From positions 19,579-83,578 of IMG/VR virus record IMGVR_UViG_3300045119_000157: 64,000 nt of DNA; one strand, 5' to 3'. The position numbers and the translations under genes were made by a program. The notes beneath the pieces were generated by a model that was given only the letters and a program-made list of their open reading frames with translations, had not been told where the DNA came from and ran no database searches. Position 1 is the stretch's first letter. Every line of letters starts with the position of its first letter. The DNA comes from a virus. This document shows, one piece after another, positions 1-64,000 of the stretch.

Positions 1-1
1 C

Positions 2-1189
2 GGCGACCTCGACGAGACGAAGTGGTCGTTCTCCCGTGTCCAGCAGAACACGAACCCGACGCAGGGACTCGTCAACAACTACGCCCCTGTCAACGCCGAC
101 TTCTGCATCACGAAACAGGTCCGCCTCGCGGACAACGACAGCTTCATCTGCGGCGCCCAGTTCGGTGAATCGAATCACTGGATGGAGGCGATGAACGACA
201 ACGAGCAGTACGCCTCGCAGGGCGCACGGATCCTTCAGCCGTTCGACTTCGCCAACCGCACCGGGACCATCGACTTCAGCGTTGACGCCAAGAGCGAGGG
301 GACGCACTCGTCGTGGCCTGACATCTTCATCGCCGCCGACCCGGTCCAGCAGCCGCACGAAGACTTCCCCGGCACGCACATCTACCCGCGTGAGGGCGTC
401 CAGATCTCGCTCAACGCCGACTGGTGTCCCGGCCAGTACACCGGCAACAAGGCGACACAGACCTTCACGTCGAACGCCGTCCGAGACATCAACGTGTACG
501 ACAACTATCAGGAGAGCCAGTCGAACGATCACTCGTCGTCGTGCTTCTCGACGGCGCCGGACATGGCGAACCACTTCCAGATCCGCATCTCACAGACACG
601 CGTCGAGGTGTGGGCCTCGAACGACGACGGCTCGAACTTCTCGCTCCGGCTCGCCCGCAACGTCAACCTCGGGTTCACCCGCGGCTACGTGTCCTTCGAA
701 CACGCGCAGTACAACGCCGACAAGTTCAACGACATGAACCCGACGACGTACCACTGGCACGCCATCAGCTTCGACGGTCCCGTGCTTCCGCTGGATCGTG
801 ACTATCAGGTCCCCGACGCGCTGGTGCCACGCCCGGACGGGACAGTGAACCTCGGCTACCAGACGCCGACGCAGACGTTCTCGCTGCCGGGCGGTAACCC
901 GTCGGGCGCGTCGAAGGCGTACGTCACCGCGAACGTGTACTGGTACTCGTCGCCGCTCGCGCTCACCGTCACCGTGAACGGTCACGCGTACACGGCTCCC
1001 GCGCCTGATCCGAACACGAATCAGGATCCGTTCGGGGTCAGTCACCGTTACCAGTGGAGCTACATCCTGCTGCCCGTGAACCTGGCGGATCTGGCGGCGG
1101 GGACGAACACGGTGCAGATCGCGAACACGGGCTGCTCGGATCAGTGCCCGACGGTCGCGAACGTCGACTTGGAGGTCGTCCCCGGATAA
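2..1189 (+). CDS. 5'-truncated beta-rich protein, possibly carbohydrate-binding (lectin/ConA-like)
   Basis: The frame of ORF 182..1189 is open back to base 2. Rich in Asn/Asp/Thr/aromatic residues with Cys pairs; fold is only a guess. Confidence 0.5.
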   Translation, partial: GDLDETKWSFSRVQQNTNPTQGLVNNYAPVNADFCITKQVRLADNDSFICGAQFGESNHWMEAMNDNEQYASQGARILQPFDFANRTGTIDFSVDAKSEGTHSSWPDIFIAADPVQQPHEDFPGTHIYPREGVQISLNADWCPGQYTGNKATQTFTSNAVRDINVYDNYQESQSNDHSSSCFSTAPDMANHFQIRISQTRVEVWASNDDGSNFSLRLARNVNLGFTRGYVSFEHAQYNADKFNDMNPTTYHWHAISFDGPVLPLDRDYQVPDALVPRPDGTVNLGYQTPTQTFSLPGGNPSGASKAYVTANVYWYSSPLALTVTVNGHAYTAPAPDPNTNQDPFGVSHRYQWSYILLPVNLADLAAGTNTVQIANTGCSDQCPTVANVDLEVVPG

Positions 1190-1194
1190 GGGAC

Positions 1195-1223
1195 TGGACA
1201 ACGGTGTGCACCGGGTGTACGTT
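1195..1223 (+). promoter_or_regulatory. Class A promoter/operator, copy 1
   Basis: TGGACA-17 nt-TACGTT, palindrome GTGCACCGGGTGTAC at 1206-1220, ATG 6 nt downstream at 1230. Confidence 0.8.
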
Positions 1224-1229
1224 GTGGGC

Positions 1230-1517
1230 ATGGAGCGCACAGCCAACACCAGCAGCGGGAACTTCCCGCAGAAAGGGGACACCATGTCCTTCTCAGTGCA
1301 GGCCGCTTGCCCCATCTGCCGCGAGGCGGTCGTCGAGACGACCGATCCCGGCTTCCACGCCTGCCAGGTCGAAGTCCCGACCTGTCCCGGCTGCCGGTTC
1401 GAGTCCGGCATCACGTCGGCCACTGTCCGCCGGACAGCGTTCATGGCGCTGATCGGCATGGCAGCGAAGCCGGAGACGGTGCTCATGCACCGTGACGGTC
1501 TGGTGGCGTTCGGATGA
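1230..1517 (+). CDS. Small Zn-ribbon protein (cassette gene)
   Basis: CPIC and CPGC motifs; leaderless ATG 1230 or SD-led ATG 1284. Confidence 0.65.
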   Translation: MERTANTSSGNFPQKGDTMSFSVQAACPICREAVVETTDPGFHACQVEVPTCPGCRFESGITSATVRRTAFMALIGMAAKPETVLMHRDGLVAFG

Positions 1518-1651
1518 GCGCCAAGTTCATCGTCGTGTGCGACGACTACCGCATCGAGTGCTCGACGTTGGAGCAGGCGGAACGGCGGCTCGCCGAGATC
1601 GAGCGCGCCGGTCACTGCCGCAACGAGCATCAGATCAAGCCGGTCGGGTAG
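1514..1651 (+). CDS. 45-aa hypothetical protein MSAKFIVVCDDYRIEC...
   Basis: ATGA overlap with the previous stop; not in the ORF track. Confidence 0.55.
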   Translation: MSAKFIVVCDDYRIECSTLEQAERRLAEIERAGHCRNEHQIKPVG

Positions 1652-1662
1652 GCGGCTACCCT
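1646..1662 (+). promoter_or_regulatory. Class B element (GGGTAG-N4-CTACCC) with -10 TACCCT
   Basis: 6-bp inverted arms; GTG start 7 nt after TACCCT. Confidence 0.65.
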
Positions 1663-1669
1663 GCCCGGC

Positions 1670-3409
1670 GTGATCCCGGTCCTGTGGACGACGTTCCATC
1701 CCGACGCGCCGTGCCGCGGCTACTGGGATCAGGGTTGGCTTGAACGTGTCCTATCTGGCCGGGTGCGGCGCACACGCCACGAGTTCGAGTCGGTCGAGGT
1801 GCGTTCGCCTGCACACTGGCCGCATCCAGAGATCGGCGCTGTCGTGGTGCTCCCTGGCAGCTACAACGCTGACCGGATCGCTGAGGTCAACGCGTTCATC
1901 GACCGCCTGTCGTGGGCGGTCCTGTTCATCACTTCTGATGAGGAGTCGCTGTTCCCGGTCGAGCAGCTACGTCACCCGCGGCTCATCGTGTACGTCGAGC
2001 CGGACATGGAGCGCCTGTACGACGACGGCGTCCGGTTCCTCGGGATGCAGTGCAAGGCCGACACGCATGACCTGCTCGCTGAACGGCAGCCGGAGATGGC
2101 GTACCGGAAGGTCGACGTGTTCTTCGCCGGGCAGGTGACGCACGCACGCCGGGAGCGGTGCGCTGACGCGGTGCTGGACGCACGCCGGTACGGGCTGTCC
2201 GTGGATCAGGTGTTCACCGAGTCGTTCACGGCGGGACTGCCACGCGAGGAGTACCTGACTGCGCTGGCGGGCGCACGGGTCGCGCCGTGCCCGTCCGGTC
2301 CCGCGATCGTGGACTCGTTCCGGCTGTGGGAAGCGTTAGAGGCCGGGTGCGTGCCGGTCGCTGACGCCCGGAGGGAAGGGTCGAAGGAGGGCTACTGGCA
2401 GCGTGCGTTCGGTGACCCGGCGTTCCCGATCCTCGATGACTGGTCAGAGTTCCCGCTGGTGGCGCGCCGGATCGTGGACAACTGGCCGTCGGACGCGAAC
2501 CGGGTGCAGGCGTGGTGGCAGCGGTGGCAGCGTGACTTCACCGTCTCGTTGGACGACACGATCGACCGTCTGTCGGGTGTGGGCACGCCGGTCGCGCTGG
2601 CTGACCTGTTGACGGTGATGGTGCCGTCGTCACCGATCGAGTCGCACCCGTCGACTGCGGTGCTGGACGAAACGCTCGACTCAATCGAGGAGCGCCTGCC
2701 GGGTGTCGAGGTGATCGTCGGGTTCGACGGTGTCCGCCCGGAGCAGGCCAAGTTCGTAGGCGTGTACGGCGAGTACGTGAACCGTGCGCTCACCGGGTTC
2801 TCGTTCGGCCGCGGGAACGTGACGCCGGTCGTGCTGCCGGAGTGGGGTCACCAGGCGAACGTGACGAGGGCGATGCTCGATCTGGTGCGGACGCCCGTGG
2901 TGCTGTTCGTAGAGCATGACTGCCCGTTACAGGGCGACATCCCGTTCGACGCGCTCACGGGCCTTGTGGCGGCCGGAGAAGCGAACGTGGTGCGCCTTCT
3001 GCACGAGGCGAACATTCTGGAACCGCACCGGCATCTGATGCTCGACGACGAGCCACGCGACGTGGCCGGTGTCCCGCTGGTCGGGACGATCCAGTGGTCA
3101 CAGCGCCCGCATCTGGCGTCGACCGCGTACTACCGGCACATCTTGCACCGCTACTTCGGGCGTGAGAGCCGAACGATGATCGAGGACGTCATGCACGGTG
3201 TCGTCCAGCGGGCAGCGGAGGACGGCGGCTGGGGAATGGACCGGATCTTCATTTACGCGCCGCCGGGTGACATGAAACGGTCGACGACGTCGGACGGGCG
3301 CGGGTCGGAACCGAAGTTCGACATGCTCGTCGCGTACGACGGGGATCAGCCGGAGTGGGCGCCACGGCCGACGGTCGAGACGGACGAGTACCGGCAGCCC
3401 GCGTCGTGA
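1670..3409 (+). CDS. Two-domain glycosyltransferase (exostosin/GT47-like plus GT-A-like)
   Basis: N-half has DVFFAGQ, PCPSG..DSFRLWEALEAGCVPV; C-half has VIVGFDG and VLFVEHD. Confidence 0.7.
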   Translation: MIPVLWTTFHPDAPCRGYWDQGWLERVLSGRVRRTRHEFESVEVRSPAHWPHPEIGAVVVLPGSYNADRIAEVNAFIDRLSWAVLFITSDEESLFPVEQLRHPRLIVYVEPDMERLYDDGVRFLGMQCKADTHDLLAERQPEMAYRKVDVFFAGQVTHARRERCADAVLDARRYGLSVDQVFTESFTAGLPREEYLTALAGARVAPCPSGPAIVDSFRLWEALEAGCVPVADARREGSKEGYWQRAFGDPAFPILDDWSEFPLVARRIVDNWPSDANRVQAWWQRWQRDFTVSLDDTIDRLSGVGTPVALADLLTVMVPSSPIESHPSTAVLDETLDSIEERLPGVEVIVGFDGVRPEQAKFVGVYGEYVNRALTGFSFGRGNVTPVVLPEWGHQANVTRAMLDLVRTPVVLFVEHDCPLQGDIPFDALTGLVAAGEANVVRLLHEANILEPHRHLMLDDEPRDVAGVPLVGTIQWSQRPHLASTAYYRHILHRYFGRESRTMIEDVMHGVVQRAAEDGGWGMDRIFIYAPPGDMKRSTTSDGRGSEPKFDMLVAYDGDQPEWAPRPTVETDEYRQPAS

Positions 3410-3428
3410 ACGTCCACCCGGCCTGACA

Positions 3429-3444
3429 GGTAGCGGGCTACCCT
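3429..3444 (+). promoter_or_regulatory. Class B element
   Basis: GGTAG-CGGG-CTACC, TACCCT, GTG 7 nt downstream at 3452. Confidence 0.65.
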
Positions 3445-3451
3445 CCCGGTC

Positions 3452-4228
3452 GTGAACATCGCGGTCATCAACGAGTCAACCCTGCTCGAAGAAGCATCCG
3501 TCCAGTTGATTGTCGACGCGCTCCGTACGTCGCTGCGGGTGTTCTCGTACGACTGGGATCTGGTCATGCCGAACGTCGAGCACGGCCACCGCGGTCAGGA
3601 ACAGATCGAACTCGCGGAACGGCATCCGTGCATCATCGTGCTCCTCGATGACGCTGATCAGGCTGGCGCGCTCGGGTATCACGCGACGACACCGGACGGG
3701 AAGCCGTACGCCGCAGTGTTCGTGCGTGACTCCGTCCATGACCTCGGGAACGTGTCCGCTGTGCCGTCCCCGGTGCCGGTGCAGATGGTCGCTGACTACG
3801 TCGTGCAGGTCGTCGACCACGAGGCGAAGGAAGCACTCCTCGACCCTGACGCGGCGGACTTCGTGGACGCTGGCGACGGTTCGCTGTGGGCGAAGGAGGC
3901 GTGCGACGCGGTCGAGTCGGAGGTGCTGTACGTGACCGCGTCGGCGACGGAGACACGATGCGTCGTGTCGGACTATGTGATGCCGTCGTTCTTCATGGTC
4001 GGGTCGCCGGGTCCGTATGACCGGGCGGGCGTGTTGAAGGCTCCGTTCACGTTGGCGCCGGGCGGGTACACGATCGTCGAGCAGGGCGGCACGGTGTCGC
4101 AACGGTTCGGTGACATGGCGGACGGGTGGCGGCGCGCGAAGCATGAGGCAGCGTTCACAGCGGACCCGACGGCGACGGCGACGGCGTCTCGTACGGGCTG
4201 GCGGGTCGTGCGCGCAGCCATCCAGTGA
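3452..4228 (+). CDS. Putative metallopeptidase-like protein
   Basis: DDADQAGALGYH, HEAKE..DP and E.CD.V motifs. Confidence 0.5.
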   Translation: MNIAVINESTLLEEASVQLIVDALRTSLRVFSYDWDLVMPNVEHGHRGQEQIELAERHPCIIVLLDDADQAGALGYHATTPDGKPYAAVFVRDSVHDLGNVSAVPSPVPVQMVADYVVQVVDHEAKEALLDPDAADFVDAGDGSLWAKEACDAVESEVLYVTASATETRCVVSDYVMPSFFMVGSPGPYDRAGVLKAPFTLAPGGYTIVEQGGTVSQRFGDMADGWRRAKHEAAFTADPTATATASRTGWRVVRAAIQ

Positions 4229-4419
4229 TCCGCTACTACGTCCGCTGCGCTACATGCGCCGTCGAGTACGAGTTGACGCGGGAGATCATCCACGGGCCGT
4301 TCCCGCTCGAAGATGGCGGTGTGTTACGTGAGGCCGTCTGCCCGCGGGACAAGACGATGATGTGGCGGCAGGTCGACTATCCCGACGTGGAACCTGAGAT
4401 CCATCGGCGGGTCCAGTGA
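4225..4419 (+). CDS. Small Cys-containing hypothetical protein
   Basis: CATC...CPRD; 4-bp overlaps at both ends. Confidence 0.55.
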   Translation: MIRYYVRCATCAVEYELTREIIHGPFPLEDGGVLREAVCPRDKTMMWRQVDYPDVEPEIHRRVQ

Positions 4420-4817
4420 CGGAGTGCAACGGCTGCGGGTCATGCTGCGACCCGGTCACGATCCCGTATACGAAACTCGACGCTGCGACGGACTACACGC
4501 TCGACGACCGGACGCGGCGCTGGGTGCTCGACGACCTGACACCCATGTCACGCCGTGACGTGCTGGACCGGGAGCCGTGGCTGCTCGACAAGTCGACCCG
4601 TCTCTCCGCCGCTGTCGACGGCGGCGACCTGTTCGTCCCGTACTTCTATTCGTGCCGCTGGTTCGATGAGACGGAGCGGCGGTGCACGAACTGGGATGAC
4701 CGTCCGGCGCCGTGCCGGATGTACCCGTGGCTTGACGAGCCGCAGCCGACGGCTGCGTTGCCGCCGACGTGTTCGTTCCGGGCGGACATCGGGCAGCCCG
4801 TCGAGATCCGTGCCTGA
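4416..4817 (+). CDS. YkgJ-family cysteine-cluster (CxxCxxCC) protein
   Basis: CNGCGSCC ... C.WFD...RCT.W..RP..CR.YP signature. Confidence 0.8.
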   Translation: MTECNGCGSCCDPVTIPYTKLDAATDYTLDDRTRRWVLDDLTPMSRRDVLDREPWLLDKSTRLSAAVDGGDLFVPYFYSCRWFDETERRCTNWDDRPAPCRMYPWLDEPQPTAALPPTCSFRADIGQPVEIRA

Positions 4818-4926
4818 TCGTGATCGTTCGGGTGTGGTGCCGGGTCCGTGAGCACAAGTGGGGTCCGTGGCAGTTTCTCACCTGCCGAGATCAGTACCGG
4901 GACTGTTCGCGTTGCGGGATGCGCGG

Positions 4927-5931
4927 ATGGAAACGGTGACCCGTCTCGGCGTTATCGCCAGAGCGGACGACGGCGGCCTTGGCCAACAGACTCGTGAGGT
5001 CGTAGAGCGGCTTGACGCGGACGTGACGCTCGCTGTGCTCCTCGGGCCGAACGCCCGTGGTGTCGAGAACTTCGCCCGGTTCGCCGGACGGGAGACGGTC
5101 GTGAACCGTGGGCCACGGTTGGAGGACGACGTCCTCGACGCGGTCCTGTCGAAGTGCGACGTGCTGTACACGATCGAAGGACCGTACGCGCCGGACCTGT
5201 TCGAGCGGTGCTGCGCTGCTGGTGTGCGGCTCGTGATCCACGCGAACCCGGAACTGTGGCGCGGATGGGACTGCCACAAGCTGATCGTCCCGACCGACTG
5301 GCGTGTCCCGCACGACGCTGAAGTGTTCCCGTTCCCGGTCGACACCGTCCGGCTGCGCCCGTCAGCGCGGGCTGAGATCCCGACGTTCGTGCATGTGACC
5401 GGACCGGCGATGCTCGACCGTCAGGGCACACAGCTAGTCGAGGGAGCGTTCCGCCACATCCGCCACGAGTGCGAAGTCATCCTCCGCTGCGACGGCATCG
5501 ACGACACGCACGGTGTCGGCAACGTCCGGGTCCGCACGATGCCACGGACCCGCGACTACTGGGAAGCGATCCCCGACGGCTGCTGGGCGCTATTGCAGCC
5601 ACGCCGGTACGGCGGACTTTCGCTGCCGATACAGGAGGCCGCGGCACGGGGACTGCCGACGATCTGCCTGGACCGGGAGCCGGAGTCGACGTTCTACGGT
5701 CTGGTGACGGTCCGCTGCCCGGTCACGGAGACGCAGCCGCATCACATGGCCGGAGGCACGATCGACGTCGCTGACTGCGACCCGGAGGTGTTGGCTGCGA
5801 CGGTCGACGAGTTCATCGACCGGGAACGGGACCGGCCGCTGCTGTCGTACGCGCCGCATGAGCCGCGCTGGTGGGCGGAACGCCACTCATGGGACCGGCT
5901 CCTGCCCGTGTACGAGGCGCTCCTCCGATAG
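4927..5931 (+). CDS. Glycosyltransferase (GT-B, GT4-like)
   Basis: GGLGQQT near the N-terminus, PVDT, PRRYGGLSLPIQEAAARGLP, C-terminal SWDRL; start uncertain (4858 possible). Confidence 0.75.
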   Translation: METVTRLGVIARADDGGLGQQTREVVERLDADVTLAVLLGPNARGVENFARFAGRETVVNRGPRLEDDVLDAVLSKCDVLYTIEGPYAPDLFERCCAAGVRLVIHANPELWRGWDCHKLIVPTDWRVPHDAEVFPFPVDTVRLRPSARAEIPTFVHVTGPAMLDRQGTQLVEGAFRHIRHECEVILRCDGIDDTHGVGNVRVRTMPRTRDYWEAIPDGCWALLQPRRYGGLSLPIQEAAARGLPTICLDREPESTFYGLVTVRCPVTETQPHHMAGGTIDVADCDPEVLAATVDEFIDRERDRPLLSYAPHEPRWWAERHSWDRLLPVYEALLR

Positions 5932-5935
5932 GGGC

Positions 5936-5964
5936 TGGACAGATGCGTACACCGGGTGTACGGT
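5936..5964 (+). promoter_or_regulatory. Class A promoter/operator, copy 2
   Basis: TGGACA-17-TACGGT, perfect GTACACCGGGTGTAC at 5947-5961, ATG at 5971. Confidence 0.85.
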
Positions 5965-5970
5965 GTCTAC

Positions 5971-6186
5971 ATGACCCGGAACCACACCCTCCACTTCGAG
6001 ATCACGACCACCAGCGGCGAGATCTTCACCGAGCAGTCCCGGAACAGCCTCGGCGGTCACTTCAACATGATGCGCCGCATCGCTGCCCGCTTCGGTGTGG
6101 ACAGGGTGACGCCGGTCGATGAGTCCGGGCGCAACTGGAACGCCGGGAGCACGACCTTCACGATGGCCGAAGTCAACAAGCTGTAA
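5971..6186 (+). CDS. Hypothetical cassette protein
   Basis: Leaderless ATG 6 nt after the -10. Confidence 0.65.
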   Translation: MTRNHTLHFEITTTSGEIFTEQSRNSLGGHFNMMRRIAARFGVDRVTPVDESGRNWNAGSTTFTMAEVNKL

Positions 6187-6203
6187 TCCACCACCTGAGA
6201 GAC

Positions 6204-6554
6204 ATGGAGAAGCCGATGAGCACCATCTGGACGGCAGGCCCGCAGGAGGCCCGTCGCTGCACAGAGACAGTCCTGATGCAGTTCGGGATCTTCGGGCGCC
6301 GACCGCACACTGGCATCGGCGTCCTCGGCGCTCTCATGGAAAACGGCTGGACGTACCGACCCGTCGAGGTCGACGGCGCTGAGTACCGCGGCACTGTCCG
6401 ACGGTTCTGCCGGGAGCACCCGACCGGCCGCTACTACGTGGCGACATCGGGTCATGCGATGGCGGTCATCGACGGTGTCCTCGTCGACTCCGCAGAGCGC
6501 GGCCCGGACGGCCGTCGAGTGATCGGCGCGTTCGAGGTTTACCCCGCCGCCTGA
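6204..6554 (+). CDS. Hypothetical cassette protein (MEKPM start)
   Basis: Start motif ATGGAGAAGCCGATG; GRYYVATSGHAMAVIDG.L.DS segment. Confidence 0.7.
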   Translation: MEKPMSTIWTAGPQEARRCTETVLMQFGIFGRRPHTGIGVLGALMENGWTYRPVEVDGAEYRGTVRRFCREHPTGRYYVATSGHAMAVIDGVLVDSAERGPDGRRVIGAFEVYPAA

Positions 6555-6608
6555 CCACTCTCAGCGGTCCGCATAGTCGAGGCGCGTTGTCGGGTACAGT
6601 CCCCGGCG

Positions 6609-6962
6609 ATGCGCGATGAGGACATCCACGTCCACGTTCACGTCCACGCGGACGACGAAGTGTTGCGTGTCCTCCGCACCCTCGAACAGCAAGGAACCGT
6701 CATCATGGCTGACCTGTCCCAACTCACCTCCGACGTCACCGCGAACGGGTCGGTCGTCGACTCCGCCGTCACGCTCCTGAACAGCCTGGCGCAGCAGATC
6801 CGTGACCTGTCCACCGATCCCGCCGCGCTCGCTGACCTCGCCGCGTCGCTCGAAGGCCAGTCCGCTGACCTCGCCGCCGCGGTCCAGGCGAACACGCCCG
6901 CCGCGCCCGAGCCTGCCCCGGCACCGGAACCCGCACCGGCACCCGAGGCTCCTCCCGCCTGA
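6609..6962 (+). CDS. Coiled-coil hypothetical protein with Pro-rich tail
   Basis: TACAGT 8 nt upstream of the ATG; APEPAP repeats. Confidence 0.65.
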   Translation: MRDEDIHVHVHVHADDEVLRVLRTLEQQGTVIMADLSQLTSDVTANGSVVDSAVTLLNSLAQQIRDLSTDPAALADLAASLEGQSADLAAAVQANTPAAPEPAPAPEPAPAPEAPPA

Positions 6963-6968
6963 ACCCCT

Positions 6969-7010
6969 GTCCGGGTCGCGGCTACTTCCCAGGGCGGTCG
7001 CGACCCGGAC
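6969..7010 (+). terminator. GC-rich hairpin, probable terminator
   Basis: GTCCGGGTCGCG / CGCGACCCGGAC, 12-bp perfect stem. Confidence 0.65.
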
Positions 7011-7023
7011 TACCAACAAACAC

Positions 7024-7053
7024 TGGACAGCATCGGTGCACCGGGTGTACGTT
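7024..7053 (+). promoter_or_regulatory. Class A promoter/operator, copy 3
   Basis: TGGACA-18-TACGTT, GTGCACCGGGTGTAC at 7036-7050, ATG at 7060. Confidence 0.8.
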
Positions 7054-7059
7054 GAGTAC

Positions 7060-7302
7060 ATGGAAAAGCCGATGAGCACCTACGTCGAGGAGATCCCCGC
7101 CGCCGCCGTATGCGCCGGAGACTGGATCAAGACCACGGGGCGCCCGTCACCGATGCTCGTGCTCGGCAACCTCCGCCAGCGGACCGCAGACGGTCGCCGT
7201 GGTCGCCGTGCTCGTCCGTGGGCAGCGACTGTCCAGACCGATGACGGTCCGATGGATCTCTACATCGGTGAGACGGTCATCCTCTGCCGCCCGCCTGCGT
7301 GA
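7060..7302 (+). CDS. Hypothetical cassette protein (MEKPM start)
   Basis: Start motif ATGGAAAAGCCGATG. Confidence 0.65.
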   Translation: MEKPMSTYVEEIPAAAVCAGDWIKTTGRPSPMLVLGNLRQRTADGRRGRRARPWAATVQTDDGPMDLYIGETVILCRPPA

Positions 7303-7316
7303 ACTAGACAGACGTC

Positions 7317-8204
7317 GTGGTCGACGTCTTCTGCTCAGCGGCTCACTACGCCCGGCAGATACGCCCGATCTACGACCTGCTCCCCGACACGCATCGGGGG
7401 ACGTGGTACGACGCGCATGAGGATCCCGGCGGCGGAGACGTCATCGTCGTCGGCGCATACCGCGACCTCAGATGGGTCCGCGGCCGCTACCGCCGCTGCT
7501 GCCTCGTGGAGCACGGCATCGGCCAGTCCTATGCGACGCAGCCGGATCACCCGGCGTATCCGGGCGGCAACCGCGACGCGTATGATCTACTCCTCGCACC
7601 GGGTCCGGCTGTCGTCGATGCGTCCGCCTGCTCGACGGTGTATGTCGGATCCCCGACGGCACGGCAGGCCGGGTCGGATAGTTCTCCCCGCACCCGGTTC
7701 GCCGTGTCGTTTCACTGGGACTGCGGGATAGCGGTCGAGGCTGGGACCGCGTTTTGGGAGTATCTCCCGCACTTGGCGCGGCAGGCCGAGAAGCTGCCCG
7801 GCGGTCTACTGGTGCACGCGCACCCGCGGATCGCTGACGAAGTGTTCGGCCAGACGGCACGGGTGGCGGGGTTGGAGCCGTGCCCGTCGTTCGAGCAGGT
7901 TGTGGACGAGGCGTGCGTGTACGCGGTGGATAACTCATCGACGTTGTACGAGTTCGCTGCGCTTGACCGTCCCGTGGTCGTGTTGAACTCGCAGTTGTGG
8001 CGCCGGGACGTGTTTCACGGGAAACGTTTCTGGCAGTGGGCGGACGTCGGCGAGCAGATCGAGAGCGGCGGACAGTTGGCGGGCGCGATGCTCCGTGCCG
8101 TCGAGGTGGACCCGTGGGCTGAACGTCGCCGCGTGATCGTCGGTGAGGTGTATGCGGGTGATACGCAGGCTGGCGTCGATGCGCTAGTACGGTTGCCGCC
8201 GTGA
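7317..8204 (+). CDS. GT-B fold transferase (CDP-glycerol glycerophosphotransferase-like)
   Basis: VEHG, HAHP, and DNSSTLYEFAALDRPVVVL motifs. Confidence 0.7.
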   Translation: MVDVFCSAAHYARQIRPIYDLLPDTHRGTWYDAHEDPGGGDVIVVGAYRDLRWVRGRYRRCCLVEHGIGQSYATQPDHPAYPGGNRDAYDLLLAPGPAVVDASACSTVYVGSPTARQAGSDSSPRTRFAVSFHWDCGIAVEAGTAFWEYLPHLARQAEKLPGGLLVHAHPRIADEVFGQTARVAGLEPCPSFEQVVDEACVYAVDNSSTLYEFAALDRPVVVLNSQLWRRDVFHGKRFWQWADVGEQIESGGQLAGAMLRAVEVDPWAERRRVIVGEVYAGDTQAGVDALVRLPP

Positions 8205-8476
8205 TCGAAGCGGTCGAGGACATGTTGGCCGTGTTCCGGCTGACTCGTCTGGCGACTGTGGACACGTTCCCGCCCGTGCAGCGGCTCCGATGGAAGATCC
8301 TGCAACGCTGGCCGGAGACGGACTGGCGGGTCGAACTCCTCACCTGCCCGTGGTGCCTGTCGTTCTGGTTCGCTCTCGCTGCTGTGATCGTCAGAGACCG
8401 GCCTGTGTGGCGTCGTGTGCTCGCCCCGGCGCTCGCGGGTAGCGCTGTGGCCGGGATCCTGAGCGAGCGAACGTGA
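8201..8476 (+). CDS. DUF1360-like small membrane protein
   Basis: RLTRL..D and LLTCPWCLSFW motifs; directly upstream of portal. Confidence 0.7.
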   Translation: MIEAVEDMLAVFRLTRLATVDTFPPVQRLRWKILQRWPETDWRVELLTCPWCLSFWFALAAVIVRDRPVWRRVLAPALAGSAVAGILSERT

Positions 8477-10854
8477 CGCTCGTAGAGACGAACGGGCATG
8501 GCCCGGTCATGTCGTTCACGTCGTCGTCGAGTGAGGCGCTCACCGCGTCCGCCCGGAAGATCGACTATGCGTCCACGGAGGAGAAAGCCCGGTACCGGAA
8601 ACGGCAGAAGGGCTGGCAGGACGAGGCGTGGCGGTACTACGACGAATGCCCGGAGATCTGGTACGGCGCGAACTTCGTAGCGAACTGCCTCCGCAAGATC
8701 CGTCTCGTACCCGCGACGCAGCCGGACGTGTCGCAGCCGCCGACACCGATCTACGACCCGGCCGGTGTAGTCAACGAGCAGGGACCGGGCAACGACAGCG
8801 ACGAGATCACACCGCCGCCGCCGACCGAGATCGAGATGGAAGCCATCGACCTCGTGAAGCGTCTCGGGCGCGCCGACGGCGGCGTCGGGGGACTCATGGC
8901 CGGGTTCGGGTTGAACCTTTCGATCCCCGGCGAATGTGTCCTCGTCGCCGCTGACGACGAACTCGGGAACGAACACTGGGCGGTGTACTCGACGGACCAG
9001 GTGTTCGTGAACTCGCAGGGTGTGTGGGCGATCCGCACCGCCGCGGGCGACAAGAAGGGCACGCCGCTCCCCGACAACAGCGTCGCGTATCGTTTCTGGC
9101 GTCCGCATCCGCGGTGGTCGGAGACGGCCGACTCGCCGATGCGTCCCCTGCTGGACGTGGTCGAGGAGTTGATGATCCTGTCCCGCACGATCCGCGCTAC
9201 GGGCCGGTCGCGGCTAGCGGGCGCAGGGATGCTCCTGTGGCCCGCCGAAGCGAACCTCGGGTCCGCTACACCGTCGACTGACCCGACGGTGTCCGGGCAG
9301 GCTGTCGACCCGGTCCTCGCGGACATGATGCAAGCGATGATGACCCCGATCGGTGACGAAGGTGTCGCCGCCGCGGTCGTGCCGCTCCTCATGCGTGTCC
9401 CCGACCAGTACATCAAGAGCATCCAGCACCTTCACTTCGACCGGCCGATCGACCCGGAGATGGCGAAGCAGCGCGACGAGTTGCGCCGCCGCATCGCGAC
9501 GGGTCTCGACATTCCCGCTCAGGTGATCCTCGGTCTCGAAGACCTGAACCACTGGAATGCATGGATGGTCGACGAGCAGACGTTCAAGGCGCACCTCGAA
9601 CCGCTCGTCGTGCAGATCTGCGGGAGTCTCACGTCCGCGTATCTGCGGCCGCTGCTCGGCATCAACGACGAACTCGACTCTGACCTGCTCGTCTGGTATG
9701 ACGCGACGGCGCTGATCGGGCACCCGAACCGGGAGCAGTCAGCGAAGGACGCGTTCGACCGTTACCTCATCAGCGAGGACGCGGGACGCCGGTATCTCGG
9801 GTTCAGCGACGAGGACGAACCGTCCGATCAGGAAGTGCAGGAACGCGTCGCCCGGAAGTCGATCGAACGCCTCGGTCCGCTCCGCACTGGCGAGGTGCTC
9901 GGCGAGACGACGGAAGTGTCCGGCGCGGAGACAGTCGAGCCGGGCATCCCCGCTACCGGACCCGACGCAGGCCAGGCGCCGACGCCTGTGACCGCGTCGG
10001 CTGGGCGCCGTACGGCACGGTCCGGGTGGAAACTCGCTCACCGTGACCGGGACATGCGTACACGTCTCACGACCGCCGCTGACGCTGCGGTGTTCCGTGC
10101 GTTGGAGCGTGCCGGGGCGACGCTGCGCCGCCACACGTCGAAGGACGCGACGGTGAAGTCGATCCTCACGGACGTCCCGAACCATCAGGTCGCATCAGTC
10201 CTCGGGGCGGAAGCGGTCCTGTCGTTCGGTGTCGACACGGAGCAGATGCTGGCCGACTCGTTCGATTCGCTGTCGATGCAGTTCGACCGGATCGTGCAAC
10301 GCGCACAGCAGGACGTGCGGGACATGATCGACGAACTCGACGACGACGACGAGATCGACATGGACGCTGTCGCCGCGCAGCAGGGCGAGGACCGCCGCGA
10401 AGCCGCCGCGCTGCTCGTCGCTGCTCTCGCTGCGCTCGCGACGGCCCGGATCTTCGACCCGCACCCGGAGGCCGCACCTCTCGGCGAGCACGACACCGAA
10501 CTTCTCGTCCCGCCCGGCTACCTCCGCGAGGCGCTCGCTGTCGCTGGTGGCAGTCCGGCGCCGTCCGCGCTCGACGGGACCGTGGATGCTGCGACGGGCG
10601 GCATCTTCACGGGCGACCTGATCTCGTCGGTGTGGAACAAGCTCGGTGTCGGTCCCCGCGGGTACGAGTGGTTCGTGGGTGCTCCGGCCCGGCCGTTCGA
10701 GCCGCATCAGGATCTCGACGGAGTCCAGTTCGAGACGTTCTCGGATGACGTGCTGGCCGCTGATGGCGGGGAGTTCCCGTTCGTGGATTTCTACCGGCCC
10801 GGCGACCATCTCGGGTGCCAGTGCGACTTCGCGCCGATCCTGGCGGAGGAATAG
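8473..10854 (+). CDS. Portal protein with C-terminal MuF-like extension
   Basis: WQDEAW.YYD..PE, RFWRPHP...ADSP, RRIATGLDIP..LG..NHW motifs; C-terminal H..LDG...PGDHLGCQC. Confidence 0.8.
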   Translation: MTLVETNGHGPVMSFTSSSSEALTASARKIDYASTEEKARYRKRQKGWQDEAWRYYDECPEIWYGANFVANCLRKIRLVPATQPDVSQPPTPIYDPAGVVNEQGPGNDSDEITPPPPTEIEMEAIDLVKRLGRADGGVGGLMAGFGLNLSIPGECVLVAADDELGNEHWAVYSTDQVFVNSQGVWAIRTAAGDKKGTPLPDNSVAYRFWRPHPRWSETADSPMRPLLDVVEELMILSRTIRATGRSRLAGAGMLLWPAEANLGSATPSTDPTVSGQAVDPVLADMMQAMMTPIGDEGVAAAVVPLLMRVPDQYIKSIQHLHFDRPIDPEMAKQRDELRRRIATGLDIPAQVILGLEDLNHWNAWMVDEQTFKAHLEPLVVQICGSLTSAYLRPLLGINDELDSDLLVWYDATALIGHPNREQSAKDAFDRYLISEDAGRRYLGFSDEDEPSDQEVQERVARKSIERLGPLRTGEVLGETTEVSGAETVEPGIPATGPDAGQAPTPVTASAGRRTARSGWKLAHRDRDMRTRLTTAADAAVFRALERAGATLRRHTSKDATVKSILTDVPNHQVASVLGAEAVLSFGVDTEQMLADSFDSLSMQFDRIVQRAQQDVRDMIDELDDDDEIDMDAVAAQQGEDRREAAALLVAALAALATARIFDPHPEAAPLGEHDTELLVPPGYLREALAVAGGSPAPSALDGTVDAATGGIFTGDLISSVWNKLGVGPRGYEWFVGAPARPFEPHQDLDGVQFETFSDDVLAADGGEFPFVDFYRPGDHLGCQCDFAPILAEE

Positions 10855-10855
10855 C

Positions 10856-10884
10856 TGGACAGTCAGGTACACCGGGTGTACGGT
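10856..10884 (+). promoter_or_regulatory. Class A promoter/operator, copy 4 (between portal and protease)
   Basis: TGGACA-17-TACGGT with the perfect palindrome, beginning just after the portal stop. Confidence 0.85.
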
Positions 10885-10890
10885 GCGGGT

Positions 10891-11046
10891 ATGGAAAAGC
10901 CGATGGCGCAGAAGTTCACAGTCGAGATCACCCTGAACGAGACCTCACTGCGGCTGACGGGTGCGGCCACCCAAGACGAGATCGAGGAGGCCATCCGCCG
11001 CCACTTCGCGTCGTCGCTCGAAGACGTCACAGTCTCGGGCGGCTGA
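10891..11046 (+). CDS. 51-aa cassette protein MEKPMAQKFTVEITL...
   Basis: Leaderless ATG plus start motif; not in the ORF track. Confidence 0.65.
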   Translation: MEKPMAQKFTVEITLNETSLRLTGAATQDEIEEAIRRHFASSLEDVTVSGG

Positions 11047-11114
11047 CGGGTTCCACGGGCTAGGACCGTCCGAAGGGTACGCTCCCGACCTAGCCGTCAG
11101 AGGAGTGGACCGTC

Positions 11115-13046
11115 ATGCTCATACCCGTCCGAGGTATCGCCGTCAACGTGGGAGAGCAGACCGGCGACGGCCGGTACATCGTGCCCGGCGCGGTCACGTT
11201 CGCTGACCTGCCGTTGCCGATCGGCTGGCTTGTCGACGGCGACCAGCACGCACAGATGTCGTTCCGTGACCCGCAGATCGGGAACATCACGTCAATGTCG
11301 TACGTGCCCGGCGGTGTCGCGTTCCAGGGTGTCATCGACGACCAGATCCCTGACGGGGCGGAGGCGTTGCGGCGCATGGCGGCAGGGTCCGCGCCGACGG
11401 GGATGACGTTCCCGGTGTCGATCGACCCGGACGACTGGGCTGTCCAACTCGTCGACCCGTCCGGTGACAGCTTGGGCGGCGGGATGGTGATGCTGGCGTC
11501 ATCGGGTGTCGTGAAGCCGGGCGAACGGTTCGATCCGGCGTGGACGGTGAAGTCACTCCGGTTGGCGTTGCAGCGGTCCGGTGTCCTCGTCGCCGCGTCG
11601 GGCGCTGGTGACCCGTCGGTGGACGGCAGCGTCGTGTTCGAGGATGCGTCGGATTCGCTGGTGGCACGGTTCACCCGTCTCCGTATCCGCGGGTTGACGA
11701 TGTGCAGCGTCGCCGCGTTCGCGGGTTCGTACATGGAGCAGGATCCGGGACCCGACCCGATGGACGGCTCTCTCGCTGACGTGGCCTCTGTGGTCGCCGC
11801 TGGCGCCAGGATGTCGGGGTCGTACGCGAACACGGCTCCGTCAACGTGGGGGAGTCTCACGTCACCCGGTCCGGCCACGGACGGCAACGTCGAAGTGGAC
11901 ACGGAGTTCAAGGCGCTCCCGGTGCATCACACCGCGACCACGGACGTCGCGTGGGACGGCGGCGCCGCGACCGCGGCCGCGAACGGTGCAGCCGAGTTGA
12001 AGTACATGAACGCCTGGCAGGACTCCTCCGCGGGCGCCGACCCGGATCTGAAGGGGTCCTACAAGTTCCCGCATCACGCTGCGGGCACGGACACGCCAGC
12101 GAACCTGAACGGCGTCCGGAACGCCCTGTCTCGGCTCCCGCAGTCGAAGATCCCGGATGGTGACGTCGAGGGCGTGAAGGCACATCTTCAGGCGCACCTC
12201 GATGACGGTGACAACGGGAAGGCTGTCGCCGCGTCGTCGTCCCCGGTGCGGGTGAAGGTGAACCTCGCGGAGCCGCCGCTCGCATGGTTCCAGAATCCGG
12301 GTCTCGCTCTCGCGTCGCCGCTGACGATCACGAACGAGGGACGCATCCTCGGCCACATCGCCCTGAAGTATTCGTGCCACACGGGCTACACGGACCGCTG
12401 CGTCGTCCCGCCGATGGGCGGCTCGTACGACCGTTTTCATGTCGGTGAGACAGTCTGCTCGGACGGGTCGACCGTCGCGTCGGGCGTGTTCGCGTGGGGG
12501 ATCCCGCACGCTGACCTGTCCGTGTCACTCCTCGAAGCGTGGGCGCACTACGCGGACGCCCGGTACGGGTTCGGCCGTTCCGTCGTCGGCGAGGACGAGT
12601 ACGGCATCTGGTTCTCGGGTGCACTGTTCCCCGACATCGAAGCGAACGACATCTCGGTCCTCCGTGCCCTGTCCATGTCCGGCGACTGGCGCCGCGACGC
12701 GCGCAGCGGGAAGCTGTCCCTCATCGCTGCGCTGGCGGTGAACTTCCCCGGCTTCCCTATCCCGCGGACCGCGATCACCGCGTCCGGCGGCGAAGTCATC
12801 GACGCCGACTCGTGGGAACTCGACTCGCCGGAACCGTTCTTCGATGTCGACGACAACGGTGACGTCCGCTCGCTCGTAGCGTGCGGCCGGGTGGCGCCTC
12901 GCGCGCTGACCGCCGGGTGCGGCTGCGACGACGACCTGTCCGGCGAGGTGGCGCTCCTGAAGGCTCAGGTGACGCGCATGGAGCGTCTCCTGTCGCCGCT
13001 GTACCCGACGATCGCTGAGCGGCTCGACGAGCGCACGGCGCGCTGA
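11115..13046 (+). CDS. Capsid maturation protease-like protein (multi-domain)
   Basis: Lies between portal and capsid; TGDGR, IRGLT...AF, GRILGHIA..CH.G and SGDWR motifs. Confidence 0.7.
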   Translation: MLIPVRGIAVNVGEQTGDGRYIVPGAVTFADLPLPIGWLVDGDQHAQMSFRDPQIGNITSMSYVPGGVAFQGVIDDQIPDGAEALRRMAAGSAPTGMTFPVSIDPDDWAVQLVDPSGDSLGGGMVMLASSGVVKPGERFDPAWTVKSLRLALQRSGVLVAASGAGDPSVDGSVVFEDASDSLVARFTRLRIRGLTMCSVAAFAGSYMEQDPGPDPMDGSLADVASVVAAGARMSGSYANTAPSTWGSLTSPGPATDGNVEVDTEFKALPVHHTATTDVAWDGGAATAAANGAAELKYMNAWQDSSAGADPDLKGSYKFPHHAAGTDTPANLNGVRNALSRLPQSKIPDGDVEGVKAHLQAHLDDGDNGKAVAASSSPVRVKVNLAEPPLAWFQNPGLALASPLTITNEGRILGHIALKYSCHTGYTDRCVVPPMGGSYDRFHVGETVCSDGSTVASGVFAWGIPHADLSVSLLEAWAHYADARYGFGRSVVGEDEYGIWFSGALFPDIEANDISVLRALSMSGDWRRDARSGKLSLIAALAVNFPGFPIPRTAITASGGEVIDADSWELDSPEPFFDVDDNGDVRSLVACGRVAPRALTAGCGCDDDLSGEVALLKAQVTRMERLLSPLYPTIAERLDERTAR

Positions 13047-13198
13047 TCCACCTGCCCGTTCTTCGGGCGTGCTACACATTCGGATTCAAGAGCGGTCGAT
13101 CTAGTGAGGTCGGCTGACTACGAGGTCGTCTGGCAGTCGCCGGGCCATCGGTGCTCGCAAGACGTCAGACACAGCAGGGACCGACCTCGGAGGCTCAG

Positions 13199-15007
13199 AT
13201 GGACCGCTTGCTCGAACTGCTCGCTCGGATCGCCGCGCTCGTCGCGGAGGCCGCTGACTCGGAGCGGCCACTGGCCGAAGTGCCGCAGGAGGAGTTGGAG
13301 TCGCTCCTGTCGGACCTTCAGGAGGCGTACGCCGAAGCCCGTGAAGGGTCGCTCACCACGTCGGTCATCGACGCTCTCGAACAGGGTGCGTCCGCGATCC
13401 AGACCGTCGTCGCTGAGGACAACACCCGCGTCGAGGAGCATGAGGCTCTCGAAGCTCGGGCTGCTGAACTGGACGCTCTCGCGATCCCGGTCGTCGAGGC
13501 GGAAGCCGACGAGGCCGAAGCTGCCGACGGTGAGACCGACCCCATCGACGCCGCCGAGGCGGTCATCGACGTGGCCAGCGAGGAGGCACCGGAGCCGGAG
13601 GCGGCGCCGCAGGCTGATGAGCGTGTCCTCGTGCCCGCCACGGCCGCACCCGCACCCGCACCCGCTGCCCGTGTCCGTGTCCCGCTCGCTCGTATGCGTG
13701 AGCGGCAGCCCGCCAGTGCCCGTCCGACACCGCCCGAGATCCAGCGCCGCCGTGTCATCGCCGCTGCTGGCCTCCCGAACGTCGCTCCCGGCGGCGAGTT
13801 CTCGTCACGTCGGGAACTGTCCGAGACGTTCATCCGGACGTGGGACGCGAACGTCGGCGCAGCCGGTGACGGCGTGCAGGTCGCGGTCGCTCGCATCGAG
13901 ACGCCGTACCCGGATGACCATCGCATCGGCCCGGACGCTTCGCCGTTCATGACGACGTCGATCATGGAGCGCGCGGTCACTGACTTCACCGACTCGATCG
14001 TCGCTGCTGGCGGTATCTGCGCTCCGACCGAGCCGTACTACCCGCAGGCGATGATCTCGACGTCGGCTCGTCCGGTGTTCGACGGCCTCCCTCGGATCCA
14101 GGCGACCCGCGGTGGCATCAACTGGGTCAGCCCGCCGACGCTGTCGTCGATCCTGACATCGCCGTCCGGTCAGACCGCCGGGACCGCGATCTCGCAGGTC
14201 ACCGCCGCGCAGGACCTCGCGAACGCAACGAAGCCGCATCAGCTTGTGACGTGCGGCGCGACGCAGAACGCGCAGATCTACGCGGTCACGAACATTCTGG
14301 AGTTCGGCAACATGCAGGGCCGGACGTACCCGGAACTCGTCGATGCGTGGTCCGGGTTGGCGGAGGCGGCGTGGGCACGGTTCGCTGAGAACCTGCTCCT
14401 GTCCGGCATCGTGTCCGGCTCGACCGCTGTCACGTCGGTACAGGTCCTCGGTGTCGCCCGCGACATCCTGAACCAGGCGACCGTCGCGGCGGAGGCGTAC
14501 CGCAACCGGCATCGCATGGACCCGATGGCGACCATCGTGTGCATGTTCCCCCGCTGGCTGATCGGCGCGATCCAGTCGGACATCTGGTCGGCGTTCAACA
14601 CGGGCGACGACGAAGCGAACACCGTGTCGCAGGCCAGCATCGAAAGCTGGTTCCGTGTCCGGAACATCCGGGTGATCTGGTTCCAGGACGGTGTCGGTCC
14701 AGGCAACCCGGCCGCGCAGATCTTCCCGGCGCAGGCCGCGGGCGCTCTCCTGTCATGGCCGAAGGTGTGCCAGTGGTACATGTTCCACGAGGGCGCATGG
14801 CTGATCCTCGACGGTGGCACCCTCGACCTCGGCATCGTCCGAGACTCGACGCTGAACGCGGCGAACAAGTACCAGATGTTCTTCGAGTCGTTCGAGAACA
14901 TCGCGTTCGTCGGGATCGAGTCGCTGCGTATCCGCTCGACGATCTGTGTGAACGGCGCTACCGCCGGGACCATCGATCCGTCCACGATCTGCGACGGCGG
15001 CTCCTGA
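13199..15007 (+). CDS. Major capsid protein with N-terminal acidic scaffold region
   Basis: GGAGG SD; AAGGICAP, RGGI.W, LDLGIVRDSTLN..N.YQMF.E.FE motifs of actinophage capsids. Confidence 0.85.
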   Translation: MDRLLELLARIAALVAEAADSERPLAEVPQEELESLLSDLQEAYAEAREGSLTTSVIDALEQGASAIQTVVAEDNTRVEEHEALEARAAELDALAIPVVEAEADEAEAADGETDPIDAAEAVIDVASEEAPEPEAAPQADERVLVPATAAPAPAPAARVRVPLARMRERQPASARPTPPEIQRRRVIAAAGLPNVAPGGEFSSRRELSETFIRTWDANVGAAGDGVQVAVARIETPYPDDHRIGPDASPFMTTSIMERAVTDFTDSIVAAGGICAPTEPYYPQAMISTSARPVFDGLPRIQATRGGINWVSPPTLSSILTSPSGQTAGTAISQVTAAQDLANATKPHQLVTCGATQNAQIYAVTNILEFGNMQGRTYPELVDAWSGLAEAAWARFAENLLLSGIVSGSTAVTSVQVLGVARDILNQATVAAEAYRNRHRMDPMATIVCMFPRWLIGAIQSDIWSAFNTGDDEANTVSQASIESWFRVRNIRVIWFQDGVGPGNPAAQIFPAQAAGALLSWPKVCQWYMFHEGAWLILDGGTLDLGIVRDSTLNAANKYQMFFESFENIAFVGIESLRIRSTICVNGATAGTIDPSTICDGGS

Positions 15008-15070
15008 GTCTTCGGACCTCTGGCCGGGTTCGAGGAATAGGGGATGGGATGACGAGGGGAGGTGGACTGA

Positions 15071-15973
15071 ATGGCTGATCTGCTGAGAGTGGTAGACCCG
15101 ACGCCTTACGGTCCGCCTCGCCTCGGCCTACTCGCCTCGATCGAAGTGATCGAGGAGGCCGACGAGGATCTCCGCACCGGAATCAAGTTCGTACCTGAGC
15201 CGTGCGGCGGCGAGGGCGGCGCATACGACATCACCTGCGGCGCGACCGTGGACGTGTCCGGCGACAAGTCGACGGTCCCGCCGTACGAGCAGTTCTCCAC
15301 GTTCGGCGTGTACGAACCGGAGTCGTGCTCCACGTTCGGCATGGCCGGTGTCAACACGGACCAGCGCGCTCAGCGAGCGATGCTGCTTGACGAGTCGAAG
15401 CAGGTCGAGAAAGAGTTCTGGACCGGCACGATCGCTCAGGCCCGCGACGGTGGAGCAGCGAACAGCAACGCGCGATGGCTGGCACGCCAGACGGCAGGTC
15501 CGCAGAACGGCGCGACGTTCCCGCCCGCGGTCACCCAGTTGAACGGCGGCGCCGCGACGATCGCGGTCCGCGCTCTCGCTGATCTAGAGCAGGCGATCGC
15601 CGCAGCCCGGTCCGGTGGACGGGGGATGATCCACTGCACCCGTGTCACCGCGTCGTACTGGATCCGCGAGCAGATGCTCTACCGGAGCGGCAACCTGCTC
15701 CTCACTCACTGCTCCGACACGATCGTCGTCGCGGGCGAGGGCTACCCCGGTTCTTCACCTGCGGGGTCAGGGATGCCCTCTGACCACAACACCGCATGGG
15801 CGTACGCGACCGGGCTGATCCGGGCGCGACGCACACCCGTCGAGGTTTACACGCCAGCGTCGCCGGAACTCACGACCTCGAACCGTCGCACCTCCATCGC
15901 CACCCGCACCTACGCACTGGAAATCGACCCGTGCGTATACGTCGGGATCAACGTCACCAACAGCACCTCATGA
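15071..15973 (+). CDS. Minor capsid/decoration-like protein
   Basis: Follows MCP; E..VE.EFW, GMIH and VVAG.GY motifs. Confidence 0.55.
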   Translation: MADLLRVVDPTPYGPPRLGLLASIEVIEEADEDLRTGIKFVPEPCGGEGGAYDITCGATVDVSGDKSTVPPYEQFSTFGVYEPESCSTFGMAGVNTDQRAQRAMLLDESKQVEKEFWTGTIAQARDGGAANSNARWLARQTAGPQNGATFPPAVTQLNGGAATIAVRALADLEQAIAAARSGGRGMIHCTRVTASYWIREQMLYRSGNLLLTHCSDTIVVAGEGYPGSSPAGSGMPSDHNTAWAYATGLIRARRTPVEVYTPASPELTTSNRRTSIATRTYALEIDPCVYVGINVTNSTS

Positions 15974-15986
15974 GGAGATTCACCTA

Positions 15987-16676
15987 ATGGCCGGTACCTG
16001 CTTCACGTCTTTGCAGTTGTGCGCCCTCCGGGTCGCGCAGTTGTCGACCGCCGGGCGCCCACAGGTTCCCGGCACGAACAAGGGTTACGTCACCGACGCG
16101 GCGATCAAGCTGCAAGTCGGCGTGACCCTCACGACCGGCGCGGACTTGGAGCAGCAGAACGGCTGCGGTGCCGTGTGCGCGGCGTTCAAGCAGCCGGACC
16201 GCATCAAGCGTGTCGACCTGTCGATGGACCTCTGCCAGTTCGACGCACAGATCGTGGCGCTTCTCACCGACGGCGGTGTCATCTCGTCCGGCGGTAACGC
16301 GGTCGGGTTCCAGTTCCCGTCCACGACCGGCGCCGACCCTCGACCCGTGTGCATCGAAGCATGGTCGAAGGCGTGGAACGGATCGCAGCAGGCCAGCCCG
16401 ACGTTCACCGCACCGAACGCGGCATACATCCACTGGGTGTTCCCGTTCGTGCAGTTCACGTTCGGCCAGTTCACGATCGACAACACCCTTCAGGTGCTGC
16501 CGCTCACCGGGCCGGGCACACCGAACGCGTTCATCACCGCGAACGGCCCGTTCGACGACTGGCCTGTCAGCGTCGCGAACGCTGGCGGCATCACGCAGGT
16601 CGGCGGCTGGTTCCTCGACGGCAACCTCCCGAACGTGGCCTGCAACTACATCAACACCACCAGCGCAGCGTCATGA
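15987..16676 (+). CDS. Major tail (tube) protein
   Basis: LRVAQL...G.P, Q.NGCG.VC, IEAWSK and HWVFP motifs. Confidence 0.7.
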   Translation: MAGTCFTSLQLCALRVAQLSTAGRPQVPGTNKGYVTDAAIKLQVGVTLTTGADLEQQNGCGAVCAAFKQPDRIKRVDLSMDLCQFDAQIVALLTDGGVISSGGNAVGFQFPSTTGADPRPVCIEAWSKAWNGSQQASPTFTAPNAAYIHWVFPFVQFTFGQFTIDNTLQVLPLTGPGTPNAFITANGPFDDWPVSVANAGGITQVGGWFLDGNLPNVACNYINTTSAAS

Positions 16677-16720
16677 GGCGGGGCTAGCTATACGGTGAAG
16701 GTAGCCGTATCGTTGGCCCT

Positions 16721-17251
16721 ATGGCACAGAGAACACGGACTCGACCCGGAGATGAGATCGGACCGTTCACAATCCTCGAAGTCGGAGAGCGTCGAGTGCT
16801 CCCCGACAACCGGGGAACCGTCGTCCTCTGGAGAGTGCGCTGTGGACTATGCGGCAGCGATGACTACCAGGGCACGACGGGTGACCTCCGCCGCAACAAG
16901 AGTTGCGGCTGCGTCCCGCAGGGACGGTGGACTGGTCCTCGATCCGACGAGTTCAAGGCGAAGGTGTCGGCATCGCTCAAAGGCAAGCGGTCCGGCGCTG
17001 ATAACCCGAACTGGCGAGGCGATGAAGCTGGCTATTACGCGCTCCACGCCTATGTCAACCGGCACTTCGAAGCGTGTCCATGTGAGAACTGCGGGCGCAC
17101 CGATGGCCGGTTGGAGTGGGCGCAGAAACATGACGCCACGCCGACGCGGGAGCGTTCTGGCTGGCTCCGACTGTGCGTCCGATGCCACCGACTGTACGAC
17201 GAGAACCCGCTCGCGACGGGCGCGTACTGGGCAGCGCATCGCACGGAGTAG
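16721..17251 (+). CDS. HNH-type homing endonuclease-like protein
   Basis: W.VRC.CG...SCGC N-domain, NUMOD3-like KAKVSASLKG..NPNWRG, CENCG...LCVRCH. Confidence 0.7.
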   Translation: MAQRTRTRPGDEIGPFTILEVGERRVLPDNRGTVVLWRVRCGLCGSDDYQGTTGDLRRNKSCGCVPQGRWTGPRSDEFKAKVSASLKGKRSGADNPNWRGDEAGYYALHAYVNRHFEACPCENCGRTDGRLEWAQKHDATPTRERSGWLRLCVRCHRLYDENPLATGAYWAAHRTE

Positions 17252-17272
17252 CTGCCGCTGGGAGGCGGTGGC

Positions 17273-20026
17273 ATGACTTATCCGTACGGTTCGATCGACG
17301 CCACGAAGGTCGACGCGACCGTCCTCCTCGGCGACCATGCGCCGCATCACGACACGCTCGCGTCGGCGCTGAATGATCTGCTCGCTGAGTTAGGCGTCGA
17401 CCCGTCCGGGGCGTTCGCGTCGCTGACCGCGCGGCTCACGAACAGTGACAGCCTGATCAACCCGTTGGCGTTGTCGCGTGGCGGTACGGGCACCACGGTC
17501 GCACCGGACGCGCTCGTCGCTCTCGCCGCTGAGGTCCTCGGCGCTGCGGGCGCGCACGCTCTACCTCCGGCGGGCGAGTCATCGACGGTGCAACGGTTCC
17601 ACCGTGACTTCGTGAACCGTTCCACGACGCCGCTGAAGATCATGTACATCGGGGACAGCGAGTTCGACTTCTCGCAGTGCAACCGTTCCGCGACGTACCA
17701 GATGGGCAAGATCTGTAACCCGCAGAACCGGCAGTTCTCCGGTCCCGGCGCGCTCCTCGCTGCCGGGTCGACGATGCCGGGAGACGTGGCGTTCGGGCTG
17801 GGTGCCGTGTCTCCTTCGACGTGGGTGTCTGTCGGGTCGCCGACGATCACGTCCGCGGCGGTGCAGAACCATCGCGGCATGGCGGGCTGCGCGTTGAAGA
17901 TGACCGACGGGCAGGCGTGCCAGTTGATCTCGGCGGTGTGGGATCACGCGAAGTTCTTCTGGCTGACACCGCTCGCGGGGTCGGGCGCGACGTTGGAGTT
18001 CTTCGTGGACGGCGTGTCAGTCCACACGTCCACGTCCACGGCAGCGGGATCGTTCGACTATTCGACGGGGACGGCGCCCGCGGCGCATGTCATCAAGATC
18101 GTGTCGCACGGGGAGAACCTGTTCGACTTCGTGCAGATGTACAGCGGGAACCATGACGCATGGTTGCAGCCGATCAGCGCGGTGCATTCGGGCTACACGA
18201 CTGGCGACTTCGCGAACTCGTGCACTGATCTCGCCGGGTACATCGCGTCGTTCGACCCGTCCGTAGTGGTCCTCGAACCGGGCGTGAACGACGCTGACGC
18301 GCCGACGTATTACACGGACATGACCACGCTGATCGGGACGGTCCGGGCGAACACGACGGCGACGGTCCTGCTGTTCCTCCCGAACGCGGTCCTCGGGCGC
18401 ACGACGTGGAACGGGTGGCGTCAGCGGGCGAAGCGGTTAGAGGCCGAGCAGAACGTTCTCCTGTGCGACGTGTCGAACTGGATGCCGGACCTGTCGGTGT
18501 CGGATCCGCTGGGGTACACGTCCGACGGTGTCCACATGCAGCCGACGGGAGCGAACGGCCGTGACATTTGGGCGAACGCGATTGTCGCTTCGCTGTTCAC
18601 CGGGCGGGTGCGTGACTTCCCGCTGTGGGAGTCCGGGTCGACGTTCGGCGGGTTCCCCGGACACGTCCGCGTCTACGACAACAATCAGGGCGGCATCGCG
18701 CTCGGGTGGTTCCTTCAGCGTGCCGACACGCAGCCGTACATCCGGATCTCGTCGGAGCCGAACAATGCGCTGAACGGAATGTTCATGGGTCCGGGCGGCA
18801 CGTCCGGGGCGGACTGCTACATCATCCGGTTGCGTCCCGGTGTCATGGGTGTCGAGGACTCGTTCTCGTTGGGTGCGTCGGGGTCCGGCGCGCTGGTCAC
18901 GGGCGCACGGCTCGCGACGAACGCTCCGCTCCCGGCGTGCACTGCTGCCGGGTCGGGTGCAGGCAAGACGCTGACCGGGAACTCGAACGGCGCTCTCGCG
19001 GCGATCGACTTCGTGACGCCAGCGGCGAACAACCGGATCATCGTGAAGGACCAGGCGAACCAGGCGGACAACGGCCTGTACGCGCTCACACAGCTAGGCG
19101 ACGTCTCGCATCCGTTCATCCTCACTCGCACGACCGGCTCTGATTCGTCGAACGACTATGCGTCCGGGATCGTGTGCTTCATCGGTGAGGGCTTGAACTA
19201 CGGCGGCTCGTACGTCCGCTCCCGGCCGACGACGGTTACCGTCGACACGACCCCGATCATCTGGACGGGACCGGGCCGGTCGAACACGACACCCGCGGAC
19301 ATCCGCTTCGGGTCGAACCGGGCGCAGCAGCGGTATGACTCCGATTTCGAGGACACTGACGGCACCGTCTCCGGGGCGGGCGGAAGGTGGGCTGTCGGGC
19401 AGCCGACGATCATCTTCCTGTCGGGCACCACGGGCGCGCAGGCAAGCCAGCAGCAGAACGCCGAGGTCCGCTGCGGTGTCATCGGGTTGGAGACGGGAAC
19501 GAACGTGGCGGGATGGGCGACGTTCACAGCGTCAGCGAGGCCGTGCACGTTCAACACTGGGCGCCGTCACAGGTACTTCGCGCTTCAGCGGCTCGACACG
19601 AACCTGCCCGTCGTGTCACCCGGCGACGACTACACGGTATGGCAGGGGTTCCTCGACTCGACGGGACTGTCAGCGGTCACGGACCCGACGGCGGGAATGT
19701 TCTTCCGCACCGACCGCGCCACAGGCAATTGGTTCGCCGTGTGCCGCCACGCCGGGACCGAAACCGCTACCAACTCCGGCGTCCCGTACTCGTCGGCGTA
19801 CACGAACCTGCGGATCGACTACGACGAGACGGCACAGACGGCGTCGTTCTTCATCAACACGACGGCCATCCCGCCCATCTCGACGAACCTGCCGACGTCC
19901 GGTGATGTGCTCCACGCCGGATGCAAAGTGAAGAAGCTGTCCGGCACAGCGAACCGGATCATTTACACCGACTACTTCGAGGCGGACATGGTGAACAGCC
20001 GGTCCCTGAACCAGAGCATCCCGTGA
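17273..20026 (+). CDS. Virion fibre/appendage protein with SGNH hydrolase domain
   Basis: YIGDS, GVND and DGVH SGNH blocks; RIIVKDQ...DNGLY fibre motif. Confidence 0.7.
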   Translation: MTYPYGSIDATKVDATVLLGDHAPHHDTLASALNDLLAELGVDPSGAFASLTARLTNSDSLINPLALSRGGTGTTVAPDALVALAAEVLGAAGAHALPPAGESSTVQRFHRDFVNRSTTPLKIMYIGDSEFDFSQCNRSATYQMGKICNPQNRQFSGPGALLAAGSTMPGDVAFGLGAVSPSTWVSVGSPTITSAAVQNHRGMAGCALKMTDGQACQLISAVWDHAKFFWLTPLAGSGATLEFFVDGVSVHTSTSTAAGSFDYSTGTAPAAHVIKIVSHGENLFDFVQMYSGNHDAWLQPISAVHSGYTTGDFANSCTDLAGYIASFDPSVVVLEPGVNDADAPTYYTDMTTLIGTVRANTTATVLLFLPNAVLGRTTWNGWRQRAKRLEAEQNVLLCDVSNWMPDLSVSDPLGYTSDGVHMQPTGANGRDIWANAIVASLFTGRVRDFPLWESGSTFGGFPGHVRVYDNNQGGIALGWFLQRADTQPYIRISSEPNNALNGMFMGPGGTSGADCYIIRLRPGVMGVEDSFSLGASGSGALVTGARLATNAPLPACTAAGSGAGKTLTGNSNGALAAIDFVTPAANNRIIVKDQANQADNGLYALTQLGDVSHPFILTRTTGSDSSNDYASGIVCFIGEGLNYGGSYVRSRPTTVTVDTTPIIWTGPGRSNTTPADIRFGSNRAQQRYDSDFEDTDGTVSGAGGRWAVGQPTIIFLSGTTGAQASQQQNAEVRCGVIGLETGTNVAGWATFTASARPCTFNTGRRHRYFALQRLDTNLPVVSPGDDYTVWQGFLDSTGLSAVTDPTAGMFFRTDRATGNWFAVCRHAGTETATNSGVPYSSAYTNLRIDYDETAQTASFFINTTAIPPISTNLPTSGDVLHAGCKVKKLSGTANRIIYTDYFEADMVNSRSLNQSIP

Positions 20027-20037
20027 GGGCGTGACCG

Positions 20038-22782
20038 ATGCCTGACGAACCGATCTCATCTCTCGCGGCGCAGACCAGCGGCGCTGTCGCGGCGAACGAC
20101 CTGTTCGAAACGGTCGACGTCAGTGACACGTCGCTCGCTCCGACGGGCACGAACAAGAAGCTCGCGTACTCGGATCTTGTCGCGGCGCTCACCACGTCAC
20201 TCGCGTCGAGCTTCCAGCCGGAGGACGCGGACCTCACCGCGATCGCTGCGCTCACGACGGCACCGTACGGGCGCAGCCTCCTGACGCTCACCGACCCGAC
20301 CGGCCTCGCCGGATCACTCAGCCTCGGCACGCTCGCGTTCCTCGATTCTGTCGACTCCGCGCACATCACCGACGGCACGATCGTCGATGCCGACATCAAC
20401 GCTGCGGCGGGTATCGCGTACACGAAACTCGCGCTCGCTGGGACGATCACGTCCAGTGACATCGTGAACGGCACGATCGTCGATGCGGACATAAACGGTG
20501 CCGCCGCCATCGCGCCGTCGAAGATCAGCGGCACCGCTCTCGTCACGTCCGCTATCGGAACGTCGGTGCAGGGGTTCGACGCGGAACTGTCCGCTCTCGC
20601 TGGCCTGGTGTCCGCCGCGAACAAGATCCCGTACTTCACCGGGTCGCAGACCGCGGCGCTGCTCACGCTCGACACGGACGGGACACTCGGCGCGAACCTC
20701 GACACGAACGTCGCGACGCAGAAGGCCGTGAAGACCTTCGTGGGCGCTCAGATCACGGCGCTGTCGCTCGGGTCGTTGGCGTTCCTCAGCAGCGTCGACT
20801 CCGCGCACATCACGGACGGCACCATCGTCAACGGGGACGTGAACGCGGCGGCGGCGGTTGCGTACAGCAAGTTGGCGCTGACCGGGTCGATCGTCAACGC
20901 GGACGTGAACGCGGCGGCGGCGATCGCGTATTCGAAGCTGAACCTGGCGGGCAGCATCGTGTCAGCGGACATCACGGACGGCACGATCGTGAACGCGGAC
21001 ATCAACGCGTCGGCCGCGATCGCGCAGTCGAAGATCAGCGGGCTGGGCACGATGGCGTCGCAGAACGCGTCCGCTGTGTCGATCACGGGCGGCTCCATTG
21101 CTCTGCCCGCTGGCGGCACGCTGACCGCTCCGGCGAACGGTGTCGCGATTCAGGATGCCAGCGACGCGACGAGGCAACTGGTGTTCTCGACCAGCCTGAT
21201 GTCGACGACCGGCGTCACTGTCACGGTGCAGGTCCCGAACGTGGGAGTGAGCACCGCTGACGTGCTCGTCCTGAAGGCGCTCTCGGCGGCCCTAACGAAC
21301 AAGCGGCTCACGACCGCGTCGGCGTACACGACCGGCGTCACATCGCAGATCGAGGCGCAGGGCAACGCGAACTTCCCGTTCCACGCGACGGGCGGGTTCC
21401 TCGGCCTCGACTATGTCGCCACCGAGTTCAACGGCGTAGCCGCCTGTGTCGATCTCCGCTCGACCGCCGGGACCGACATGAACAACCTCGCAGCGACGGC
21501 GTCGGGGAAAGTCATCGCCGCGTTCCACGTCGGCGGCTCGCATGACACGACCCGCGGCATGGTCGACTGCGCCGAGATCGACAACGTCGCGTCGGAGGCG
21601 TTCTCCTCGACGGACCTGACCGCGTCCGGGAACCGTTGGACGTTCTGGCAGACACCGAACGGGATGGGCGACACCGCGAAGTATCTGGCGTGGACGCTCG
21701 ACCATGACGGCCAGATGTATCCCGGCTCCCCGGATGCCCTTCAGTCCGGTGTCACCGCGACGCGGGAGTACACGACGTCGGGGATGAAGCCGCAGTCCCT
21801 GTTCGGGACTAAGAGCGGGCAGACGATCAAGGCGTCGTTCTCGACGCCGACGCTGCCGTCAGCGTTCCGCCACTCAGCGACGCAGATCATCAACGCTGCG
21901 TTCAGCGGCGCGACGTTCTACCAGGGCGGCTTCTTCCACAACCCGACGATCACGAACGACCCGACGAATGGGACGGGTGCGTGGGCGAGCGGGCTGACCG
22001 TCGGGGCGTACGGGTTCCGTGACGCGGTCACACTTCAGGTCGACACGAAGACCGGGATCAGCGTCGGCACGTACCGGGCGTTCTCGTCGCTGACGACGGT
22101 CACCGTCGCGAACAGCGGCACCATCACGAACGGTCTCATCTACGGGTACGTCGCCGGGTTGACGCTCACGTCCGGCGCGCTGTCCGCGTACTCCGGGTTC
22201 GCGACGACGGGTGTCAGTCTCGCTGCCAGCCAGAGCGTGACCACGATCCGCGGCGTCGACATCGGCCAGATCACACTGAACACGTCCGCTACCGCGACGA
22301 GCATCATCGGGTTCAATACGAGCGGCGTCACCGTCGGCCAGTCCGCGACCGTCACGACGGTCACGGGCTACACGATCGCGGACTCTGCGGTGACGGGATC
22401 ACCGATCGGTGTGATCACCACGCAGTACGGCATCGACATTCCGGCTCTGTCCGCGGCGGGCACGAACGTCGGGATCCGGAACAAGTCGACGATGCGTCAG
22501 ACGGCAGCGGTCACGCTCGGCGCTGACGCTGCCGCGACGTGGCTGCTCCATATGCAGGGCGGCAACGCGTCGACCGCCGCTATCGGGATGGACACGTCCA
22601 CGACGGGACCGGCGAACCATCCGACGTCGAGCGGCGGCGGGTCGATCTCGATCTACCACGGAGCGACGCACTGGTATCTGCTCATCTCGTTCAACAAGGC
22701 CGGGACGCAGCAGTACAAGTATCTTCTCCTCGACGACAACACGACAGTCGCGTGGGCCACTGGCACCTCACTCCCCGTCTAA
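20038..22782 (+). CDS. Tail fibre-like protein
   Basis: Repeated ITDGTIVNADINA.AAIA.SK units; DADLTAIAAL; Thr/Gly/Ser-rich C-terminus. Confidence 0.7.
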   Translation: MPDEPISSLAAQTSGAVAANDLFETVDVSDTSLAPTGTNKKLAYSDLVAALTTSLASSFQPEDADLTAIAALTTAPYGRSLLTLTDPTGLAGSLSLGTLAFLDSVDSAHITDGTIVDADINAAAGIAYTKLALAGTITSSDIVNGTIVDADINGAAAIAPSKISGTALVTSAIGTSVQGFDAELSALAGLVSAANKIPYFTGSQTAALLTLDTDGTLGANLDTNVATQKAVKTFVGAQITALSLGSLAFLSSVDSAHITDGTIVNGDVNAAAAVAYSKLALTGSIVNADVNAAAAIAYSKLNLAGSIVSADITDGTIVNADINASAAIAQSKISGLGTMASQNASAVSITGGSIALPAGGTLTAPANGVAIQDASDATRQLVFSTSLMSTTGVTVTVQVPNVGVSTADVLVLKALSAALTNKRLTTASAYTTGVTSQIEAQGNANFPFHATGGFLGLDYVATEFNGVAACVDLRSTAGTDMNNLAATASGKVIAAFHVGGSHDTTRGMVDCAEIDNVASEAFSSTDLTASGNRWTFWQTPNGMGDTAKYLAWTLDHDGQMYPGSPDALQSGVTATREYTTSGMKPQSLFGTKSGQTIKASFSTPTLPSAFRHSATQIINAAFSGATFYQGGFFHNPTITNDPTNGTGAWASGLTVGAYGFRDAVTLQVDTKTGISVGTYRAFSSLTTVTVANSGTITNGLIYGYVAGLTLTSGALSAYSGFATTGVSLAASQSVTTIRGVDIGQITLNTSATATSIIGFNTSGVTVGQSATVTTVTGYTIADSAVTGSPIGVITTQYGIDIPALSAAGTNVGIRNKSTMRQTAAVTLGADAAATWLLHMQGGNASTAAIGMDTSTTGPANHPTSSGGGSISIYHGATHWYLLISFNKAGTQQYKYLLLDDNTTVAWATGTSLPV

Positions 22783-22799
22783 GGAGAGAACATTCACTC

Positions 22800-23006
22800 A
22801 TGACGAATCAGGAAGCGTTGCAGGTGGTCGTGAACGTGTGCGAGGCGCACCTGTGCAACGGGCAGGACCGGAACATCATCCGCGAGGCGCTGAACACGGT
22901 CGCGGCAGCACTCGACGCTCAGGCTGCTCCGGCACCGGAGCCGGAGGAGGCCGCTGAGACTGCGGCGGCGAACGGACGGAAGCGTGCCTCGGCGTCGACT
23001 GCTTGA
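22800..23006 (+). CDS. Small protein, possible fibre chaperone
   Basis: AAGGAG SD; follows the fibre gene. Confidence 0.55.
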   Translation: MTNQEALQVVVNVCEAHLCNGQDRNIIREALNTVAAALDAQAAPAPEPEEAAETAAANGRKRASASTA

Positions 23007-23133
23007 GGACGGCAGCGTCCGGCTGTTGGAGGACGGGACGGCCCGGCTGCTGGAAGGCGTCGACATCGGCGTGACCGTGGATGAGGTCCGCCGTCTCGTC
23101 GGGTCGCTGGACGGGCCAGTCACGAACGGATAG
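22984..23133 (+). CDS. 49-aa LLEDG-repeat peptide
   Basis: MPRRRLLEDGSVRLLEDGTARLLEG...; not in the ORF track. Confidence 0.5.
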   Translation: MPRRRLLEDGSVRLLEDGTARLLEGVDIGVTVDEVRRLVGSLDGPVTNG

Positions 23134-23177
23134 CTGATCCCGCTAGGCGCACGCTGCGGGAAGTAGCCTCGCCCGTC

Positions 23178-24323
23178 GTGGCGCAGACGTTCTCCATCGG
23201 CATCGGTGACACCGGACCGGACCTCGTCGAGAACCTGTACGAAGTCCTAGCCGACGGGACCGTCCAGCCCGCGAACCTGACCGGCGTCTCGAACCTCCGG
23301 TTCCATCTCCGCGACGCGTCCGGTACCGAGGTCATCAACGCGGCTGCGACGCTGATCACACCGTTCCCGGCGCAAGTGTCCTACACCTGGTCGCCGGGCG
23401 ACACGGCTGCCGCTGGGATGTTCCTGCGCCGCTGGACGTACACCGTCAACGGTGAGGACAAGTCGACCCCGAACGATGTAGACGGCTACCCCGTCGAGAT
23501 CGTCGACCCGAACGTGACTCCGGCGACGAACCGGCTGACATGCTCGGCGTGGTGCACGCCCGGCGACGTCGTCGTGTGCGGGCCGTGCAGCGGCACGACG
23601 CTGAACCTCGACGCTGTCGACTTCGCGATTCAGGTGGCGTCGGACCTGCTGTTCTACCTGTCGGGACGCCAGTTCACGGGTGTGTGTCCGGACACGATCC
23701 GCCCGATTCGCGATGACGCGACGGGGAACTGGTGGCGTGGCATCGGGGAGGTGCAGGTCGACTCGTCGTTCGTGTCGCGCGACTCGAACTACCGCTCCGC
23801 TGACTTCGTGAACGACCGGCGGAACATCTACTCCGAGTTGCGGCTACCGGCCTACCCGATCCGGGCGATCACGCAGGTCCGGATCGACGGGCAGGTCGTC
23901 CCGTCGTCGCAGTACCGGATCGCGGATGACAGGTTCCTGCTCGCGGTGAACGGCCAGTCGTGGCCGTACTGGCAGGACCTCACGAAGGATCCGACGCAGG
24001 TCGGGACGTTCGAGGTGCAGTACACGTATGGTGTCCCGATCCCGCCGCTCGGTGTCCGCGCCGCCGCGGCGTACGCGTGTCAGGTGGCGTTGGCGTGCGG
24101 GACGGGGGCGGGCGATTCGTGTGCGCTTCCGGTGCGGACGCAGCAGATCGTGCGGCAGGGGTTGACGGTCCGCACGAACACCGCGGACGACTACCTCGAC
24201 AACGGGAAGACGGGCGTACCGGAGGCCGACGCGTTCATCCGGGCAGTGAACCCGCACGGGTTGCAGGAACGTGCCGCGGTGATGAGTCCAGATTTCGACT
24301 GGCCTGCGTACAGGATCAGGTGA
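23178..24323 (+). CDS. Head-to-tail adaptor with N-terminal Ig-like (BppU-like) domain
   Basis: GDT.P..., V.Y.W..GDT N-domain; ASDLL..LSGRQF.G.C, RQG, TG.PE.D.FI..VNP. Confidence 0.7.
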   Translation: MAQTFSIGIGDTGPDLVENLYEVLADGTVQPANLTGVSNLRFHLRDASGTEVINAAATLITPFPAQVSYTWSPGDTAAAGMFLRRWTYTVNGEDKSTPNDVDGYPVEIVDPNVTPATNRLTCSAWCTPGDVVVCGPCSGTTLNLDAVDFAIQVASDLLFYLSGRQFTGVCPDTIRPIRDDATGNWWRGIGEVQVDSSFVSRDSNYRSADFVNDRRNIYSELRLPAYPIRAITQVRIDGQVVPSSQYRIADDRFLLAVNGQSWPYWQDLTKDPTQVGTFEVQYTYGVPIPPLGVRAAAAYACQVALACGTGAGDSCALPVRTQQIVRQGLTVRTNTADDYLDNGKTGVPEADAFIRAVNPHGLQERAAVMSPDFDWPAYRIR

Positions 24324-24327
24324 CCCG

Positions 24328-24618
24328 ATGACAGTGTCGAAAGCGAAGCTGGCGGACGAGATCCGAGAGTTGGGCGCGGTGCCGCCTGCTGACGCGACAG
24401 CGAACGAACTGGAAGTGCTCCTCCGGCGCATCAAGGCGCTCCGGAGCGGTGCTAACCCGCAGATGCCGGAGCGGCGCCGTACAGCGCCGTTTAGCGGCCA
24501 ATCCGGGGATCCTGTGGTCACGCCCGCACCGTCGCCTGCGGCGGCGTTGGCGTCGGCGCGGATGCCGGGTGTCAGCGACCACAAGCGGCGCCCGTACGAC
24601 CCGCACGCCGGGTGGTGA
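24328..24618 (+). CDS. Hypothetical protein
   Basis: ORF within the connector operon. Confidence 0.5.
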   Translation: MTVSKAKLADEIRELGAVPPADATANELEVLLRRIKALRSGANPQMPERRRTAPFSGQSGDPVVTPAPSPAAALASARMPGVSDHKRRPYDPHAGW

Positions 24619-25058
24619 CCGTGGCGAACCTCGACGGGCTACGAACCGCGCTCAGCGACAAGGTGTTGGAGATCAGCGCCGCCGCGCTCGCGACGGTCGT
24701 GTCCGAGACGCAGGATGCGGCACCGGAGAAGACGGGCGCGCTGCGCGCGTCGATTCACGGGTCAGGCCCGGACCTTCAGGGTGACTTCCGGGCGACCGCG
24801 ACGATCGCTGCCGACGTCGCGTACGCGGGCTATACGGACGCGGGGACACCGCCGCACACGATCGAGGGGAAGCCGTGGCTGGCGTTCTTTTGGGATCTGA
24901 AGGGCTACTGGGTCATCTCCGCTGAGCGTGACGGTCACCCACCGATGTACGTGAACCATCCGGGCACGACCGGCACACAATGGTTCAACAGCGGCATCGA
25001 CGACGGCGAACCGATGGCGTCCCGATGGGAGTCTGCACTCACCGACGCGGCAGCCTGA
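24612..25058 (+). CDS. HK97 gp10-like neck protein
   Basis: APEKTGALRASI, YA.Y...GT.PH.I, V.HPGT. Confidence 0.75.
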   Translation: MVTVANLDGLRTALSDKVLEISAAALATVVSETQDAAPEKTGALRASIHGSGPDLQGDFRATATIAADVAYAGYTDAGTPPHTIEGKPWLAFFWDLKGYWVISAERDGHPPMYVNHPGTTGTQWFNSGIDDGEPMASRWESALTDAAA

Positions 25059-25567
25059 TGCCCGGCCAGCCGCCGGTCCCCGGCACGAACCCGAACTGGC
25101 TCGGACAGTTCCTCGAAGCCATCCTCGCCGCCGCTGTCACGGTCCTCGGCGCGGACGCACCGCCGCGGCGGTTCGTGTCCGCGGGACGCCCGGTGCCGGA
25201 CTGCGGCCAGTTGACCGTCAACCTCACAGCCATCCGGTCGTCAGGTCAGCCGTTCACCCGCCCCGCGATCCTCCCGCAAGGCAGCCTCGAATACACGCCC
25301 GTCGCGACGCTCGACGTGACCCTGTACGAATGCGTCGCGGTCGCGACGGAGCGGGGCGCACCGACGGTCGCGTCGATGAACGCCGACGGTCTACGGTTCG
25401 CTGACCTCGGACAGCGGCTCTGGTACGGCCTGATCCAGAAGACCGTGGACGGCACCCTGTTCCCGCTTCAACTGAAGCCGTCGATCCTGTGGCGGGACAT
25501 GACACCGATCGACCCGCAGGCAGGCTTCGCCGGGTGGCGACTCCCCGGCGAGATCTCGTTGACCTGA
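25058..25567 (+). CDS. Tail terminator-like protein
   Basis: Position; DCGQL.V and PQAG..GW motifs. Confidence 0.55.
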   Translation: MPGQPPVPGTNPNWLGQFLEAILAAAVTVLGADAPPRRFVSAGRPVPDCGQLTVNLTAIRSSGQPFTRPAILPQGSLEYTPVATLDVTLYECVAVATERGAPTVASMNADGLRFADLGQRLWYGLIQKTVDGTLFPLQLKPSILWRDMTPIDPQAGFAGWRLPGEISLT

Positions 25568-25608
25568 GCCGCATCCATCCCCGAATGAAACCCTTGAAGG
25601 AGGGCGCA

Positions 25609-25995
25609 GTGACAGTCACAGAACCAGAGGTCACCGTCAGTGAGAACGGCACCACGACACCGGCACCGGAAGTGCAGGACGGCATCGACTACCTCCCATC
25701 CGGCAAGGCGGTGTTCACCATCGACGGGAAGCCGTACACGCTCCGGCTCCCGAAGTTCGGCGAGTTCCGGGCGCTCCACACCGCGTGGACGGAAGGCACC
25801 GGCCTCGCACCGAAGGACCAGTTGGCGCATCAGGTCGACTGGGTGTCGAACCTGTTCTCGATGCTGTCGGATCATCCGCTCCCCGAGGGCGAGGATGCAT
25901 GGCCCGCGTGGCTCGGTGTCGGCGCCTACCAGGCGAAGCTCATGATCCATTTCCGTGATGTCCCTTTGGCCCGTGGCGGCGGGGGCGTGGGGTAG
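25609..25995 (+). CDS. Tail assembly chaperone (G-like)
   Basis: AAGGAGG SD; upstream of the tape measure; slippery site near the 3' end. Confidence 0.7.
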   Translation: MTVTEPEVTVSENGTTTPAPEVQDGIDYLPSGKAVFTIDGKPYTLRLPKFGEFRALHTAWTEGTGLAPKDQLAHQVDWVSNLFSMLSDHPLPEGEDAWPAWLGVGAYQAKLMIHFRDVPLARGGGGVG

Positions 25996-26351
25996 CGGAG
26001 GAGCATCCGCTCGATGCCGTCGATCTCACGATGTTCGCCAGCGTGTACCGCGCCATGCGCGGCGCGGGTCTACCCGATCCGCGCCGCGTCGACGCGCTGT
26101 ACCTGTGGGAGATCGCCGTGCTGATCGGCGCTGACGGATACGACCGTGACCCGGAAACGGGCACACCGCGCGCCCGGAACGACGAGCACTCCCATCTCCG
26201 CGCCGACCTCGAATACCGGCGGCAGATGGCAGCGTTCGCGGCTGGGATGGGTCCGGAACCGGACCGTGCGACGCATTACACATGGGACGACGACGAACCG
26301 GACGACGGCGCCTATCTAGCGTCCGTGCTCGCTGACGGAAGCAGCCTCTAA
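25962..26351 (+). CDS. Tail assembly chaperone -1 frame extension (T-like)
   Basis: -1 frame is open from 25959 to 26351; heptamer C CCT TTG at 25962-25968. Confidence 0.65.
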   Translation, partial: PFGPWRRGRGVAEEHPLDAVDLTMFASVYRAMRGAGLPDPRRVDALYLWEIAVLIGADGYDRDPETGTPRARNDEHSHLRADLEYRRQMAAFAAGMGPEPDRATHYTWDDDEPDDGAYLASVLADGSSL

Positions 26352-29300
26352 TGGCGATCGAACAGGAACTCGTACTCGACGCTTCCAGCGCCGAGGACGT
26401 CATCGCTCAGATCGACTCGCAGCTTTCGCAGGTCAGCGAAACGTTCAAGGTCGGGTTGGCCGACGCGCTCAGCGTGCTCGGCCAGCCGATCGTCGCCCCC
26501 GTCACCGCTGACGTCACCGAGGCGCAGGCGCAGCTAGCGGAGATCCAGACTCCGCCGCCGGTCGACATCCCGGTCGTCACCGACCTCGCGACCGTCGCCA
26601 CGGAGATAGCGGCACTGGACGAGCAGCCGCCGATCGACCTGGCTGTCGACGCGGTCACCGCCCCGGCGGAGCAGTCCCTCACGGACCTTCACGACCAGCC
26701 GGACGTGTCGATCACCGCGGACGCGGACACGGCTACCGCCGCGGCGGACATCGCCGCGCTGAGTGATGTTCAAACGGTCGACGTGCTCGTCGATGCGGAC
26801 ACGTCATCGGCGGTCACCTCGATCGCGGAGGTCACGGCGGAGACACCGTCGACTTCGGTCACCGTCACCGCTGACACCGCCGACGCGACTGCCGCGATCG
26901 AGACGCTCGGGTCGGAGTCCGTCACCGCGATGGTCACCGCTGAAGCGGACACGTCGTCGGCGCAGGAGCAGCTATCCCTCCTGGACTCGCAGCCCGAGAT
27001 CGTCGTTCCCGCTACGGCGGACACGTCCGCGGCGGAGACAGAGATCGCAGCGTTGCAGGCGCAACCGGACGTCACTGTCCCGGTCGACGCGAACACGGAC
27101 GCGGCCGGGTCAGCCGTCGCACAGTTCACGTCGGACGTGCCGACCGCGACGATCACGGTCGACGCGAACACCGACGCCGTGTCCGGCGACGTCGCCGCCG
27201 CGATCGGGGACATCCCGCAGGCGAACATCGACATTTCTGCGACGGTCGATGACTCGCAGGCCGTGTCGACGCTCGACTCGTTGCAGTCTCCGCCGCCGGT
27301 CGTGGTGCCAGTCGAGGCGGATGACACGGCAGCGCAGGCCGCGATCGAGACGCTTCAGGCTCAACCGTCGGTCACGGTCACAGTCGAAGCCGACACGTCA
27401 GCGGCGGTCACCACTGTCAGCGACTTCCAGTCGCAGCAGCCCGTCGTCATTCCCGTCGAGGCCGACGATTCGGCGGCGCAGACCACCATCGCGGGTCTAG
27501 CGGTCCAGCCGACCGTCACCGTTCCCGTCGAAGCCGACACTGGCACCGCTGCCGCGCAGATCGCTGACGTCGCTGGGAACACACCGTCGGCGTCCATCAC
27601 GGTCGACGCGGACGTGTCCGCCGTGCCAGGCGAGATCGCTGACGCGTTCGGGAACCTCCCCGGCGCCGACGTGGTCATCACCGCCACAGCCGACACCGCC
27701 GACGCGACCGCCGAGATCAGCGCGCTCCAAGCGCAGCCGCCCATCACTGTCCCTGTCGAAGCGGACGTGTCCGGTGCCGTCTCCACCATCGACGAACTTC
27801 AGTCGCAGGCCACCATCACTGTCCCGGTCGAGGCGGACACCGCGAACGCTGCGGCGTCGCTCGACGCGTTGCAGGCGCAGCCGACGGTCACCGTCGAGAC
27901 GACGGTCGATGACGCTGCCGCCGCCGCGGTCCTCGACTCACTTCAGACGCAGCCGACTGTCATCATTTCTGTTGAAGCGGATGATACGGCCGCCGCCGCG
28001 GTGCTGGAAACGTTGCAGTCCGAGCCGCCGGTCGTGCTCTCCGTCGAAGCCGACGATGCGGCCGCGGCGGCGGTGCTGGCCGGACTCGAACAGCCGCCGA
28101 CCGTCACCGTCGAAGTCGACGCGAACATCGACGCGGCGTCGCAGGTCATCGACGGGCTACAAGCGCAGCAGCCCGTGTCGGTGGTGGTCGACGCGGACGT
28201 CACACAGGCGTCGTCCGCGATCGAGTCGCTTCAGGCGGTCACACCCGTCGATGTGCCCGTCATCGCGGACACCGGAGAAGCGTCAGCGTCGCTGGACACG
28301 CTTCAGGCGCAGCCGACGATCGTGGTCCCAGTCGACGCGGACACCGCGCAGATCACCGGAGCGATCGACGGGCTACAAGCGCAGCCTCCCGTCACGGTCC
28401 CTGTGGATGCGGACGTGTCCAGCGCGGACGCCACGATCGCCGGGTTACAGACGCAGGAAGCGGTCACGGTCCCCGTCGAAGCGGACATTGCCGGTGCCGA
28501 CGCGACGCTCGCTGACCTTGCTGCGCCGCCGCCGATCGTCGTCACCGCTGACACTTCAGCCGTCCCCGGCGAAGTCGAGGATGTCGTCGGGAACCTTCCG
28601 AGCGGCACTGTCGATGTCACCGCTGTCATCGACGACGCGGAAGCGTCCGCCGCTCTCGACGCGCTCCACACGCAGCCGCCCGTCGACCTGTCCGCCACAG
28701 TCGACGACAGCGAAGCCGTCACCGTCCTCGACGCGTTGCAGGCGCAGCCGACAGTGCAGGTGCCTGTCGAAGCGGACACGGTCGACGCGACCGCCGCGCT
28801 CGACGCCCTTCAGTCACAGCCGACCGTCTCGATCACCGCCGACGCGGATACGGCCAGCGCCGTCGCGTCGCTCCACGAACTTGACGCTCAGCCGCCCGTC
28901 ACCGTCATCGTGGACGCGGACACGTCCACCGCGGCCACGACTATCGCGGCGCTCGAAGCGCAGCCGCCGGTCATCATCCAAGTCGAAGCGGACGACGCCG
29001 CAGCCGCCGCTTCCATCGCGGCGCTCGACGTCCAGTCGCCGATCATCATCCCCGTCGAAGCGGACACCGCTGTCGCCGACAGTGAGATCCAGCAGACGCA
29101 GTCCGACGCCGGACAGCAGCTAACCATCCCGGTCGACGCGGACACGTCCACGGCTGACACCGAGATCGCAGCCGTCGCGGACACGGTGCCGTCGGCCACG
29201 ATCCCGGTCGACGCGGACGTCACCGCCGCCGAATCAGCGATCACCACGACCGCGGACACGGTGCCGTCAGCGGTCATCCCGGTCGACGCGGACACGTCCG

Positions 29301-32300
29301 CTGCGCTGTCCAGCCTGGACGAGGTCCGGTCCGTGGCGGAGCAGACGCTCACCGCTCCCGTCACGGCGGACACTTCCGAAGCCGAACAGCTAATCCTCGG
29401 GCTTGATAACCCGGACCCCATCGTGGTCCCCGTCACGGCGGACACGACCGAAGCGATCACAGAAATCCAGGCCGCGCAGGACGAAGCACAGCAGCCGGTC
29501 GACATCCCGGTCACAGCAGACACGTCCGGCGCATCATCCGGTGTCGATGCCCTGAAGGGTTCCGTGACCGGCCTCGGTGCCGCAGTCGGGATCGGTGAAG
29601 GCTCGGTCAAGGGACTCATCGGAGCGTTCGGTGACATGGGACCGGCCGCGGAGGCCACGGCGGGCGGTGTCCTCGCGGTCGGCGCGGCGACGGCCGCGTT
29701 CTTCAGCCACGGCCTCGACGCCGTGTCTGCTGGACAGCATTTCGATCTAATCCTCGGTGACCTCGCGGAGTCGGCGCAGCACGTAAACGTCCTCGGGCTG
29801 AACACCTCTCTCGACCAGTTGGGGATCACGTTCGGGTCGACCGGCTCGCAGATGGAGAACGCCACCTCGAAGCTCGTGCAGTTCGCGGTGAACAGCGGCA
29901 AGTCGAAGGATCAGGCGCTTCAGTTCGCGCAGAACATCACGGCACTGTCAGCGCGTGCGATCTCGCTGAACCCGGCACTCGGTGATCTAGCGGACGTTAC
30001 CGACAGTCTCGGTCTACGAATCGGTCGAGGCGGACGGTTCGCTCAACAGTTCGGTCTCGACCTTTCGACAGCGGAAATCCAGACCCGAGCGTTCTCGGAC
30101 ACAGGCAAGTCGTCGGCGTCGGATCTGACGTTCATGGAGAAGGCGATCGCGGCCACCGAAGTCGCGGCCGAGAAATACGGCGGCACGCTCGCCGGGACCG
30201 TCGCTGCTGGATCCCATAACGCTGCTATCGAACTCGAATCGCTGAAGGCGTCCTTCACGGAAGCGGCCGAGAAGATCGGTGAACCGCTCGTCGCTCCGGT
30301 CATCGCGCTCCTTCAGCAGAGCATCCCGATCGCGGAGGAGTTCGGGCAGACCCTCGGGTTAGTCGCTGAGGACGTGCTCCCTATCTTGCAGGCCGCGCTC
30401 GACGCGATCGGACCGCCGATCGGGCTGATCGCTGACGCACTCCAACTCGTGAACCCGGCGCTCGAAGCGTTCGCGAACGTGATCGGGAGCATCCCCGCCC
30501 CGATCATCGACGCTGGCGTCGCTATCGCCGCTCTCGTCGTCGGGTCGGACATTCTCGTCGGTGTCTTCCTCTCGATCCCCGAACTGATCGCAGGAGCGTT
30601 CGCCGCGATCGGTGGAGTGATCGACTCGGCCGTGGTCGCGATCGCTGCGGCTAACCCGGTGATCCTCGGGATCGCTGCGGCCATCGCGGTCGTCGTCTCC
30701 GCGATCAGCATCTTCGACGGGTCACTGTTCGGGGAGACGAAGTTCCACGATGACGTCACCGACGCCATCGACAGGCAGGTCACGTCCCTCAGCGATCTGA
30801 GCACCGCGACCCGAGACAGCGTCGAAGCGACCGTGGACACCGCAGCCAAGACCGGCGACTTCGCCGATCGTCTGAACGCGGCAGGCGTGTCCATCGACGA
30901 CCTCACGAACGCGCTCATCGACGGCGGCGACGCGTTCAAGACCTATGCCGACAAGATCCTGATCGCCGCGATCGCTAACGGGGCGAGCTTCGACACCGTC
31001 AAGAACCTCGCCGGTGAACTACAGCACCTAAAGCAGGAGACGGAAGACACCGCACAGTCGACCCTCGACCATGCTGTCGCGGCTAAGCAGATCACAGCTG
31101 AACAGGAAAAGCAGGAGATCGCCACGCACGGCGTCGTCGGCGCGCTCGCTGATCTTCAGCCGCAGATCGACGCGGCGACGCAAGGCCAGAAGGACCAGGC
31201 CGACGCGGCCGCGGCGAACGTGCAGCAGCAGAACAAGCTCACCGACGCATACAACGCGCTCGGCACCGCAGCCCCGGCGGTAGCCGCATCCCTCGCCGCG
31301 ATCGCGTCGAGTTCGGCGGACACGAGCAGCGCGCTCGGGTTCTTCGCGATCTCGGTGCAGCAAGCGAACCTTTCCACCGATCAGTTGCAGGCCGTGGCGG
31401 ACCACCTCGGGGTCAGCGTCGACCAGCTAAAGGCGTTCGTGAAGGGAGTGAACGACGAACTCGACAACTTCGTGAAGGGCGCCACCTCGAAGCTGCCGAC
31501 GATCCAGACAGCCATCGACGACGCGCTCGATCCGTCGAAGCGCCCGAAGCCGGTGATCGTCGACCCGAAGGCGCTGGAAGCCCAGTTCCAACAGGTGATC
31601 GATGACACCAACGCGTTCAATCTTCGGATCGCGTTCCTTCAGCAGCAGGGGTTCAACAACCTCGCGGGCGCGGCCGCTACCGCGGGACCGGAGTTCACTA
31701 AGGGTCTTGTCGATGCGATCCAGTCGGGCGGACCGGATGTCGGTGCGGCGATGGATAAGACCGTCGGCGCGGCGAATCAGGTGGTGGCGAATGAGCCGGA
31801 CAAGCTGCGGACGGCCGGGTTCCAGATCATCGACGCGACGGGTCAGATCTTCTCGACTGCGGCGGCGACGATCGGTCCGAACTTCACGGTCGCGAAGGGT
31901 GTCCAGACCGGACTCGATACGGCAGCGTCGGTCCTGTTCGGTAACACGTCCGTGTCCGGTGCGGCTCAAACGTCAGCGCAGAACACGGCGGCGGCGTACA
32001 GCGCCGGGATGACGCTCGACCAAGCCGTCCAGAACGGACTCGTTCAAGCCGGGAAAGTCTTCGGGGGACCGGACGCCATCGTCGCTGGACAGTCCGCAGA
32101 GAAGGCCGCCGAGGCGATGGCGCAGAGCTTCGGGCAAGGTCTGACGTTGGAGCAGTCCGTCGAACTGGGACTCACGACAGTCGGGACCGTGTTCGGCGGT
32201 CCGAGCGCGAACGTGGCGGGCCAGTCCGCGCAGACCGCTGCGGCGAACGTCGCGGCTAGCTGGGGTGACGGTCTGACGTTGGAGCAGGCGACGGAACTCG

Positions 32301-33802
32301 GCATCCAGAACGTGCCCGGTGTCATCAAGAAGTCGACGGACTCGTCCGTCGCCCCGGCTGCTCAGGCGGCGGGAACGCAGACGGCGGGGAGTTTCAGTAC
32401 CGGACTCGCCGGGGCGCCCGGCCAGGCGCAGCAGGTGTTCACTCAGGTCGGTACGGGCATCGTCGGGTCCGCTGAACCTCTGAGCATCCTGGCTGCGACG
32501 GCCGGAGGAATCATCGGGAAGGAGTTCTCGAAGGGTGTCGGGTCCGGCATCTCTGACGCGGACAGTGTGAACACGTCCGGCACGAACCTGATCGACGCGA
32601 TGGTCGAGATCTTCACTCCGCAGGCGACCGCGGCGGGCACGTTCATCGGGGCGGTGTTCGATAACGGCATCGGTGCTGGTATCGGTGATGCGGGCACGAT
32701 CGGCGCGCAGGGGACGACCCTGTTCGATGCGATGGCGGAGGTGTTCACGCCGGAGGCGGTAGCGGCGGGCACGACGGTCGGAGCGGCGTTCGTTGGCGGC
32801 ATGTCCCTCGGGATCGCGACGACAGGCGATATCGGTCCGCAGGGCATCGCTGTGATCGACGCGACGTCTCAGGTGCTTTCCGTCACGGCTATGGCCGACG
32901 GGCGTCTCGTCGGTTTGGCGTTCGACGCTGGCATCGGTGCGGGACTGATCGAACGGTCCGGTGCCGTGTCGGCCGTCGCTCAGGCTGAGATCGAGATCGC
33001 GGCGACGAGCGCTGGGCACACGGCAGAGGAGGGCGGCGTCCTCGTCGGGAGGATCTACTCCGAAGCGACGGCTGTGGGCATCGAGTCGCAGGGCAACTTC
33101 GTGGAACAGGCCGCGCAGGACACGATCGGCGCGGCAGCGATCGACGCCGGGAACTTCGCGGGCGCGGCGGGCATCCTCGTCGGCCGCACGTTCGATGAGG
33201 GCGTCACCGTCGGAATGGTGCAGCAGGTCGGGAACATCGCCGGGATCGCGGATGAGGTGACCGCCGCCGCGGCCGGATCCGCGGCCGGGTTCGCGTTCCA
33301 GGCGGGACGGTTCGTCGGCGGCGAGTTCGACCTCGGCCTGGCCGAGGGCATGATCCAGTTCTCGGGCGGCGTGCAGCAGGCCGCGGCGGCAGCGGTGAAC
33401 GCAGCCGAAGCAGCAGCGCGGGCGGCGGCGGGCGCTCATTCCCCGTCGCTGCTGTTCGCTGAACTCGGGAAGGACATCAGCGACGGCATCGCCGCCGGGA
33501 TCACGTCCCGCCAGTCCGCGGTGACATCCGCCGTGTCCGGTGTCGTGAAGGCCGCAGCGAACACGCCGGTCACGGCGGTCGCGTCAGTGCCGTTCACCGG
33601 GCTTCAGGCGGCGGCGGGATCCGCGGCGACAGGCGACGCGCCGGTCACGATCGGTCCCTTCACCATTGACGTGCAGGCACCGCCGGGGATGACGACACAG
33701 CAGGCAGCCGCACTCGGGCAGACCATCGGAGACTCGATCGTGGACCGGATCACACCCGCAGCGGCACGCCGGTTGACGACCGCTACACGGGTCGCGTCCT
33801 GA
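26351..33802 (+). CDS. Tape measure protein (2483 aa)
   Basis: Largest ORF, after the chaperones; Ala/Gly-rich with hydrophobic segment and HSPS..F..LG..I..G motif. Confidence 0.9.
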   Translation: MAIEQELVLDASSAEDVIAQIDSQLSQVSETFKVGLADALSVLGQPIVAPVTADVTEAQAQLAEIQTPPPVDIPVVTDLATVATEIAALDEQPPIDLAVDAVTAPAEQSLTDLHDQPDVSITADADTATAAADIAALSDVQTVDVLVDADTSSAVTSIAEVTAETPSTSVTVTADTADATAAIETLGSESVTAMVTAEADTSSAQEQLSLLDSQPEIVVPATADTSAAETEIAALQAQPDVTVPVDANTDAAGSAVAQFTSDVPTATITVDANTDAVSGDVAAAIGDIPQANIDISATVDDSQAVSTLDSLQSPPPVVVPVEADDTAAQAAIETLQAQPSVTVTVEADTSAAVTTVSDFQSQQPVVIPVEADDSAAQTTIAGLAVQPTVTVPVEADTGTAAAQIADVAGNTPSASITVDADVSAVPGEIADAFGNLPGADVVITATADTADATAEISALQAQPPITVPVEADVSGAVSTIDELQSQATITVPVEADTANAAASLDALQAQPTVTVETTVDDAAAAAVLDSLQTQPTVIISVEADDTAAAAVLETLQSEPPVVLSVEADDAAAAAVLAGLEQPPTVTVEVDANIDAASQVIDGLQAQQPVSVVVDADVTQASSAIESLQAVTPVDVPVIADTGEASASLDTLQAQPTIVVPVDADTAQITGAIDGLQAQPPVTVPVDADVSSADATIAGLQTQEAVTVPVEADIAGADATLADLAAPPPIVVTADTSAVPGEVEDVVGNLPSGTVDVTAVIDDAEASAALDALHTQPPVDLSATVDDSEAVTVLDALQAQPTVQVPVEADTVDATAALDALQSQPTVSITADADTASAVASLHELDAQPPVTVIVDADTSTAATTIAALEAQPPVIIQVEADDAAAAASIAALDVQSPIIIPVEADTAVADSEIQQTQSDAGQQLTIPVDADTSTADTEIAAVADTVPSATIPVDADVTAAESAITTTADTVPSAVIPVDADTSAALSSLDEVRSVAEQTLTAPVTADTSEAEQLILGLDNPDPIVVPVTADTTEAITEIQAAQDEAQQPVDIPVTADTSGASSGVDALKGSVTGLGAAVGIGEGSVKGLIGAFGDMGPAAEATAGGVLAVGAATAAFFSHGLDAVSAGQHFDLILGDLAESAQHVNVLGLNTSLDQLGITFGSTGSQMENATSKLVQFAVNSGKSKDQALQFAQNITALSARAISLNPALGDLADVTDSLGLRIGRGGRFAQQFGLDLSTAEIQTRAFSDTGKSSASDLTFMEKAIAATEVAAEKYGGTLAGTVAAGSHNAAIELESLKASFTEAAEKIGEPLVAPVIALLQQSIPIAEEFGQTLGLVAEDVLPILQAALDAIGPPIGLIADALQLVNPALEAFANVIGSIPAPIIDAGVAIAALVVGSDILVGVFLSIPELIAGAFAAIGGVIDSAVVAIAAANPVILGIAAAIAVVVSAISIFDGSLFGETKFHDDVTDAIDRQVTSLSDLSTATRDSVEATVDTAAKTGDFADRLNAAGVSIDDLTNALIDGGDAFKTYADKILIAAIANGASFDTVKNLAGELQHLKQETEDTAQSTLDHAVAAKQITAEQEKQEIATHGVVGALADLQPQIDAATQGQKDQADAAAANVQQQNKLTDAYNALGTAAPAVAASLAAIASSSADTSSALGFFAISVQQANLSTDQLQAVADHLGVSVDQLKAFVKGVNDELDNFVKGATSKLPTIQTAIDDALDPSKRPKPVIVDPKALEAQFQQVIDDTNAFNLRIAFLQQQGFNNLAGAAATAGPEFTKGLVDAIQSGGPDVGAAMDKTVGAANQVVANEPDKLRTAGFQIIDATGQIFSTAAATIGPNFTVAKGVQTGLDTAASVLFGNTSVSGAAQTSAQNTAAAYSAGMTLDQAVQNGLVQAGKVFGGPDAIVAGQSAEKAAEAMAQSFGQGLTLEQSVELGLTTVGTVFGGPSANVAGQSAQTAAANVAASWGDGLTLEQATELGIQNVPGVIKKSTDSSVAPAAQAAGTQTAGSFSTGLAGAPGQAQQVFTQVGTGIVGSAEPLSILAATAGGIIGKEFSKGVGSGISDADSVNTSGTNLIDAMVEIFTPQATAAGTFIGAVFDNGIGAGIGDAGTIGAQGTTLFDAMAEVFTPEAVAAGTTVGAAFVGGMSLGIATTGDIGPQGIAVIDATSQVLSVTAMADGRLVGLAFDAGIGAGLIERSGAVSAVAQAEIEIAATSAGHTAEEGGVLVGRIYSEATAVGIESQGNFVEQAAQDTIGAAAIDAGNFAGAAGILVGRTFDEGVTVGMVQQVGNIAGIADEVTAAAAGSAAGFAFQAGRFVGGEFDLGLAEGMIQFSGGVQQAAAAAVNAAEAAARAAAGAHSPSLLFAELGKDISDGIAAGITSRQSAVTSAVSGVVKAAANTPVTAVASVPFTGLQAAAGSAATGDAPVTIGPFTIDVQAPPGMTTQQAAALGQTIGDSIVDRITPAAARRLTTATRVAS
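26480..29530 (+). repeat. Degenerate ~26-aa tandem protein repeat (V.V.ADT..A.A.I..L..QP)
   Basis: About 40 units estimated by eye in the translation. Confidence 0.8.
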
Positions 33803-33803
33803 C

Positions 33804-36152
33804 ATGCCCGGCAACGTTTGGAACCCGGCTGCACCTTCGATCCTCGGGTTCGAATGGCTCGTCGACACGTACGGCACGACGGGTGTCCCGTACGCGCAGC
33901 GGATCCGGTCGACGGGAGCGGAGACGATCAACCGTCTCGACTCGCTCGCCGGTCCGACCGTGTCGGACTCGTCGCGGCTTTTCGCCGAGATCATCACGGC
34001 GGGAAACGAGGTCCCGTCCGGCAGCGTGCAGGTCGCGAAGTACGAGCCGAACAGTGACGTCCTCGTCACGAACTGGACGTCCTCGGGGCTGACGACGACG
34101 AACCTGTACACGTTCATCGACGAGGGCGTCGACACGTACAACGTGGCCGACTGGATCACCGCTCCCGGCTCCCTGGCGAACAGCTACAAGATGTCGTTCG
34201 GGTCGGCCGGGTTCTCGTCGTCGGCGCGGGTGCTGAACGTGACGTTCCGGATGCGTGCCGCGGTGCAGTCCGCGGGCGGCGGCATCGTGGAGGTGTCGTT
34301 CATGCAGCGCGCCAGCGGGACACGCTGGAAGCCGTTCGGGTGGCAGGCGTCATGCTCCGCGATCTACTCCGCGTCGCAGCTATTCGAAATCGACCTCGGG
34401 GAAGTGAACCCGGCGACCGGGCTGCCGTGGACGCCCGTCGACATTCAGGGGTTCGACAACGGCACGTCGGTCAACTGCATGGAGTTGGAGGCGGCGTCGG
34501 GGAACCCGGCGAACGTGATCGTGATCGCGTGCGAGCTTCAGGTCACCTACCAGACGGTCGAGAACCGGGTCGCGTGCGCGGTGCGGAAGAAGTCGGACAC
34601 GGTGAACAGGTTCCCGGCGTTCTGTGCGCTCCCGACGGCGGGCGCGACGTGGGCGAAGCCAGCGTCCGGTGACTTCACGGTCATGTACCGGCAGCCGCAC
34701 GACACGTTCGGTCCCGTGTCACCGCAGCAGTTCACGCTTCAATGGTTGGCGTCAGCGACGCAGGATTGTGTCGTGCCCGGTGTCGTGTCCGCGTATCCGT
34801 CCGTCGACATGTACGGGCAGATAACCGCGGTCGACTTCACCGGGGCGACGAACTCGCGCACGAACGCTGTGCTGCTGTGGAACAGCGGTCCCGCGATCTC
34901 GAACGATTCGCTCCCGTACGCGCTCGCGACTGACACGGCGCACGGCCCGTACATCGACGCGTTCACCACGATCCAGCAGACCTTCACGGGCGGGACGGGC
35001 AGCTACTCGTTCATCAAGCTGATCCTCGACCCGCAGGCCGCGACGGCGGCGCTGCTAGTGAAGATCAAACGGGTCAGCGACAACGCACAGTTCGGTTCGA
35101 CGATCACGATCCAGGCGAACGACGTGGCGCTCGACACGCCGACAGCGGGGAACTGGCGGGTGTGGACGGACACGTTCCTCACTCCGGCCACGCTCGTCGC
35201 GGGGACGCGGTATTACGTCGAGTTGTCGACGGCGGACATCAGCCCGTTCGGTACCGGGTGGCACACGGTCCTGTCCGGTGACAGCGGCCTCGCGGGCGGA
35301 CCGGCGACGTTCCAGGGGACCACCGATTTCGCGATCGTGGCGGGCGTGTCGAAGACCGATTTCGACATGCCGTTCAAGCTGATCATCCCGCCCGCCGCGC
35401 CGACTGGCCTGCTCGCCGCGATCACGCAGACCACGAACCACATCAACGCTCCCATGCAGGGCTGCGTCCCCGGCACCATCTCCGCAGCGGTCGTCGGGTG
35501 GACTGGCACTGCGCTCGGCGGCGGGTTCGGCGCATACCGGCTTCAGCGGGGCGTCGCGTCGGAGGGGATATGGGCCGACATTGCGGTCATCAACGAGGAG
35601 TCGACGCACACCTTCACCGACTACGAACTGGTCCGCACCGTCGAGCAGCAGTACCGGCTCCGTGTCGAACGGAGCGACGGTGTCACGTCCGCCTGGTCCG
35701 CTCCGTCGTCGTCAGTGGTGGCTCCGGTGACGGGCTGCGAAATGCTGTTCGTGTCGAACGTCGACCCGCTCCTCAACTGCGCGTACGACTACGAGCCAGG
35801 GTTGGAGTACACGTTCGTCGCTCCGCAGCGGGATGAGATCGTCGAGATCTACGGGTCGAACTTCGCGGTCGCGTTCATGGAACCCGAGGACGCTGGCATC
35901 ACCATCGCGGCACGGCTCGTCGTGAACTTCGGGGTCGTGCCGAACGTGCGGGACGTGTCGATCTTTGACCCGATCCGGGTCATCAGCCGTGCACCGTTGC
36001 CGTACGTGTGCGTCATGGACTACGTCGGGAACCAGTTCTTCGCTCACGTCCAGCTAATGAAGGGCGAGTGGGACGCCCCGAACGCGCACTCGTACCACGG
36101 CGATATTCAGATAACGCAGGTGTCAGGCATCCCGTCCCCCGCGGTCATCTGA
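33804..36152 (+). CDS. Minor tail protein
   Basis: Directly after TMP; beta-rich with an FN3-like PAAPTGL...YRLR segment. Confidence 0.65.
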   Translation: MPGNVWNPAAPSILGFEWLVDTYGTTGVPYAQRIRSTGAETINRLDSLAGPTVSDSSRLFAEIITAGNEVPSGSVQVAKYEPNSDVLVTNWTSSGLTTTNLYTFIDEGVDTYNVADWITAPGSLANSYKMSFGSAGFSSSARVLNVTFRMRAAVQSAGGGIVEVSFMQRASGTRWKPFGWQASCSAIYSASQLFEIDLGEVNPATGLPWTPVDIQGFDNGTSVNCMELEAASGNPANVIVIACELQVTYQTVENRVACAVRKKSDTVNRFPAFCALPTAGATWAKPASGDFTVMYRQPHDTFGPVSPQQFTLQWLASATQDCVVPGVVSAYPSVDMYGQITAVDFTGATNSRTNAVLLWNSGPAISNDSLPYALATDTAHGPYIDAFTTIQQTFTGGTGSYSFIKLILDPQAATAALLVKIKRVSDNAQFGSTITIQANDVALDTPTAGNWRVWTDTFLTPATLVAGTRYYVELSTADISPFGTGWHTVLSGDSGLAGGPATFQGTTDFAIVAGVSKTDFDMPFKLIIPPAAPTGLLAAITQTTNHINAPMQGCVPGTISAAVVGWTGTALGGGFGAYRLQRGVASEGIWADIAVINEESTHTFTDYELVRTVEQQYRLRVERSDGVTSAWSAPSSSVVAPVTGCEMLFVSNVDPLLNCAYDYEPGLEYTFVAPQRDEIVEIYGSNFAVAFMEPEDAGITIAARLVVNFGVVPNVRDVSIFDPIRVISRAPLPYVCVMDYVGNQFFAHVQLMKGEWDAPNAHSYHGDIQITQVSGIPSPAVI

Positions 36153-36153
36153 C

Positions 36154-37317
36154 GTGTCGACGTACGGTGAGCCGGGATGGACGTACGGCCAATTGCTCGT
36201 CAACTACGGCGGGCAGGCGATCATCGACATTCTCCCGATCGTCCCCGGCACGCCGTTCGGTGACGACGAACTCCTCGACTTCCTGAACGGTGTCCGCCAG
36301 CGGGTCGACACGTTCCGGTTCGACCTCGTGGACGGGCAGGGCAACGCGTACGGGCAGCTACACCCGATCCGCAGCAGCCAGGCCGTGTCGATCGACAACG
36401 ACACGACGCGTGGGATCTTCCGGACGATGACGAACTTCAACTTGACCGCATCGGAGGAGTCCGCCGTCGACACGGAACGCGACTTCGTGCGGCCGGTGAT
36501 GGTGCTTCAGAACGGGAAAGAGTTCCCGCTCGGGACGTTCCTGTTCACGGATGCGTCGCGGCCGCGAATGTCGTGGGGGTTGGAGTTGGCCGGGACGCTC
36601 GGGGATCAGGGCACGATCCTCGATCAGGAGATCGGGCGCAGCTACTCGATCCCGGTCGGGTCGCCTGTCATCGCGTCAGCGGTGCAGGTCGCGCGTGAAG
36701 TGTTGACGTGCCCGATCTTCGCTCAGGCCGTCGGGACCACGAACGCGCAGCCGATGGCGTGGAAGCTGAACGACACCCGGCTGAAGATCATCACGGACAT
36801 CTGCACGCTGTGCGGGTTCCTGCCGCCGTACTTCGACAACACCGGGAGCCTGATTCTGCGGCCGGTGCCGTACCCGCCGGTCACGTCGAACATCCCGGCG
36901 TACGAGGCGGACACCCGGATCATCAAGGACTCGATCCTTCAGTCGGAGGAGCAGCTACGCGCACCGAACAGGTACATCGCGTACGACTCGGGGACGTCAG
37001 CGACGCCGGTCGTGGCGATCTTCGACATTCCGGCGTCAGCGCCGAACTCGTACGCGAACCGTGGGTTCCGGGTCACGAAGTCGACCGGCATCCAGGGGCT
37101 TGCGACACCGGCCGCGGCGCTGGCGGCGGCAACGTCGGCGGCGTACCGGGATCCGGATCAGCACACGCAGGTCACGTTCGAGTCGACGCTCGACCCGCGG
37201 CATGACACGTTCGAGGTGGTCACGTTCCTCGGTGACCTGTACCGCGAGTTCTCGTGGTCGATGGACCTGCAAGCGGGCGGGCACATGAAGCATTCGCTGC
37301 GGAGGATCTACGGGTGA
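36154..37317 (+). CDS. Minor tail / hub protein
   Basis: PLGTF, YFD.TG.L, P.HD..EVV motifs; tail operon position. Confidence 0.65.
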   Translation: MSTYGEPGWTYGQLLVNYGGQAIIDILPIVPGTPFGDDELLDFLNGVRQRVDTFRFDLVDGQGNAYGQLHPIRSSQAVSIDNDTTRGIFRTMTNFNLTASEESAVDTERDFVRPVMVLQNGKEFPLGTFLFTDASRPRMSWGLELAGTLGDQGTILDQEIGRSYSIPVGSPVIASAVQVAREVLTCPIFAQAVGTTNAQPMAWKLNDTRLKIITDICTLCGFLPPYFDNTGSLILRPVPYPPVTSNIPAYEADTRIIKDSILQSEEQLRAPNRYIAYDSGTSATPVVAIFDIPASAPNSYANRGFRVTKSTGIQGLATPAAALAAATSAAYRDPDQHTQVTFESTLDPRHDTFEVVTFLGDLYREFSWSMDLQAGGHMKHSLRRIYG

Positions 37318-38027
37318 CGCAGCCAGCCCTCGGGCAGCTTCTCGACCAGTTACGCCCGTACCTGGCGGGCATGATCTCGACGTCGTTCGACGAGTTCAAA
37401 CGGAAGCTGCCGACGACGACGTACGGGCCGGGGACGGTCGTGTCGACCGACGCGAACACCGGGATCTGCCAGGTGATACCGGACGAGTCGACGGCGGGCG
37501 AAACGATCCAGGCGCATTCCCTGACTGGGATCCCGGCGAAGTCGGCGCGGGTGATGCTTCAGTTCTCGCCGCCGAGCGGCGTGTACATCGTCGGGTACCT
37601 GTCCTCGATGCGGGGCTGCCAGCCGATCGGGTTCAGCGTCCGCCTCAACACACCGCAGACGGTCGCGACGGGCGGTTCCGGGGCGACGCTGCTGTGGGAC
37701 ACGACTGTCAGTGACGACTACGGGTTCCTCTCCGGCGGTGTCGCGACGGTCCCCGCGGCGCTCGGTGGCCGGTACGTGATCTCGCTGACCGGCCAGTACG
37801 ACACGGCACCGACGGCCGGGCAGAACGCGTCGCTCGACATTCGTGTCACGACGGGAGCGGCGCTGACCCTGTTCCGTGGCGGCTGCCCGCCTGGCGAGAT
37901 CGTGTCGTCGCCGTGCGCGGCGGTGACGTTGTATCCGGGGACGCAGGTCATCCTCGCTGCGTTCCACACGACCGGCGCGCCTCGCACCGTCATCGCGTCA
38001 GCCGAGCTATGGCGGCTCGGCGACTGA
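37314..38027 (+). CDS. Minor tail protein
   Basis: GTGA overlap; C-terminal beta-sandwich-like region. Confidence 0.55.
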   Translation: MTQPALGQLLDQLRPYLAGMISTSFDEFKRKLPTTTYGPGTVVSTDANTGICQVIPDESTAGETIQAHSLTGIPAKSARVMLQFSPPSGVYIVGYLSSMRGCQPIGFSVRLNTPQTVATGGSGATLLWDTTVSDDYGFLSGGVATVPAALGGRYVISLTGQYDTAPTAGQNASLDIRVTTGAALTLFRGGCPPGEIVSSPCAAVTLYPGTQVILAAFHTTGAPRTVIASAELWRLGD

Positions 38028-38115
38028 TCCCCGACCCGAAAGGGCAGCCTAAGTACCATGCGAACGCATGGGAGCCGATGTCTGTGCGCGGGAACGTCTC
38101 CCCGTTTGATGGCCT

Positions 38116-38472
38116 GTGGACCTCTTTCTCGTATGGGTGCTCGCGCAGTCCGCGCCCGGTCCGCCGGACCTGTCACCGCTCGCGTACTACGGCGTCGCCG
38201 GACTGTTCCTCGCGACGCTGCTGTGGCTGCTCATCTTCCTGCTCATGGCGGAACGACGGGAACACAAGGAGCTTCAGAAGAAGGTGCTCGAAGAGTTCCT
38301 CCCCGCGATCATCGCGGCGACAGCGCAGCAGCGCGAGGCCACGGAGGCGCTCCGGGAGGTAGCGTCGAGACCGACGTTAGAACCTACGGCTATGGCCGAA
38401 TGGGTGCGGACGATGGACCGACTTCAGGATCGTCTCAATGCTGACGAGGTACGACGAAGGCGGGCCGATTGA
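38116..38472 (+). CDS. Membrane protein (holin-associated)
   Basis: TM segment YGVAGLFLATLLWLLIFLLM followed by a coiled coil. Confidence 0.55.
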   Translation: MDLFLVWVLAQSAPGPPDLSPLAYYGVAGLFLATLLWLLIFLLMAERREHKELQKKVLEEFLPAIIAATAQQREATEALREVASRPTLEPTAMAEWVRTMDRLQDRLNADEVRRRRAD

Positions 38473-38665
38473 CGTGCCCGTGCCGTTCCCGCGTTTTCTC
38501 ATCAAGGAGACGGTCCTGATCGACCTCCTCGACCAGGCGATTGCTGAGTCGCTGGTCGCGACGGAGCACGCGCGCCGGGTGACGGAACGCGTGAAGGTAC
38601 GATTGCATTCACAGGTGAGGGCGGCGGACGAATCGAGTGAAGGTGGCGGGGGACGACACGATTGA
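38438..38665 (+). CDS. Hypothetical protein
   Basis: ORF overlapping both neighbours. Confidence 0.35.
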   Translation: MLTRYDEGGPIDVPVPFPRFLIKETVLIDLLDQAIAESLVATEHARRVTERVKVRLHSQVRAADESSEGGGGRHD

Positions 38666-39332
38666 CCTCACTGAGCCGGTGTCGAATGAGCGGCTCTATG
38701 GGGAGATGGTCACGTTACGTGGGGCGCTGAACCGTGAACGCTGGCATAAGCGGCTCCTGCTCATCGCCGTCGTCGCGCTGTTCATTCTTGGGTCGGTTGC
38801 GGCGTGGAATCGCGCCGAGATCCAGCGGGAGGTCAACCAGAACGCGACAACGCTGCATCGACTCGATGACACGCAGCGGCTCCTCGATGAGCAGGGTGCC
38901 CGGCTGAATGCTCAGAGCGCCACGACGAACGTCGCTCTCTGCGGCGCGGTCGAGGGACTCCTGAACGCCGGGATCGACGAGAAGATCCCTCTCACGGTGA
39001 AGGACCAGTGGCTGCGGCAGGCGGAAATCAATCAGCGGCAGGCGGACGTCGAGGCGAATCTCATGTCGATCAACTGCCATCTGAATCTGCATCCGGTTCC
39101 GCCGCCGGAGCCGACGGCGAAGGCGACGCCGGAGCCGAAGACGACGACGCGGTCGCCGACGGCGTTCGTGCCGTCGACCTCGACGCGGTCCGCTCCGGCT
39201 GCGACCCCGGAGCCAGCGACCACGTTCGCCGTCCCGACCATGACGCTACCGCCGTCCACGGTTCCACCGAGGACCACGACCACGACCACGACCACGACGG
39301 CACCGTGTAAACGAAAGAGCGGGCGCTGCTGA
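38637..39332 (+). CDS. Membrane-anchored coiled-coil protein with Thr/Pro tail
   Basis: One TM helix, a coiled coil, poly-Thr C-terminus. Confidence 0.55.
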   Translation: MKVAGDDTIDLTEPVSNERLYGEMVTLRGALNRERWHKRLLLIAVVALFILGSVAAWNRAEIQREVNQNATTLHRLDDTQRLLDEQGARLNAQSATTNVALCGAVEGLLNAGIDEKIPLTVKDQWLRQAEINQRQADVEANLMSINCHLNLHPVPPPEPTAKATPEPKTTTRSPTAFVPSTSTRSAPAATPEPATTFAVPTMTLPPSTVPPRTTTTTTTTTAPCKRKSGRC

Positions 39333-39373
39333 TCCACGGCAGCCGACCGGGACGCCCGTTAGCATCCGGGGTC

Positions 39374-39718
39374 ATGGAAACAGTCGTGTTCGCGACGCTG
39401 GTCTTGCAGGTCACTGACTTCCTGCGGGAACTGGCGAACTTCAGATCGAACCTGTCGTCCGTGGTGACGCAGGCGACCGCGTGGATCGCGGGGATCATCC
39501 TCGTCGTGCTCGGCGCTCACGCCGCGGTCACGGCGGGACTGGTGCTGCCCGGATCGGGTCAGGCGCTCGGGACACTGGACGGGCCGTCGCAGATCCTTGT
39601 CGGGCTGCTCGTCGCGTCGCTCGGGTCGACGGTCGTGGACGTGAAGCAGGCGCTCGACGGGTCCGACTCGGCCGCGAAGCCGCCGCTGATCGGACCGCCG
39701 CCCGCGTCCGGCACCTGA
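39374..39718 (+). CDS. Putative holin
   Basis: 114 aa with 2-3 hydrophobic helices; TAGCAT 8 nt upstream. Confidence 0.55.
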   Translation: METVVFATLVLQVTDFLRELANFRSNLSSVVTQATAWIAGIILVVLGAHAAVTAGLVLPGSGQALGTLDGPSQILVGLLVASLGSTVVDVKQALDGSDSAAKPPLIGPPPASGT

Positions 39719-39785
39719 CCTGCCCCGTCTGGCCTGCGTGCCCGTAACCCCCACCCGTACGGCACGCAGGCCAGAAACCGCCCTC

Positions 39786-39815
39786 TGGACAGGCGTGCTA
39801 CACTGAGTGTACGGG
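39786..39815 (+). promoter_or_regulatory. Class A promoter/operator, copy 5 (variant)
   Basis: TGGACA followed by TACACT-G-AGTGTA at 39799-39811. Confidence 0.6.
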
Positions 39816-39851
39816 TCGGTAGATGGCCGACTGTGAGTGAAGGAGAACCCG

Positions 39852-41324
39852 ATGGGCAAGACGGATGAGTGGTTCGCGGTGGACCGGAAAGGTCTGGCGC
39901 AGATCTTGGAGCGGCGCGGGAAAGCGTTCGCGGTGCTGGAACTCCTGTCGAATGCGTGGGATCAGAACGTGACGACTGTCGACGTGGCACTGGTCGCGGC
40001 GGATAAGCGGGCGACGTACAGGCTCGTCGTGACCGACGACGACCCGGACGGGTTCGCTGATCTGACGCACGCTTACACGCTGTTCGCGCCGTCGGTGAAG
40101 AAGGGTGACGCGGAGAAGCGTGGCCGGTTCAACCTCGGCGAGAAGCTCGTGTTGGCGCTGTGCGACGAGGCGGTCATCGCCTCCACGAAGGGGACGATCC
40201 ATTTCTCGGCTGCGGGGCGTACCGCTGGGACACGGAGGACGCGTGACGCCGGGTCGGAGTTCCGTGGCGTCGTGCGAATGAACCAGCGGGAGTACACCGA
40301 AGTCTGCACCGCGGTCGGGACGGTCATCCCTCCGGCCGGGATCACCACGACGTTCAATGGGGTCACGATCCCGGTGCGGGTGCCGGTCCACTTCTTCGAC
40401 GTGTCGCTGCTGACGGAGGTAGCGGACGACGAGGGGAACCTGCGCCGAGCGACACGGAAGACGCGGGTGACGTTGTACGAGCCGCTCCCCGGTGAGACAC
40501 CGACGGTGTACGAGATGGGTATCCCAGTCGTGGAGCAGGACGACCGCTGGCACATCGACGTCGGCCAGAAGGTCCCGATGAACATGGACCGCGACGGCGT
40601 CCCGCCAGCCTGGCTGCGTACCGTCCGCACCGCCATCCTGAACGAGACGTTCGACCGGCTGTCCGCGGAGGAGGCGAACTCGACGTGGGCGAAGGAAGCA
40701 GCGGAGGATCCGAGGGCGTCGACCGACGCGGTGTCGGCATGGGTGGAGAAGCGGTTCGGTGACAAGGTCGTCGCCTACGACCCGTCAGACCGGGAGGCGA
40801 ACAACATCGCCGTCGCTCAGGGGTACACCGTCGTCCACGGGTCGCAGATGTCGAAGGCCGGATGGCAGAACGTCCGGCGGGCCGAGGCGATCCAGCCTGC
40901 GGGGAAGGTGACACCGTCACCGTCGGCGCTGCTGAACGACCTGTTCGGTCCGAACGGGAAGGACATCACCGTCCCCGACGAGAAGCGCACCGACGGGCAG
41001 CACCGGATGATCGCGTACGCCAGGGACGTATCCCGGCATCTGCTCGGGTTCGAAGTGGCCGTGAACATCGTGTCGGAGATGACCGCCCCGGCGGCAGCGT
41101 GGTACGGGAGTCGGACGTTGACGTTCAACGTGGGACGCCTCGGGCACGCATGGTTCGACCGGCCGGATCAGGAACGGGTCGACGCCCTGTTGATCCACGA
41201 GTTCGCTCACGACCGGGCAGCGAACCATCTAGACCATTCGTTCCACGACGAGTGCTGCCGGTTGGGTGCCCGGCTGCGGACGTACACGGGGACGGTGCTG
41301 TCGATGGCTGTGGACGCGGGGTAG
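39852..41324 (+). CDS. GHKL ATPase fused to HExxH metallopeptidase-like domain
   Basis: ELLSNAWD, V.DDD..GF, RGRFNLGEK; C-terminal LLIHEFAH...H...F. Confidence 0.7.
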   Translation: MGKTDEWFAVDRKGLAQILERRGKAFAVLELLSNAWDQNVTTVDVALVAADKRATYRLVVTDDDPDGFADLTHAYTLFAPSVKKGDAEKRGRFNLGEKLVLALCDEAVIASTKGTIHFSAAGRTAGTRRTRDAGSEFRGVVRMNQREYTEVCTAVGTVIPPAGITTTFNGVTIPVRVPVHFFDVSLLTEVADDEGNLRRATRKTRVTLYEPLPGETPTVYEMGIPVVEQDDRWHIDVGQKVPMNMDRDGVPPAWLRTVRTAILNETFDRLSAEEANSTWAKEAAEDPRASTDAVSAWVEKRFGDKVVAYDPSDREANNIAVAQGYTVVHGSQMSKAGWQNVRRAEAIQPAGKVTPSPSALLNDLFGPNGKDITVPDEKRTDGQHRMIAYARDVSRHLLGFEVAVNIVSEMTAPAAAWYGSRTLTFNVGRLGHAWFDRPDQERVDALLIHEFAHDRAANHLDHSFHDECCRLGARLRTYTGTVLSMAVDAG

Positions 41325-41454
41325 GGTCGCCGCCGCGGAGACGGCGAAGTGGTGGACGTCGGGTCCCTTGTTCTCCTGGCCCGGCGTCCGCCACTGTCAC
41401 ACCCCCCGCGTACGATGATGGTGTAGGGTGCTACCCGTCAGGAAGGAGACGCCG

Positions 41455-42075
41455 ATGGCAACAGACGAGCTAGGTGCTGACCTTGCTGCGTTCGCCGCGG
41501 AACCATTCGAGAGCACGGACCCGTCCGTGCCGCTACCACCACCCGAGGACGCTGACGCTGCGAACCGGATCCTCCGGCGGCTGCGGTCCCATCACGCCCG
41601 CCGGGAGGAACTACTCGACCGCTACCAGGCGGAAGCGGACATGCTGACCGCGTGGCGTGATGACCGGCTCGCCGGGATCGACGCGCAGATCGACCGGCTC
41701 GCTCTGTCGCTGGAAGGCTGGATGCGGTCCCGTTCCGACGAGGCGGGTGTGGCGACGGAGCATCTGCCCGCCGGGGAACTGTGGCTCCGCACCGGACGCT
41801 CGTCGGTCATGGTCACCGACGAGCAGGCCGCGTTCGAATGGGCAGTCGCGCACGACGTGAACGTCCGGGTCCGCAGCGAGGTCGACAAGCGTGCGCTCGC
41901 TGACGTGATCCATCCCGGCCCGCTGCTCGACGCTGCACCGCATGACCCGCCCGGTTACGACTACGCCGTGGCGCTCACCGCTGACGCTGAGGTCGTGCCC
42001 GGTGTCGTGCTCCGCCGTCCGTCCCGTCCCGCTTTCACTGTCCACCCGTACAAGGAGAACCACGATGAGTCTTGA
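41455..42075 (+). CDS. Gam-like host-nuclease inhibitor
   Basis: Coiled coil, LPAGEL.LR, EVDKRAL; adjacent to the recombinase. Confidence 0.6.
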   Translation: MATDELGADLAAFAAEPFESTDPSVPLPPPEDADAANRILRRLRSHHARREELLDRYQAEADMLTAWRDDRLAGIDAQIDRLALSLEGWMRSRSDEAGVATEHLPAGELWLRTGRSSVMVTDEQAAFEWAVAHDVNVRVRSEVDKRALADVIHPGPLLDAAPHDPPGYDYAVALTADAEVVPGVVLRRPSRPAFTVHPYKENHDES

Positions 42076-43426
42076 CACCGACCCGGTAGCCGCGGCTGCT
42101 GCCCACTACGACGGGGAACCCGTCGCCTCGTTCCACACTGACGCTTTCGACAACGATGACGACCCGGTCGAGGTCGCTGACCGGCTACCTGTCCGGCATG
42201 AGGCGGACACGCTGATCCCGCTCCGCGAGGAACTCGCAGGCACCGCAGCGATGGCGGTCACGCTCGCCCGTGCTCAGGTCGTCCCGGCGGCGCTGCGGAA
42301 CCAGCCGCACAACGTGTTCGCCGTCCTCCTCACCGGCCGCGAACTCGGTGTCGCGCCGATGACCGCTGTCCGGAACTTCCATGTGATCGACGGGCAGGTC
42401 ACGATCCCGCCGAAGTTCAAGATGGGCCAGGTCCGGAAGATGGGACTCGGGACGGTGTACCCGCACTCCGGTCCCCGCCGGATGCCGTGCCCGCGGCTCG
42501 CGGACCCTGAGCACGGCGGCGACTGTGCGGCGTGCCGCGGTGAGGGGTTCGTGGTGAAGGTCTGCCCGTGCGGCAGCAGCGAACCTGACAACGACGGGGA
42601 GCGCGCCGTCTGGCACGCCGAACGGAAGGACACGCCGGGGATCATCTTCACGTCCGGGTACTCGATCGAGGAAGCCGACTCGGCCGGGCTGATCAGCAAG
42701 TCGAACTGGAAGATGTACCCGGCCCGGATGCTGTCGCACCGTGCCGCCGGATACCTCCTCGATGACGCGTTCAGCGAGGTCGCGACCGGGCTGTACACGC
42801 CCGACGAGTTGGGTGCCGTCACTGACGAGGACGGGAACGTGATCGACGTCGACTCGACGGAGTCGCTGATCGCCCCGGCGAAGTCGACGGCGCCGCCCGC
42901 TCAGCCGGACGTCCTGGCCGAGTTCAAACGGCGGATCGCGAAGCTCACGCCCGAAGCGAAGGCCCGGCTCGCGGACGAGTGGAAGGCCCGCCCGGACCTC
43001 CCGAAGCTGGATGACTTGCGGTACACGCAGCAGACGGTCGTCGCCGCGCTCATCGCTGCCGCCGAGAAGGAATCGAAGCCTGCTCTCGAACCCGCCGCGG
43101 ACGCAGCGCCGCCCGTGACACCGGAAGCCCCGGAGACACCCCTAGAAGCCGCTGTAACGCCCGACGAGCCGACGCAGGCCGTACCGCCGGTCCCGCCACC
43201 CTTCGACGCTGAGGGGCTGACCGACGAGGACGACGACATGGCATGGGCGGAACGCGCACCGGACGAGTGGGTGAGCGAAACGATCGAGGAGGTCACTGCG
43301 CTCGACGCGAAGGAAATGCGGAGCCGAGCGAAAGCCCTGTCGCTCCCGCTGACGGGCGGCGAAGCGACGATCCGCGTGGCGCTCACGTCCCGGCTGATCC
43401 GCCGCCGCATGGAACACGCCCTGTGA
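42065..43426 (+). CDS. RecT-like single-strand annealing protein
   Basis: VP.A.R..P...GRELG..PM.A....HVI.G, W..YP.RML..RA, GLYTPDEL. Confidence 0.75.
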   Translation: MSLDTDPVAAAAAHYDGEPVASFHTDAFDNDDDPVEVADRLPVRHEADTLIPLREELAGTAAMAVTLARAQVVPAALRNQPHNVFAVLLTGRELGVAPMTAVRNFHVIDGQVTIPPKFKMGQVRKMGLGTVYPHSGPRRMPCPRLADPEHGGDCAACRGEGFVVKVCPCGSSEPDNDGERAVWHAERKDTPGIIFTSGYSIEEADSAGLISKSNWKMYPARMLSHRAAGYLLDDAFSEVATGLYTPDELGAVTDEDGNVIDVDSTESLIAPAKSTAPPAQPDVLAEFKRRIAKLTPEAKARLADEWKARPDLPKLDDLRYTQQTVVAALIAAAEKESKPALEPAADAAPPVTPEAPETPLEAAVTPDEPTQAVPPVPPPFDAEGLTDEDDDMAWAERAPDEWVSETIEEVTALDAKEMRSRAKALSLPLTGGEATIRVALTSRLIRRRMEHAL

Positions 43427-44223
43427 GCAGACGCCAGACCGGGACGCTGTTCTGGCTGCCGGTCATCCTCGACTGCGAAGACCTCGACCCGACCGAGACG
43501 CTCCTGCTGGTCGCGATGGCCGACCACATCGACGCCGACGACCAGTGCTGGCCCGGCATCGACACGCTCGCCGCCGCAGCCCGTGTCTCGTACCCGACCG
43601 CAAGCCGCCGCCTGAAGGCGCTCGTCGACCGAGGGTTCATCACACGGGAACGGCGGCACAGCCAGCACGGCCACCTGAGTTCGTACACGTACACGTTCGT
43701 CCGTGAAGCGTTCGGCCTAGTGATCAAATCGATCACTGGTCCAGCGCGCAAAACCGACCCGCCTAGCGCGCACCCTGATGGTGACTGGTCCAGTGATCAC
43801 CCTGGTGCGCGAGGAACCACCCAGTCTTTAGAACCGCGTAAACAGAACCGCCCAACCCCTGCGAACAATGCTGCGAACAATGATGCTGTTCGCAAGGCGG
43901 CACGGCGGGTAGTCGATGACTGGTGGGAGGCACGGAAGGCCGCGGGCGTGTCCCCGGCGCAGCCGTACATCGCGGTCGTGAAGATCGTGGACACGGCACT
44001 GCGGAACGGTGTGAGCGTGAATGACCTCACGGCCGCGTTGCGGGACACGCCGACGGTGACGGGCGCGTCGTTGGAGTTCACGCTGTCGAAGCTGCGCGGC
44101 CGGGTGGGGCGTGCGGCGCCGAACGTGTCGTCGGCTGCGGCGGAGCAGATCGTGGCGGACTACGCGGAAACGAACGGGAGTCCACGCAACCGGCCGGGTA
44201 GCCCACTACCCTTGCCGCCGTGA
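43423..44223 (+). CDS. HTH replication initiator-like protein
   Basis: LLLVAMADH...CWPGIDTLA...SRRLKAL..RGFI N-terminal wHTH. Confidence 0.75.
   Translation: MSRRQTGTLFWLPVILDCEDLDPTETLLLVAMADHIDADDQCWPGIDTLAAAARVSYPTASRRLKALVDRGFITRERRHSQHGHLSSYTYTFVREAFGLVIKSITGPARKTDPPSAHPDGDWSSDHPGARGTTQSLEPRKQNRPTPANNAANNDAVRKAARRVVDDWWEARKAAGVSPAQPYIAVVKIVDTALRNGVSVNDLTAALRDTPTVTGASLEFTLSKLRGRVGRAAPNVSSAAAEQIVADYAETNGSPRNRPGSPLPLPP
44196..44212 (+). promoter_or_regulatory. Class B element
   Basis: GGGTAG-CCCA-CTACCC, TACCCT, GTG 7 nt downstream at 44220. Confidence 0.65.
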
Positions 44224-44567
44224 ACGCGGTCGAGGTCGAAGCTCTGCTGCTGCGGGTCGACGTGACGTACCCGCACGGGCAACTGTCCGAGATCGAAAGG
44301 CGGATGCGGATCGAGGAATGGCTCGACTCGTCCGCCGCGGCGTTCGACTGGCCGGACGTGGGGCGTGCCGCGTGGCGGCGATGGAAGGATCAGCGGGACC
44401 GTCCGCCGACTCCTCACCAGTTCTCCGAGGTGTGCCGTGCGGTGTTGCAGGCGCAACGGTTGGACCGGCCGCGGCTGACGGAGGCGGCGCTGACGGACGA
44501 GCAGGTCAGGCAGAACCTCCGGATGATCCGCGCCACGCGTGAAGCGTTCAAGGGAGCGAAGCTGTGA
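44220..44567 (+). CDS. Possible helicase loader/inhibitor-like protein
   Basis: Follows the initiator; W...PPTP.Q motif. Confidence 0.45.
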   Translation: MNAVEVEALLLRVDVTYPHGQLSEIERRMRIEEWLDSSAAAFDWPDVGRAAWRRWKDQRDRPPTPHQFSEVCRAVLQAQRLDRPRLTEAALTDEQVRQNLRMIRATREAFKGAKL

Positions 44568-44887
44568 CCGTCCCGATGCAGTTCACGCCCGGCTTCACCG
44601 TCACTCGCGACGGGAAGGGCAAGAAGGCGATCATCGAGGTCCTGTGCGCGGCGTGCGGCGACCGGATCGTGACGGCCGAAGCGAAGGACGAGGAACGTGC
44701 CCTCGCTCTCGCGGAGGACAGCCGGAAACGGATGGCGTGCTGCCGGTGCAGCATCCTCGCGATCGTCGCTGACGCGCTGGACGACGGGCACGGGACACCG
44801 GACGACGAGATGCCCGCTGCCGTTCAGGTGGTCGACGCGCTCGCTGCTGGCGGCTGGAAGCTCAAACGGGATCCGTGGGACCGATGA
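44564..44887 (+). CDS. Hypothetical Cys-containing protein
   Basis: Coupled ORF. Confidence 0.5.
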   Translation: MTVPMQFTPGFTVTRDGKGKKAIIEVLCAACGDRIVTAEAKDEERALALAEDSRKRMACCRCSILAIVADALDDGHGTPDDEMPAAVQVVDALAAGGWKLKRDPWDR

Positions 44888-45135
44888 GCGACGACCGCTG
44901 CACGGCGTGCGAGGGGAACGGCTGGATCGACGACGCTGTCGCACCGGACGGAACCACGTTCGTTCGTCCGTGCGCCCGGTGCCGTCCCGCGCTGTACGAC
45001 CGCTGGCGTGACGGGCATCTCGATCCTGGTCACACCTGCGAGGAGTGCCGGACCCGTCGTCCGCTGAAGTCTGCACCGAAGCCGTTCACGGTCGAAAACA
45101 CGGAACCGGAACCGATACCGGAGGACGCGTTCTGA
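44884..45135 (+). CDS. Zn-finger protein
   Basis: CTAC.GNGW...PC.RC. Confidence 0.55.
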   Translation: MSDDRCTACEGNGWIDDAVAPDGTTFVRPCARCRPALYDRWRDGHLDPGHTCEECRTRRPLKSAPKPFTVENTEPEPIPEDAF

Positions 45136-45344
45136 TGGCCGAGCAGCAGATGATGAACACGATCGACGGCCGGGTGTCGTGCACGTCGCGGGTCATGTCG
45201 ATATGGGAGCGTCCGCTGTTCACGGTCCGCTGCGCCGGATGCGGGACGGTGATGGCGTACGGGAACGACGAACCGCGGGCCGTCACGATCGCTGTCCACA
45301 ACGGCGTCCAACGGCCGTGCTGCGACCTGTGGACAACTTCGTGA
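45135..45344 (+). CDS. Small Cys-containing protein
   Basis: Coupled start and stop. Confidence 0.45.
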   Translation: MAEQQMMNTIDGRVSCTSRVMSIWERPLFTVRCAGCGTVMAYGNDEPRAVTIAVHNGVQRPCCDLWTTS

Positions 45345-45625
45345 AGCGGTCAGGGTCGCTGCGCCGCGGGACACCGCTCCGGACACGACGCCGTTCGGGT
45401 CGCGCGGAGCCGGACCGGCCGCTGGCGACGTGGTGCCAGGCGGAGGTTCACCCGGCGGTCTGCACGGGACGCGCGTCGCACCGTCACCACATTCGCCGCC
45501 GCTCGCAGGGCGGCACGGACGGGTACGAGAACACGATCGACTTGTGCTCGGCCTGCCACGCGTGGATCCACGGACACCCGGCCGAGTCCTACGAGAACGG
45601 CTGGCTCACCCGGAGCGGCCAGTGA
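45341..45625 (+). CDS. HNH endonuclease
   Basis: HHIRRRSQGG....N.I.LC..CH.WIH. Confidence 0.8.
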   Translation: MKRSGSLRRGTPLRTRRRSGRAEPDRPLATWCQAEVHPAVCTGRASHRHHIRRRSQGGTDGYENTIDLCSACHAWIHGHPAESYENGWLTRSGQ

Positions 45626-46158
45626 GCGCGCTCGCACCTGACGTCCGCGCTGAGTCCGTCACGTCCGAGGACGGCCGGTACAGGTTCCGGCTCGAACGGA
45701 TATGGGACACCGCCCGCCCGCATCTCGTGTGGTGCATGTTGCATCCCGGCCTCGACGCGGTCGACTGGGACACCCGCAGCCTGACCCGCATCCAGCATTT
45801 CGCCCGGCAGTGGGGCTGGGGCGGCATCGTCGCGGTGAACCTGTTCGCGCTCCGTGTCTCCGACGCGTTCCTGTTGAAGCAGCACTGCGGTCCCGTCGGC
45901 GCCCGGAACGACGACCACATCGTCGCCGCCGCCCGCGACGCCCGAGCGAAGGCTGTGATCGCGGCGTGGGGGAACGGTGGCCGCTGGTTCGGCCGCGGCG
46001 ACGAGGTCCGTGTCCTCCTCGCCGACAACGGGATCCCACTGTGGCGGCTCGGCGGTCCGCTGACCCGGTTCGGTCAGCCCGTCTCACCGCTGGTGATGCC
46101 GTACACCGGGCTGCCTGTGCCGTGGCCTCCCCCGACGATGGAGAACGCTGATGCGTAA
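45622..46158 (+). CDS. DUF1643-family protein
   Basis: S.DGRYRF.L.R.W, VNLFALR, AAWG motifs. Confidence 0.75.
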   Translation: MSALAPDVRAESVTSEDGRYRFRLERIWDTARPHLVWCMLHPGLDAVDWDTRSLTRIQHFARQWGWGGIVAVNLFALRVSDAFLLKQHCGPVGARNDDHIVAAARDARAKAVIAAWGNGGRWFGRGDEVRVLLADNGIPLWRLGGPLTRFGQPVSPLVMPYTGLPVPWPPPTMENADA

Positions 46159-46357
46159 CGTCTGCGACCGCTGCAAACACGACTTCGATGACCGGCTGCC
46201 CGGCACCCGACGCAAGGTGACCGGCTGGGTCGTGGAACGCACTGACGGCGGCGCGAACGCGGTCCGCGACAAGAAGTACCTCGGCCCGGTGATCTGCCCG
46301 CCGTGCGGCAAGGAAATCGACCTCGGCATCGACCCGCACCAGGAGAGCCTCCTGTGA
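46151..46357 (+). CDS. Zn-ribbon protein
   Basis: CDRC...CPPC. Confidence 0.55.
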   Translation: MRNVCDRCKHDFDDRLPGTRRKVTGWVVERTDGGANAVRDKKYLGPVICPPCGKEIDLGIDPHQESLL

Positions 46358-46581
46358 TCCTCTGTTACCACCTGTCGGCTGCTGCTCTCCGCACGCTCCT
46401 CGCTCTCGTCGAGGTGTACGAGGCTGATGGGCGTGCCACAGTCCGGGACGTCGCTGTCGCCGCTGAACGGTCGATTCAGGCGACGCACGCGCAGTTGCGT
46501 GTACTCCGTGCCGCGGACTTCGTTACGTGGGAGGACGGCCGTGCCGGGACGCTCCGTCCTCTGCTTCGCCGCGTCGCATGA
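46354..46581 (+). CDS. LexA-N-like winged HTH protein
   Basis: TVRDVA.A..S....HAQL..L....V.W..G..TLR. Confidence 0.65.
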   Translation: MILCYHLSAAALRTLLALVEVYEADGRATVRDVAVAAERSIQATHAQLRVLRAADFVTWEDGRAGTLRPLLRRVA

Positions 46582-46964
46582 AACCGACGCACGCCGAGTT
46601 GCAGCAGCAGATCATCGACCTCGCCCACCTCCTCGGCTGGCGACATCTTCACGTCCGCCGCTCGATCGGTAAGGGACGGAAGTGGGTCACGACCACGAAC
46701 GTCATCGGGTGGCCTGATCTGCTGCTGTGGAGTTCGCGGCAGCCGGGACGACACATCGCGATCGAAGTCAAGGTTCCCCCCGACAAGCTGGCGGAAGCGC
46801 AGCGATCCGTTCTGGATGACCTTGCCGCGTCCGGGTTCGAGGTGCACGTCATCACACCGGACACGTTCGACACGCTCGTCGCCGTGTTCGGTGTTCGCGT
46901 CGCCGAGCAGGCGATCACGGCTAGCTGGGTGAATGACCGCCAGTCCAACACGCCTACCGGGTAG
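46578..46964 (+). CDS. VRR-NUC domain nuclease
   Basis: GWPDL...IEVK...KL..AQ...L. Confidence 0.8.
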   Translation: MKPTHAELQQQIIDLAHLLGWRHLHVRRSIGKGRKWVTTTNVIGWPDLLLWSSRQPGRHIAIEVKVPPDKLAEAQRSVLDDLAASGFEVHVITPDTFDTLVAVFGVRVAEQAITASWVNDRQSNTPTG

Positions 46965-46975
46965 TGGGCTACCCT
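46959..46975 (+). promoter_or_regulatory. Class B element
   Basis: GGGTAG-TGGG-CTACCC with TACCCT. Confidence 0.6.
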
Positions 46976-47005
46976 GAGTCGATTCCCCTTGAAGGAGGCC
47001 ACGTC

Positions 47006-47485
47006 ATGTCCGAACTCGCTCCCGCCGCTGCCGCTGCGATGATGCGCGACCCGTACGCCCTCGGCAACTACATGGGCCGCGACGTGTCATCGACGTCCGT
47101 GAAGATCACGAAGGCAGGCGACGGACTGTCGAAGCAACTCGACATCGAACCGAAAGTCCTCGTCCCCGGCGAGACATACATGGTGCTACTCGAAGCGAAA
47201 GCCGGGTCGCACACGCACAAGGTGATCGAGAAGGCCGGGACGTGGGAACTGATCCAAGTCCTCGAAGCGCAGACCGTCACGTTCGTTGACGGTGAGGACA
47301 TGGAGAAGATGCTCCGCATTGCCGCCGACCGTGTGCAGGCCGCGACGGAAGCAGCGAAGGGTGTGCAACGTCTCGACGGCACCGACGCCGCCGATCTTGA
47401 AGGCTCCACGATGTACGCGCCCGACGATGACGGGCCTGCGGCGTTGACGGCCGGGCAGCCGGAACCGGAGTGGGATGACGACTAA
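47006..47485 (+). CDS. Hypothetical protein
   Basis: AAGGAGG SD; acidic tail. Confidence 0.6.
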   Translation: MSELAPAAAAAMMRDPYALGNYMGRDVSSTSVKITKAGDGLSKQLDIEPKVLVPGETYMVLLEAKAGSHTHKVIEKAGTWELIQVLEAQTVTFVDGEDMEKMLRIAADRVQAATEAAKGVQRLDGTDAADLEGSTMYAPDDDGPAALTAGQPEPEWDDD

Positions 47486-47726
47486 CGGTTCCGTCGACAT
47501 CGACGACGCTCACGCCGTGTCGTTCGCAGTGCGCCGGTTGCGTGTCATCGCGGACGAACTCGAAACGGTGAAGGACCGCCGCGACGCCCTGTACTCGGAA
47601 CGCATGGCGCTCGTGTACCAGTTGCGCGGCACCGTCTCGCAGCAGGATCTCGCGTTGGCGTGCCGGTGCGGTGTCGACATGATCAAGAACATCTCTGCTT
47701 CAGCGCGCCGGAAAGGTACCGTGTAG
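47475..47726 (+). CDS. Small HTH protein
   Basis: SQQDLA.AC.CG...IKNI. Confidence 0.55.
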   Translation: MTTNGSVDIDDAHAVSFAVRRLRVIADELETVKDRRDALYSERMALVYQLRGTVSQQDLALACRCGVDMIKNISASARRKGTV

Positions 47727-47729
47727 CTC

Positions 47730-48002
47730 ATGTCTGTGACAGGGACGTTGGCGTGCGAGTACTGCCGGGACGCTCCCGCGCTACGCCGCGTGGAGGTCCT
47801 CGTCGGCGCGCTGCCCGGTCGTGTCGTGCCGCTACTGATCGACGTGGAACCGCACCCGGACGGCCGGGTGATCGAACGGTTGGACGGCCAGTTCCGGCTC
47901 CTGTCGAGCCTGACGCGCCGCAAGGACGGTGTCGCCGGGTACCGGGTTCATGGGGCGTCGATGTACGGCGAGTGCGCCGGGTACGACCCCGAGGACGACT
48001 GA
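47730..48002 (+). CDS. Hypothetical protein
   Basis: CEYC, D.EP.PDG motifs. Confidence 0.55.
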   Translation: MSVTGTLACEYCRDAPALRRVEVLVGALPGRVVPLLIDVEPHPDGRVIERLDGQFRLLSSLTRRKDGVAGYRVHGASMYGECAGYDPEDD

Positions 48003-48021
48003 AACCGCAGGTCACACCGGC

Positions 48022-48050
48022 TGGACAGCCGGGTACACCGGGTGTACGGT
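48022..48050 (+). promoter_or_regulatory. Class A promoter/operator, copy 6
   Basis: TGGACA-17-TACGGT, perfect palindrome at 48033-48047. Confidence 0.85.
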
Positions 48051-48078
48051 GTGGGTAGTGACCAGCAAGGAGAACCCG

Positions 48079-49752
48079 ATGGGTGCAGGACAGGCAAGGG
48101 CTAACAAGTTCAAGGGCGTGTGCGCCGACTGCGGCGGCGACGTCCCCGCACAGCAGGGCACGCTCGGCCGTGAGGGCGACAAGTGGATCGTCCGTCACCG
48201 TGACGGCGGCTGCGGCAACGCAGCGCAGCCCGCGCCGGTCGAGTTCGCCCCGACAGCAGAGCAGTCCGAGGCGCTCGCACTGTTCGCACGCGGTGAGAGC
48301 ATGGTGATCGAGGCGGGTGCGGGTACCGGCAAGACGAGCACGCTGAAGCTGCTCGCAGAGTCCACGACCCGCACGGGCCAGTACATCGCTTTCAACAAGG
48401 CAATCGTGGATGAGTCCGCCGCGAAGTTCCCGGCGAACGTGGCGTGCAACACGGCGCACTCCCTAGCGTTCCGTGCGGTCGGCAAGACGTACTCGCACCG
48501 GATGAACACGGGACGCCAGACCAGCACGCAGATCGCAGCGATCCTCCGCATCGACCCGGTCACGGTCACCGTCGCCGGAGTCGAGCGCAAGACCCTCGCA
48601 GCCGGGTTCCTCGCCGGACGGGTGATGCAGGCCGTCAGCCGGTTCTGCCAGTCCGCCGACGACGAGCCGACTCGCCGCCACTTCCCGTACATCGACGGCA
48701 TCGACCTTCCCGACGACAACGGGCACCGCACGTTCGCTAACAACGACGAGGTCGCCGCCCGGATGATGCCCGCCGTGCAGCGCGCATGGGCTGACCTTCA
48801 GAACCGTGAAGGCGCACTCCGGTTCGGCCACGACCACTACCTGAAGCTCTGGCAGTTGAGCGGCCCGAAGATCAACGCCGAGTTCATCCTGTTCGACGAA
48901 GCGCAGGACGCGAACCCGGTCATGGCAGCGATCGTGGCGGCGCAGACGCATGCACAGGTCGTGTACGTCGGAGACAGCCAACAGGCGATCTACGAGTTCA
49001 CCGGGGCGGTCAACGCCTTGCAGAACATCGACTCCGAGCACCGGGTGTTCCTCACCCAGTCGTTCCGGTTCGGTGAGGCGATCGCAGCGGCGGCGAACGA
49101 GGTGCTCGCCAAGCTCGACGCCGACCTCCGCCTCATCGGGACGGACACCATCGACTCGGTCGTCGGGCTGATGGACCGTGAGGACGCGGTCCTGTGCCGC
49201 ACGAACGCTCTCGCAGTCGAGACGGTCCTGAACTTCCAGGAGAACGGGCGGCGCCCGTTCCTCGTCGGCGGCGGTCTTGAAGTGATCCGGTTCGCGAAGG
49301 GTGCCCGTGACCTCATGGCGCAGGGCCACACTGACCATCCGGAACTGGCGTGCTTCGGTTCGTGGGAGGACGTCGAGCGGTACGTGCAGGACGACGCTCA
49401 GGGCGGCGACCTGAAGCTGATGGTCAGCCTGGTCAACAAGTTCGGGATCCCGACGATCCTGGCGGCGCTCGACTCGATGCCCGCCGAAGCCGACGCCGAC
49501 GTCGTGGTTAGCACGGCGCACAAGGCGAAGGGCCGGGAGTGGGATCGGGTCCGGATCGGCGCCGACTTCCCCGTCGAAGCCGACAAGGTCGGCCCGGCAG
49601 AGTTGCGGCTCATCTACGTGGCGGTGACACGGGCGAAGCTGGCGCTCGACATGAGCAGCCTCGCTGAACTGTTCCCGCCCGCTGAAGACGAAGACGGTGA
49701 CGACGAGGTCGATGACCGGCGGACCCGCTGGGTCGACGGGATCGAGGACTGA
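48079..49752 (+). CDS. UvrD-like SF1 helicase with N-terminal Zn ribbon
   Basis: AGAGTGKT, DEAQD, VGDSQQAIY, SFRFG, TAHKAKGREW, YVAVTRA. Confidence 0.9.
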   Translation: MGAGQARANKFKGVCADCGGDVPAQQGTLGREGDKWIVRHRDGGCGNAAQPAPVEFAPTAEQSEALALFARGESMVIEAGAGTGKTSTLKLLAESTTRTGQYIAFNKAIVDESAAKFPANVACNTAHSLAFRAVGKTYSHRMNTGRQTSTQIAAILRIDPVTVTVAGVERKTLAAGFLAGRVMQAVSRFCQSADDEPTRRHFPYIDGIDLPDDNGHRTFANNDEVAARMMPAVQRAWADLQNREGALRFGHDHYLKLWQLSGPKINAEFILFDEAQDANPVMAAIVAAQTHAQVVYVGDSQQAIYEFTGAVNALQNIDSEHRVFLTQSFRFGEAIAAAANEVLAKLDADLRLIGTDTIDSVVGLMDREDAVLCRTNALAVETVLNFQENGRRPFLVGGGLEVIRFAKGARDLMAQGHTDHPELACFGSWEDVERYVQDDAQGGDLKLMVSLVNKFGIPTILAALDSMPAEADADVVVSTAHKAKGREWDRVRIGADFPVEADKVGPAELRLIYVAVTRAKLALDMSSLAELFPPAEDEDGDDEVDDRRTRWVDGIED

Positions 49753-49753
49753 G

Positions 49754-50056
49754 ATGGGCTGCTCGATCGACGGGTGCGAGCAGGTGCCGCGTGTCCGCGG
49801 TCTCTGCTCGTACCACTACAAGCGGTGGTCGTACCTCGGGTTCCCGCGGCGCTGGATCCCCGACTGCGACCCGGCATCCGTCCCTGTCGTGTGCGTATGC
49901 GACACGCCACGCCCGGACGTCATCGGAGAATGCGCGGTCTGCGGACGCCCGTTCAAGCCGTGCCTGGCTGAGGCGCGTGCCCTCTGGCGCCGTTACGTCA
50001 TGACACTCGAATCCCGGTACGTCGACATGCCGAACACGACACGGGAGAAGGTCTGA
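49754..50056 (+). CDS. Cys-rich Zn-finger protein
   Basis: CSIDGC...RGLC..HY.RW. Confidence 0.55.
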   Translation: MGCSIDGCEQVPRVRGLCSYHYKRWSYLGFPRRWIPDCDPASVPVVCVCDTPRPDVIGECAVCGRPFKPCLAEARALWRRYVMTLESRYVDMPNTTREKV

Positions 50057-50481
50057 TGGGCTACAAGGACCGCCCGACCGTGATCGTGCTGCTCGGCTGC
50101 GCGGGCGTCCCCAGTGAAACGATCCGCGCCGTCATCCCGTCATGGTCGCCGCCGTGCTACATCGCCGCCTACAACCCGACCGTCGGCCTCACGTCACTGG
50201 AATGCACCCTGAACCCGGACCGTGCTCTCCGTCTCGACAGCCGCGCCGCGTTCGACCTGTGGCAGTCATCCCCGACCGTCGACCCGGTGCGTCCGGACGG
50301 GAAACCGAACCGTCCGCTCACCGGCTTCGACGTCGAGTTCACCCGCCTCGACCACCCGACCGTCCCGTACATCCGCCCATACCACGAGGAGAACCATGTC
50401 CAACAACGAGAAGTTCTCGACCGACTCGCTGACACGCGCGCTCGATCACCACGCCCGAGAGGACGCAATCGAAGGGTTTAG
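50056..50481 (+). CDS. Hypothetical protein
   Basis: RPDGKPNRPLT.F segment. Confidence 0.5.
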   Translation: MGYKDRPTVIVLLGCAGVPSETIRAVIPSWSPPCYIAAYNPTVGLTSLECTLNPDRALRLDSRAAFDLWQSSPTVDPVRPDGKPNRPLTGFDVEFTRLDHPTVPYIRPYHEENHVQQREVLDRLADTRARSPRPRGRNRRV

Positions 50482-50626
50482 CCCGCCGCAGCCGGGTCGC
50501 CCGCTGTGGCTCATCCACGCGTCTGCTGGAACACATGAACTGACACAAGCGCAGGTGTACGGCTACTGCCTGGCGCTCGCCGATCTCGAACGGCGGTCAT
50601 CCATGCGAGCCAGCCTGGACGTGTAG
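50396..50626 (+). CDS. Hypothetical protein
   Basis: GAGGAG SD. Confidence 0.45.
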   Translation: MSNNEKFSTDSLTRALDHHAREDAIEGFSPPQPGRPLWLIHASAGTHELTQAQVYGYCLALADLERRSSMRASLDV

Positions 50627-50636
50627 CGTCCTACCC

Positions 50637-51440
50637 GTGCCCGCCAAGAAACCGCCACGCTGGACTGAGTACGTTGACGTTGACGCGCTGATTCCTGACG
50701 AGCGAAACCCGAAGAACCACGCCGACAAGCTCCTTGACGAATCGCTTGCACGCTTCGGGTACACCGAACAGGTCATGATCGATGAACGCACCGGCAAACT
50801 CGTCGCCGGTCACGGCCGACGAGAACTGGTACTGCGAGCACGCGACACAGGCGCCGACCCTCCTGACGGAATCGTTGTGACAGCCGGGCGGTGGCGAGTC
50901 CCGGTGCAACGCGGCTGGGCGTCCGCCAACGACGACGAATCTCTCGCATACCTTGTGGCATCCAACCGGCTCGTTGAAACCGGAGGATGGGAACAATCGA
51001 TTGCATCGACCGTCCAACAGTTGAGCGACACCGCGCTCGGCCTCGTAGGCACCGGCTATACCGAAAGTGATCTCCAACTGCTACTGGCCGAAGCCGAGGC
51101 GATAACCGCAAACGAAGGCGACGATCCCGACGCTGGGGTACTGCTTGCAGCGTCAGATGTCACGCTGGGAGAACCGCAGCACACGGTCGAACGTGGCGAC
51201 GTGTGGAACGTGGGGAAGCATGTGCTCGTGTGTGCAGACGTTATGACTGAACATGCCCTGTGGGCACCACTGCTCGCAGAAGACGTGCTGTTCTGTCCCT
51301 ACCCCGGTCCATATGTCGCTCTCGCTGGACGCATCGATGAAGTCGTGCTGCTGCTAGTCCAACCTGACACGTATCTCGCAGGCCATGTCGTCGACAAGTT
51401 CGCAGCGGTCAACGGTGAAGACGAGGTGAACCGACGGTGA
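50637..51440 (+). CDS. ParB/Srx-like protein with remnant of a methyltransferase N-terminal segment
   Basis: L.P..RNPK.H, LVAGHGR; GDVW.VGKH.LVCAD. Confidence 0.75.
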   Translation: MPAKKPPRWTEYVDVDALIPDERNPKNHADKLLDESLARFGYTEQVMIDERTGKLVAGHGRRELVLRARDTGADPPDGIVVTAGRWRVPVQRGWASANDDESLAYLVASNRLVETGGWEQSIASTVQQLSDTALGLVGTGYTESDLQLLLAEAEAITANEGDDPDAGVLLAASDVTLGEPQHTVERGDVWNVGKHVLVCADVMTEHALWAPLLAEDVLFCPYPGPYVALAGRIDEVVLLLVQPDTYLAGHVVDKFAAVNGEDEVNRR

Positions 51441-52525
51441 CGGTGCTGCAAACGACCGGCACATGGGATCCCGCTGACCGGCACACGTATTTCTTGGCTG
51501 GCGACGGGCGTCCGTCACACACCGGCTACCCACACCAGTACGTGCTTCTTGCTGTCAATGAGCTATGCGACGGTTCGGGCAATGTGAAGGCGAAGCAACG
51601 CGACCGGGTTGAAACGCTGCTGGATAACGATGTGCGTGTCGTGATCGATTCCGGCGTGTTCTGGCTAACGAACGAACACAAACGCGCTCATAACATCACG
51701 ATGGATGCGGCCCTGTCCCTTGCCCCAACAGAGATCGACGGGTTCGACTGGCTGTGGTCGTCTTACCTTGCTGTGCACCGGCTGTGGGGCGACAAGGTGT
51801 GGGGATACATCGAACTCGACCAGGGCGGCGCCGACAACAAACGAAAGACGCGAGCCAAGCTGCACGACGAAGGCATTACACCGATGCCCGTCTACCACCC
51901 ACTCAATGACGGATGGGAGTACTTCGACGAACTCGCGTCAACGCACGACCGTCTTTGCTGCGGCAACATCGTTCAAGCCCCCGCCCCGTTGAGAATGCGT
52001 CTCATCCATACCATCTCGGAACGCCACCGCGCGTATCCTGACCTGTGGGTCCACTTTCTCGGCTTCACACCGAACCAGTGGATAAACGCCCTACCAGTGG
52101 ACTCTTGTGACTCGTCAACCTGGCTCGATTCAGTTCGCTGGGCGCCAGCGAAAGACTGGGTAATGAGCGCCGCTCTCGTGATGAAGCCCGTTGTGTCGCG
52201 AACTGTCACGGTGCGATGGACGTTCGACGGATGGCATCACTGGCCTGACGCACCATCGCACCGCGCGTATCTTGCCGACAGCCACCGCCACCTGTTCCAC
52301 GCCGCAGTGACCATCTCCGTCGCACATGACAACCGCGACGTTGAGTTCCACGATCTGCAAGACACCGCGAAGGCGTGCACGCCGCCAGGTCGCGACTGGA
52401 AGGACTGGTCATGCGAACGCATCGCTGAACACGTCGCCAGCCAGATCTCTCGTGAGGTCGACGGCCCCATTGCGGTGTCGATCGGTGAGGACGGCGAGTG
52501 TGACGCCACGGTGACCATCGGATGA
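51437..52525 (+). CDS. dpdA: DpdA-like DNA transglycosylase fused to a QueD-like (DpdL-like) T-fold domain
   Basis: IDSG.F, ELD, PVYH, H.LG, S.DSSTW; C-terminal H.WP.AP...YL...HRHLF, SCE.IA, EDGE. Confidence 0.7.
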   Translation: MTVLQTTGTWDPADRHTYFLAGDGRPSHTGYPHQYVLLAVNELCDGSGNVKAKQRDRVETLLDNDVRVVIDSGVFWLTNEHKRAHNITMDAALSLAPTEIDGFDWLWSSYLAVHRLWGDKVWGYIELDQGGADNKRKTRAKLHDEGITPMPVYHPLNDGWEYFDELASTHDRLCCGNIVQAPAPLRMRLIHTISERHRAYPDLWVHFLGFTPNQWINALPVDSCDSSTWLDSVRWAPAKDWVMSAALVMKPVVSRTVTVRWTFDGWHHWPDAPSHRAYLADSHRHLFHAAVTISVAHDNRDVEFHDLQDTAKACTPPGRDWKDWSCERIAEHVASQISREVDGPIAVSIGEDGECDATVTIG

Positions 52526-52953
52526 TCGCCGTGTCGGTATGCCACAACTTCGAGACGGCTCACCGGCTGTTCGGGCAGGGACCGGGCGGGAAGTGCTGGA
52601 ACCTTCACGGCCACTCGTTCCGCTGCGAAGTCGAAGTGACCGGCGAACCGGACGAACACGGGATGATCGTCGAGTACGGGGCGTTCAAGGCAGCCCTCCG
52701 CGGCTACGTGGACGACCGGCTCGACCACGGCGCCGTGCTTTCCACCGACGACCCGCTGTGTGCGCCTCTGCTGGACAGCGGCTGCAAAGTCCTACGACTG
52801 GCTCACGATCCCACTGTCGAAGCGTTAGCAGCGCACCTGGCGACCGTCGTGGACATCCAGATCCTCGGGACGCTGGCGAACGGCGAGCATTGCCGGGTGT
52901 CCCGCGTCCGGGTCGATGAGACGGCAACGAACTCGGCGACATGGACTCCCTGA
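52522..52953 (+). CDS. queD: 6-carboxy-5,6,7,8-tetrahydropterin synthase
   Basis: FETAHRL, C.NLHGHS, LDH, PTVE.LA, V.ET. Confidence 0.9.
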   Translation: MIAVSVCHNFETAHRLFGQGPGGKCWNLHGHSFRCEVEVTGEPDEHGMIVEYGAFKAALRGYVDDRLDHGAVLSTDDPLCAPLLDSGCKVLRLAHDPTVEALAAHLATVVDIQILGTLANGEHCRVSRVRVDETATNSATWTP

Positions 52954-53636
52954 CCGTCTCGGAAGTGTTCGGTCCGACAATCCAAGGCGAAGGACCGTCC
53001 TGCGGTCGGTTGGCGGCGTTCGTGCGGCTCGGGCTGTGCAACCTCGATTGCTCGTGGTGCGACACGCCGTATACGTGGGACTGGACCGGCAAGAACGGCG
53101 AACCACAAGACCGAACAAGGCTCTACCGGGCAACACCCGAAGACCTAGCCGCTGAAGTGACAGCTATGCGTGTCCCGCTAGTCGTCGTGACCGGCGGCGA
53201 ACCGCTCGTCCAGAAGGCTGCGCTCGGCCGACTCGTTGACACTCTCCACGGCTTCCATCTCCGGGTTGAGATCGAAACGAACGGATCGCTGCTGTGCCCG
53301 CCTGAGTGGCCTGTCCGGTTGAACGTGTCACCCAAACTTCGTCACTCTGGTGTTGACCCGTCATACGCGGCGACCGCGATGACGCTGTACCGCGATGACC
53401 CGCGCGCCGTGTTCAAGTTCGTCGTGGACGACGTGCTGTCGTTCCCCGAACTTGACGACCTGATCGACAAGTACGCCGTCGCACCGGAACGCGTGTGGGT
53501 CATGCCCGAAGGCCGCACCGACGGAAAGATGACCGGCAAGCGCGTCACCCGCATCGCTGAGTCCGCGATCACGCGGCGCTACAACGTGTCAACACGACTC
53601 CACGTTCTGCTGTGGGGCGACGAGAGAGGACGCTGA
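52941..53636 (+). CDS. queE: 7-carboxy-7-deazaguanine synthase (radical SAM)
   Basis: TIQGEG, CNLDCSWCDT, TGGEPL, ETNG, SPK. Confidence 0.92.
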   Translation: MDSLTVSEVFGPTIQGEGPSCGRLAAFVRLGLCNLDCSWCDTPYTWDWTGKNGEPQDRTRLYRATPEDLAAEVTAMRVPLVVVTGGEPLVQKAALGRLVDTLHGFHLRVEIETNGSLLCPPEWPVRLNVSPKLRHSGVDPSYAATAMTLYRDDPRAVFKFVVDDVLSFPELDDLIDKYAVAPERVWVMPEGRTDGKMTGKRVTRIAESAITRRYNVSTRLHVLLWGDERGR

Positions 53637-53640
53637 CCGA

Positions 53641-54531
53641 GTGGACGTCGTAACCATCACCCTCGACGAAGTGGTCGCCGCGGCGACCAGCGTCGCCCAC
53701 AGACACAACGGCAGCATCCGAAGCGTGTACGGCGTGCCGCGGGGCGGACTGTTCCCTGCTGCTGTCGTCGCGGGACAACTCCGGGTTCCCCTCAGTGCAA
53801 CACCGGAACGCGGAACGCTGGTCGTGGACGACCTTGTCGACTCAGGCGCCACGCTGACTCCGTACACGCTTGATGCTGACCTGTACGTGGATGCCCTGTT
53901 CCGTAAGTCCACGTCGCCTTCCGGCATCGCTCCACACGCCGAACTGCGCGACGGCTGGCTTGTGTTCCCGTGGGAACACAACGACTCGGCCGGACCCGAA
54001 GACGCAGTGTTGCGGCTACTCAACTTCATCGGCGAAGACGCGACGCGTGAAGGGCTTGTCGACACACCGGGTCGTGTGTGTCGTTCACTCGCAGAGTTGA
54101 CAGGCGGCTACAACGATGACCCCGCGACCATCTTGTCCACCGTGTTCACCGAGCAACACGATCAGATGGTGGTTCTCGATGGCGTCGAGTTCACGTCGCT
54201 CTGCGAACACCACATGCTCCCGTTCGTAGGCACCGCTGTCGTGGGGTACGTGCCTCGCGGCAAGGTCGTCGGGCTGTCGAAACTGGCTCGCCTGGTGGAG
54301 TGCTACGCCCGCCGCCTACAGGTGCAGGAGAGGATGACAGAGCAGATCGCTCTCGCCCTGATGACACATCTCGAACCTGAAGGTGCGGGCGTTGTCATCC
54401 GTGCTCACCATTCCTGCATGGGCTGCCGTGGTGTCCGCAAGCCGTCCGCCCGCATGACGACCAGCGCCCTTCTCGGTATCATGCGCTACTCGCCCGACGC
54501 ACGGTCTGAGTTCCTCGCCTTCGCCCATTGA
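53641..54531 (+). CDS. folE: Phosphoribosyltransferase-GTP cyclohydrolase I fusion
   Basis: N-terminal GVPRGG, VVDDLVDSGAT, W.VFPWE; C-terminal TPGRV, CEHHMLPF, GLSKLAR, QER.T, H.CM..RG. Confidence 0.9.
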   Translation: MDVVTITLDEVVAAATSVAHRHNGSIRSVYGVPRGGLFPAAVVAGQLRVPLSATPERGTLVVDDLVDSGATLTPYTLDADLYVDALFRKSTSPSGIAPHAELRDGWLVFPWEHNDSAGPEDAVLRLLNFIGEDATREGLVDTPGRVCRSLAELTGGYNDDPATILSTVFTEQHDQMVVLDGVEFTSLCEHHMLPFVGTAVVGYVPRGKVVGLSKLARLVECYARRLQVQERMTEQIALALMTHLEPEGAGVVIRAHHSCMGCRGVRKPSARMTTSALLGIMRYSPDARSEFLAFAH

Positions 54532-54557
54532 CCGCTAGGTTGCACTGGGTGTACGGT
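54528..54557 (+). promoter_or_regulatory. Class A promoter/operator, copy 7 (variant)
   Basis: TTGACC-18-TACGGT with TGCACTGGGTGTAC; ATG at 54564. Confidence 0.7.
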
Positions 54558-54563
54558 GTGGGT

Positions 54564-54995
54564 ATGGCGAACACCGCAGCGGCGCTCTCACGCTGGCAGA
54601 ACAAGCCGCGTGCCTGCCGCGATGAAATCGCCAGCCTGATAGGTGAGCACAGCGTTCTGACTCCTGAAGTCAGCCGTGGCATGGTCGTCGCTGGCACAGC
54701 CGCAGAGGTTGCCGCTCAGTTCAGCGGCCCGGTCACGCTGGGTCCATCGAGCTTCACGGAACTGGACGATGTGGCCGACTCGTTCGCTTCGCTTGACGCT
54801 CCGATTCCCGCTGGTCACGTGCGTGTCAAGCTGTGGACGGTCGCCGCTGCTGGGCTGCCGGTACTCGCCAACGGCGACCATGACTTCTCATGGGAACGAG
54901 AGTGGGTCGTGGCCGGTGACTTCAACGGTGCCCCCGTGGTCGACGACGAGTTCGGTGATCCGGTCGTCGTCGTGCATCTCACAGCCCTGTTCTAG
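54564..54995 (+). CDS. Hypothetical cassette protein
   Basis: Leaderless ATG after copy 7. Confidence 0.6.
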   Translation: MANTAAALSRWQNKPRACRDEIASLIGEHSVLTPEVSRGMVVAGTAAEVAAQFSGPVTLGPSSFTELDDVADSFASLDAPIPAGHVRVKLWTVAAAGLPVLANGDHDFSWEREWVVAGDFNGAPVVDDEFGDPVVVVHLTALF

Positions 54996-55021
54996 ACACA
55001 CGCATACACCGGGTGTACGAT
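54993..55021 (+). promoter_or_regulatory. Class A promoter/operator, copy 8
   Basis: TAGACA-17-TACGAT, ATACACCGGGTGTAC; ATG at 55028. Confidence 0.8.
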
Positions 55022-55027
55022 CAGGGC

Positions 55028-55213
55028 ATGATGAATCATCTTGCTGACCACCAGTTCACCGACCACGACGACCGTATCGAGGACCACGCTGCCACGGGTC
55101 CTTGCTTTAGTTGCTGGTGCTATTCGTGTGGCGGGCGGATGGACCAGCCCCGTGTGACGCGACCGAACGACGTTGACCCCGAGAACGTGAGCCATGAGCG
55201 GTGCTTCACATGA
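55028..55213 (+). CDS. Small Cys-rich cassette protein
   Basis: CFSCWCYSC. Confidence 0.55.
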   Translation: MMNHLADHQFTDHDDRIEDHAATGPCFSCWCYSCGGRMDQPRVTRPNDVDPENVSHERCFT

Positions 55214-55404
55214 CCCGGCCGTGCGAGGTGCGCGGTTGTAGTGGAACCCTCCACGCGTACAACACGGTCAACCAGAAGGGCACCGGGGACCGCCTTCACC
55301 AGTTCGAATGCGATGTGAACTGGCGGCACCGGGCTTGGCTGATTGAGTCGCTGGACCAGTTGCACAAGACGCAGCCGACACGCTGGGACACATCGAAGCT
55401 CTAG
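55210..55404 (+). CDS. Small Zn-ribbon-like protein
   Basis: ATGA overlap; C....C...C....H. Confidence 0.5.
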   Translation: MTRPCEVRGCSGTLHAYNTVNQKGTGDRLHQFECDVNWRHRAWLIESLDQLHKTQPTRWDTSKL

Positions 55405-55431
55405 ACATGGCAGCTACACCTAGTGTACTGT
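55402..55431 (+). promoter_or_regulatory. Class A promoter/operator, copy 9 (variant)
   Basis: TAGACA-18-TACTGT with TACACCTAGTGTAC. Confidence 0.65.
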
Positions 55432-55473
55432 CGGCGGTGACGGGAGAACGGCTCCCGGCGAAAGGTGGCTCCG

Positions 55474-55737
55474 ATGGAGCAGACAGGTTCGATCACGAAG
55501 GTGGGAGAGTTCACCTTCGATACCGCGACCAGCACGGTCAGCGGTCCGGCGAAGTACATGCGGTCGAGCGAGTACGCGGCCTGCGTCCGGTCGATCGAGA
55601 ACGGGACGAGCCATGTGTTCCGGGCCGGGGTGGAGCACTCACCGTCGGTCGAGGTGGCGCTGCTCGTCACGATCCAGACTGACTATGCGGGCTGGCACGG
55701 GATGCAGTCCTTCAACCGGATGCGGGGTGTGTCGTGA
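55474..55737 (+). CDS. Hypothetical protein
   Basis: AAGGTGGCTCCGATG start. Confidence 0.55.
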   Translation: MEQTGSITKVGEFTFDTATSTVSGPAKYMRSSEYAACVRSIENGTSHVFRAGVEHSPSVEVALLVTIQTDYAGWHGMQSFNRMRGVS

Positions 55738-56030
55738 GCGTGAACCGCGAGAACGTGATCTGGCAGTCCGAGGACGGGACGTGGAGCCGTGGCTTCTACG
55801 ACTACGTCACGACCGGCGATGACTACGAGTGGGACGTCGAGTATCTCGACTCGTTCATGTGGGTCCGCACCGGGCTGCGGTCCGAGGACGCAGCGCATGA
55901 CGCGTGGGACGGCGCGAACCCCGGCGGCTACTCCGTCGCCCGCTGGTCCGAGACTCCCGAGTACACCGACCGGCTCGACGCGAAGGCGGCTGCGTTCAAG
56001 GCAGCCGGGAAGGGAGGTGCAGCCTGGTAG
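55734..56030 (+). CDS. Hypothetical protein
   Basis: NRENVIWQS.DGTWS.GFY, ANPGG. Confidence 0.6.
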   Translation: MSVNRENVIWQSEDGTWSRGFYDYVTTGDDYEWDVEYLDSFMWVRTGLRSEDAAHDAWDGANPGGYSVARWSETPEYTDRLDAKAAAFKAAGKGGAAW

Positions 56031-56120
56031 GTCACTGGCAGGTCGGGCACCGCACGCGCGGCGTCCGCCTCCTGCCCGTCCCGGAACACGTTCGGGGCGC
56101 AAGCAGACAAGGAGAACCCG

Positions 56121-57368
56121 ATGGATACCACCACACGAAACGCGACTCTCACGGACCTCGCGGTGATGCTGCGCGAGCAGCACGCCCGGAAGCTCGACAT
56201 GGTCGTGCCCGCCAGCCAGATCCGCTCGGAGGAGGGCGTCCTCGTGGTCGCCGGAGCCGAAGCGCAGATCGACCTTGACGGTGTCACCGTCGCCGACGGC
56301 GAGTACCGGCCGACGGTGATCTGTGACGAGGGGATCGCGGACAAGCTCGGCGTCCCCGTCGCGTACCTGAAGCGGATGCGCGAGTCCCGCCCGGACCTGT
56401 ACGACGCCAACGTGAACGGCTGGCTGCACGGCTACGAAGGCCGTGTCGAGAACCTCGTCGTGACCGGCGAAGACGCAGTCGAAGCGGACACCCGGTCGTT
56501 CCTGCTCCGCTGCTTCCGCGGCGACGTCGGGAAGCAGGGCATCGCCCGTGCGTTCCTGTCGAACGGCTACAAGGTCATCGACCACCTCGACGTCCTCACC
56601 GCCACACTCGACGGGATCCGCGAGTCCGGCACGCCGGTCGACATCATCGGCTGCGACCTGACCGACCGGAAGATGTACGTCCGAGTCGCGGCACCCGAGA
56701 TCGCGGTCCTCGCGCCGACGCTGCTCGCCGGGTACCGCTCACCGGCTTTCGAGCACGGCCGCGGCCGTGACGCCTGGTCCTCGATCGACCGGATCCGCGA
56801 GGTCGCCGCGCGTGAGGGGAAGGGCTACGAGCCGGGGAAGGAGCCGGTCGTGTTCGCCGGGTTCGAGATCAGCAACAGCGAGACGGGCGGCGGCGCATCG
56901 ACGATCACGCCTCGCCTGATCGTGGAGATCTGCCGGAACGGGTTGAAGATCCAGCAGGACATTCTCCGTGCCGTGCATCTCGGGTCGAAGATGGACGACG
57001 GGATCGTCCGCTGGTCCGATGACACGCAGCGGAAGCAGTTGCAGTTGATCACCGCTCAGGCCCGCGACGCGGTCGCGACGTTCCTCGACGTCGAGTACGT
57101 CAAGACGGCTGTCGGCCGGTTGGAGGCGAAGGCGGGCACGCCGGTCCGCCACGCGGCGGAGACAGTCGAGACGGTCTGCAAGACGCTCCGGTTCAGCGAG
57201 GAGCACACCGCGGGCGTCCTCGATCACTTCATCCAGGGCGGGCAGATGACGGCGGGTGGCGTGATGCAGGCGGTCACGTCGTTCGCTCAGACCATCATGG
57301 ACGCCGACGACGCGGCAGCGTTCGAAGCGCAGGGTGTCCGTGCACTGGAACTCGCGGCACAGTCGTAG
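56121..57368 (+). CDS. DUF932-like protein
   Basis: RAFLS..Y..ID, G..ISNSETG.G, .C.NG, H.G motifs. Confidence 0.7.
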   Translation: MDTTTRNATLTDLAVMLREQHARKLDMVVPASQIRSEEGVLVVAGAEAQIDLDGVTVADGEYRPTVICDEGIADKLGVPVAYLKRMRESRPDLYDANVNGWLHGYEGRVENLVVTGEDAVEADTRSFLLRCFRGDVGKQGIARAFLSNGYKVIDHLDVLTATLDGIRESGTPVDIIGCDLTDRKMYVRVAAPEIAVLAPTLLAGYRSPAFEHGRGRDAWSSIDRIREVAAREGKGYEPGKEPVVFAGFEISNSETGGGASTITPRLIVEICRNGLKIQQDILRAVHLGSKMDDGIVRWSDDTQRKQLQLITAQARDAVATFLDVEYVKTAVGRLEAKAGTPVRHAAETVETVCKTLRFSEEHTAGVLDHFIQGGQMTAGGVMQAVTSFAQTIMDADDAAAFEAQGVRALELAAQS

Positions 57369-57378
57369 CCGCTAGGTC

Positions 57379-57426
57379 GCTCGACGGCCGGGTTCTCGTA
57401 TCGCCCCGAGACCCGGTCCGTCGAGC
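57379..57426 (+). terminator. Long hairpin, probable terminator
   Basis: GCTCGACGG-CCGGGT-TCTCG / CGAGA-CCCGG-T-CCGTCGAGC. Confidence 0.7.
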
Positions 57427-57880
57427 ATTCAACTTGTCCGAGGGAGAACTGATGATGGAGGGAGTCGAGTTATGCGCGAGGTGCCGAGGGGAACGCCGGG
57501 TCGTCCGGAACGGGCTGCCGGTGAAGTGCCCGGCCTGTCATGGGTCTGGCTTGTGGTCGCCGTCGCCGTTGGAGCCGTCGCGGCGGGTGCGGCTGGTGTG
57601 GCTGTCATCTGGATCGCGGGCGTCGGCGGCTGGTTCCGGTTCACCGTCGCGCTGCTGATCGTGGGGATCTGCGCGCCGATCATCCACAGGTCGCAGCCGT
57701 GACCGCCGCCGATGACGTGTTGTCTCTAGATGAATGGCTCTCGATCGCCTCGGCCATCGGGCGCGCCGAACGTCAGATGCGGTCGCTCACCAAAGTCGGG
57801 GATGTGCGAGCGGAGGATCTGTCTCTGCTCGACGATGCCTGGAATCATCTATGGCGGATGCGTCGGGAAGGGCGCATCTA

Positions 57881-58273
57881 ATGAGCACGCCGGGTCCGGC
57901 TTCGCGGCTGCGGACGCTGTATCGCCGCCGGGAGTGGCTGAAGGACAGGCTGACTGGCGATCTGACACCGGGCGCTCACCGTGCCGCTGCGGAGGAGCTA
58001 GAAGCGTTCGAGTGGATGCTCCCGATCGTTGAGCAGGTCGTCGTGAACGTCAACGCTGAGGCGTACGACGTGAACAGGCAGCGCGTCGAGAACGGGTGGC
58101 GTGTCGTGGCGAAGCGCGCTGCGAGGTTCATGTTCAGCGTCGACATCGAGGAGTGGGACCGACTCGTGTCGGGTGTCCCGCCGCAGGTTGAAAGGTCGCT
58201 CCGTGGCGACGTGGAACGCTGTCTCGCTCGCGCGAGCGGCGCATCGCCCCCGTGGCACAGGCAGATGCCGTAA
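57881..58273 (+). CDS. Hypothetical protein
   Basis: TAATG coupling with the upstream small ORF. Confidence 0.5.
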   Translation: MSTPGPASRLRTLYRRREWLKDRLTGDLTPGAHRAAAEELEAFEWMLPIVEQVVVNVNAEAYDVNRQRVENGWRVVAKRAARFMFSVDIEEWDRLVSGVPPQVERSLRGDVERCLARASGASPPWHRQMP

Positions 58274-58430
58274 CGTTTCCGTAACGACGATATGAGGGCG
58301 AGCGGCCCGGCCAGCGACGACGACGTCCAGGCCAGCGCCACGCCGGGCGAGACCATCGTGTCCGCCGGGTGCTTCACTCGCTAGACCTCGGCGTAACCGC
58401 GCTGCCCCGACCGACCCTCGGAGGGGACAG

Positions 58431-58988
58431 TTGCGCCGATTCCTAGCCGTATCCTGCTTTGCCGTTCTCGTGTTCGGAGCCGTAGCGGCTCACCACCCGC
58501 AAGCCCCGACAGCGTCCGTGACGGCCGCAGCGCCGGGTAGCCCGTTCCCGCCCGTCTGGTCGCTCTCACAGGCACCTAGCGCCGTATCCGCGGCTTCCAT
58601 GACCGCAGCCGGGATACGAGCACGGGACGTGGACCGCTGGTACGCGACCGCCGCCGCGGACGCCCCGGTCGTGTACGAGATCCGCGGCAAGAACCGGGTC
58701 GTGTCGCTACCGCGGAAGTCGGACACGCCCACGACGACGGCGGGGAACGGGACGTGCGGCGGCGACCTCCCATCGTGCTCGATCATGCGATGCGAGTCCG
58801 GCGGCAACACGACCGCGGTGAACCACAACTCGATCCGCCCGGCCGGTAAATGGCAGATCACGACCGGAACGTGGGGCGGGTACGGCGGCTACGCGACAGC
58901 GGATCAGGCGCCTGAAGCGGTGCAGGACGCGAAGGCGCGGGAGCTATGGCGGGGCGGCGCCGGGCGAGGCCAGTGGGCGTGCCGCTGA
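58431..58988 (+). CDS. Secreted Rpf-like lytic transglycosylase
   Basis: Signal-peptide-like N-terminus; CESGGN, G.WQI...TW..YGG, A....Q...A..L...G..QW.C. Confidence 0.8.
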   Translation: MRRFLAVSCFAVLVFGAVAAHHPQAPTASVTAAAPGSPFPPVWSLSQAPSAVSAASMTAAGIRARDVDRWYATAAADAPVVYEIRGKNRVVSLPRKSDTPTTTAGNGTCGGDLPSCSIMRCESGGNTTAVNHNSIRPAGKWQITTGTWGGYGGYATADQAPEAVQDAKARELWRGGAGRGQWACR

Positions 58989-59065
58989 CTGTTCACCGGC
59001 CGTTCGTGGACAGGTTGTGGATATGACCGTTTGCCGGGTCGGGTAGCTGGGTACACTCGACGGGC

Positions 59066-59419
59066 GTGGACATGTTCACCGCCCGCGAAGTCCGTGTCAC
59101 CGCCGGGCTAACCCCGGAGGCGCTCGACTACTGGACCCGCACCGCTCTCATCGTTCCCGACGGCGGTCTGTACTCGGCCCGGTCGCTGAGCCTCGCTGTC
59201 GTGCTCGCTGAGGCGTCCCGGCTCGGCGCTCCCGGCATCACCCTCGCTCGTATCGCTGCCCGCCTGACGGGCGAGCCGCACGAGTGGCCGGACCTGTGGA
59301 TCACGTCGCACGGCGAGGTCCACTTCGACGACGACGCGCCCGCGTCGATCGTGCTGCACACCCGCCGGGTGCTCGCGCACGCCGCGCCGATGCTGCACCA
59401 CGCCCTCTCCGCCGCGTAG
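59066..59419 (+). CDS. MerR-like HTH protein
   Basis: FTAREV...AGLT...LDYW.R..LI.P. Confidence 0.65.
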   Translation: MDMFTAREVRVTAGLTPEALDYWTRTALIVPDGGLYSARSLSLAVVLAEASRLGAPGITLARIAARLTGEPHEWPDLWITSHGEVHFDDDAPASIVLHTRRVLAHAAPMLHHALSAA

Positions 59420-59685
59420 CCTCAGGGTTCGCCGACCCGTGTCTCCTCGGGGACCGGGCTGCGGAGGCCCGCCCGCCGTGGCGGGCTTCTGCGTATCCCG
59501 CGCCGGGCCGGGTGTGGACATCTACCGTTCCGGGTGTGGACGTGTGGGCGGACCTCGGCGACGACGAGCTTCGTGCACGCCTGTCGGCCCGGCTGTCTGA
59601 CGCCGGGTTCGTGGACTGGCTGGTGTGGCAGCGCGAGAACGAGGACGTGATCCCGCACCTCGCCGCCGTCCTCGCAGATTAGGAC

Positions 59686-59714
59686 TGGACAAGCCCGTAC
59701 ACCGGGTGTACGTT
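59686..59714 (+). promoter_or_regulatory. Class A promoter/operator, copy 10
   Basis: TGGACA-17-TACGTT, perfect palindrome; ATG at 59721. Confidence 0.85.
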
Positions 59715-59720
59715 GTACCC

Positions 59721-60017
59721 ATGACCACGAAGGAGACTCCGATGGAGACCACGACAGCGAAGAACCCCGGCGAGCAGGTGCTCGTCGATGCCGGTATCAC
59801 CAGCCCGACTGCATGGCGAGCCTTCAAGGCCGAAGCCCACTACGTCATGAACTGCACGGGCGGCCGGTACTCCGACGCCATGCGGACCGCCGTGAGCCAC
59901 GGCCTGAATGACCTCACCAGCCCGGTAGCGCAGGGCATCGTGGCCGAGTGGGCGGCGCAGGACATCAACCTTCCCGGCACGCCTGAGCGTGACCTCAACG
60001 CAGGCTGGGGGCTGTGA
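59721..60017 (+). CDS. Hypothetical cassette protein
   Basis: Leaderless ATG, with in-frame SD-led ATG at 59742. Confidence 0.6.
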   Translation: MTTKETPMETTTAKNPGEQVLVDAGITSPTAWRAFKAEAHYVMNCTGGRYSDAMRTAVSHGLNDLTSPVAQGIVAEWAAQDINLPGTPERDLNAGWGL

Positions 60018-60163
60018 TGAGTGCGAAGCCGAACTGCCCGTTCTGCGGCGAGACCGGCCGTGAGCGCGATACAGACCGCGAGCCACGACCCATGTGGGTT
60101 TGCGCGGGTTGCGGAATGACATGGGACGAGGCACGGCAAGCGGCGAAGGAGGCGGCGCGCTGA
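60017..60163 (+). CDS. 48-aa Zn-ribbon protein
   Basis: CPFCG...CAGCG; TGATG coupling at both ends; not in the ORF track. Confidence 0.55.
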   Translation: MSAKPNCPFCGETGRERDTDREPRPMWVCAGCGMTWDEARQAAKEAAR

Positions 60164-60834
60164 TGCCGCGGGGTCTACGAGCCGCGGTGCTGAACACCGA
60201 AGCGGCGATGCGCGAGCAGGCGTACGTGACGATGATCTTCGCCGCGGAGGCGTGGCTGCCCGCTGCGTGCTGGTGTGACACGGAGATGATCGGGGTGCAG
60301 CAGCGCGAGGTCTGGTGGGGCGTGACGCGGTCCTGCGGCCGTCCGCGCTGTGTGCACCCGGAGACGGGCGAGCAGCGCCTCGGGATGGGCGTCAGCCCGG
60401 CGGGCGTCGTGTACGACGTCTCGTGCCTCGAATGGGACGGCGTCGGCCTGTACACGTCGGGACGGTCGGGCGGTCCCGTCGGGCCACGGAACCCGGCACG
60501 CGTGCTCGCCCGCCGTGTCCGGAGAAGCGACGGAGACGCCCCTGTGTGCGCCCCTAAGCGCCGCGAGGCGGCACACCCGCCGTACCGGGCACCGAACCGG
60601 GTGCAGACGGCGAGACAGGGACGGCAGCCGGACCCGGAAGTCGCTCGGCGTCGTGACCTCGTCGCCGGGCTGTACGAACTCGGCCTCGGGTACCGCGAGA
60701 TCCACGCCCGCCTCGAAGCCCAGTTTCCTGGCGTGTCCGTGGCGGCGATCCAGCAGGACTTCCAGCTTGTCCGCGGTCGTGGCGTGTTGGCGGGAAGATG
60801 GACTGGACAGCCAGGTACACCGGGTGTACATTGA
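60163..60834 (+). CDS. Cys-containing protein with C-terminal HTH
   Basis: RR..V..L...G..YREI...L.....S...I..D. Confidence 0.55.
   Translation: MPRGLRAAVLNTEAAMREQAYVTMIFAAEAWLPAACWCDTEMIGVQQREVWWGVTRSCGRPRCVHPETGEQRLGMGVSPAGVVYDVSCLEWDGVGLYTSGRSGGPVGPRNPARVLARRVRRSDGDAPVCAPKRREAAHPPYRAPNRVQTARQGRQPDPEVARRRDLVAGLYELGLGYREIHARLEAQFPGVSVAAIQQDFQLVRGRGVLAGRWTGQPGTPGVH
60804..60832 (+). promoter_or_regulatory. Class A promoter/operator, copy 11
   Basis: TGGACA-17-TACATT, perfect palindrome; ATG at 60839. Confidence 0.85.
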
Positions 60835-60838
60835 GCAC

Positions 60839-61057
60839 ATGGAGAAGCCGATGAGCATGAACAGCGAGAAGTCCACGGTCAGGGTGCAGCCGATGTTCGG
60901 CTCCAACAGCCGCTGGTACGTCGAGGTCGAGACGGTCCGCACCATCAAGGGTGCCACGACAGTCGAGTACCGGACGGCCGGGAAGTTCGCAGCCAAGTCC
61001 GTCGCAGACCGGGCAGCCGCCAAGGTGGCAGCCGAAGTCCACGGGACCGTCCGATGA
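60839..61057 (+). CDS. Hypothetical cassette protein (MEKPM start)
   Basis: ATGGAGAAGCCGATG. Confidence 0.65.
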   Translation: MEKPMSMNSEKSTVRVQPMFGSNSRWYVEVETVRTIKGATTVEYRTAGKFAAKSVADRAAAKVAAEVHGTVR

Positions 61058-61311
61058 GCGTGACACCGCACACGGACGGCATGATCCGCGTCCAACACGA
61101 CTCACTCCCGTACGGGTACGCCGACGGCTACCTGACCGACGACGGCCTGTTCGTCACCCGCCGCGACGGCGCCGGATGGCTGTGGGACGTGTGGGCCAGC
61201 GTCGAAGCGTTCTGCACGCACCGCAACAACCCGGCGGCACTCGTCGCCGGGAACATGAACCTCGCCGCCGCGCTCGCGGCAGCGACCGAACAAGGAGAAT
61301 CCGATGGATGA
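61054..61311 (+). CDS. Hypothetical protein
   Basis: Coupled ORF. Confidence 0.55.
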   Translation: MSVTPHTDGMIRVQHDSLPYGYADGYLTDDGLFVTRRDGAGWLWDVWASVEAFCTHRNNPAALVAGNMNLAAALAAATEQGESDG

Positions 61312-61582
61312 CATGACCATGACCGCACCGGGCGTAGACGCCTGGTTCCGTGAGGAAGGCCGGTCGCCGTTCCAGACAGCGGTCGCGTGGTGCCGCCTCG
61401 TAGACGCCGAGAACTCGGTGAACTTCGTGACGGGCACGCTGAACCATCCCGCCGTCGAAGCACTCGCCGCGCTGCGCCGCGAGGTGTGGAACCTGCTCTC
61501 GGAGCAGACCGCGTCAGACGCCGAGACACGCCAGATGTTCCTCGACCGTGCCCGCAGCTACGTGAGAGGCGAAGACCGATGA
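61304..61582 (+). CDS. Hypothetical protein
   Basis: AAGGAGAATCCGATG start. Confidence 0.6.
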   Translation: MDDMTMTAPGVDAWFREEGRSPFQTAVAWCRLVDAENSVNFVTGTLNHPAVEALAALRREVWNLLSEQTASDAETRQMFLDRARSYVRGEDR

Positions 61583-61809
61583 CCCGCACGGTGAACGTCC
61601 CGCTCCGCTGGCTGCCCGGCACGAACGGCACCCAGTGGGCGAACGCGAAGACCCGCAGCAACCTGCTGGTGAAGGTCACGTTCCACCCGTCGTCGGGTTA
61701 CACGGTCGAGGAGGTCGACGAACTGACCGGCCAGCCGGTGAAGACGCTGTCCGGGTCGTTCGCGACGCAGGCCGAAGCCGTCATGGCGTACGGGTTGGAG
61801 GCACCATGA
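61579..61809 (+). CDS. Hypothetical protein
   Basis: ATGA overlaps. Confidence 0.55.
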   Translation: MTRTVNVPLRWLPGTNGTQWANAKTRSNLLVKVTFHPSSGYTVEEVDELTGQPVKTLSGSFATQAEAVMAYGLEAP

Positions 61810-62075
61810 AGACCTACGAGGTGGACGTGACAGCGCAGGCGCTCCGGGTCATGAAAGTCCGGGCAGCGTCAGCACGCGAAGCGCTCGAACTGGCGTCGCT
61901 CCGTATCCGAGGGCGTTCCGGGCCGTGGACGATCGACTTCCCCGGCGTAGAGGACGAACACTTCACAGTCAGCCTGGACGGCGAAATCCTCGGCCCGAAC
62001 TCCGAGGGCGACTTCAGCGAGTACATGACCTACGACGATGAGGAGCAGCAGGACGATGACGACGAAGACGCCTGA
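61806..62075 (+). CDS. Hypothetical acidic-tailed protein
   Basis: GGAGG SD; MKTYEVDV. Confidence 0.55.
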   Translation: MKTYEVDVTAQALRVMKVRAASAREALELASLRIRGRSGPWTIDFPGVEDEHFTVSLDGEILGPNSEGDFSEYMTYDDEEQQDDDDEDA

Positions 62076-62271
62076 CGGGCTGGCCGACGTGAAACGCGCG
62101 GCGCGGGCTGTCACCCGGATCGAGACACGCCTCGACACAGCGAAGGCGATCCGCGACGCCGCGATCGCTGACGCGTTCTCGTCGGGGGTCGGGACACGCC
62201 CGATCGCTGCGGTGACGGGCCTGTCGAACTCGGGTGTCCGCAAGATCCTCGGCATCGGCAGTCCACAGTGA
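62056..62271 (+). CDS. Small HTH protein
   Basis: RDAAI..A...G...R.IA..TGLS..GV.KIL. Confidence 0.65.
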   Translation: MTTKTPDGLADVKRAARAVTRIETRLDTAKAIRDAAIADAFSSGVGTRPIAAVTGLSNSGVRKILGIGSPQ

Positions 62272-62794
62272 ACGTCGAGATCACGGTCGACGTCACCGTC
62301 GCTGATGATGCTGATGTCAGCGCGCTCGGTGACGACCTGTTCGGGTTCCTCTGCGATGATCCTGACGACCTGTTCCCGGCCATCGAGACGGTCTGGTCAT
62401 GGCGCGGGCGGACGCTGCCGTGACGATCACGTTCGAGCCGCTCCCGGTGCGTCCGCTCCCATCCCGCGTCGAGGCACGCGAGGCACGCCAGCGGGTAGCG
62501 GCGGAGATGCGCCGCCGTCGCCTGTGGACGAAGGCGGAGACACGGGCGTTCTACGATCGGCTCGTGCACCACGACAAGCTGCGTCTCGGGCGCGCTGTCA
62601 TCGACGCGATCAGCCAGGCCGGACGATGACGACGCCGTCCAAGAGCCGATGGGCGCTCGATCCCGTCGTGGCGGTCGGGATGATCGTGGCGGTCCTCGCC
62701 GCGTGGCTGCTAGTCGAGTTCGTCCTATGAGACCTCAGGTGTCGGCGCCGCTTTAGCGGTACCGGCGATAGCACCCGAGGGGAGGTGAAAGCTC

Positions 62795-62953
62795 ATGCCG
62801 TTCCACAGCACCATCACGGACAACATCGCGGGTAACGCGGAGGCGTCCAAGCTGGCAGCGACGGGACTAGTGGCGCTGCTCATGGCGTACGCCGGTCGCG
62901 TGATCGTGAAGCGCAAGGATCTCCGCGCTGACGAGACGTTCGACGCCGCCTGA
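62795..62953 (+). CDS. 52-aa peptide with one hydrophobic helix
   Basis: GGGAGGTG SD; MPFHSTITDNIAGNAEASKLAATGLVALLMAYAGRVIVKRK...; not in the ORF track. Confidence 0.6.
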   Translation: MPFHSTITDNIAGNAEASKLAATGLVALLMAYAGRVIVKRKDLRADETFDAA

Positions 62954-62960
62954 CAAGTTC

Positions 62961-63009
62961 GTGGTGGCGGCTCTCCTACGTCGGGGGACTGCCGGGGAGC
63001 CGCCATCAC
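62961..63009 (+). terminator. Hairpin, probable terminator
   Basis: GTGGTGGCGGCTCTCC / GGGGAGCCGCCATCAC. Confidence 0.7.
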
Positions 63010-63017
63010 CGCACCGC

Positions 63018-63046
63018 TGGACAGATCCGTACACCGGGTGTATATT
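63018..63046 (+). promoter_or_regulatory. Class A promoter/operator, copy 12
   Basis: TGGACA-17-TATATT, GTACACCGGGTGTAT; ATG at 63053. Confidence 0.85.
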
Positions 63047-63052
63047 GACGGT

Positions 63053-63343
63053 ATGGAGACGCCGATGAGCACGCAGATCGAGCAGGCAGCAGCAGCCGCA
63101 GACTTCGGTGAGCCGACCGCCCGCAAGGCGGGGCGGGATACCCGCTGGCCGTATGTGCCCGTGCTCCTTGTGGAGGGACGGCAGGCGCAGATCCGGGGAC
63201 TCGCCTACGAGACCCGCGCTGAGGCCGTCGAAGCAGCCGAGCGCCACATCACCGCAGCACGCCGGACACTGGCGGCCCGCCTCGCTGAGCCTCGCTGTCG
63301 GGCGCTCCGCGAGCAGTACGGGCTACCCCGCGACATCCGCTAG
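63053..63343 (+). CDS. Hypothetical cassette protein (METPM start)
   Basis: ATGGAGACGCCGATG. Confidence 0.65.
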   Translation: METPMSTQIEQAAAAADFGEPTARKAGRDTRWPYVPVLLVEGRQAQIRGLAYETRAEAVEAAERHITAARRTLAARLAEPRCRALREQYGLPRDIR

Positions 63344-63377
63344 CCGACCGGCTCGCGCCGTGTAGCGTCCTACCCCG

Positions 63378-64000
63378 ATGCCCGGCGCTACTCGTTGCCC
63401 GTTCGCTGCATGGCGACCCATCTCCGCGAACTACACGCCCCGCGGCCGCAAGACGATCCGAGGGTTCGTCCCGCACGTACAGGTCGGATACGGATCACTA
63501 TGGGAGTTCTTCAACACCCCGAAGCCGCCCGGCCAGGGCGCGTCCGCTGACTTCTGGTGCAGCCAGTCCGGCGTCCTCGAACAGTACGTCGACCTTCGCG
63601 ACGCAGCATGGGCGCAGGGCAGCACGACGCACAACGGGAACCCGTACATGGCGTCCTGCGAGTTCGAAGGCCAACCGAGCGAACCGATGACTCCCGCTCA
63701 GATCCAGATGGGCGGACATCTCATCGCGTGGCTGCGCGCCGAGAACGCTGACTGGCCGCTGGTCATCTCGTATGACCCGAACGCTGCGGGCGTCATGCCG
63801 CACCACGTCTTCGGCGGCGGACACACTTGTCCTTGCCCGCCGTCCGGCCCGTGCGTCCGCGAAGCTCAGTTCCCCGACCTCGTCGCTGCCGCGTCCGGCC
63901 CGAAACCACCACCTACACCCGTCCCGGCACCGCCGGTCAACCTAGAGGACTACCCCGTGAACTTCATTCTCAGCGACAGCGGTCGGGGAACTGAGCTTCG
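63378..64000 (+). CDS. N-acetylmuramoyl-L-alanine amidase endolysin (3'-truncated)
   Basis: Manual translation: FVPHVQVG, SADFW....G.LEQYVD...AWAQ, N....S.EFEG, T.AQI, H...HTCP; open to the window end. Confidence 0.75.
   Translation, partial: MPGATRCPFAAWRPISANYTPRGRKTIRGFVPHVQVGYGSLWEFFNTPKPPGQGASADFWCSQSGVLEQYVDLRDAAWAQGSTTHNGNPYMASCEFEGQPSEPMTPAQIQMGGHLIAWLRAENADWPLVISYDPNAAGVMPHHVFGGGHTCPCPPSGPCVREAQFPDLVAAASGPKPPPTPVPAPPVNLEDYPVNFILSDSGRGTEL

Follow-up and report, generated by a model that had tools for sequence, protein, structure and literature searches.

The goal of this analysis was to determine what a short promoter-like sequence, built around a palindrome and repeated many times along the genome, does for the phage that carries it. 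The phage is an uncultured soil phage of actinobacteria. The window, by which we mean the whole 64,000-nucleotide stretch analyzed, comprises bases 19579–83578 of an 83,578-bp virus record, the ends of which overlap by 143 bp. Close relatives have portals 53–79% identical to its own. Actinobacteriophages are its kin, with a portal identity of 35% or less, and prophage relatives are carried by Streptomyces genomes and by actinomycete metagenome-assembled genomes. All but two of the 121 called genes are on the + strand.

Number and anatomy of the copies

An earlier sequence-only reading had listed twelve copies of the element in the window. All twelve were found where it had placed them, on the + strand, but the element is not confined to them: the genome contains 20 copies, all on +, and the other eight lie upstream of the window (cores at genome positions 1349, 6579, 7132, 7700, 8682, 10873, 17138, and 17678). 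The copies in the window, designated class A, are as follows.

1195..1232, + strand: class A copy; TGGACA, 17-nt spacer, TACGTT, 6 nt, ATG; predicted leaderless start of a 95-aa ORF
5936..5973, + strand: class A copy; perfect palindrome; TACGGT, 6 nt, ATG; 71-aa ORF
7024..7074, + strand: class A copy; 18-nt spacer; ATG at 7060 and in-frame GGAA-led ATG at 7072; 76/80-aa ORF; head of the unit containing the portal gene
10856..10905, + strand: class A copy, starting 2 nt past the portal stop codon; ATG at 10891, second ATG at 10903; 47/51-aa ORF
39786..39854, + strand: degenerate class A copy; three mismatches, −10 TACGGG, 18-nt spacer; 5-codon ORF at 39823–39840, then an AAGGAGA-led ATG at 39852 for a 490-aa weakly GHKL-like protein
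48022..48081, + strand: class A copy; perfect palindrome; GTG at 48058, in-frame AAGGAGA-led ATG at 48079 for a UvrD-type helicase
54528..54566, + strand: class A variant; TTGACC, 18-nt spacer, three mismatches; ATG 6 nt past the −10; 143-aa ORF
54993..55030, + strand: class A copy; TAGACA; ATG 6 nt past the −10; 61-aa ORF with a marginal coding score
55402..55476, + strand: class A variant; TAGACA, 18-nt spacer, central CTA; not leaderless, with its ATG at 55474, 42 nt past the −10; 87-aa ORF
59686..59744, + strand: class A copy; perfect palindrome; ATG at 59721, in-frame GGAGA-led ATG at 59742; 91/98-aa ORF
60804..60853, + strand: class A copy; perfect palindrome; ATG at 60839, second ATG at 60851; head of a run of small ORFs
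63018..63067, + strand: class A copy; ATG at 63053, second ATG at 63065; 92/96-aa ORF, then a class B element and the endolysin gene

The anatomy of the unit, like its number, strand bias, and conservation, can be read directly from the DNA. It consists of C-TGGACA, a 17-nt spacer (18 nt in four of the 20 copies), and TA(C/T)NNT. The palindrome GTACACC-G-GGTGTAC takes up the spacer and reaches into the −10; its 15 bp occupy −24 to −10, with the dyad centre at −17. A centre at −17 combined with a spacer of 17–18 nt fits a repressor and, less probably, an activator. When the window was searched for the palindrome GTACACCNGGTGTAC with up to two mismatches, 10 matches were obtained against 0.20 expected (none of 100 shuffles reached 10), and the remaining two copies in the window (cores at 39798 and 54540) have three mismatches. 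The palindrome never occurred outside the promoter context; the only two further matches with three mismatches were both intragenic and lacked a −35.

The actinobacterial promoter pattern T[TGA]GAC[AC]-N16-18-TAnnnT was then compared with both strands of the whole genome, where a Markov model predicts 0.5 matches per strand. There were 19 matches on + and none on −. All 19 were copies of the element, starting at the coordinates in the sequence-only reading; the twentieth copy (39786) was missed by the pattern because its −10 is TACGGG. A scan of window positions 1–20000 with an E. coli-type consensus yielded no promoter, because TACGTT agrees with TATAAT at only three of six positions.

Alignment of the 20 copies showed conservation of the −35 block CTGGACA and of positions 0–18, with T1, C3, A4, C5, G9, T10, G11, T12, and A13 invariant in all 20. 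Little constraint (0.08–0.5 bits) is seen in the 5-nt linker that precedes the palindrome or in the 5 nt that follow the −10. With linker and discriminator free and the palindrome conserved, conservation tracks position rather than recent copying. Part of the conservation of the right arm, which overlaps the −10, is explained by the promoter alone. The left arm is invariant within a spacer where a promoter requires no fixed sequence, which points to a dimeric binding protein.

Translation starts

An ATG lies exactly 6 nt past the −10 in 16 of the 20 copies, including nine of the 12 in the window, as had been claimed. For 18 of 19 first ORFs, the codon score was positive in the frame concerned and negative in both others. 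Transcription is predicted to start at the A located 7 nt past the −10; because this A is the first base of the ATG in those 16 copies, their mRNAs would be leaderless and translatable from the 5′ end. Mycobacterium smegmatis has been described as preferring a SigA −10 of TANNNT at −6 to −13, and as having 24% leaderless transcripts, a 5′ ATG or GTG being enough for translation (PMC6448022).

A purely leaderless interpretation is too simple, however. Three copies have a leader of 20–40 nt, and in 11 of the 20 the conserved unit extends into ATGGA(G/A)A(A/C)(G/A)CCGATG, that is, a GGAG Shine-Dalgarno sequence and a second in-frame ATG. A GGAG-led second ATG is in frame in 13 copies (13 of the 14 having both starts). 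In these 13 a GGAG(A) sequence within the first codons would lead to an ATG 4 or 7 codons downstream, and the same protein could thus be started in two ways. The motif GGA[GA]ANNCCGATG occurs 19 times on + and never on −, with 14 occurrences after a copy and five at other gene starts. One case has the 3′ part of the unit alone:

6204..6224, + strand: ATGGAGAAGCCGATGAGCACC at the beginning of a 116-aa ORF not preceded by a promoter

Together with the two preceding bases, it gives 23 nt that match the promoter-unit consensus, which we composed ourselves. The start-associated sequences (SAS) of Cluster K mycobacteriophages are likewise a short conserved block at the translation starts of a subset of genes. 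The block GGAGANNCCGATG resembles them in its position at the starts of a gene subset and in its restriction to one strand (19 on +, 0 on −). It differs from them in sequence, in being mostly fused to the promoter unit, and in also encoding the initial residues, MEKPM.

Genes downstream of the copies

Nine of the 12 copies in the window have an upstream stop codon within about 20 nt, as had been noted for most; the other three (cores at 7036, 39798, and 63029) do not. These three, rather than the two first noted, follow a hairpin with a stem of 15–16 pairs.

6969..7010, + strand: strong hairpin, 15-pair stem, without a T tail; upstream of the copy at 7024
39728..39775, + strand: strong hairpin; upstream of the copy at 39786
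62961..63009, + strand: strong hairpin, 16-pair stem; upstream of the copy at 63018

Because a terminator-like hairpin precedes only three of the 20 copies, transcripts probably run on into larger genes, for example those for portal, capsid, and helicase. The description of the set as a regulon of small orphan genes suits the first ORFs, most of which are small orphans, but is too narrow given the probable read-through to larger genes. In at least five places a second promoter-like element (class B) heads larger core genes after a small orphan. Only one of 19 first ORFs passed the Pfam cut-off, the UvrD-type helicase that had been named as cargo; the GHKL ATPase named with it gave 19.6 bits against a cut-off of 25. 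The DUF932-like cargo protein, perhaps the 415-aa protein, had no Pfam match and no copy directly before it. An anti-defence role for the cargo, as suggested earlier, is conjectural.

A probable common operator in a putative host-type promoter

We consider it fairly probable, from the arrangement of the sequence, that the copies are host primary-sigma promoters giving leaderless mRNAs, with the palindrome as the operator of one dimeric protein that switches all of them. The sigma-A geometry proposed earlier fits a SigA-type promoter with the start codon at the expected point of transcription initiation, and the invariant left arm within the spacer argues for the proposed co-control by a dimeric DNA-binding protein. 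We infer that each copy would act as a strong promoter for the host primary sigma factor (SigA/HrdB type) through its −35 TGGACA and −10 TA(C/T)NNT. The protein bound at the palindrome would most likely be phage-encoded and probably a repressor; a bound dimer would mask the −10, silencing all 20 promoters at once.

The lambdoid PR/OR and PL/OL regions, with Cro and CI, are a precedent for such an arrangement: a dyad operator overlaps the −10 or spacer of a strong early promoter, and the bound dimer blocks polymerase. Lambda has two such regions, carrying tandem operators, and its repressor pair is known, whereas this phage has 20 single operators and candidate regulators only. Control of many sites by one regulator is also found at the conserved inverted repeats (CIRs) at early promoters of the Streptomyces phage phiC31.

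Five helix-turn-helix (HTH) proteins had been suggested as regulators. Those at 47475 and 60163 received no support; the other three gave weak matches.

59066..59419, + strand: candidate regulator, 117-aa MerR-like HTH protein, from the Atlas only
62056..62271, + strand: candidate regulator, 71 aa with a C-terminal HTH, in the unit headed by the copy at 60804; phrog_686 (E 0.0014) and Atlas HTH neighbours
46354..46581, + strand: candidate regulator, 75 aa, winged-helix-like; HTH_24 (E 0.005, weak)

Of 30 Atlas feature neighbours of the 117-aa protein, 27 carry MerR_1; comparison with MerR_1 models gives TM-scores of 0.73–0.83. Family matches of the phage's HTH and RHH candidates are weak in general, and PDB sequence searches with four candidate regulators gave nothing significant.

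Alternative explanations

It is unlikely that the unit is a promoter only, its palindrome unbound and kept by descent from one good promoter or by an effect of the spacer on host polymerase. T12 and A13 of the right arm are the first two −10 bases, G9–G11 are located where extended −10 contacts occur, and the discriminator GAGTAC shared by four copies suggests common descent. Common descent, however, would conserve linker and left arm alike, and the linker is nearly random (0.08–0.42 bits) beside a left arm that is invariant at four of seven positions. The left arm also mirrors the right arm exactly, which spacer effects do not need, and the TG at −14/−13 is one position off the canonical extended −10.

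Equally improbable is a positive factor at the palindrome, whether a phage activator or sigma-appropriating protein that would turn the copies into middle- or late-class promoters, or a MerR-type protein in the spacer. MerR-family proteins do bind dyads between −35 and −10, the phage encodes the 117-aa MerR-like protein, and copies also precede structural genes such as portal and capsid. MerR-type promoters, however, have spacers of 19–20 nt as compared with 17–18 nt here, and the dyad centre at −17 overlaps the −10 instead of lying in mid-spacer. Because −35 and −10 are near consensus with an optimal 17-nt spacer in 16 of the 20 copies (18 nt in four), an activator seems unneeded.

The promoter-early stem-loops (PeSLs) of the T4-type phages RB49 and phi1 (Arbiol et al. 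2010, PMC2839356) raise the question of whether recombination is the main role, the copies being portable heads by which small genes are swapped, lost, or circularized. PeSLs, as described there, are likewise many copies of one strong sigma-70-type promoter unit among small, mostly unknown genes; they combine promoter and terminator stem-loop, and gene exchange by recombination and mini-circles have been demonstrated for them. Unlike PeSLs, 17 of the 20 copies lack a terminator hairpin, the palindrome is inside the promoter, and the mRNA is predicted to be leaderless in an actinobacterial host. In the phage, a head of about 57 nt including the first 5–7 codons is common to eleven unrelated ORFs, one ORF has only the 3′ part of the head (6204..6224), and the first ORFs are orphans, two of 17 queried matching anything in 1.35 Mb of relatives' DNA. 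Nevertheless, we regard this role as distinctly improbable. When contigs of three soil runs were compared with window positions 44001–64000, joints at copies had short sides of 21–54 nt, which are accounted for by contigs of copies outside 44001–64000, and no credible joint at a copy was found. The only clean gene-sized variant skips 44564–44885 and lacks flanking copies. In Cluster O phages, at most a few of the short repeats are reported to participate in rearrangements (PMC4351075). Exact identity between copies is short, often the 15-bp core alone.

Phages do borrow host regulators, and those encoded by the phage itself are candidates only, but imitation of a host operator, by which the physiological state of the host would gate the phage promoters, is very improbable: among 401 sampled Actinomycetota genomes, only one contained the exact palindrome, and only once (the true host is possibly outside the sample), and five genomes with related prophages had at most four near matches at one mismatch. 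A role at the RNA level, whether as a terminator or as a hairpin for processing or stabilization at the end of the upstream gene's message, is exceedingly improbable even with an upstream stop codon less than 20 nt away for most copies and actinobacterial terminators often lacking a U tail, since the hairpin has a stem of at most 6–7 pairs with a 1–3-nt loop, is no more stable than shuffled sequence in three of four folded copies (z −0.01, −0.31, and −0.43; one −2.29) and missing from the minimum-energy fold in three of the four, the three copies needing insulation own a separate hairpin of about 15 pairs, and the fixed distance to −35 and ATG is left unexplained.

Relatives and biological meaning

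The preferred reading, an operator for one dimeric protein within each promoter, can be compared with the repeats of other phages. A −35/palindrome/−10 layout was present in only one of 100 loci from relatives. In the distant relative L059, whose portal is about 30% identical, TTGACA-cccacg-N4/5-cgtggg-TAnnnT occurs at six places in 22 kb; the layout is that of the phage element, but the palindrome is a different one. Cluster O mycobacteriophages (the Corndog group), distant relatives with a portal about 28% identical, are reported to carry more than 30 copies of a 17-bp dyad, TGTTCGG-N3-CCGAACA (PMC4351075). As far as that account goes, they share with the phage 7-bp inverted arms, predicted leaderless SigA promoters, the lack of an integrase, and left-arm methyltransferase and glycosyltransferase genes near the terminase gene. 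Most Cluster O dyads are away from promoters, and its authors thought a role in transcription initiation unlikely (PMC4351075); in the phage, by contrast, all 20 dyads lie within promoters, and every promoter of this geometry contains one. The stoperators of Cluster A phages (L5, Bxb1), like the phage element, are many genome-wide sites through which one regulator acts on many units, but are described as asymmetric, bound by a monomer, and also able to stop elongation within operons (PMC9283540). The phage site is instead a symmetric dyad fixed between −35 and −10.

No integrase was found among approximately 70 distinct phage proteins scanned (90 queries); a reading of the palindrome as the site of an immunity repressor is thus unsupported, and any timing assigned to the switch is guesswork. 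If the phage is lytic, control through the palindrome would be an early-to-late switch; if it is temperate, the same control would amount to global silencing.

Number and anatomy of the repeated unit

With two or fewer mismatches allowed, the palindrome occurred 10 times in the window, where 0.2 occurrences were expected. At three mismatches, the remaining two of the twelve copies listed in the sequence-only reading were recovered, together with eight others within the 19.5 kb that precede the window. The repeated unit, designated class A, is thus present in 20 copies over 83 kb, all oriented alike on the + strand. Across the genome, the generic pattern T[TGA]GAC[AC]-N16–18-TAnnnT matched 19 times on the + strand and not at all on the − strand (0.5 expected per strand), and all 19 matches were class A copies; the copy coordinates of the sequence-only reading proved to be the start positions of such matches. 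The palindrome is confined to this promoter context, and every promoter of this geometry has the palindrome.

The anatomy of the copies, like their number and conservation, is read directly from the DNA. The −35 hexamer is near TTGACA (TGGACA in 16 copies, TAGACA in three, TTGACC in one), 16 copies have a 17-nt spacer and four an 18-nt one, and the −10 is TANNNT in 19 of the 20, the exception being the copy at window 39786 with TACGGG. The class A −10 agrees with TATAAT at only three of six positions, and a scan for E. coli-type TTGACA/TATAAT promoters (at least 9 of 12 positions) found no site in window 1–20000, which contains four copies. An information profile of the 20 copies showed a conserved C-TGGACA block followed by a nearly free linker of 5 nt (6 nt in four copies). 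The linker leads into the palindrome, GTACACC-G-GGTGTA(C/T), a 7+1+7 dyad with nine positions invariant in all 20 copies. Next come G(T/G)T, which finishes the −10 hexamer TA(C/T)NNT, five weakly constrained bases, and ATG. With the A of this ATG taken as +1, the −35 lies at −35 to −30, the −10 at −12 to −7, and the palindrome at −24 to −10, centered at −17.

The claim that nine copies have an ATG exactly 6 nt past the −10 was correct (9 of 12 in the window), and the same spacing was found in 16 of 20 copies genome-wide. Two copies have a start codon at 7 nt, which in one is a GTG that starts an ORF and in the other an ATG that opens an ORF of only five codons. Two lack a start codon at +1; one of these has a 42-nt leader and the other has no ORF. 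In the degenerate copy before the GHKL-like gene, the +1 ATG opens a 5-codon ORF (window 39823–39840) whose stop overlaps the Shine-Dalgarno sequence of the main ATG at 39852. The ORF-less copy lies at genome 10873 (L030:10862–11275; L030 is numbered like the genome). The approximately 375 nt behind it, up to a second type of element (class B, below) at 11271, contained no convincing ORF, had no Rfam match and folded weakly (z −1.5); this stretch may encode a non-coding RNA or form a long leader. Nine of the twelve window copies start no more than 20 nt from the stop codon of the preceding gene or overlap it, as had been described for most; the other three each follow a hairpin, where two such copies had been reported. 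The stems have 15–16 pairs and no T tail.

A second start and a separable start block

The unit is longer than was first described. Eleven copies run on as ATGGA(G/A)A(A/C)(G/A)CCGATG(A/G)GC, a block that includes a GGAG or GGAA Shine-Dalgarno sequence and a second in-frame ATG 12 nt past the first, and two further copies have AAGGAGA-NCCG-ATG, 21 nt downstream and in frame. The start-block pattern GGA[GA]ANNCCGATG was found 19 times on the + strand and never on the − strand, and five of the 19 were at gene starts that have no promoter copy; we therefore regard the translation-start block as a separable sub-module. At window 6204, a start block has 23 nt identical to a promoter-unit consensus that we composed, with nothing promoter-like upstream. 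The block recalls the start-associated sequences known from Cluster K phages.

The genome and its source

The last 143 bases of the record (genome 83436–83578, window 63858–64000) are the same as its first 143 (genome 1–143), and one soil-run contig leads across the record end to the start region, so that the assembly is circular, with a length of approximately 83,435 bp. The window end interrupts the endolysin gene, which resumes at the record start. The G+C content is 62–69%, and a codon-model gene call gave 121 ORFs, 119 of them on the + strand. The structural genes identified with PHROGs were as follows:

Genome 4904–6559, large terminase
Window 8473–10854, portal
Window 13199–15007, major head protein
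Head-tail adaptor

Family scans added genes for Mu Gam-like, RecT-like, DnaD/HTH_36-like and ParB-like proteins, a VRR-NUC nuclease, a UvrD-type helicase, a DpdA-like transglycosylase, a radical-SAM QueE-like enzyme, GTP cyclohydrolase I, methyltransferases, a glycosyltransferase and an endolysin; no integrase was found among the proteins scanned. A 7-deazaguanine DNA modification gene set occupies window 50637–54531. Its members are a ParB-like/methyltransferase-like protein, the DpdA-like transglycosylase, which has an extra C-terminal domain, the QueE-like enzyme and GTP cyclohydrolase I. A glycosyltransferase gene and two methyltransferase genes lie at L030:12328–16114, with the terminase gene on one side and the portal gene on the other; in Cluster O mycobacteriophages, genes of these two kinds are reported from the left arm, close to a terminase gene that is displaced (PMC4351075).

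The portal is at most ~35% identical to the portals of cultured actinobacteriophages, those of Cluster O mycobacteriophages included. Prophage regions in Streptomyces genomes and in actinomycete metagenome-assembled genomes are related, and the phage DNA is present in three soil metagenome runs. We conclude that the DNA comes from an uncultured actinobacteriophage of soil; nothing points to a temperate lifestyle.

Genes behind the copies and class B elements

We examined the 19 first ORFs, those directly behind a class A copy. Only the helicase passed its Pfam cut-off; the GHKL match was weak (19.6 bits vs. a cut-off of 25). When the 121 called proteins, 17 of the 19 among them, were compared all against all by blastp, no pair appeared at E 1e-3, and first ORFs as paralogues were thereby ruled out. 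When 17 first ORFs were used as tblastn queries against 1.35 Mb from 100 relatives' loci, two found matches; structural genes matched many loci. A strong hairpin lies near only three of the 20 copies, and a terminator scan of window 1–20000 found eight where 6.7 were expected, which is chance level. Because so few copies are insulated by a hairpin and terminators are at chance level, transcripts from the copies at window 7024 and 10856 should enter the portal and capsid genes. The description of the array as a regulon of small orphan genes therefore fits the first genes, most of which are small orphans, but is too narrow, since transcripts should reach larger genes.

Class B is a second conserved palindromic element, G-GTAG-N4-CTAC-CC(T/G), followed after 7–8 nt by ATG or GTG and present approximately 9–10 times on the + strand. 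It has no TTGACA-like −35. In at least five places it lies behind a short class A unit and heads a larger gene. Class B-headed genes include those for the terminase, a 579-aa protein, the Gam/RecT unit and the DnaD-like, ParB-like and endolysin proteins. The positions, on the + strand, were:

Window 1648, class B element
Window 3430, class B element
Window 41423, class B element
Window 44198, class B element
Window 46961, class B element
Window 50623, class B element
Window 63362, class B element
L030:4882, class B element
L030:11271, class B element

Class A copies as probable promoters with a proposed operator

In Mycobacterium smegmatis the preferred SigA −10 is TANNNT at −6 to −13, leaderless transcripts make up 24% of the total, and translation needs no more than an ATG or GTG at the 5′ end (PMC6448022). 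The codon score was positive in the ATG frame and clearly negative in the other two frames for 18 of the 19 first ORFs. Given this actinobacterial geometry and the coding-like first ORFs, we read the copies as strong host-type promoters with leaderless mRNA. On the evidence of the DNA itself, a class A copy is very probably a promoter; each would give a leaderless message, and in 13 copies the in-frame ATG led by a Shine-Dalgarno sequence would serve as a back-up start. We infer promoter activity, the start site, protein binding, the sign of regulation and the regulator from this same material; among the sequencing runs that contain window 54001–64000, none is on record as RNA.

Promoters need no fixed sequence in the spacer. 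Yet the left arm of the palindrome, which lies inside the spacer, is invariant at T1, C3, A4 and C5 and exactly mirrors the right arm, whereas the adjoining linker is free. Such a combination typifies a site bound by a symmetric dimer, and the palindrome is likely to be a protein-bound operator. The notion that the element is a promoter only leaves the contrast between free linker and invariant arm unexplained, and we consider it improbable. We give equally little credence to the palindrome as the site of an activator, MerR-type included: the −35, spacer and −10 already appear self-sufficient, and the dyad center at −17 overlaps the −10 with a spacer of 17–18 nt, whereas in MerR-type promoters the dyad is centered in an overlong spacer of 19–20 nt. 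That the palindrome mimics the operator of a host regulator is very improbable, since the exact site was found once, in one of 401 sampled Actinomycetota genomes (a sample that may not include the phage's own host), and near-sites were not enriched in five genomes with related prophages. The least credible proposal is an RNA hairpin or terminator, because shuffled sequence folded as stably as three of the four copies examined (z −0.01, −0.31 and −0.43; the fourth, −2.29) and the palindrome paired with itself in the best fold of just one of the four. A restriction-site effect was dropped, since the genome shows no avoidance of GTAC (378 observed vs. 359 expected).

The best reading of the copies thus combines a promoter with a protein-bound operator, and we hold this combination with somewhat more belief than doubt. 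This part of the sequence-only interpretation is supported; its orphan-regulon scope is too narrow, and its list of helix-turn-helix (HTH) proteins is weakly borne out. A dimer on −24 to −10 would cover the −10, so the simplest outcome would be repression.

Candidate regulators

Five small ORFs were considered as candidate regulators:

Window 59066–59419, MerR-like protein, 117 aa
Window 62056–62271, 71-aa protein with C-terminal HTH (phrog_686, E 0.0014; HTH neighbors in Atlas)
Window 46354–46581, 75-aa winged-helix-like protein (HTH_24, E 0.005)
Window 47475–47726, 83-aa protein, a candidate by eye only
L030:1015–1333, ribbon-helix-helix-like ORF immediately before the copy at genome 1349 (weak HicB-like C-terminus match, E 0.005)

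None of these five passed a curated cut-off, PDB sequence searches with four of them gave nothing significant, and Pfam and PHROGs scans of the small proteins were mostly empty. For the 117-aa protein, 27 of 30 Atlas feature neighbors were MerR_1, TM-scores to MerR_1 models were 0.73–0.83, and three homologues had 56–70% identity. The 71-aa candidate sits in the unit headed by the copy at window 60804. Ahead of the start of the ribbon-helix-helix-like ORF stand a GTATAC repeat and a 14-bp palindrome, TAACGTATACGTTA, whose right part resembles the class A right arm.

The product of the sole long − strand gene (L030:10075–10797) is 240 aa long and rich in Thr, Ser and Pro. It has a signal peptide, and its C-terminal end carries an LARTG motif together with a hydrophobic segment and a basic tail. 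The protein resembles a surface protein anchored by sortase; its Thr/Ser-rich composition, signal peptide and LARTG anchor ruled it out as the repressor.

Relatives and possible exchange between copies

Portal relatives with 53–79% identity exist in Logan, NCBI and JGI data (P0002–P0014), and portal alignment in the collections scanned for loci gave only relatives of 38% identity or less. The portal-aligned relatives comprised eight loci in IMG/VR, 80 kept of 188 in metagenomes, and 12 in genomes. A capsid protein search of IMG/VR found no related locus, and megablast of window 1–24000 and 40000–64000 against 50,697 phage records gave no match. The exact 15-mer occurred once in each of 21 IMG/VR stretches, in none of them with the −35 context, and the start block ATGGARAMRCCGATGAGC occurred once in each of 24 stretches. 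When the interval from the portal to the next conserved gene was compared in relatives, only the C-terminal part of the 643-aa protein was conserved.

The sequence-only reading had also suggested that cassettes may be exchanged between copies and that their cargo is a candidate set for host takeover or anti-defence. In contigs of the three soil runs on window 44001–64000, every joint at a copy had a short side of 21–54 nt, and contigs from copies outside this interval fit those joints at 80% likeness; the copies at genome 6579 and window 63029, for example, agree at 52 of 60 positions. We therefore rejected these joints as evidence of exchange. One clean gene-sized variant was found, a minor contig of run X2 (depth 4.1 vs. 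17.7) that skips window 44564–44885. It removes 320 nt, exactly one whole 107-aa gene, and has a class A copy at neither border. A 57-nt head is common to eleven unrelated ORFs, and this shared head and the head fragment at window 6204 may be indirect hints of past modular spread.

A bolder scheme, which we think unlikely, makes this ~57-nt head (promoter, private operator word and two-way start) a portable expression unit, set before newly acquired ORFans and swapped between copies, with one phage-specific dimer timing ~20 units and class B (GTAG-N4-CTAC-CCT) restarting core genes. The two-way start would pair a leaderless AUG with an in-frame AUG led by a Shine-Dalgarno sequence, giving MEKPMS... 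or MS.... If this were true, the 83-kb one-strand genome would be ordered by a two-word promoter grammar, and having two starts would insure the phage against shifts in host translation state during infection.

Discussion

Repeated promoter units in phages are already known, and class A opens no new field. Among the closest kinds are the conserved inverted repeats at the early promoters of phiC31. Among 56 relatives' loci of at least 9 kb screened for 12-mers repeated at least four times, inspection showed that three have repeated promoter units of their own. One (L059:1362–16757) has six copies of TTGACA-cccacg-N4/5-cgtggg-TAnnnT with an ACCCACG/CGTGGGT dyad, and resembles class A in having the palindrome inside the spacer. 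The second (L080) has six leaderless copies of TTGACA-N17-TA(T/A)AGT-7 nt-ATGAGC, and the third (L095) has five copies. A scan of 100 loci for a −35, an inverted repeat and a −10 gave three or more matches only in L059. In the locus of another distant relative, L108, the palindrome TCCCAC(C/G)GTGGGAA is present at 14 or more places, often beside a conserved TCTGGAAGGAGCA ribosome-binding block.

The PeSLs of T4-type phages join a promoter to a terminator stem-loop, and their shuffling is proven (PMC2839356); class A, in contrast, mostly lacks a terminator hairpin (3 of 20 copies are near one), and its internal palindrome is not a stable RNA hairpin. Cluster O mycobacteriophages combine predicted leaderless SigA promoters with more than 30 copies of a 17-bp dyad, TGTTCGG-N3-CCGAACA; because most of these copies lie off promoters, the authors thought control of initiation by the dyad unlikely (PMC4351075). 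Class A differs from that dyad in sequence and arm spacing, and all 20 of its copies are in promoters. The stoperators of Cluster A phages, among the closest published kinds (PMC9283540), likewise form genome-wide arrays of many copies of one site; however, a stoperator is an asymmetric site read by a monomer, whereas class A is a 7+1+7 dyad. Class A differs from the closest published kinds in the dyad in every promoter, the 20 genome-wide copies including the virion gene region, the leaderless start and the in-frame second start. Beyond the Cluster O paper, literature searches yielded no report of a many-copy array of operator-bearing leaderless promoters in actinophages.

If the reading of class A as a promoter with an operator holds, the 20 sites mark transcription units, and ~19 small proteins would be strongly expressed together. 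It predicts one regulator, which could be found by its binding to a 15-bp probe. The compact unit of promoter, operator and leaderless/Shine-Dalgarno start could be used in high-GC actinobacteria as an expression part with tight switching, and the in-frame pair of starts would be a clean natural test case for the use of two initiation routes. One short DNA word would then be a handle on the early program of an uncultured soil actinophage.
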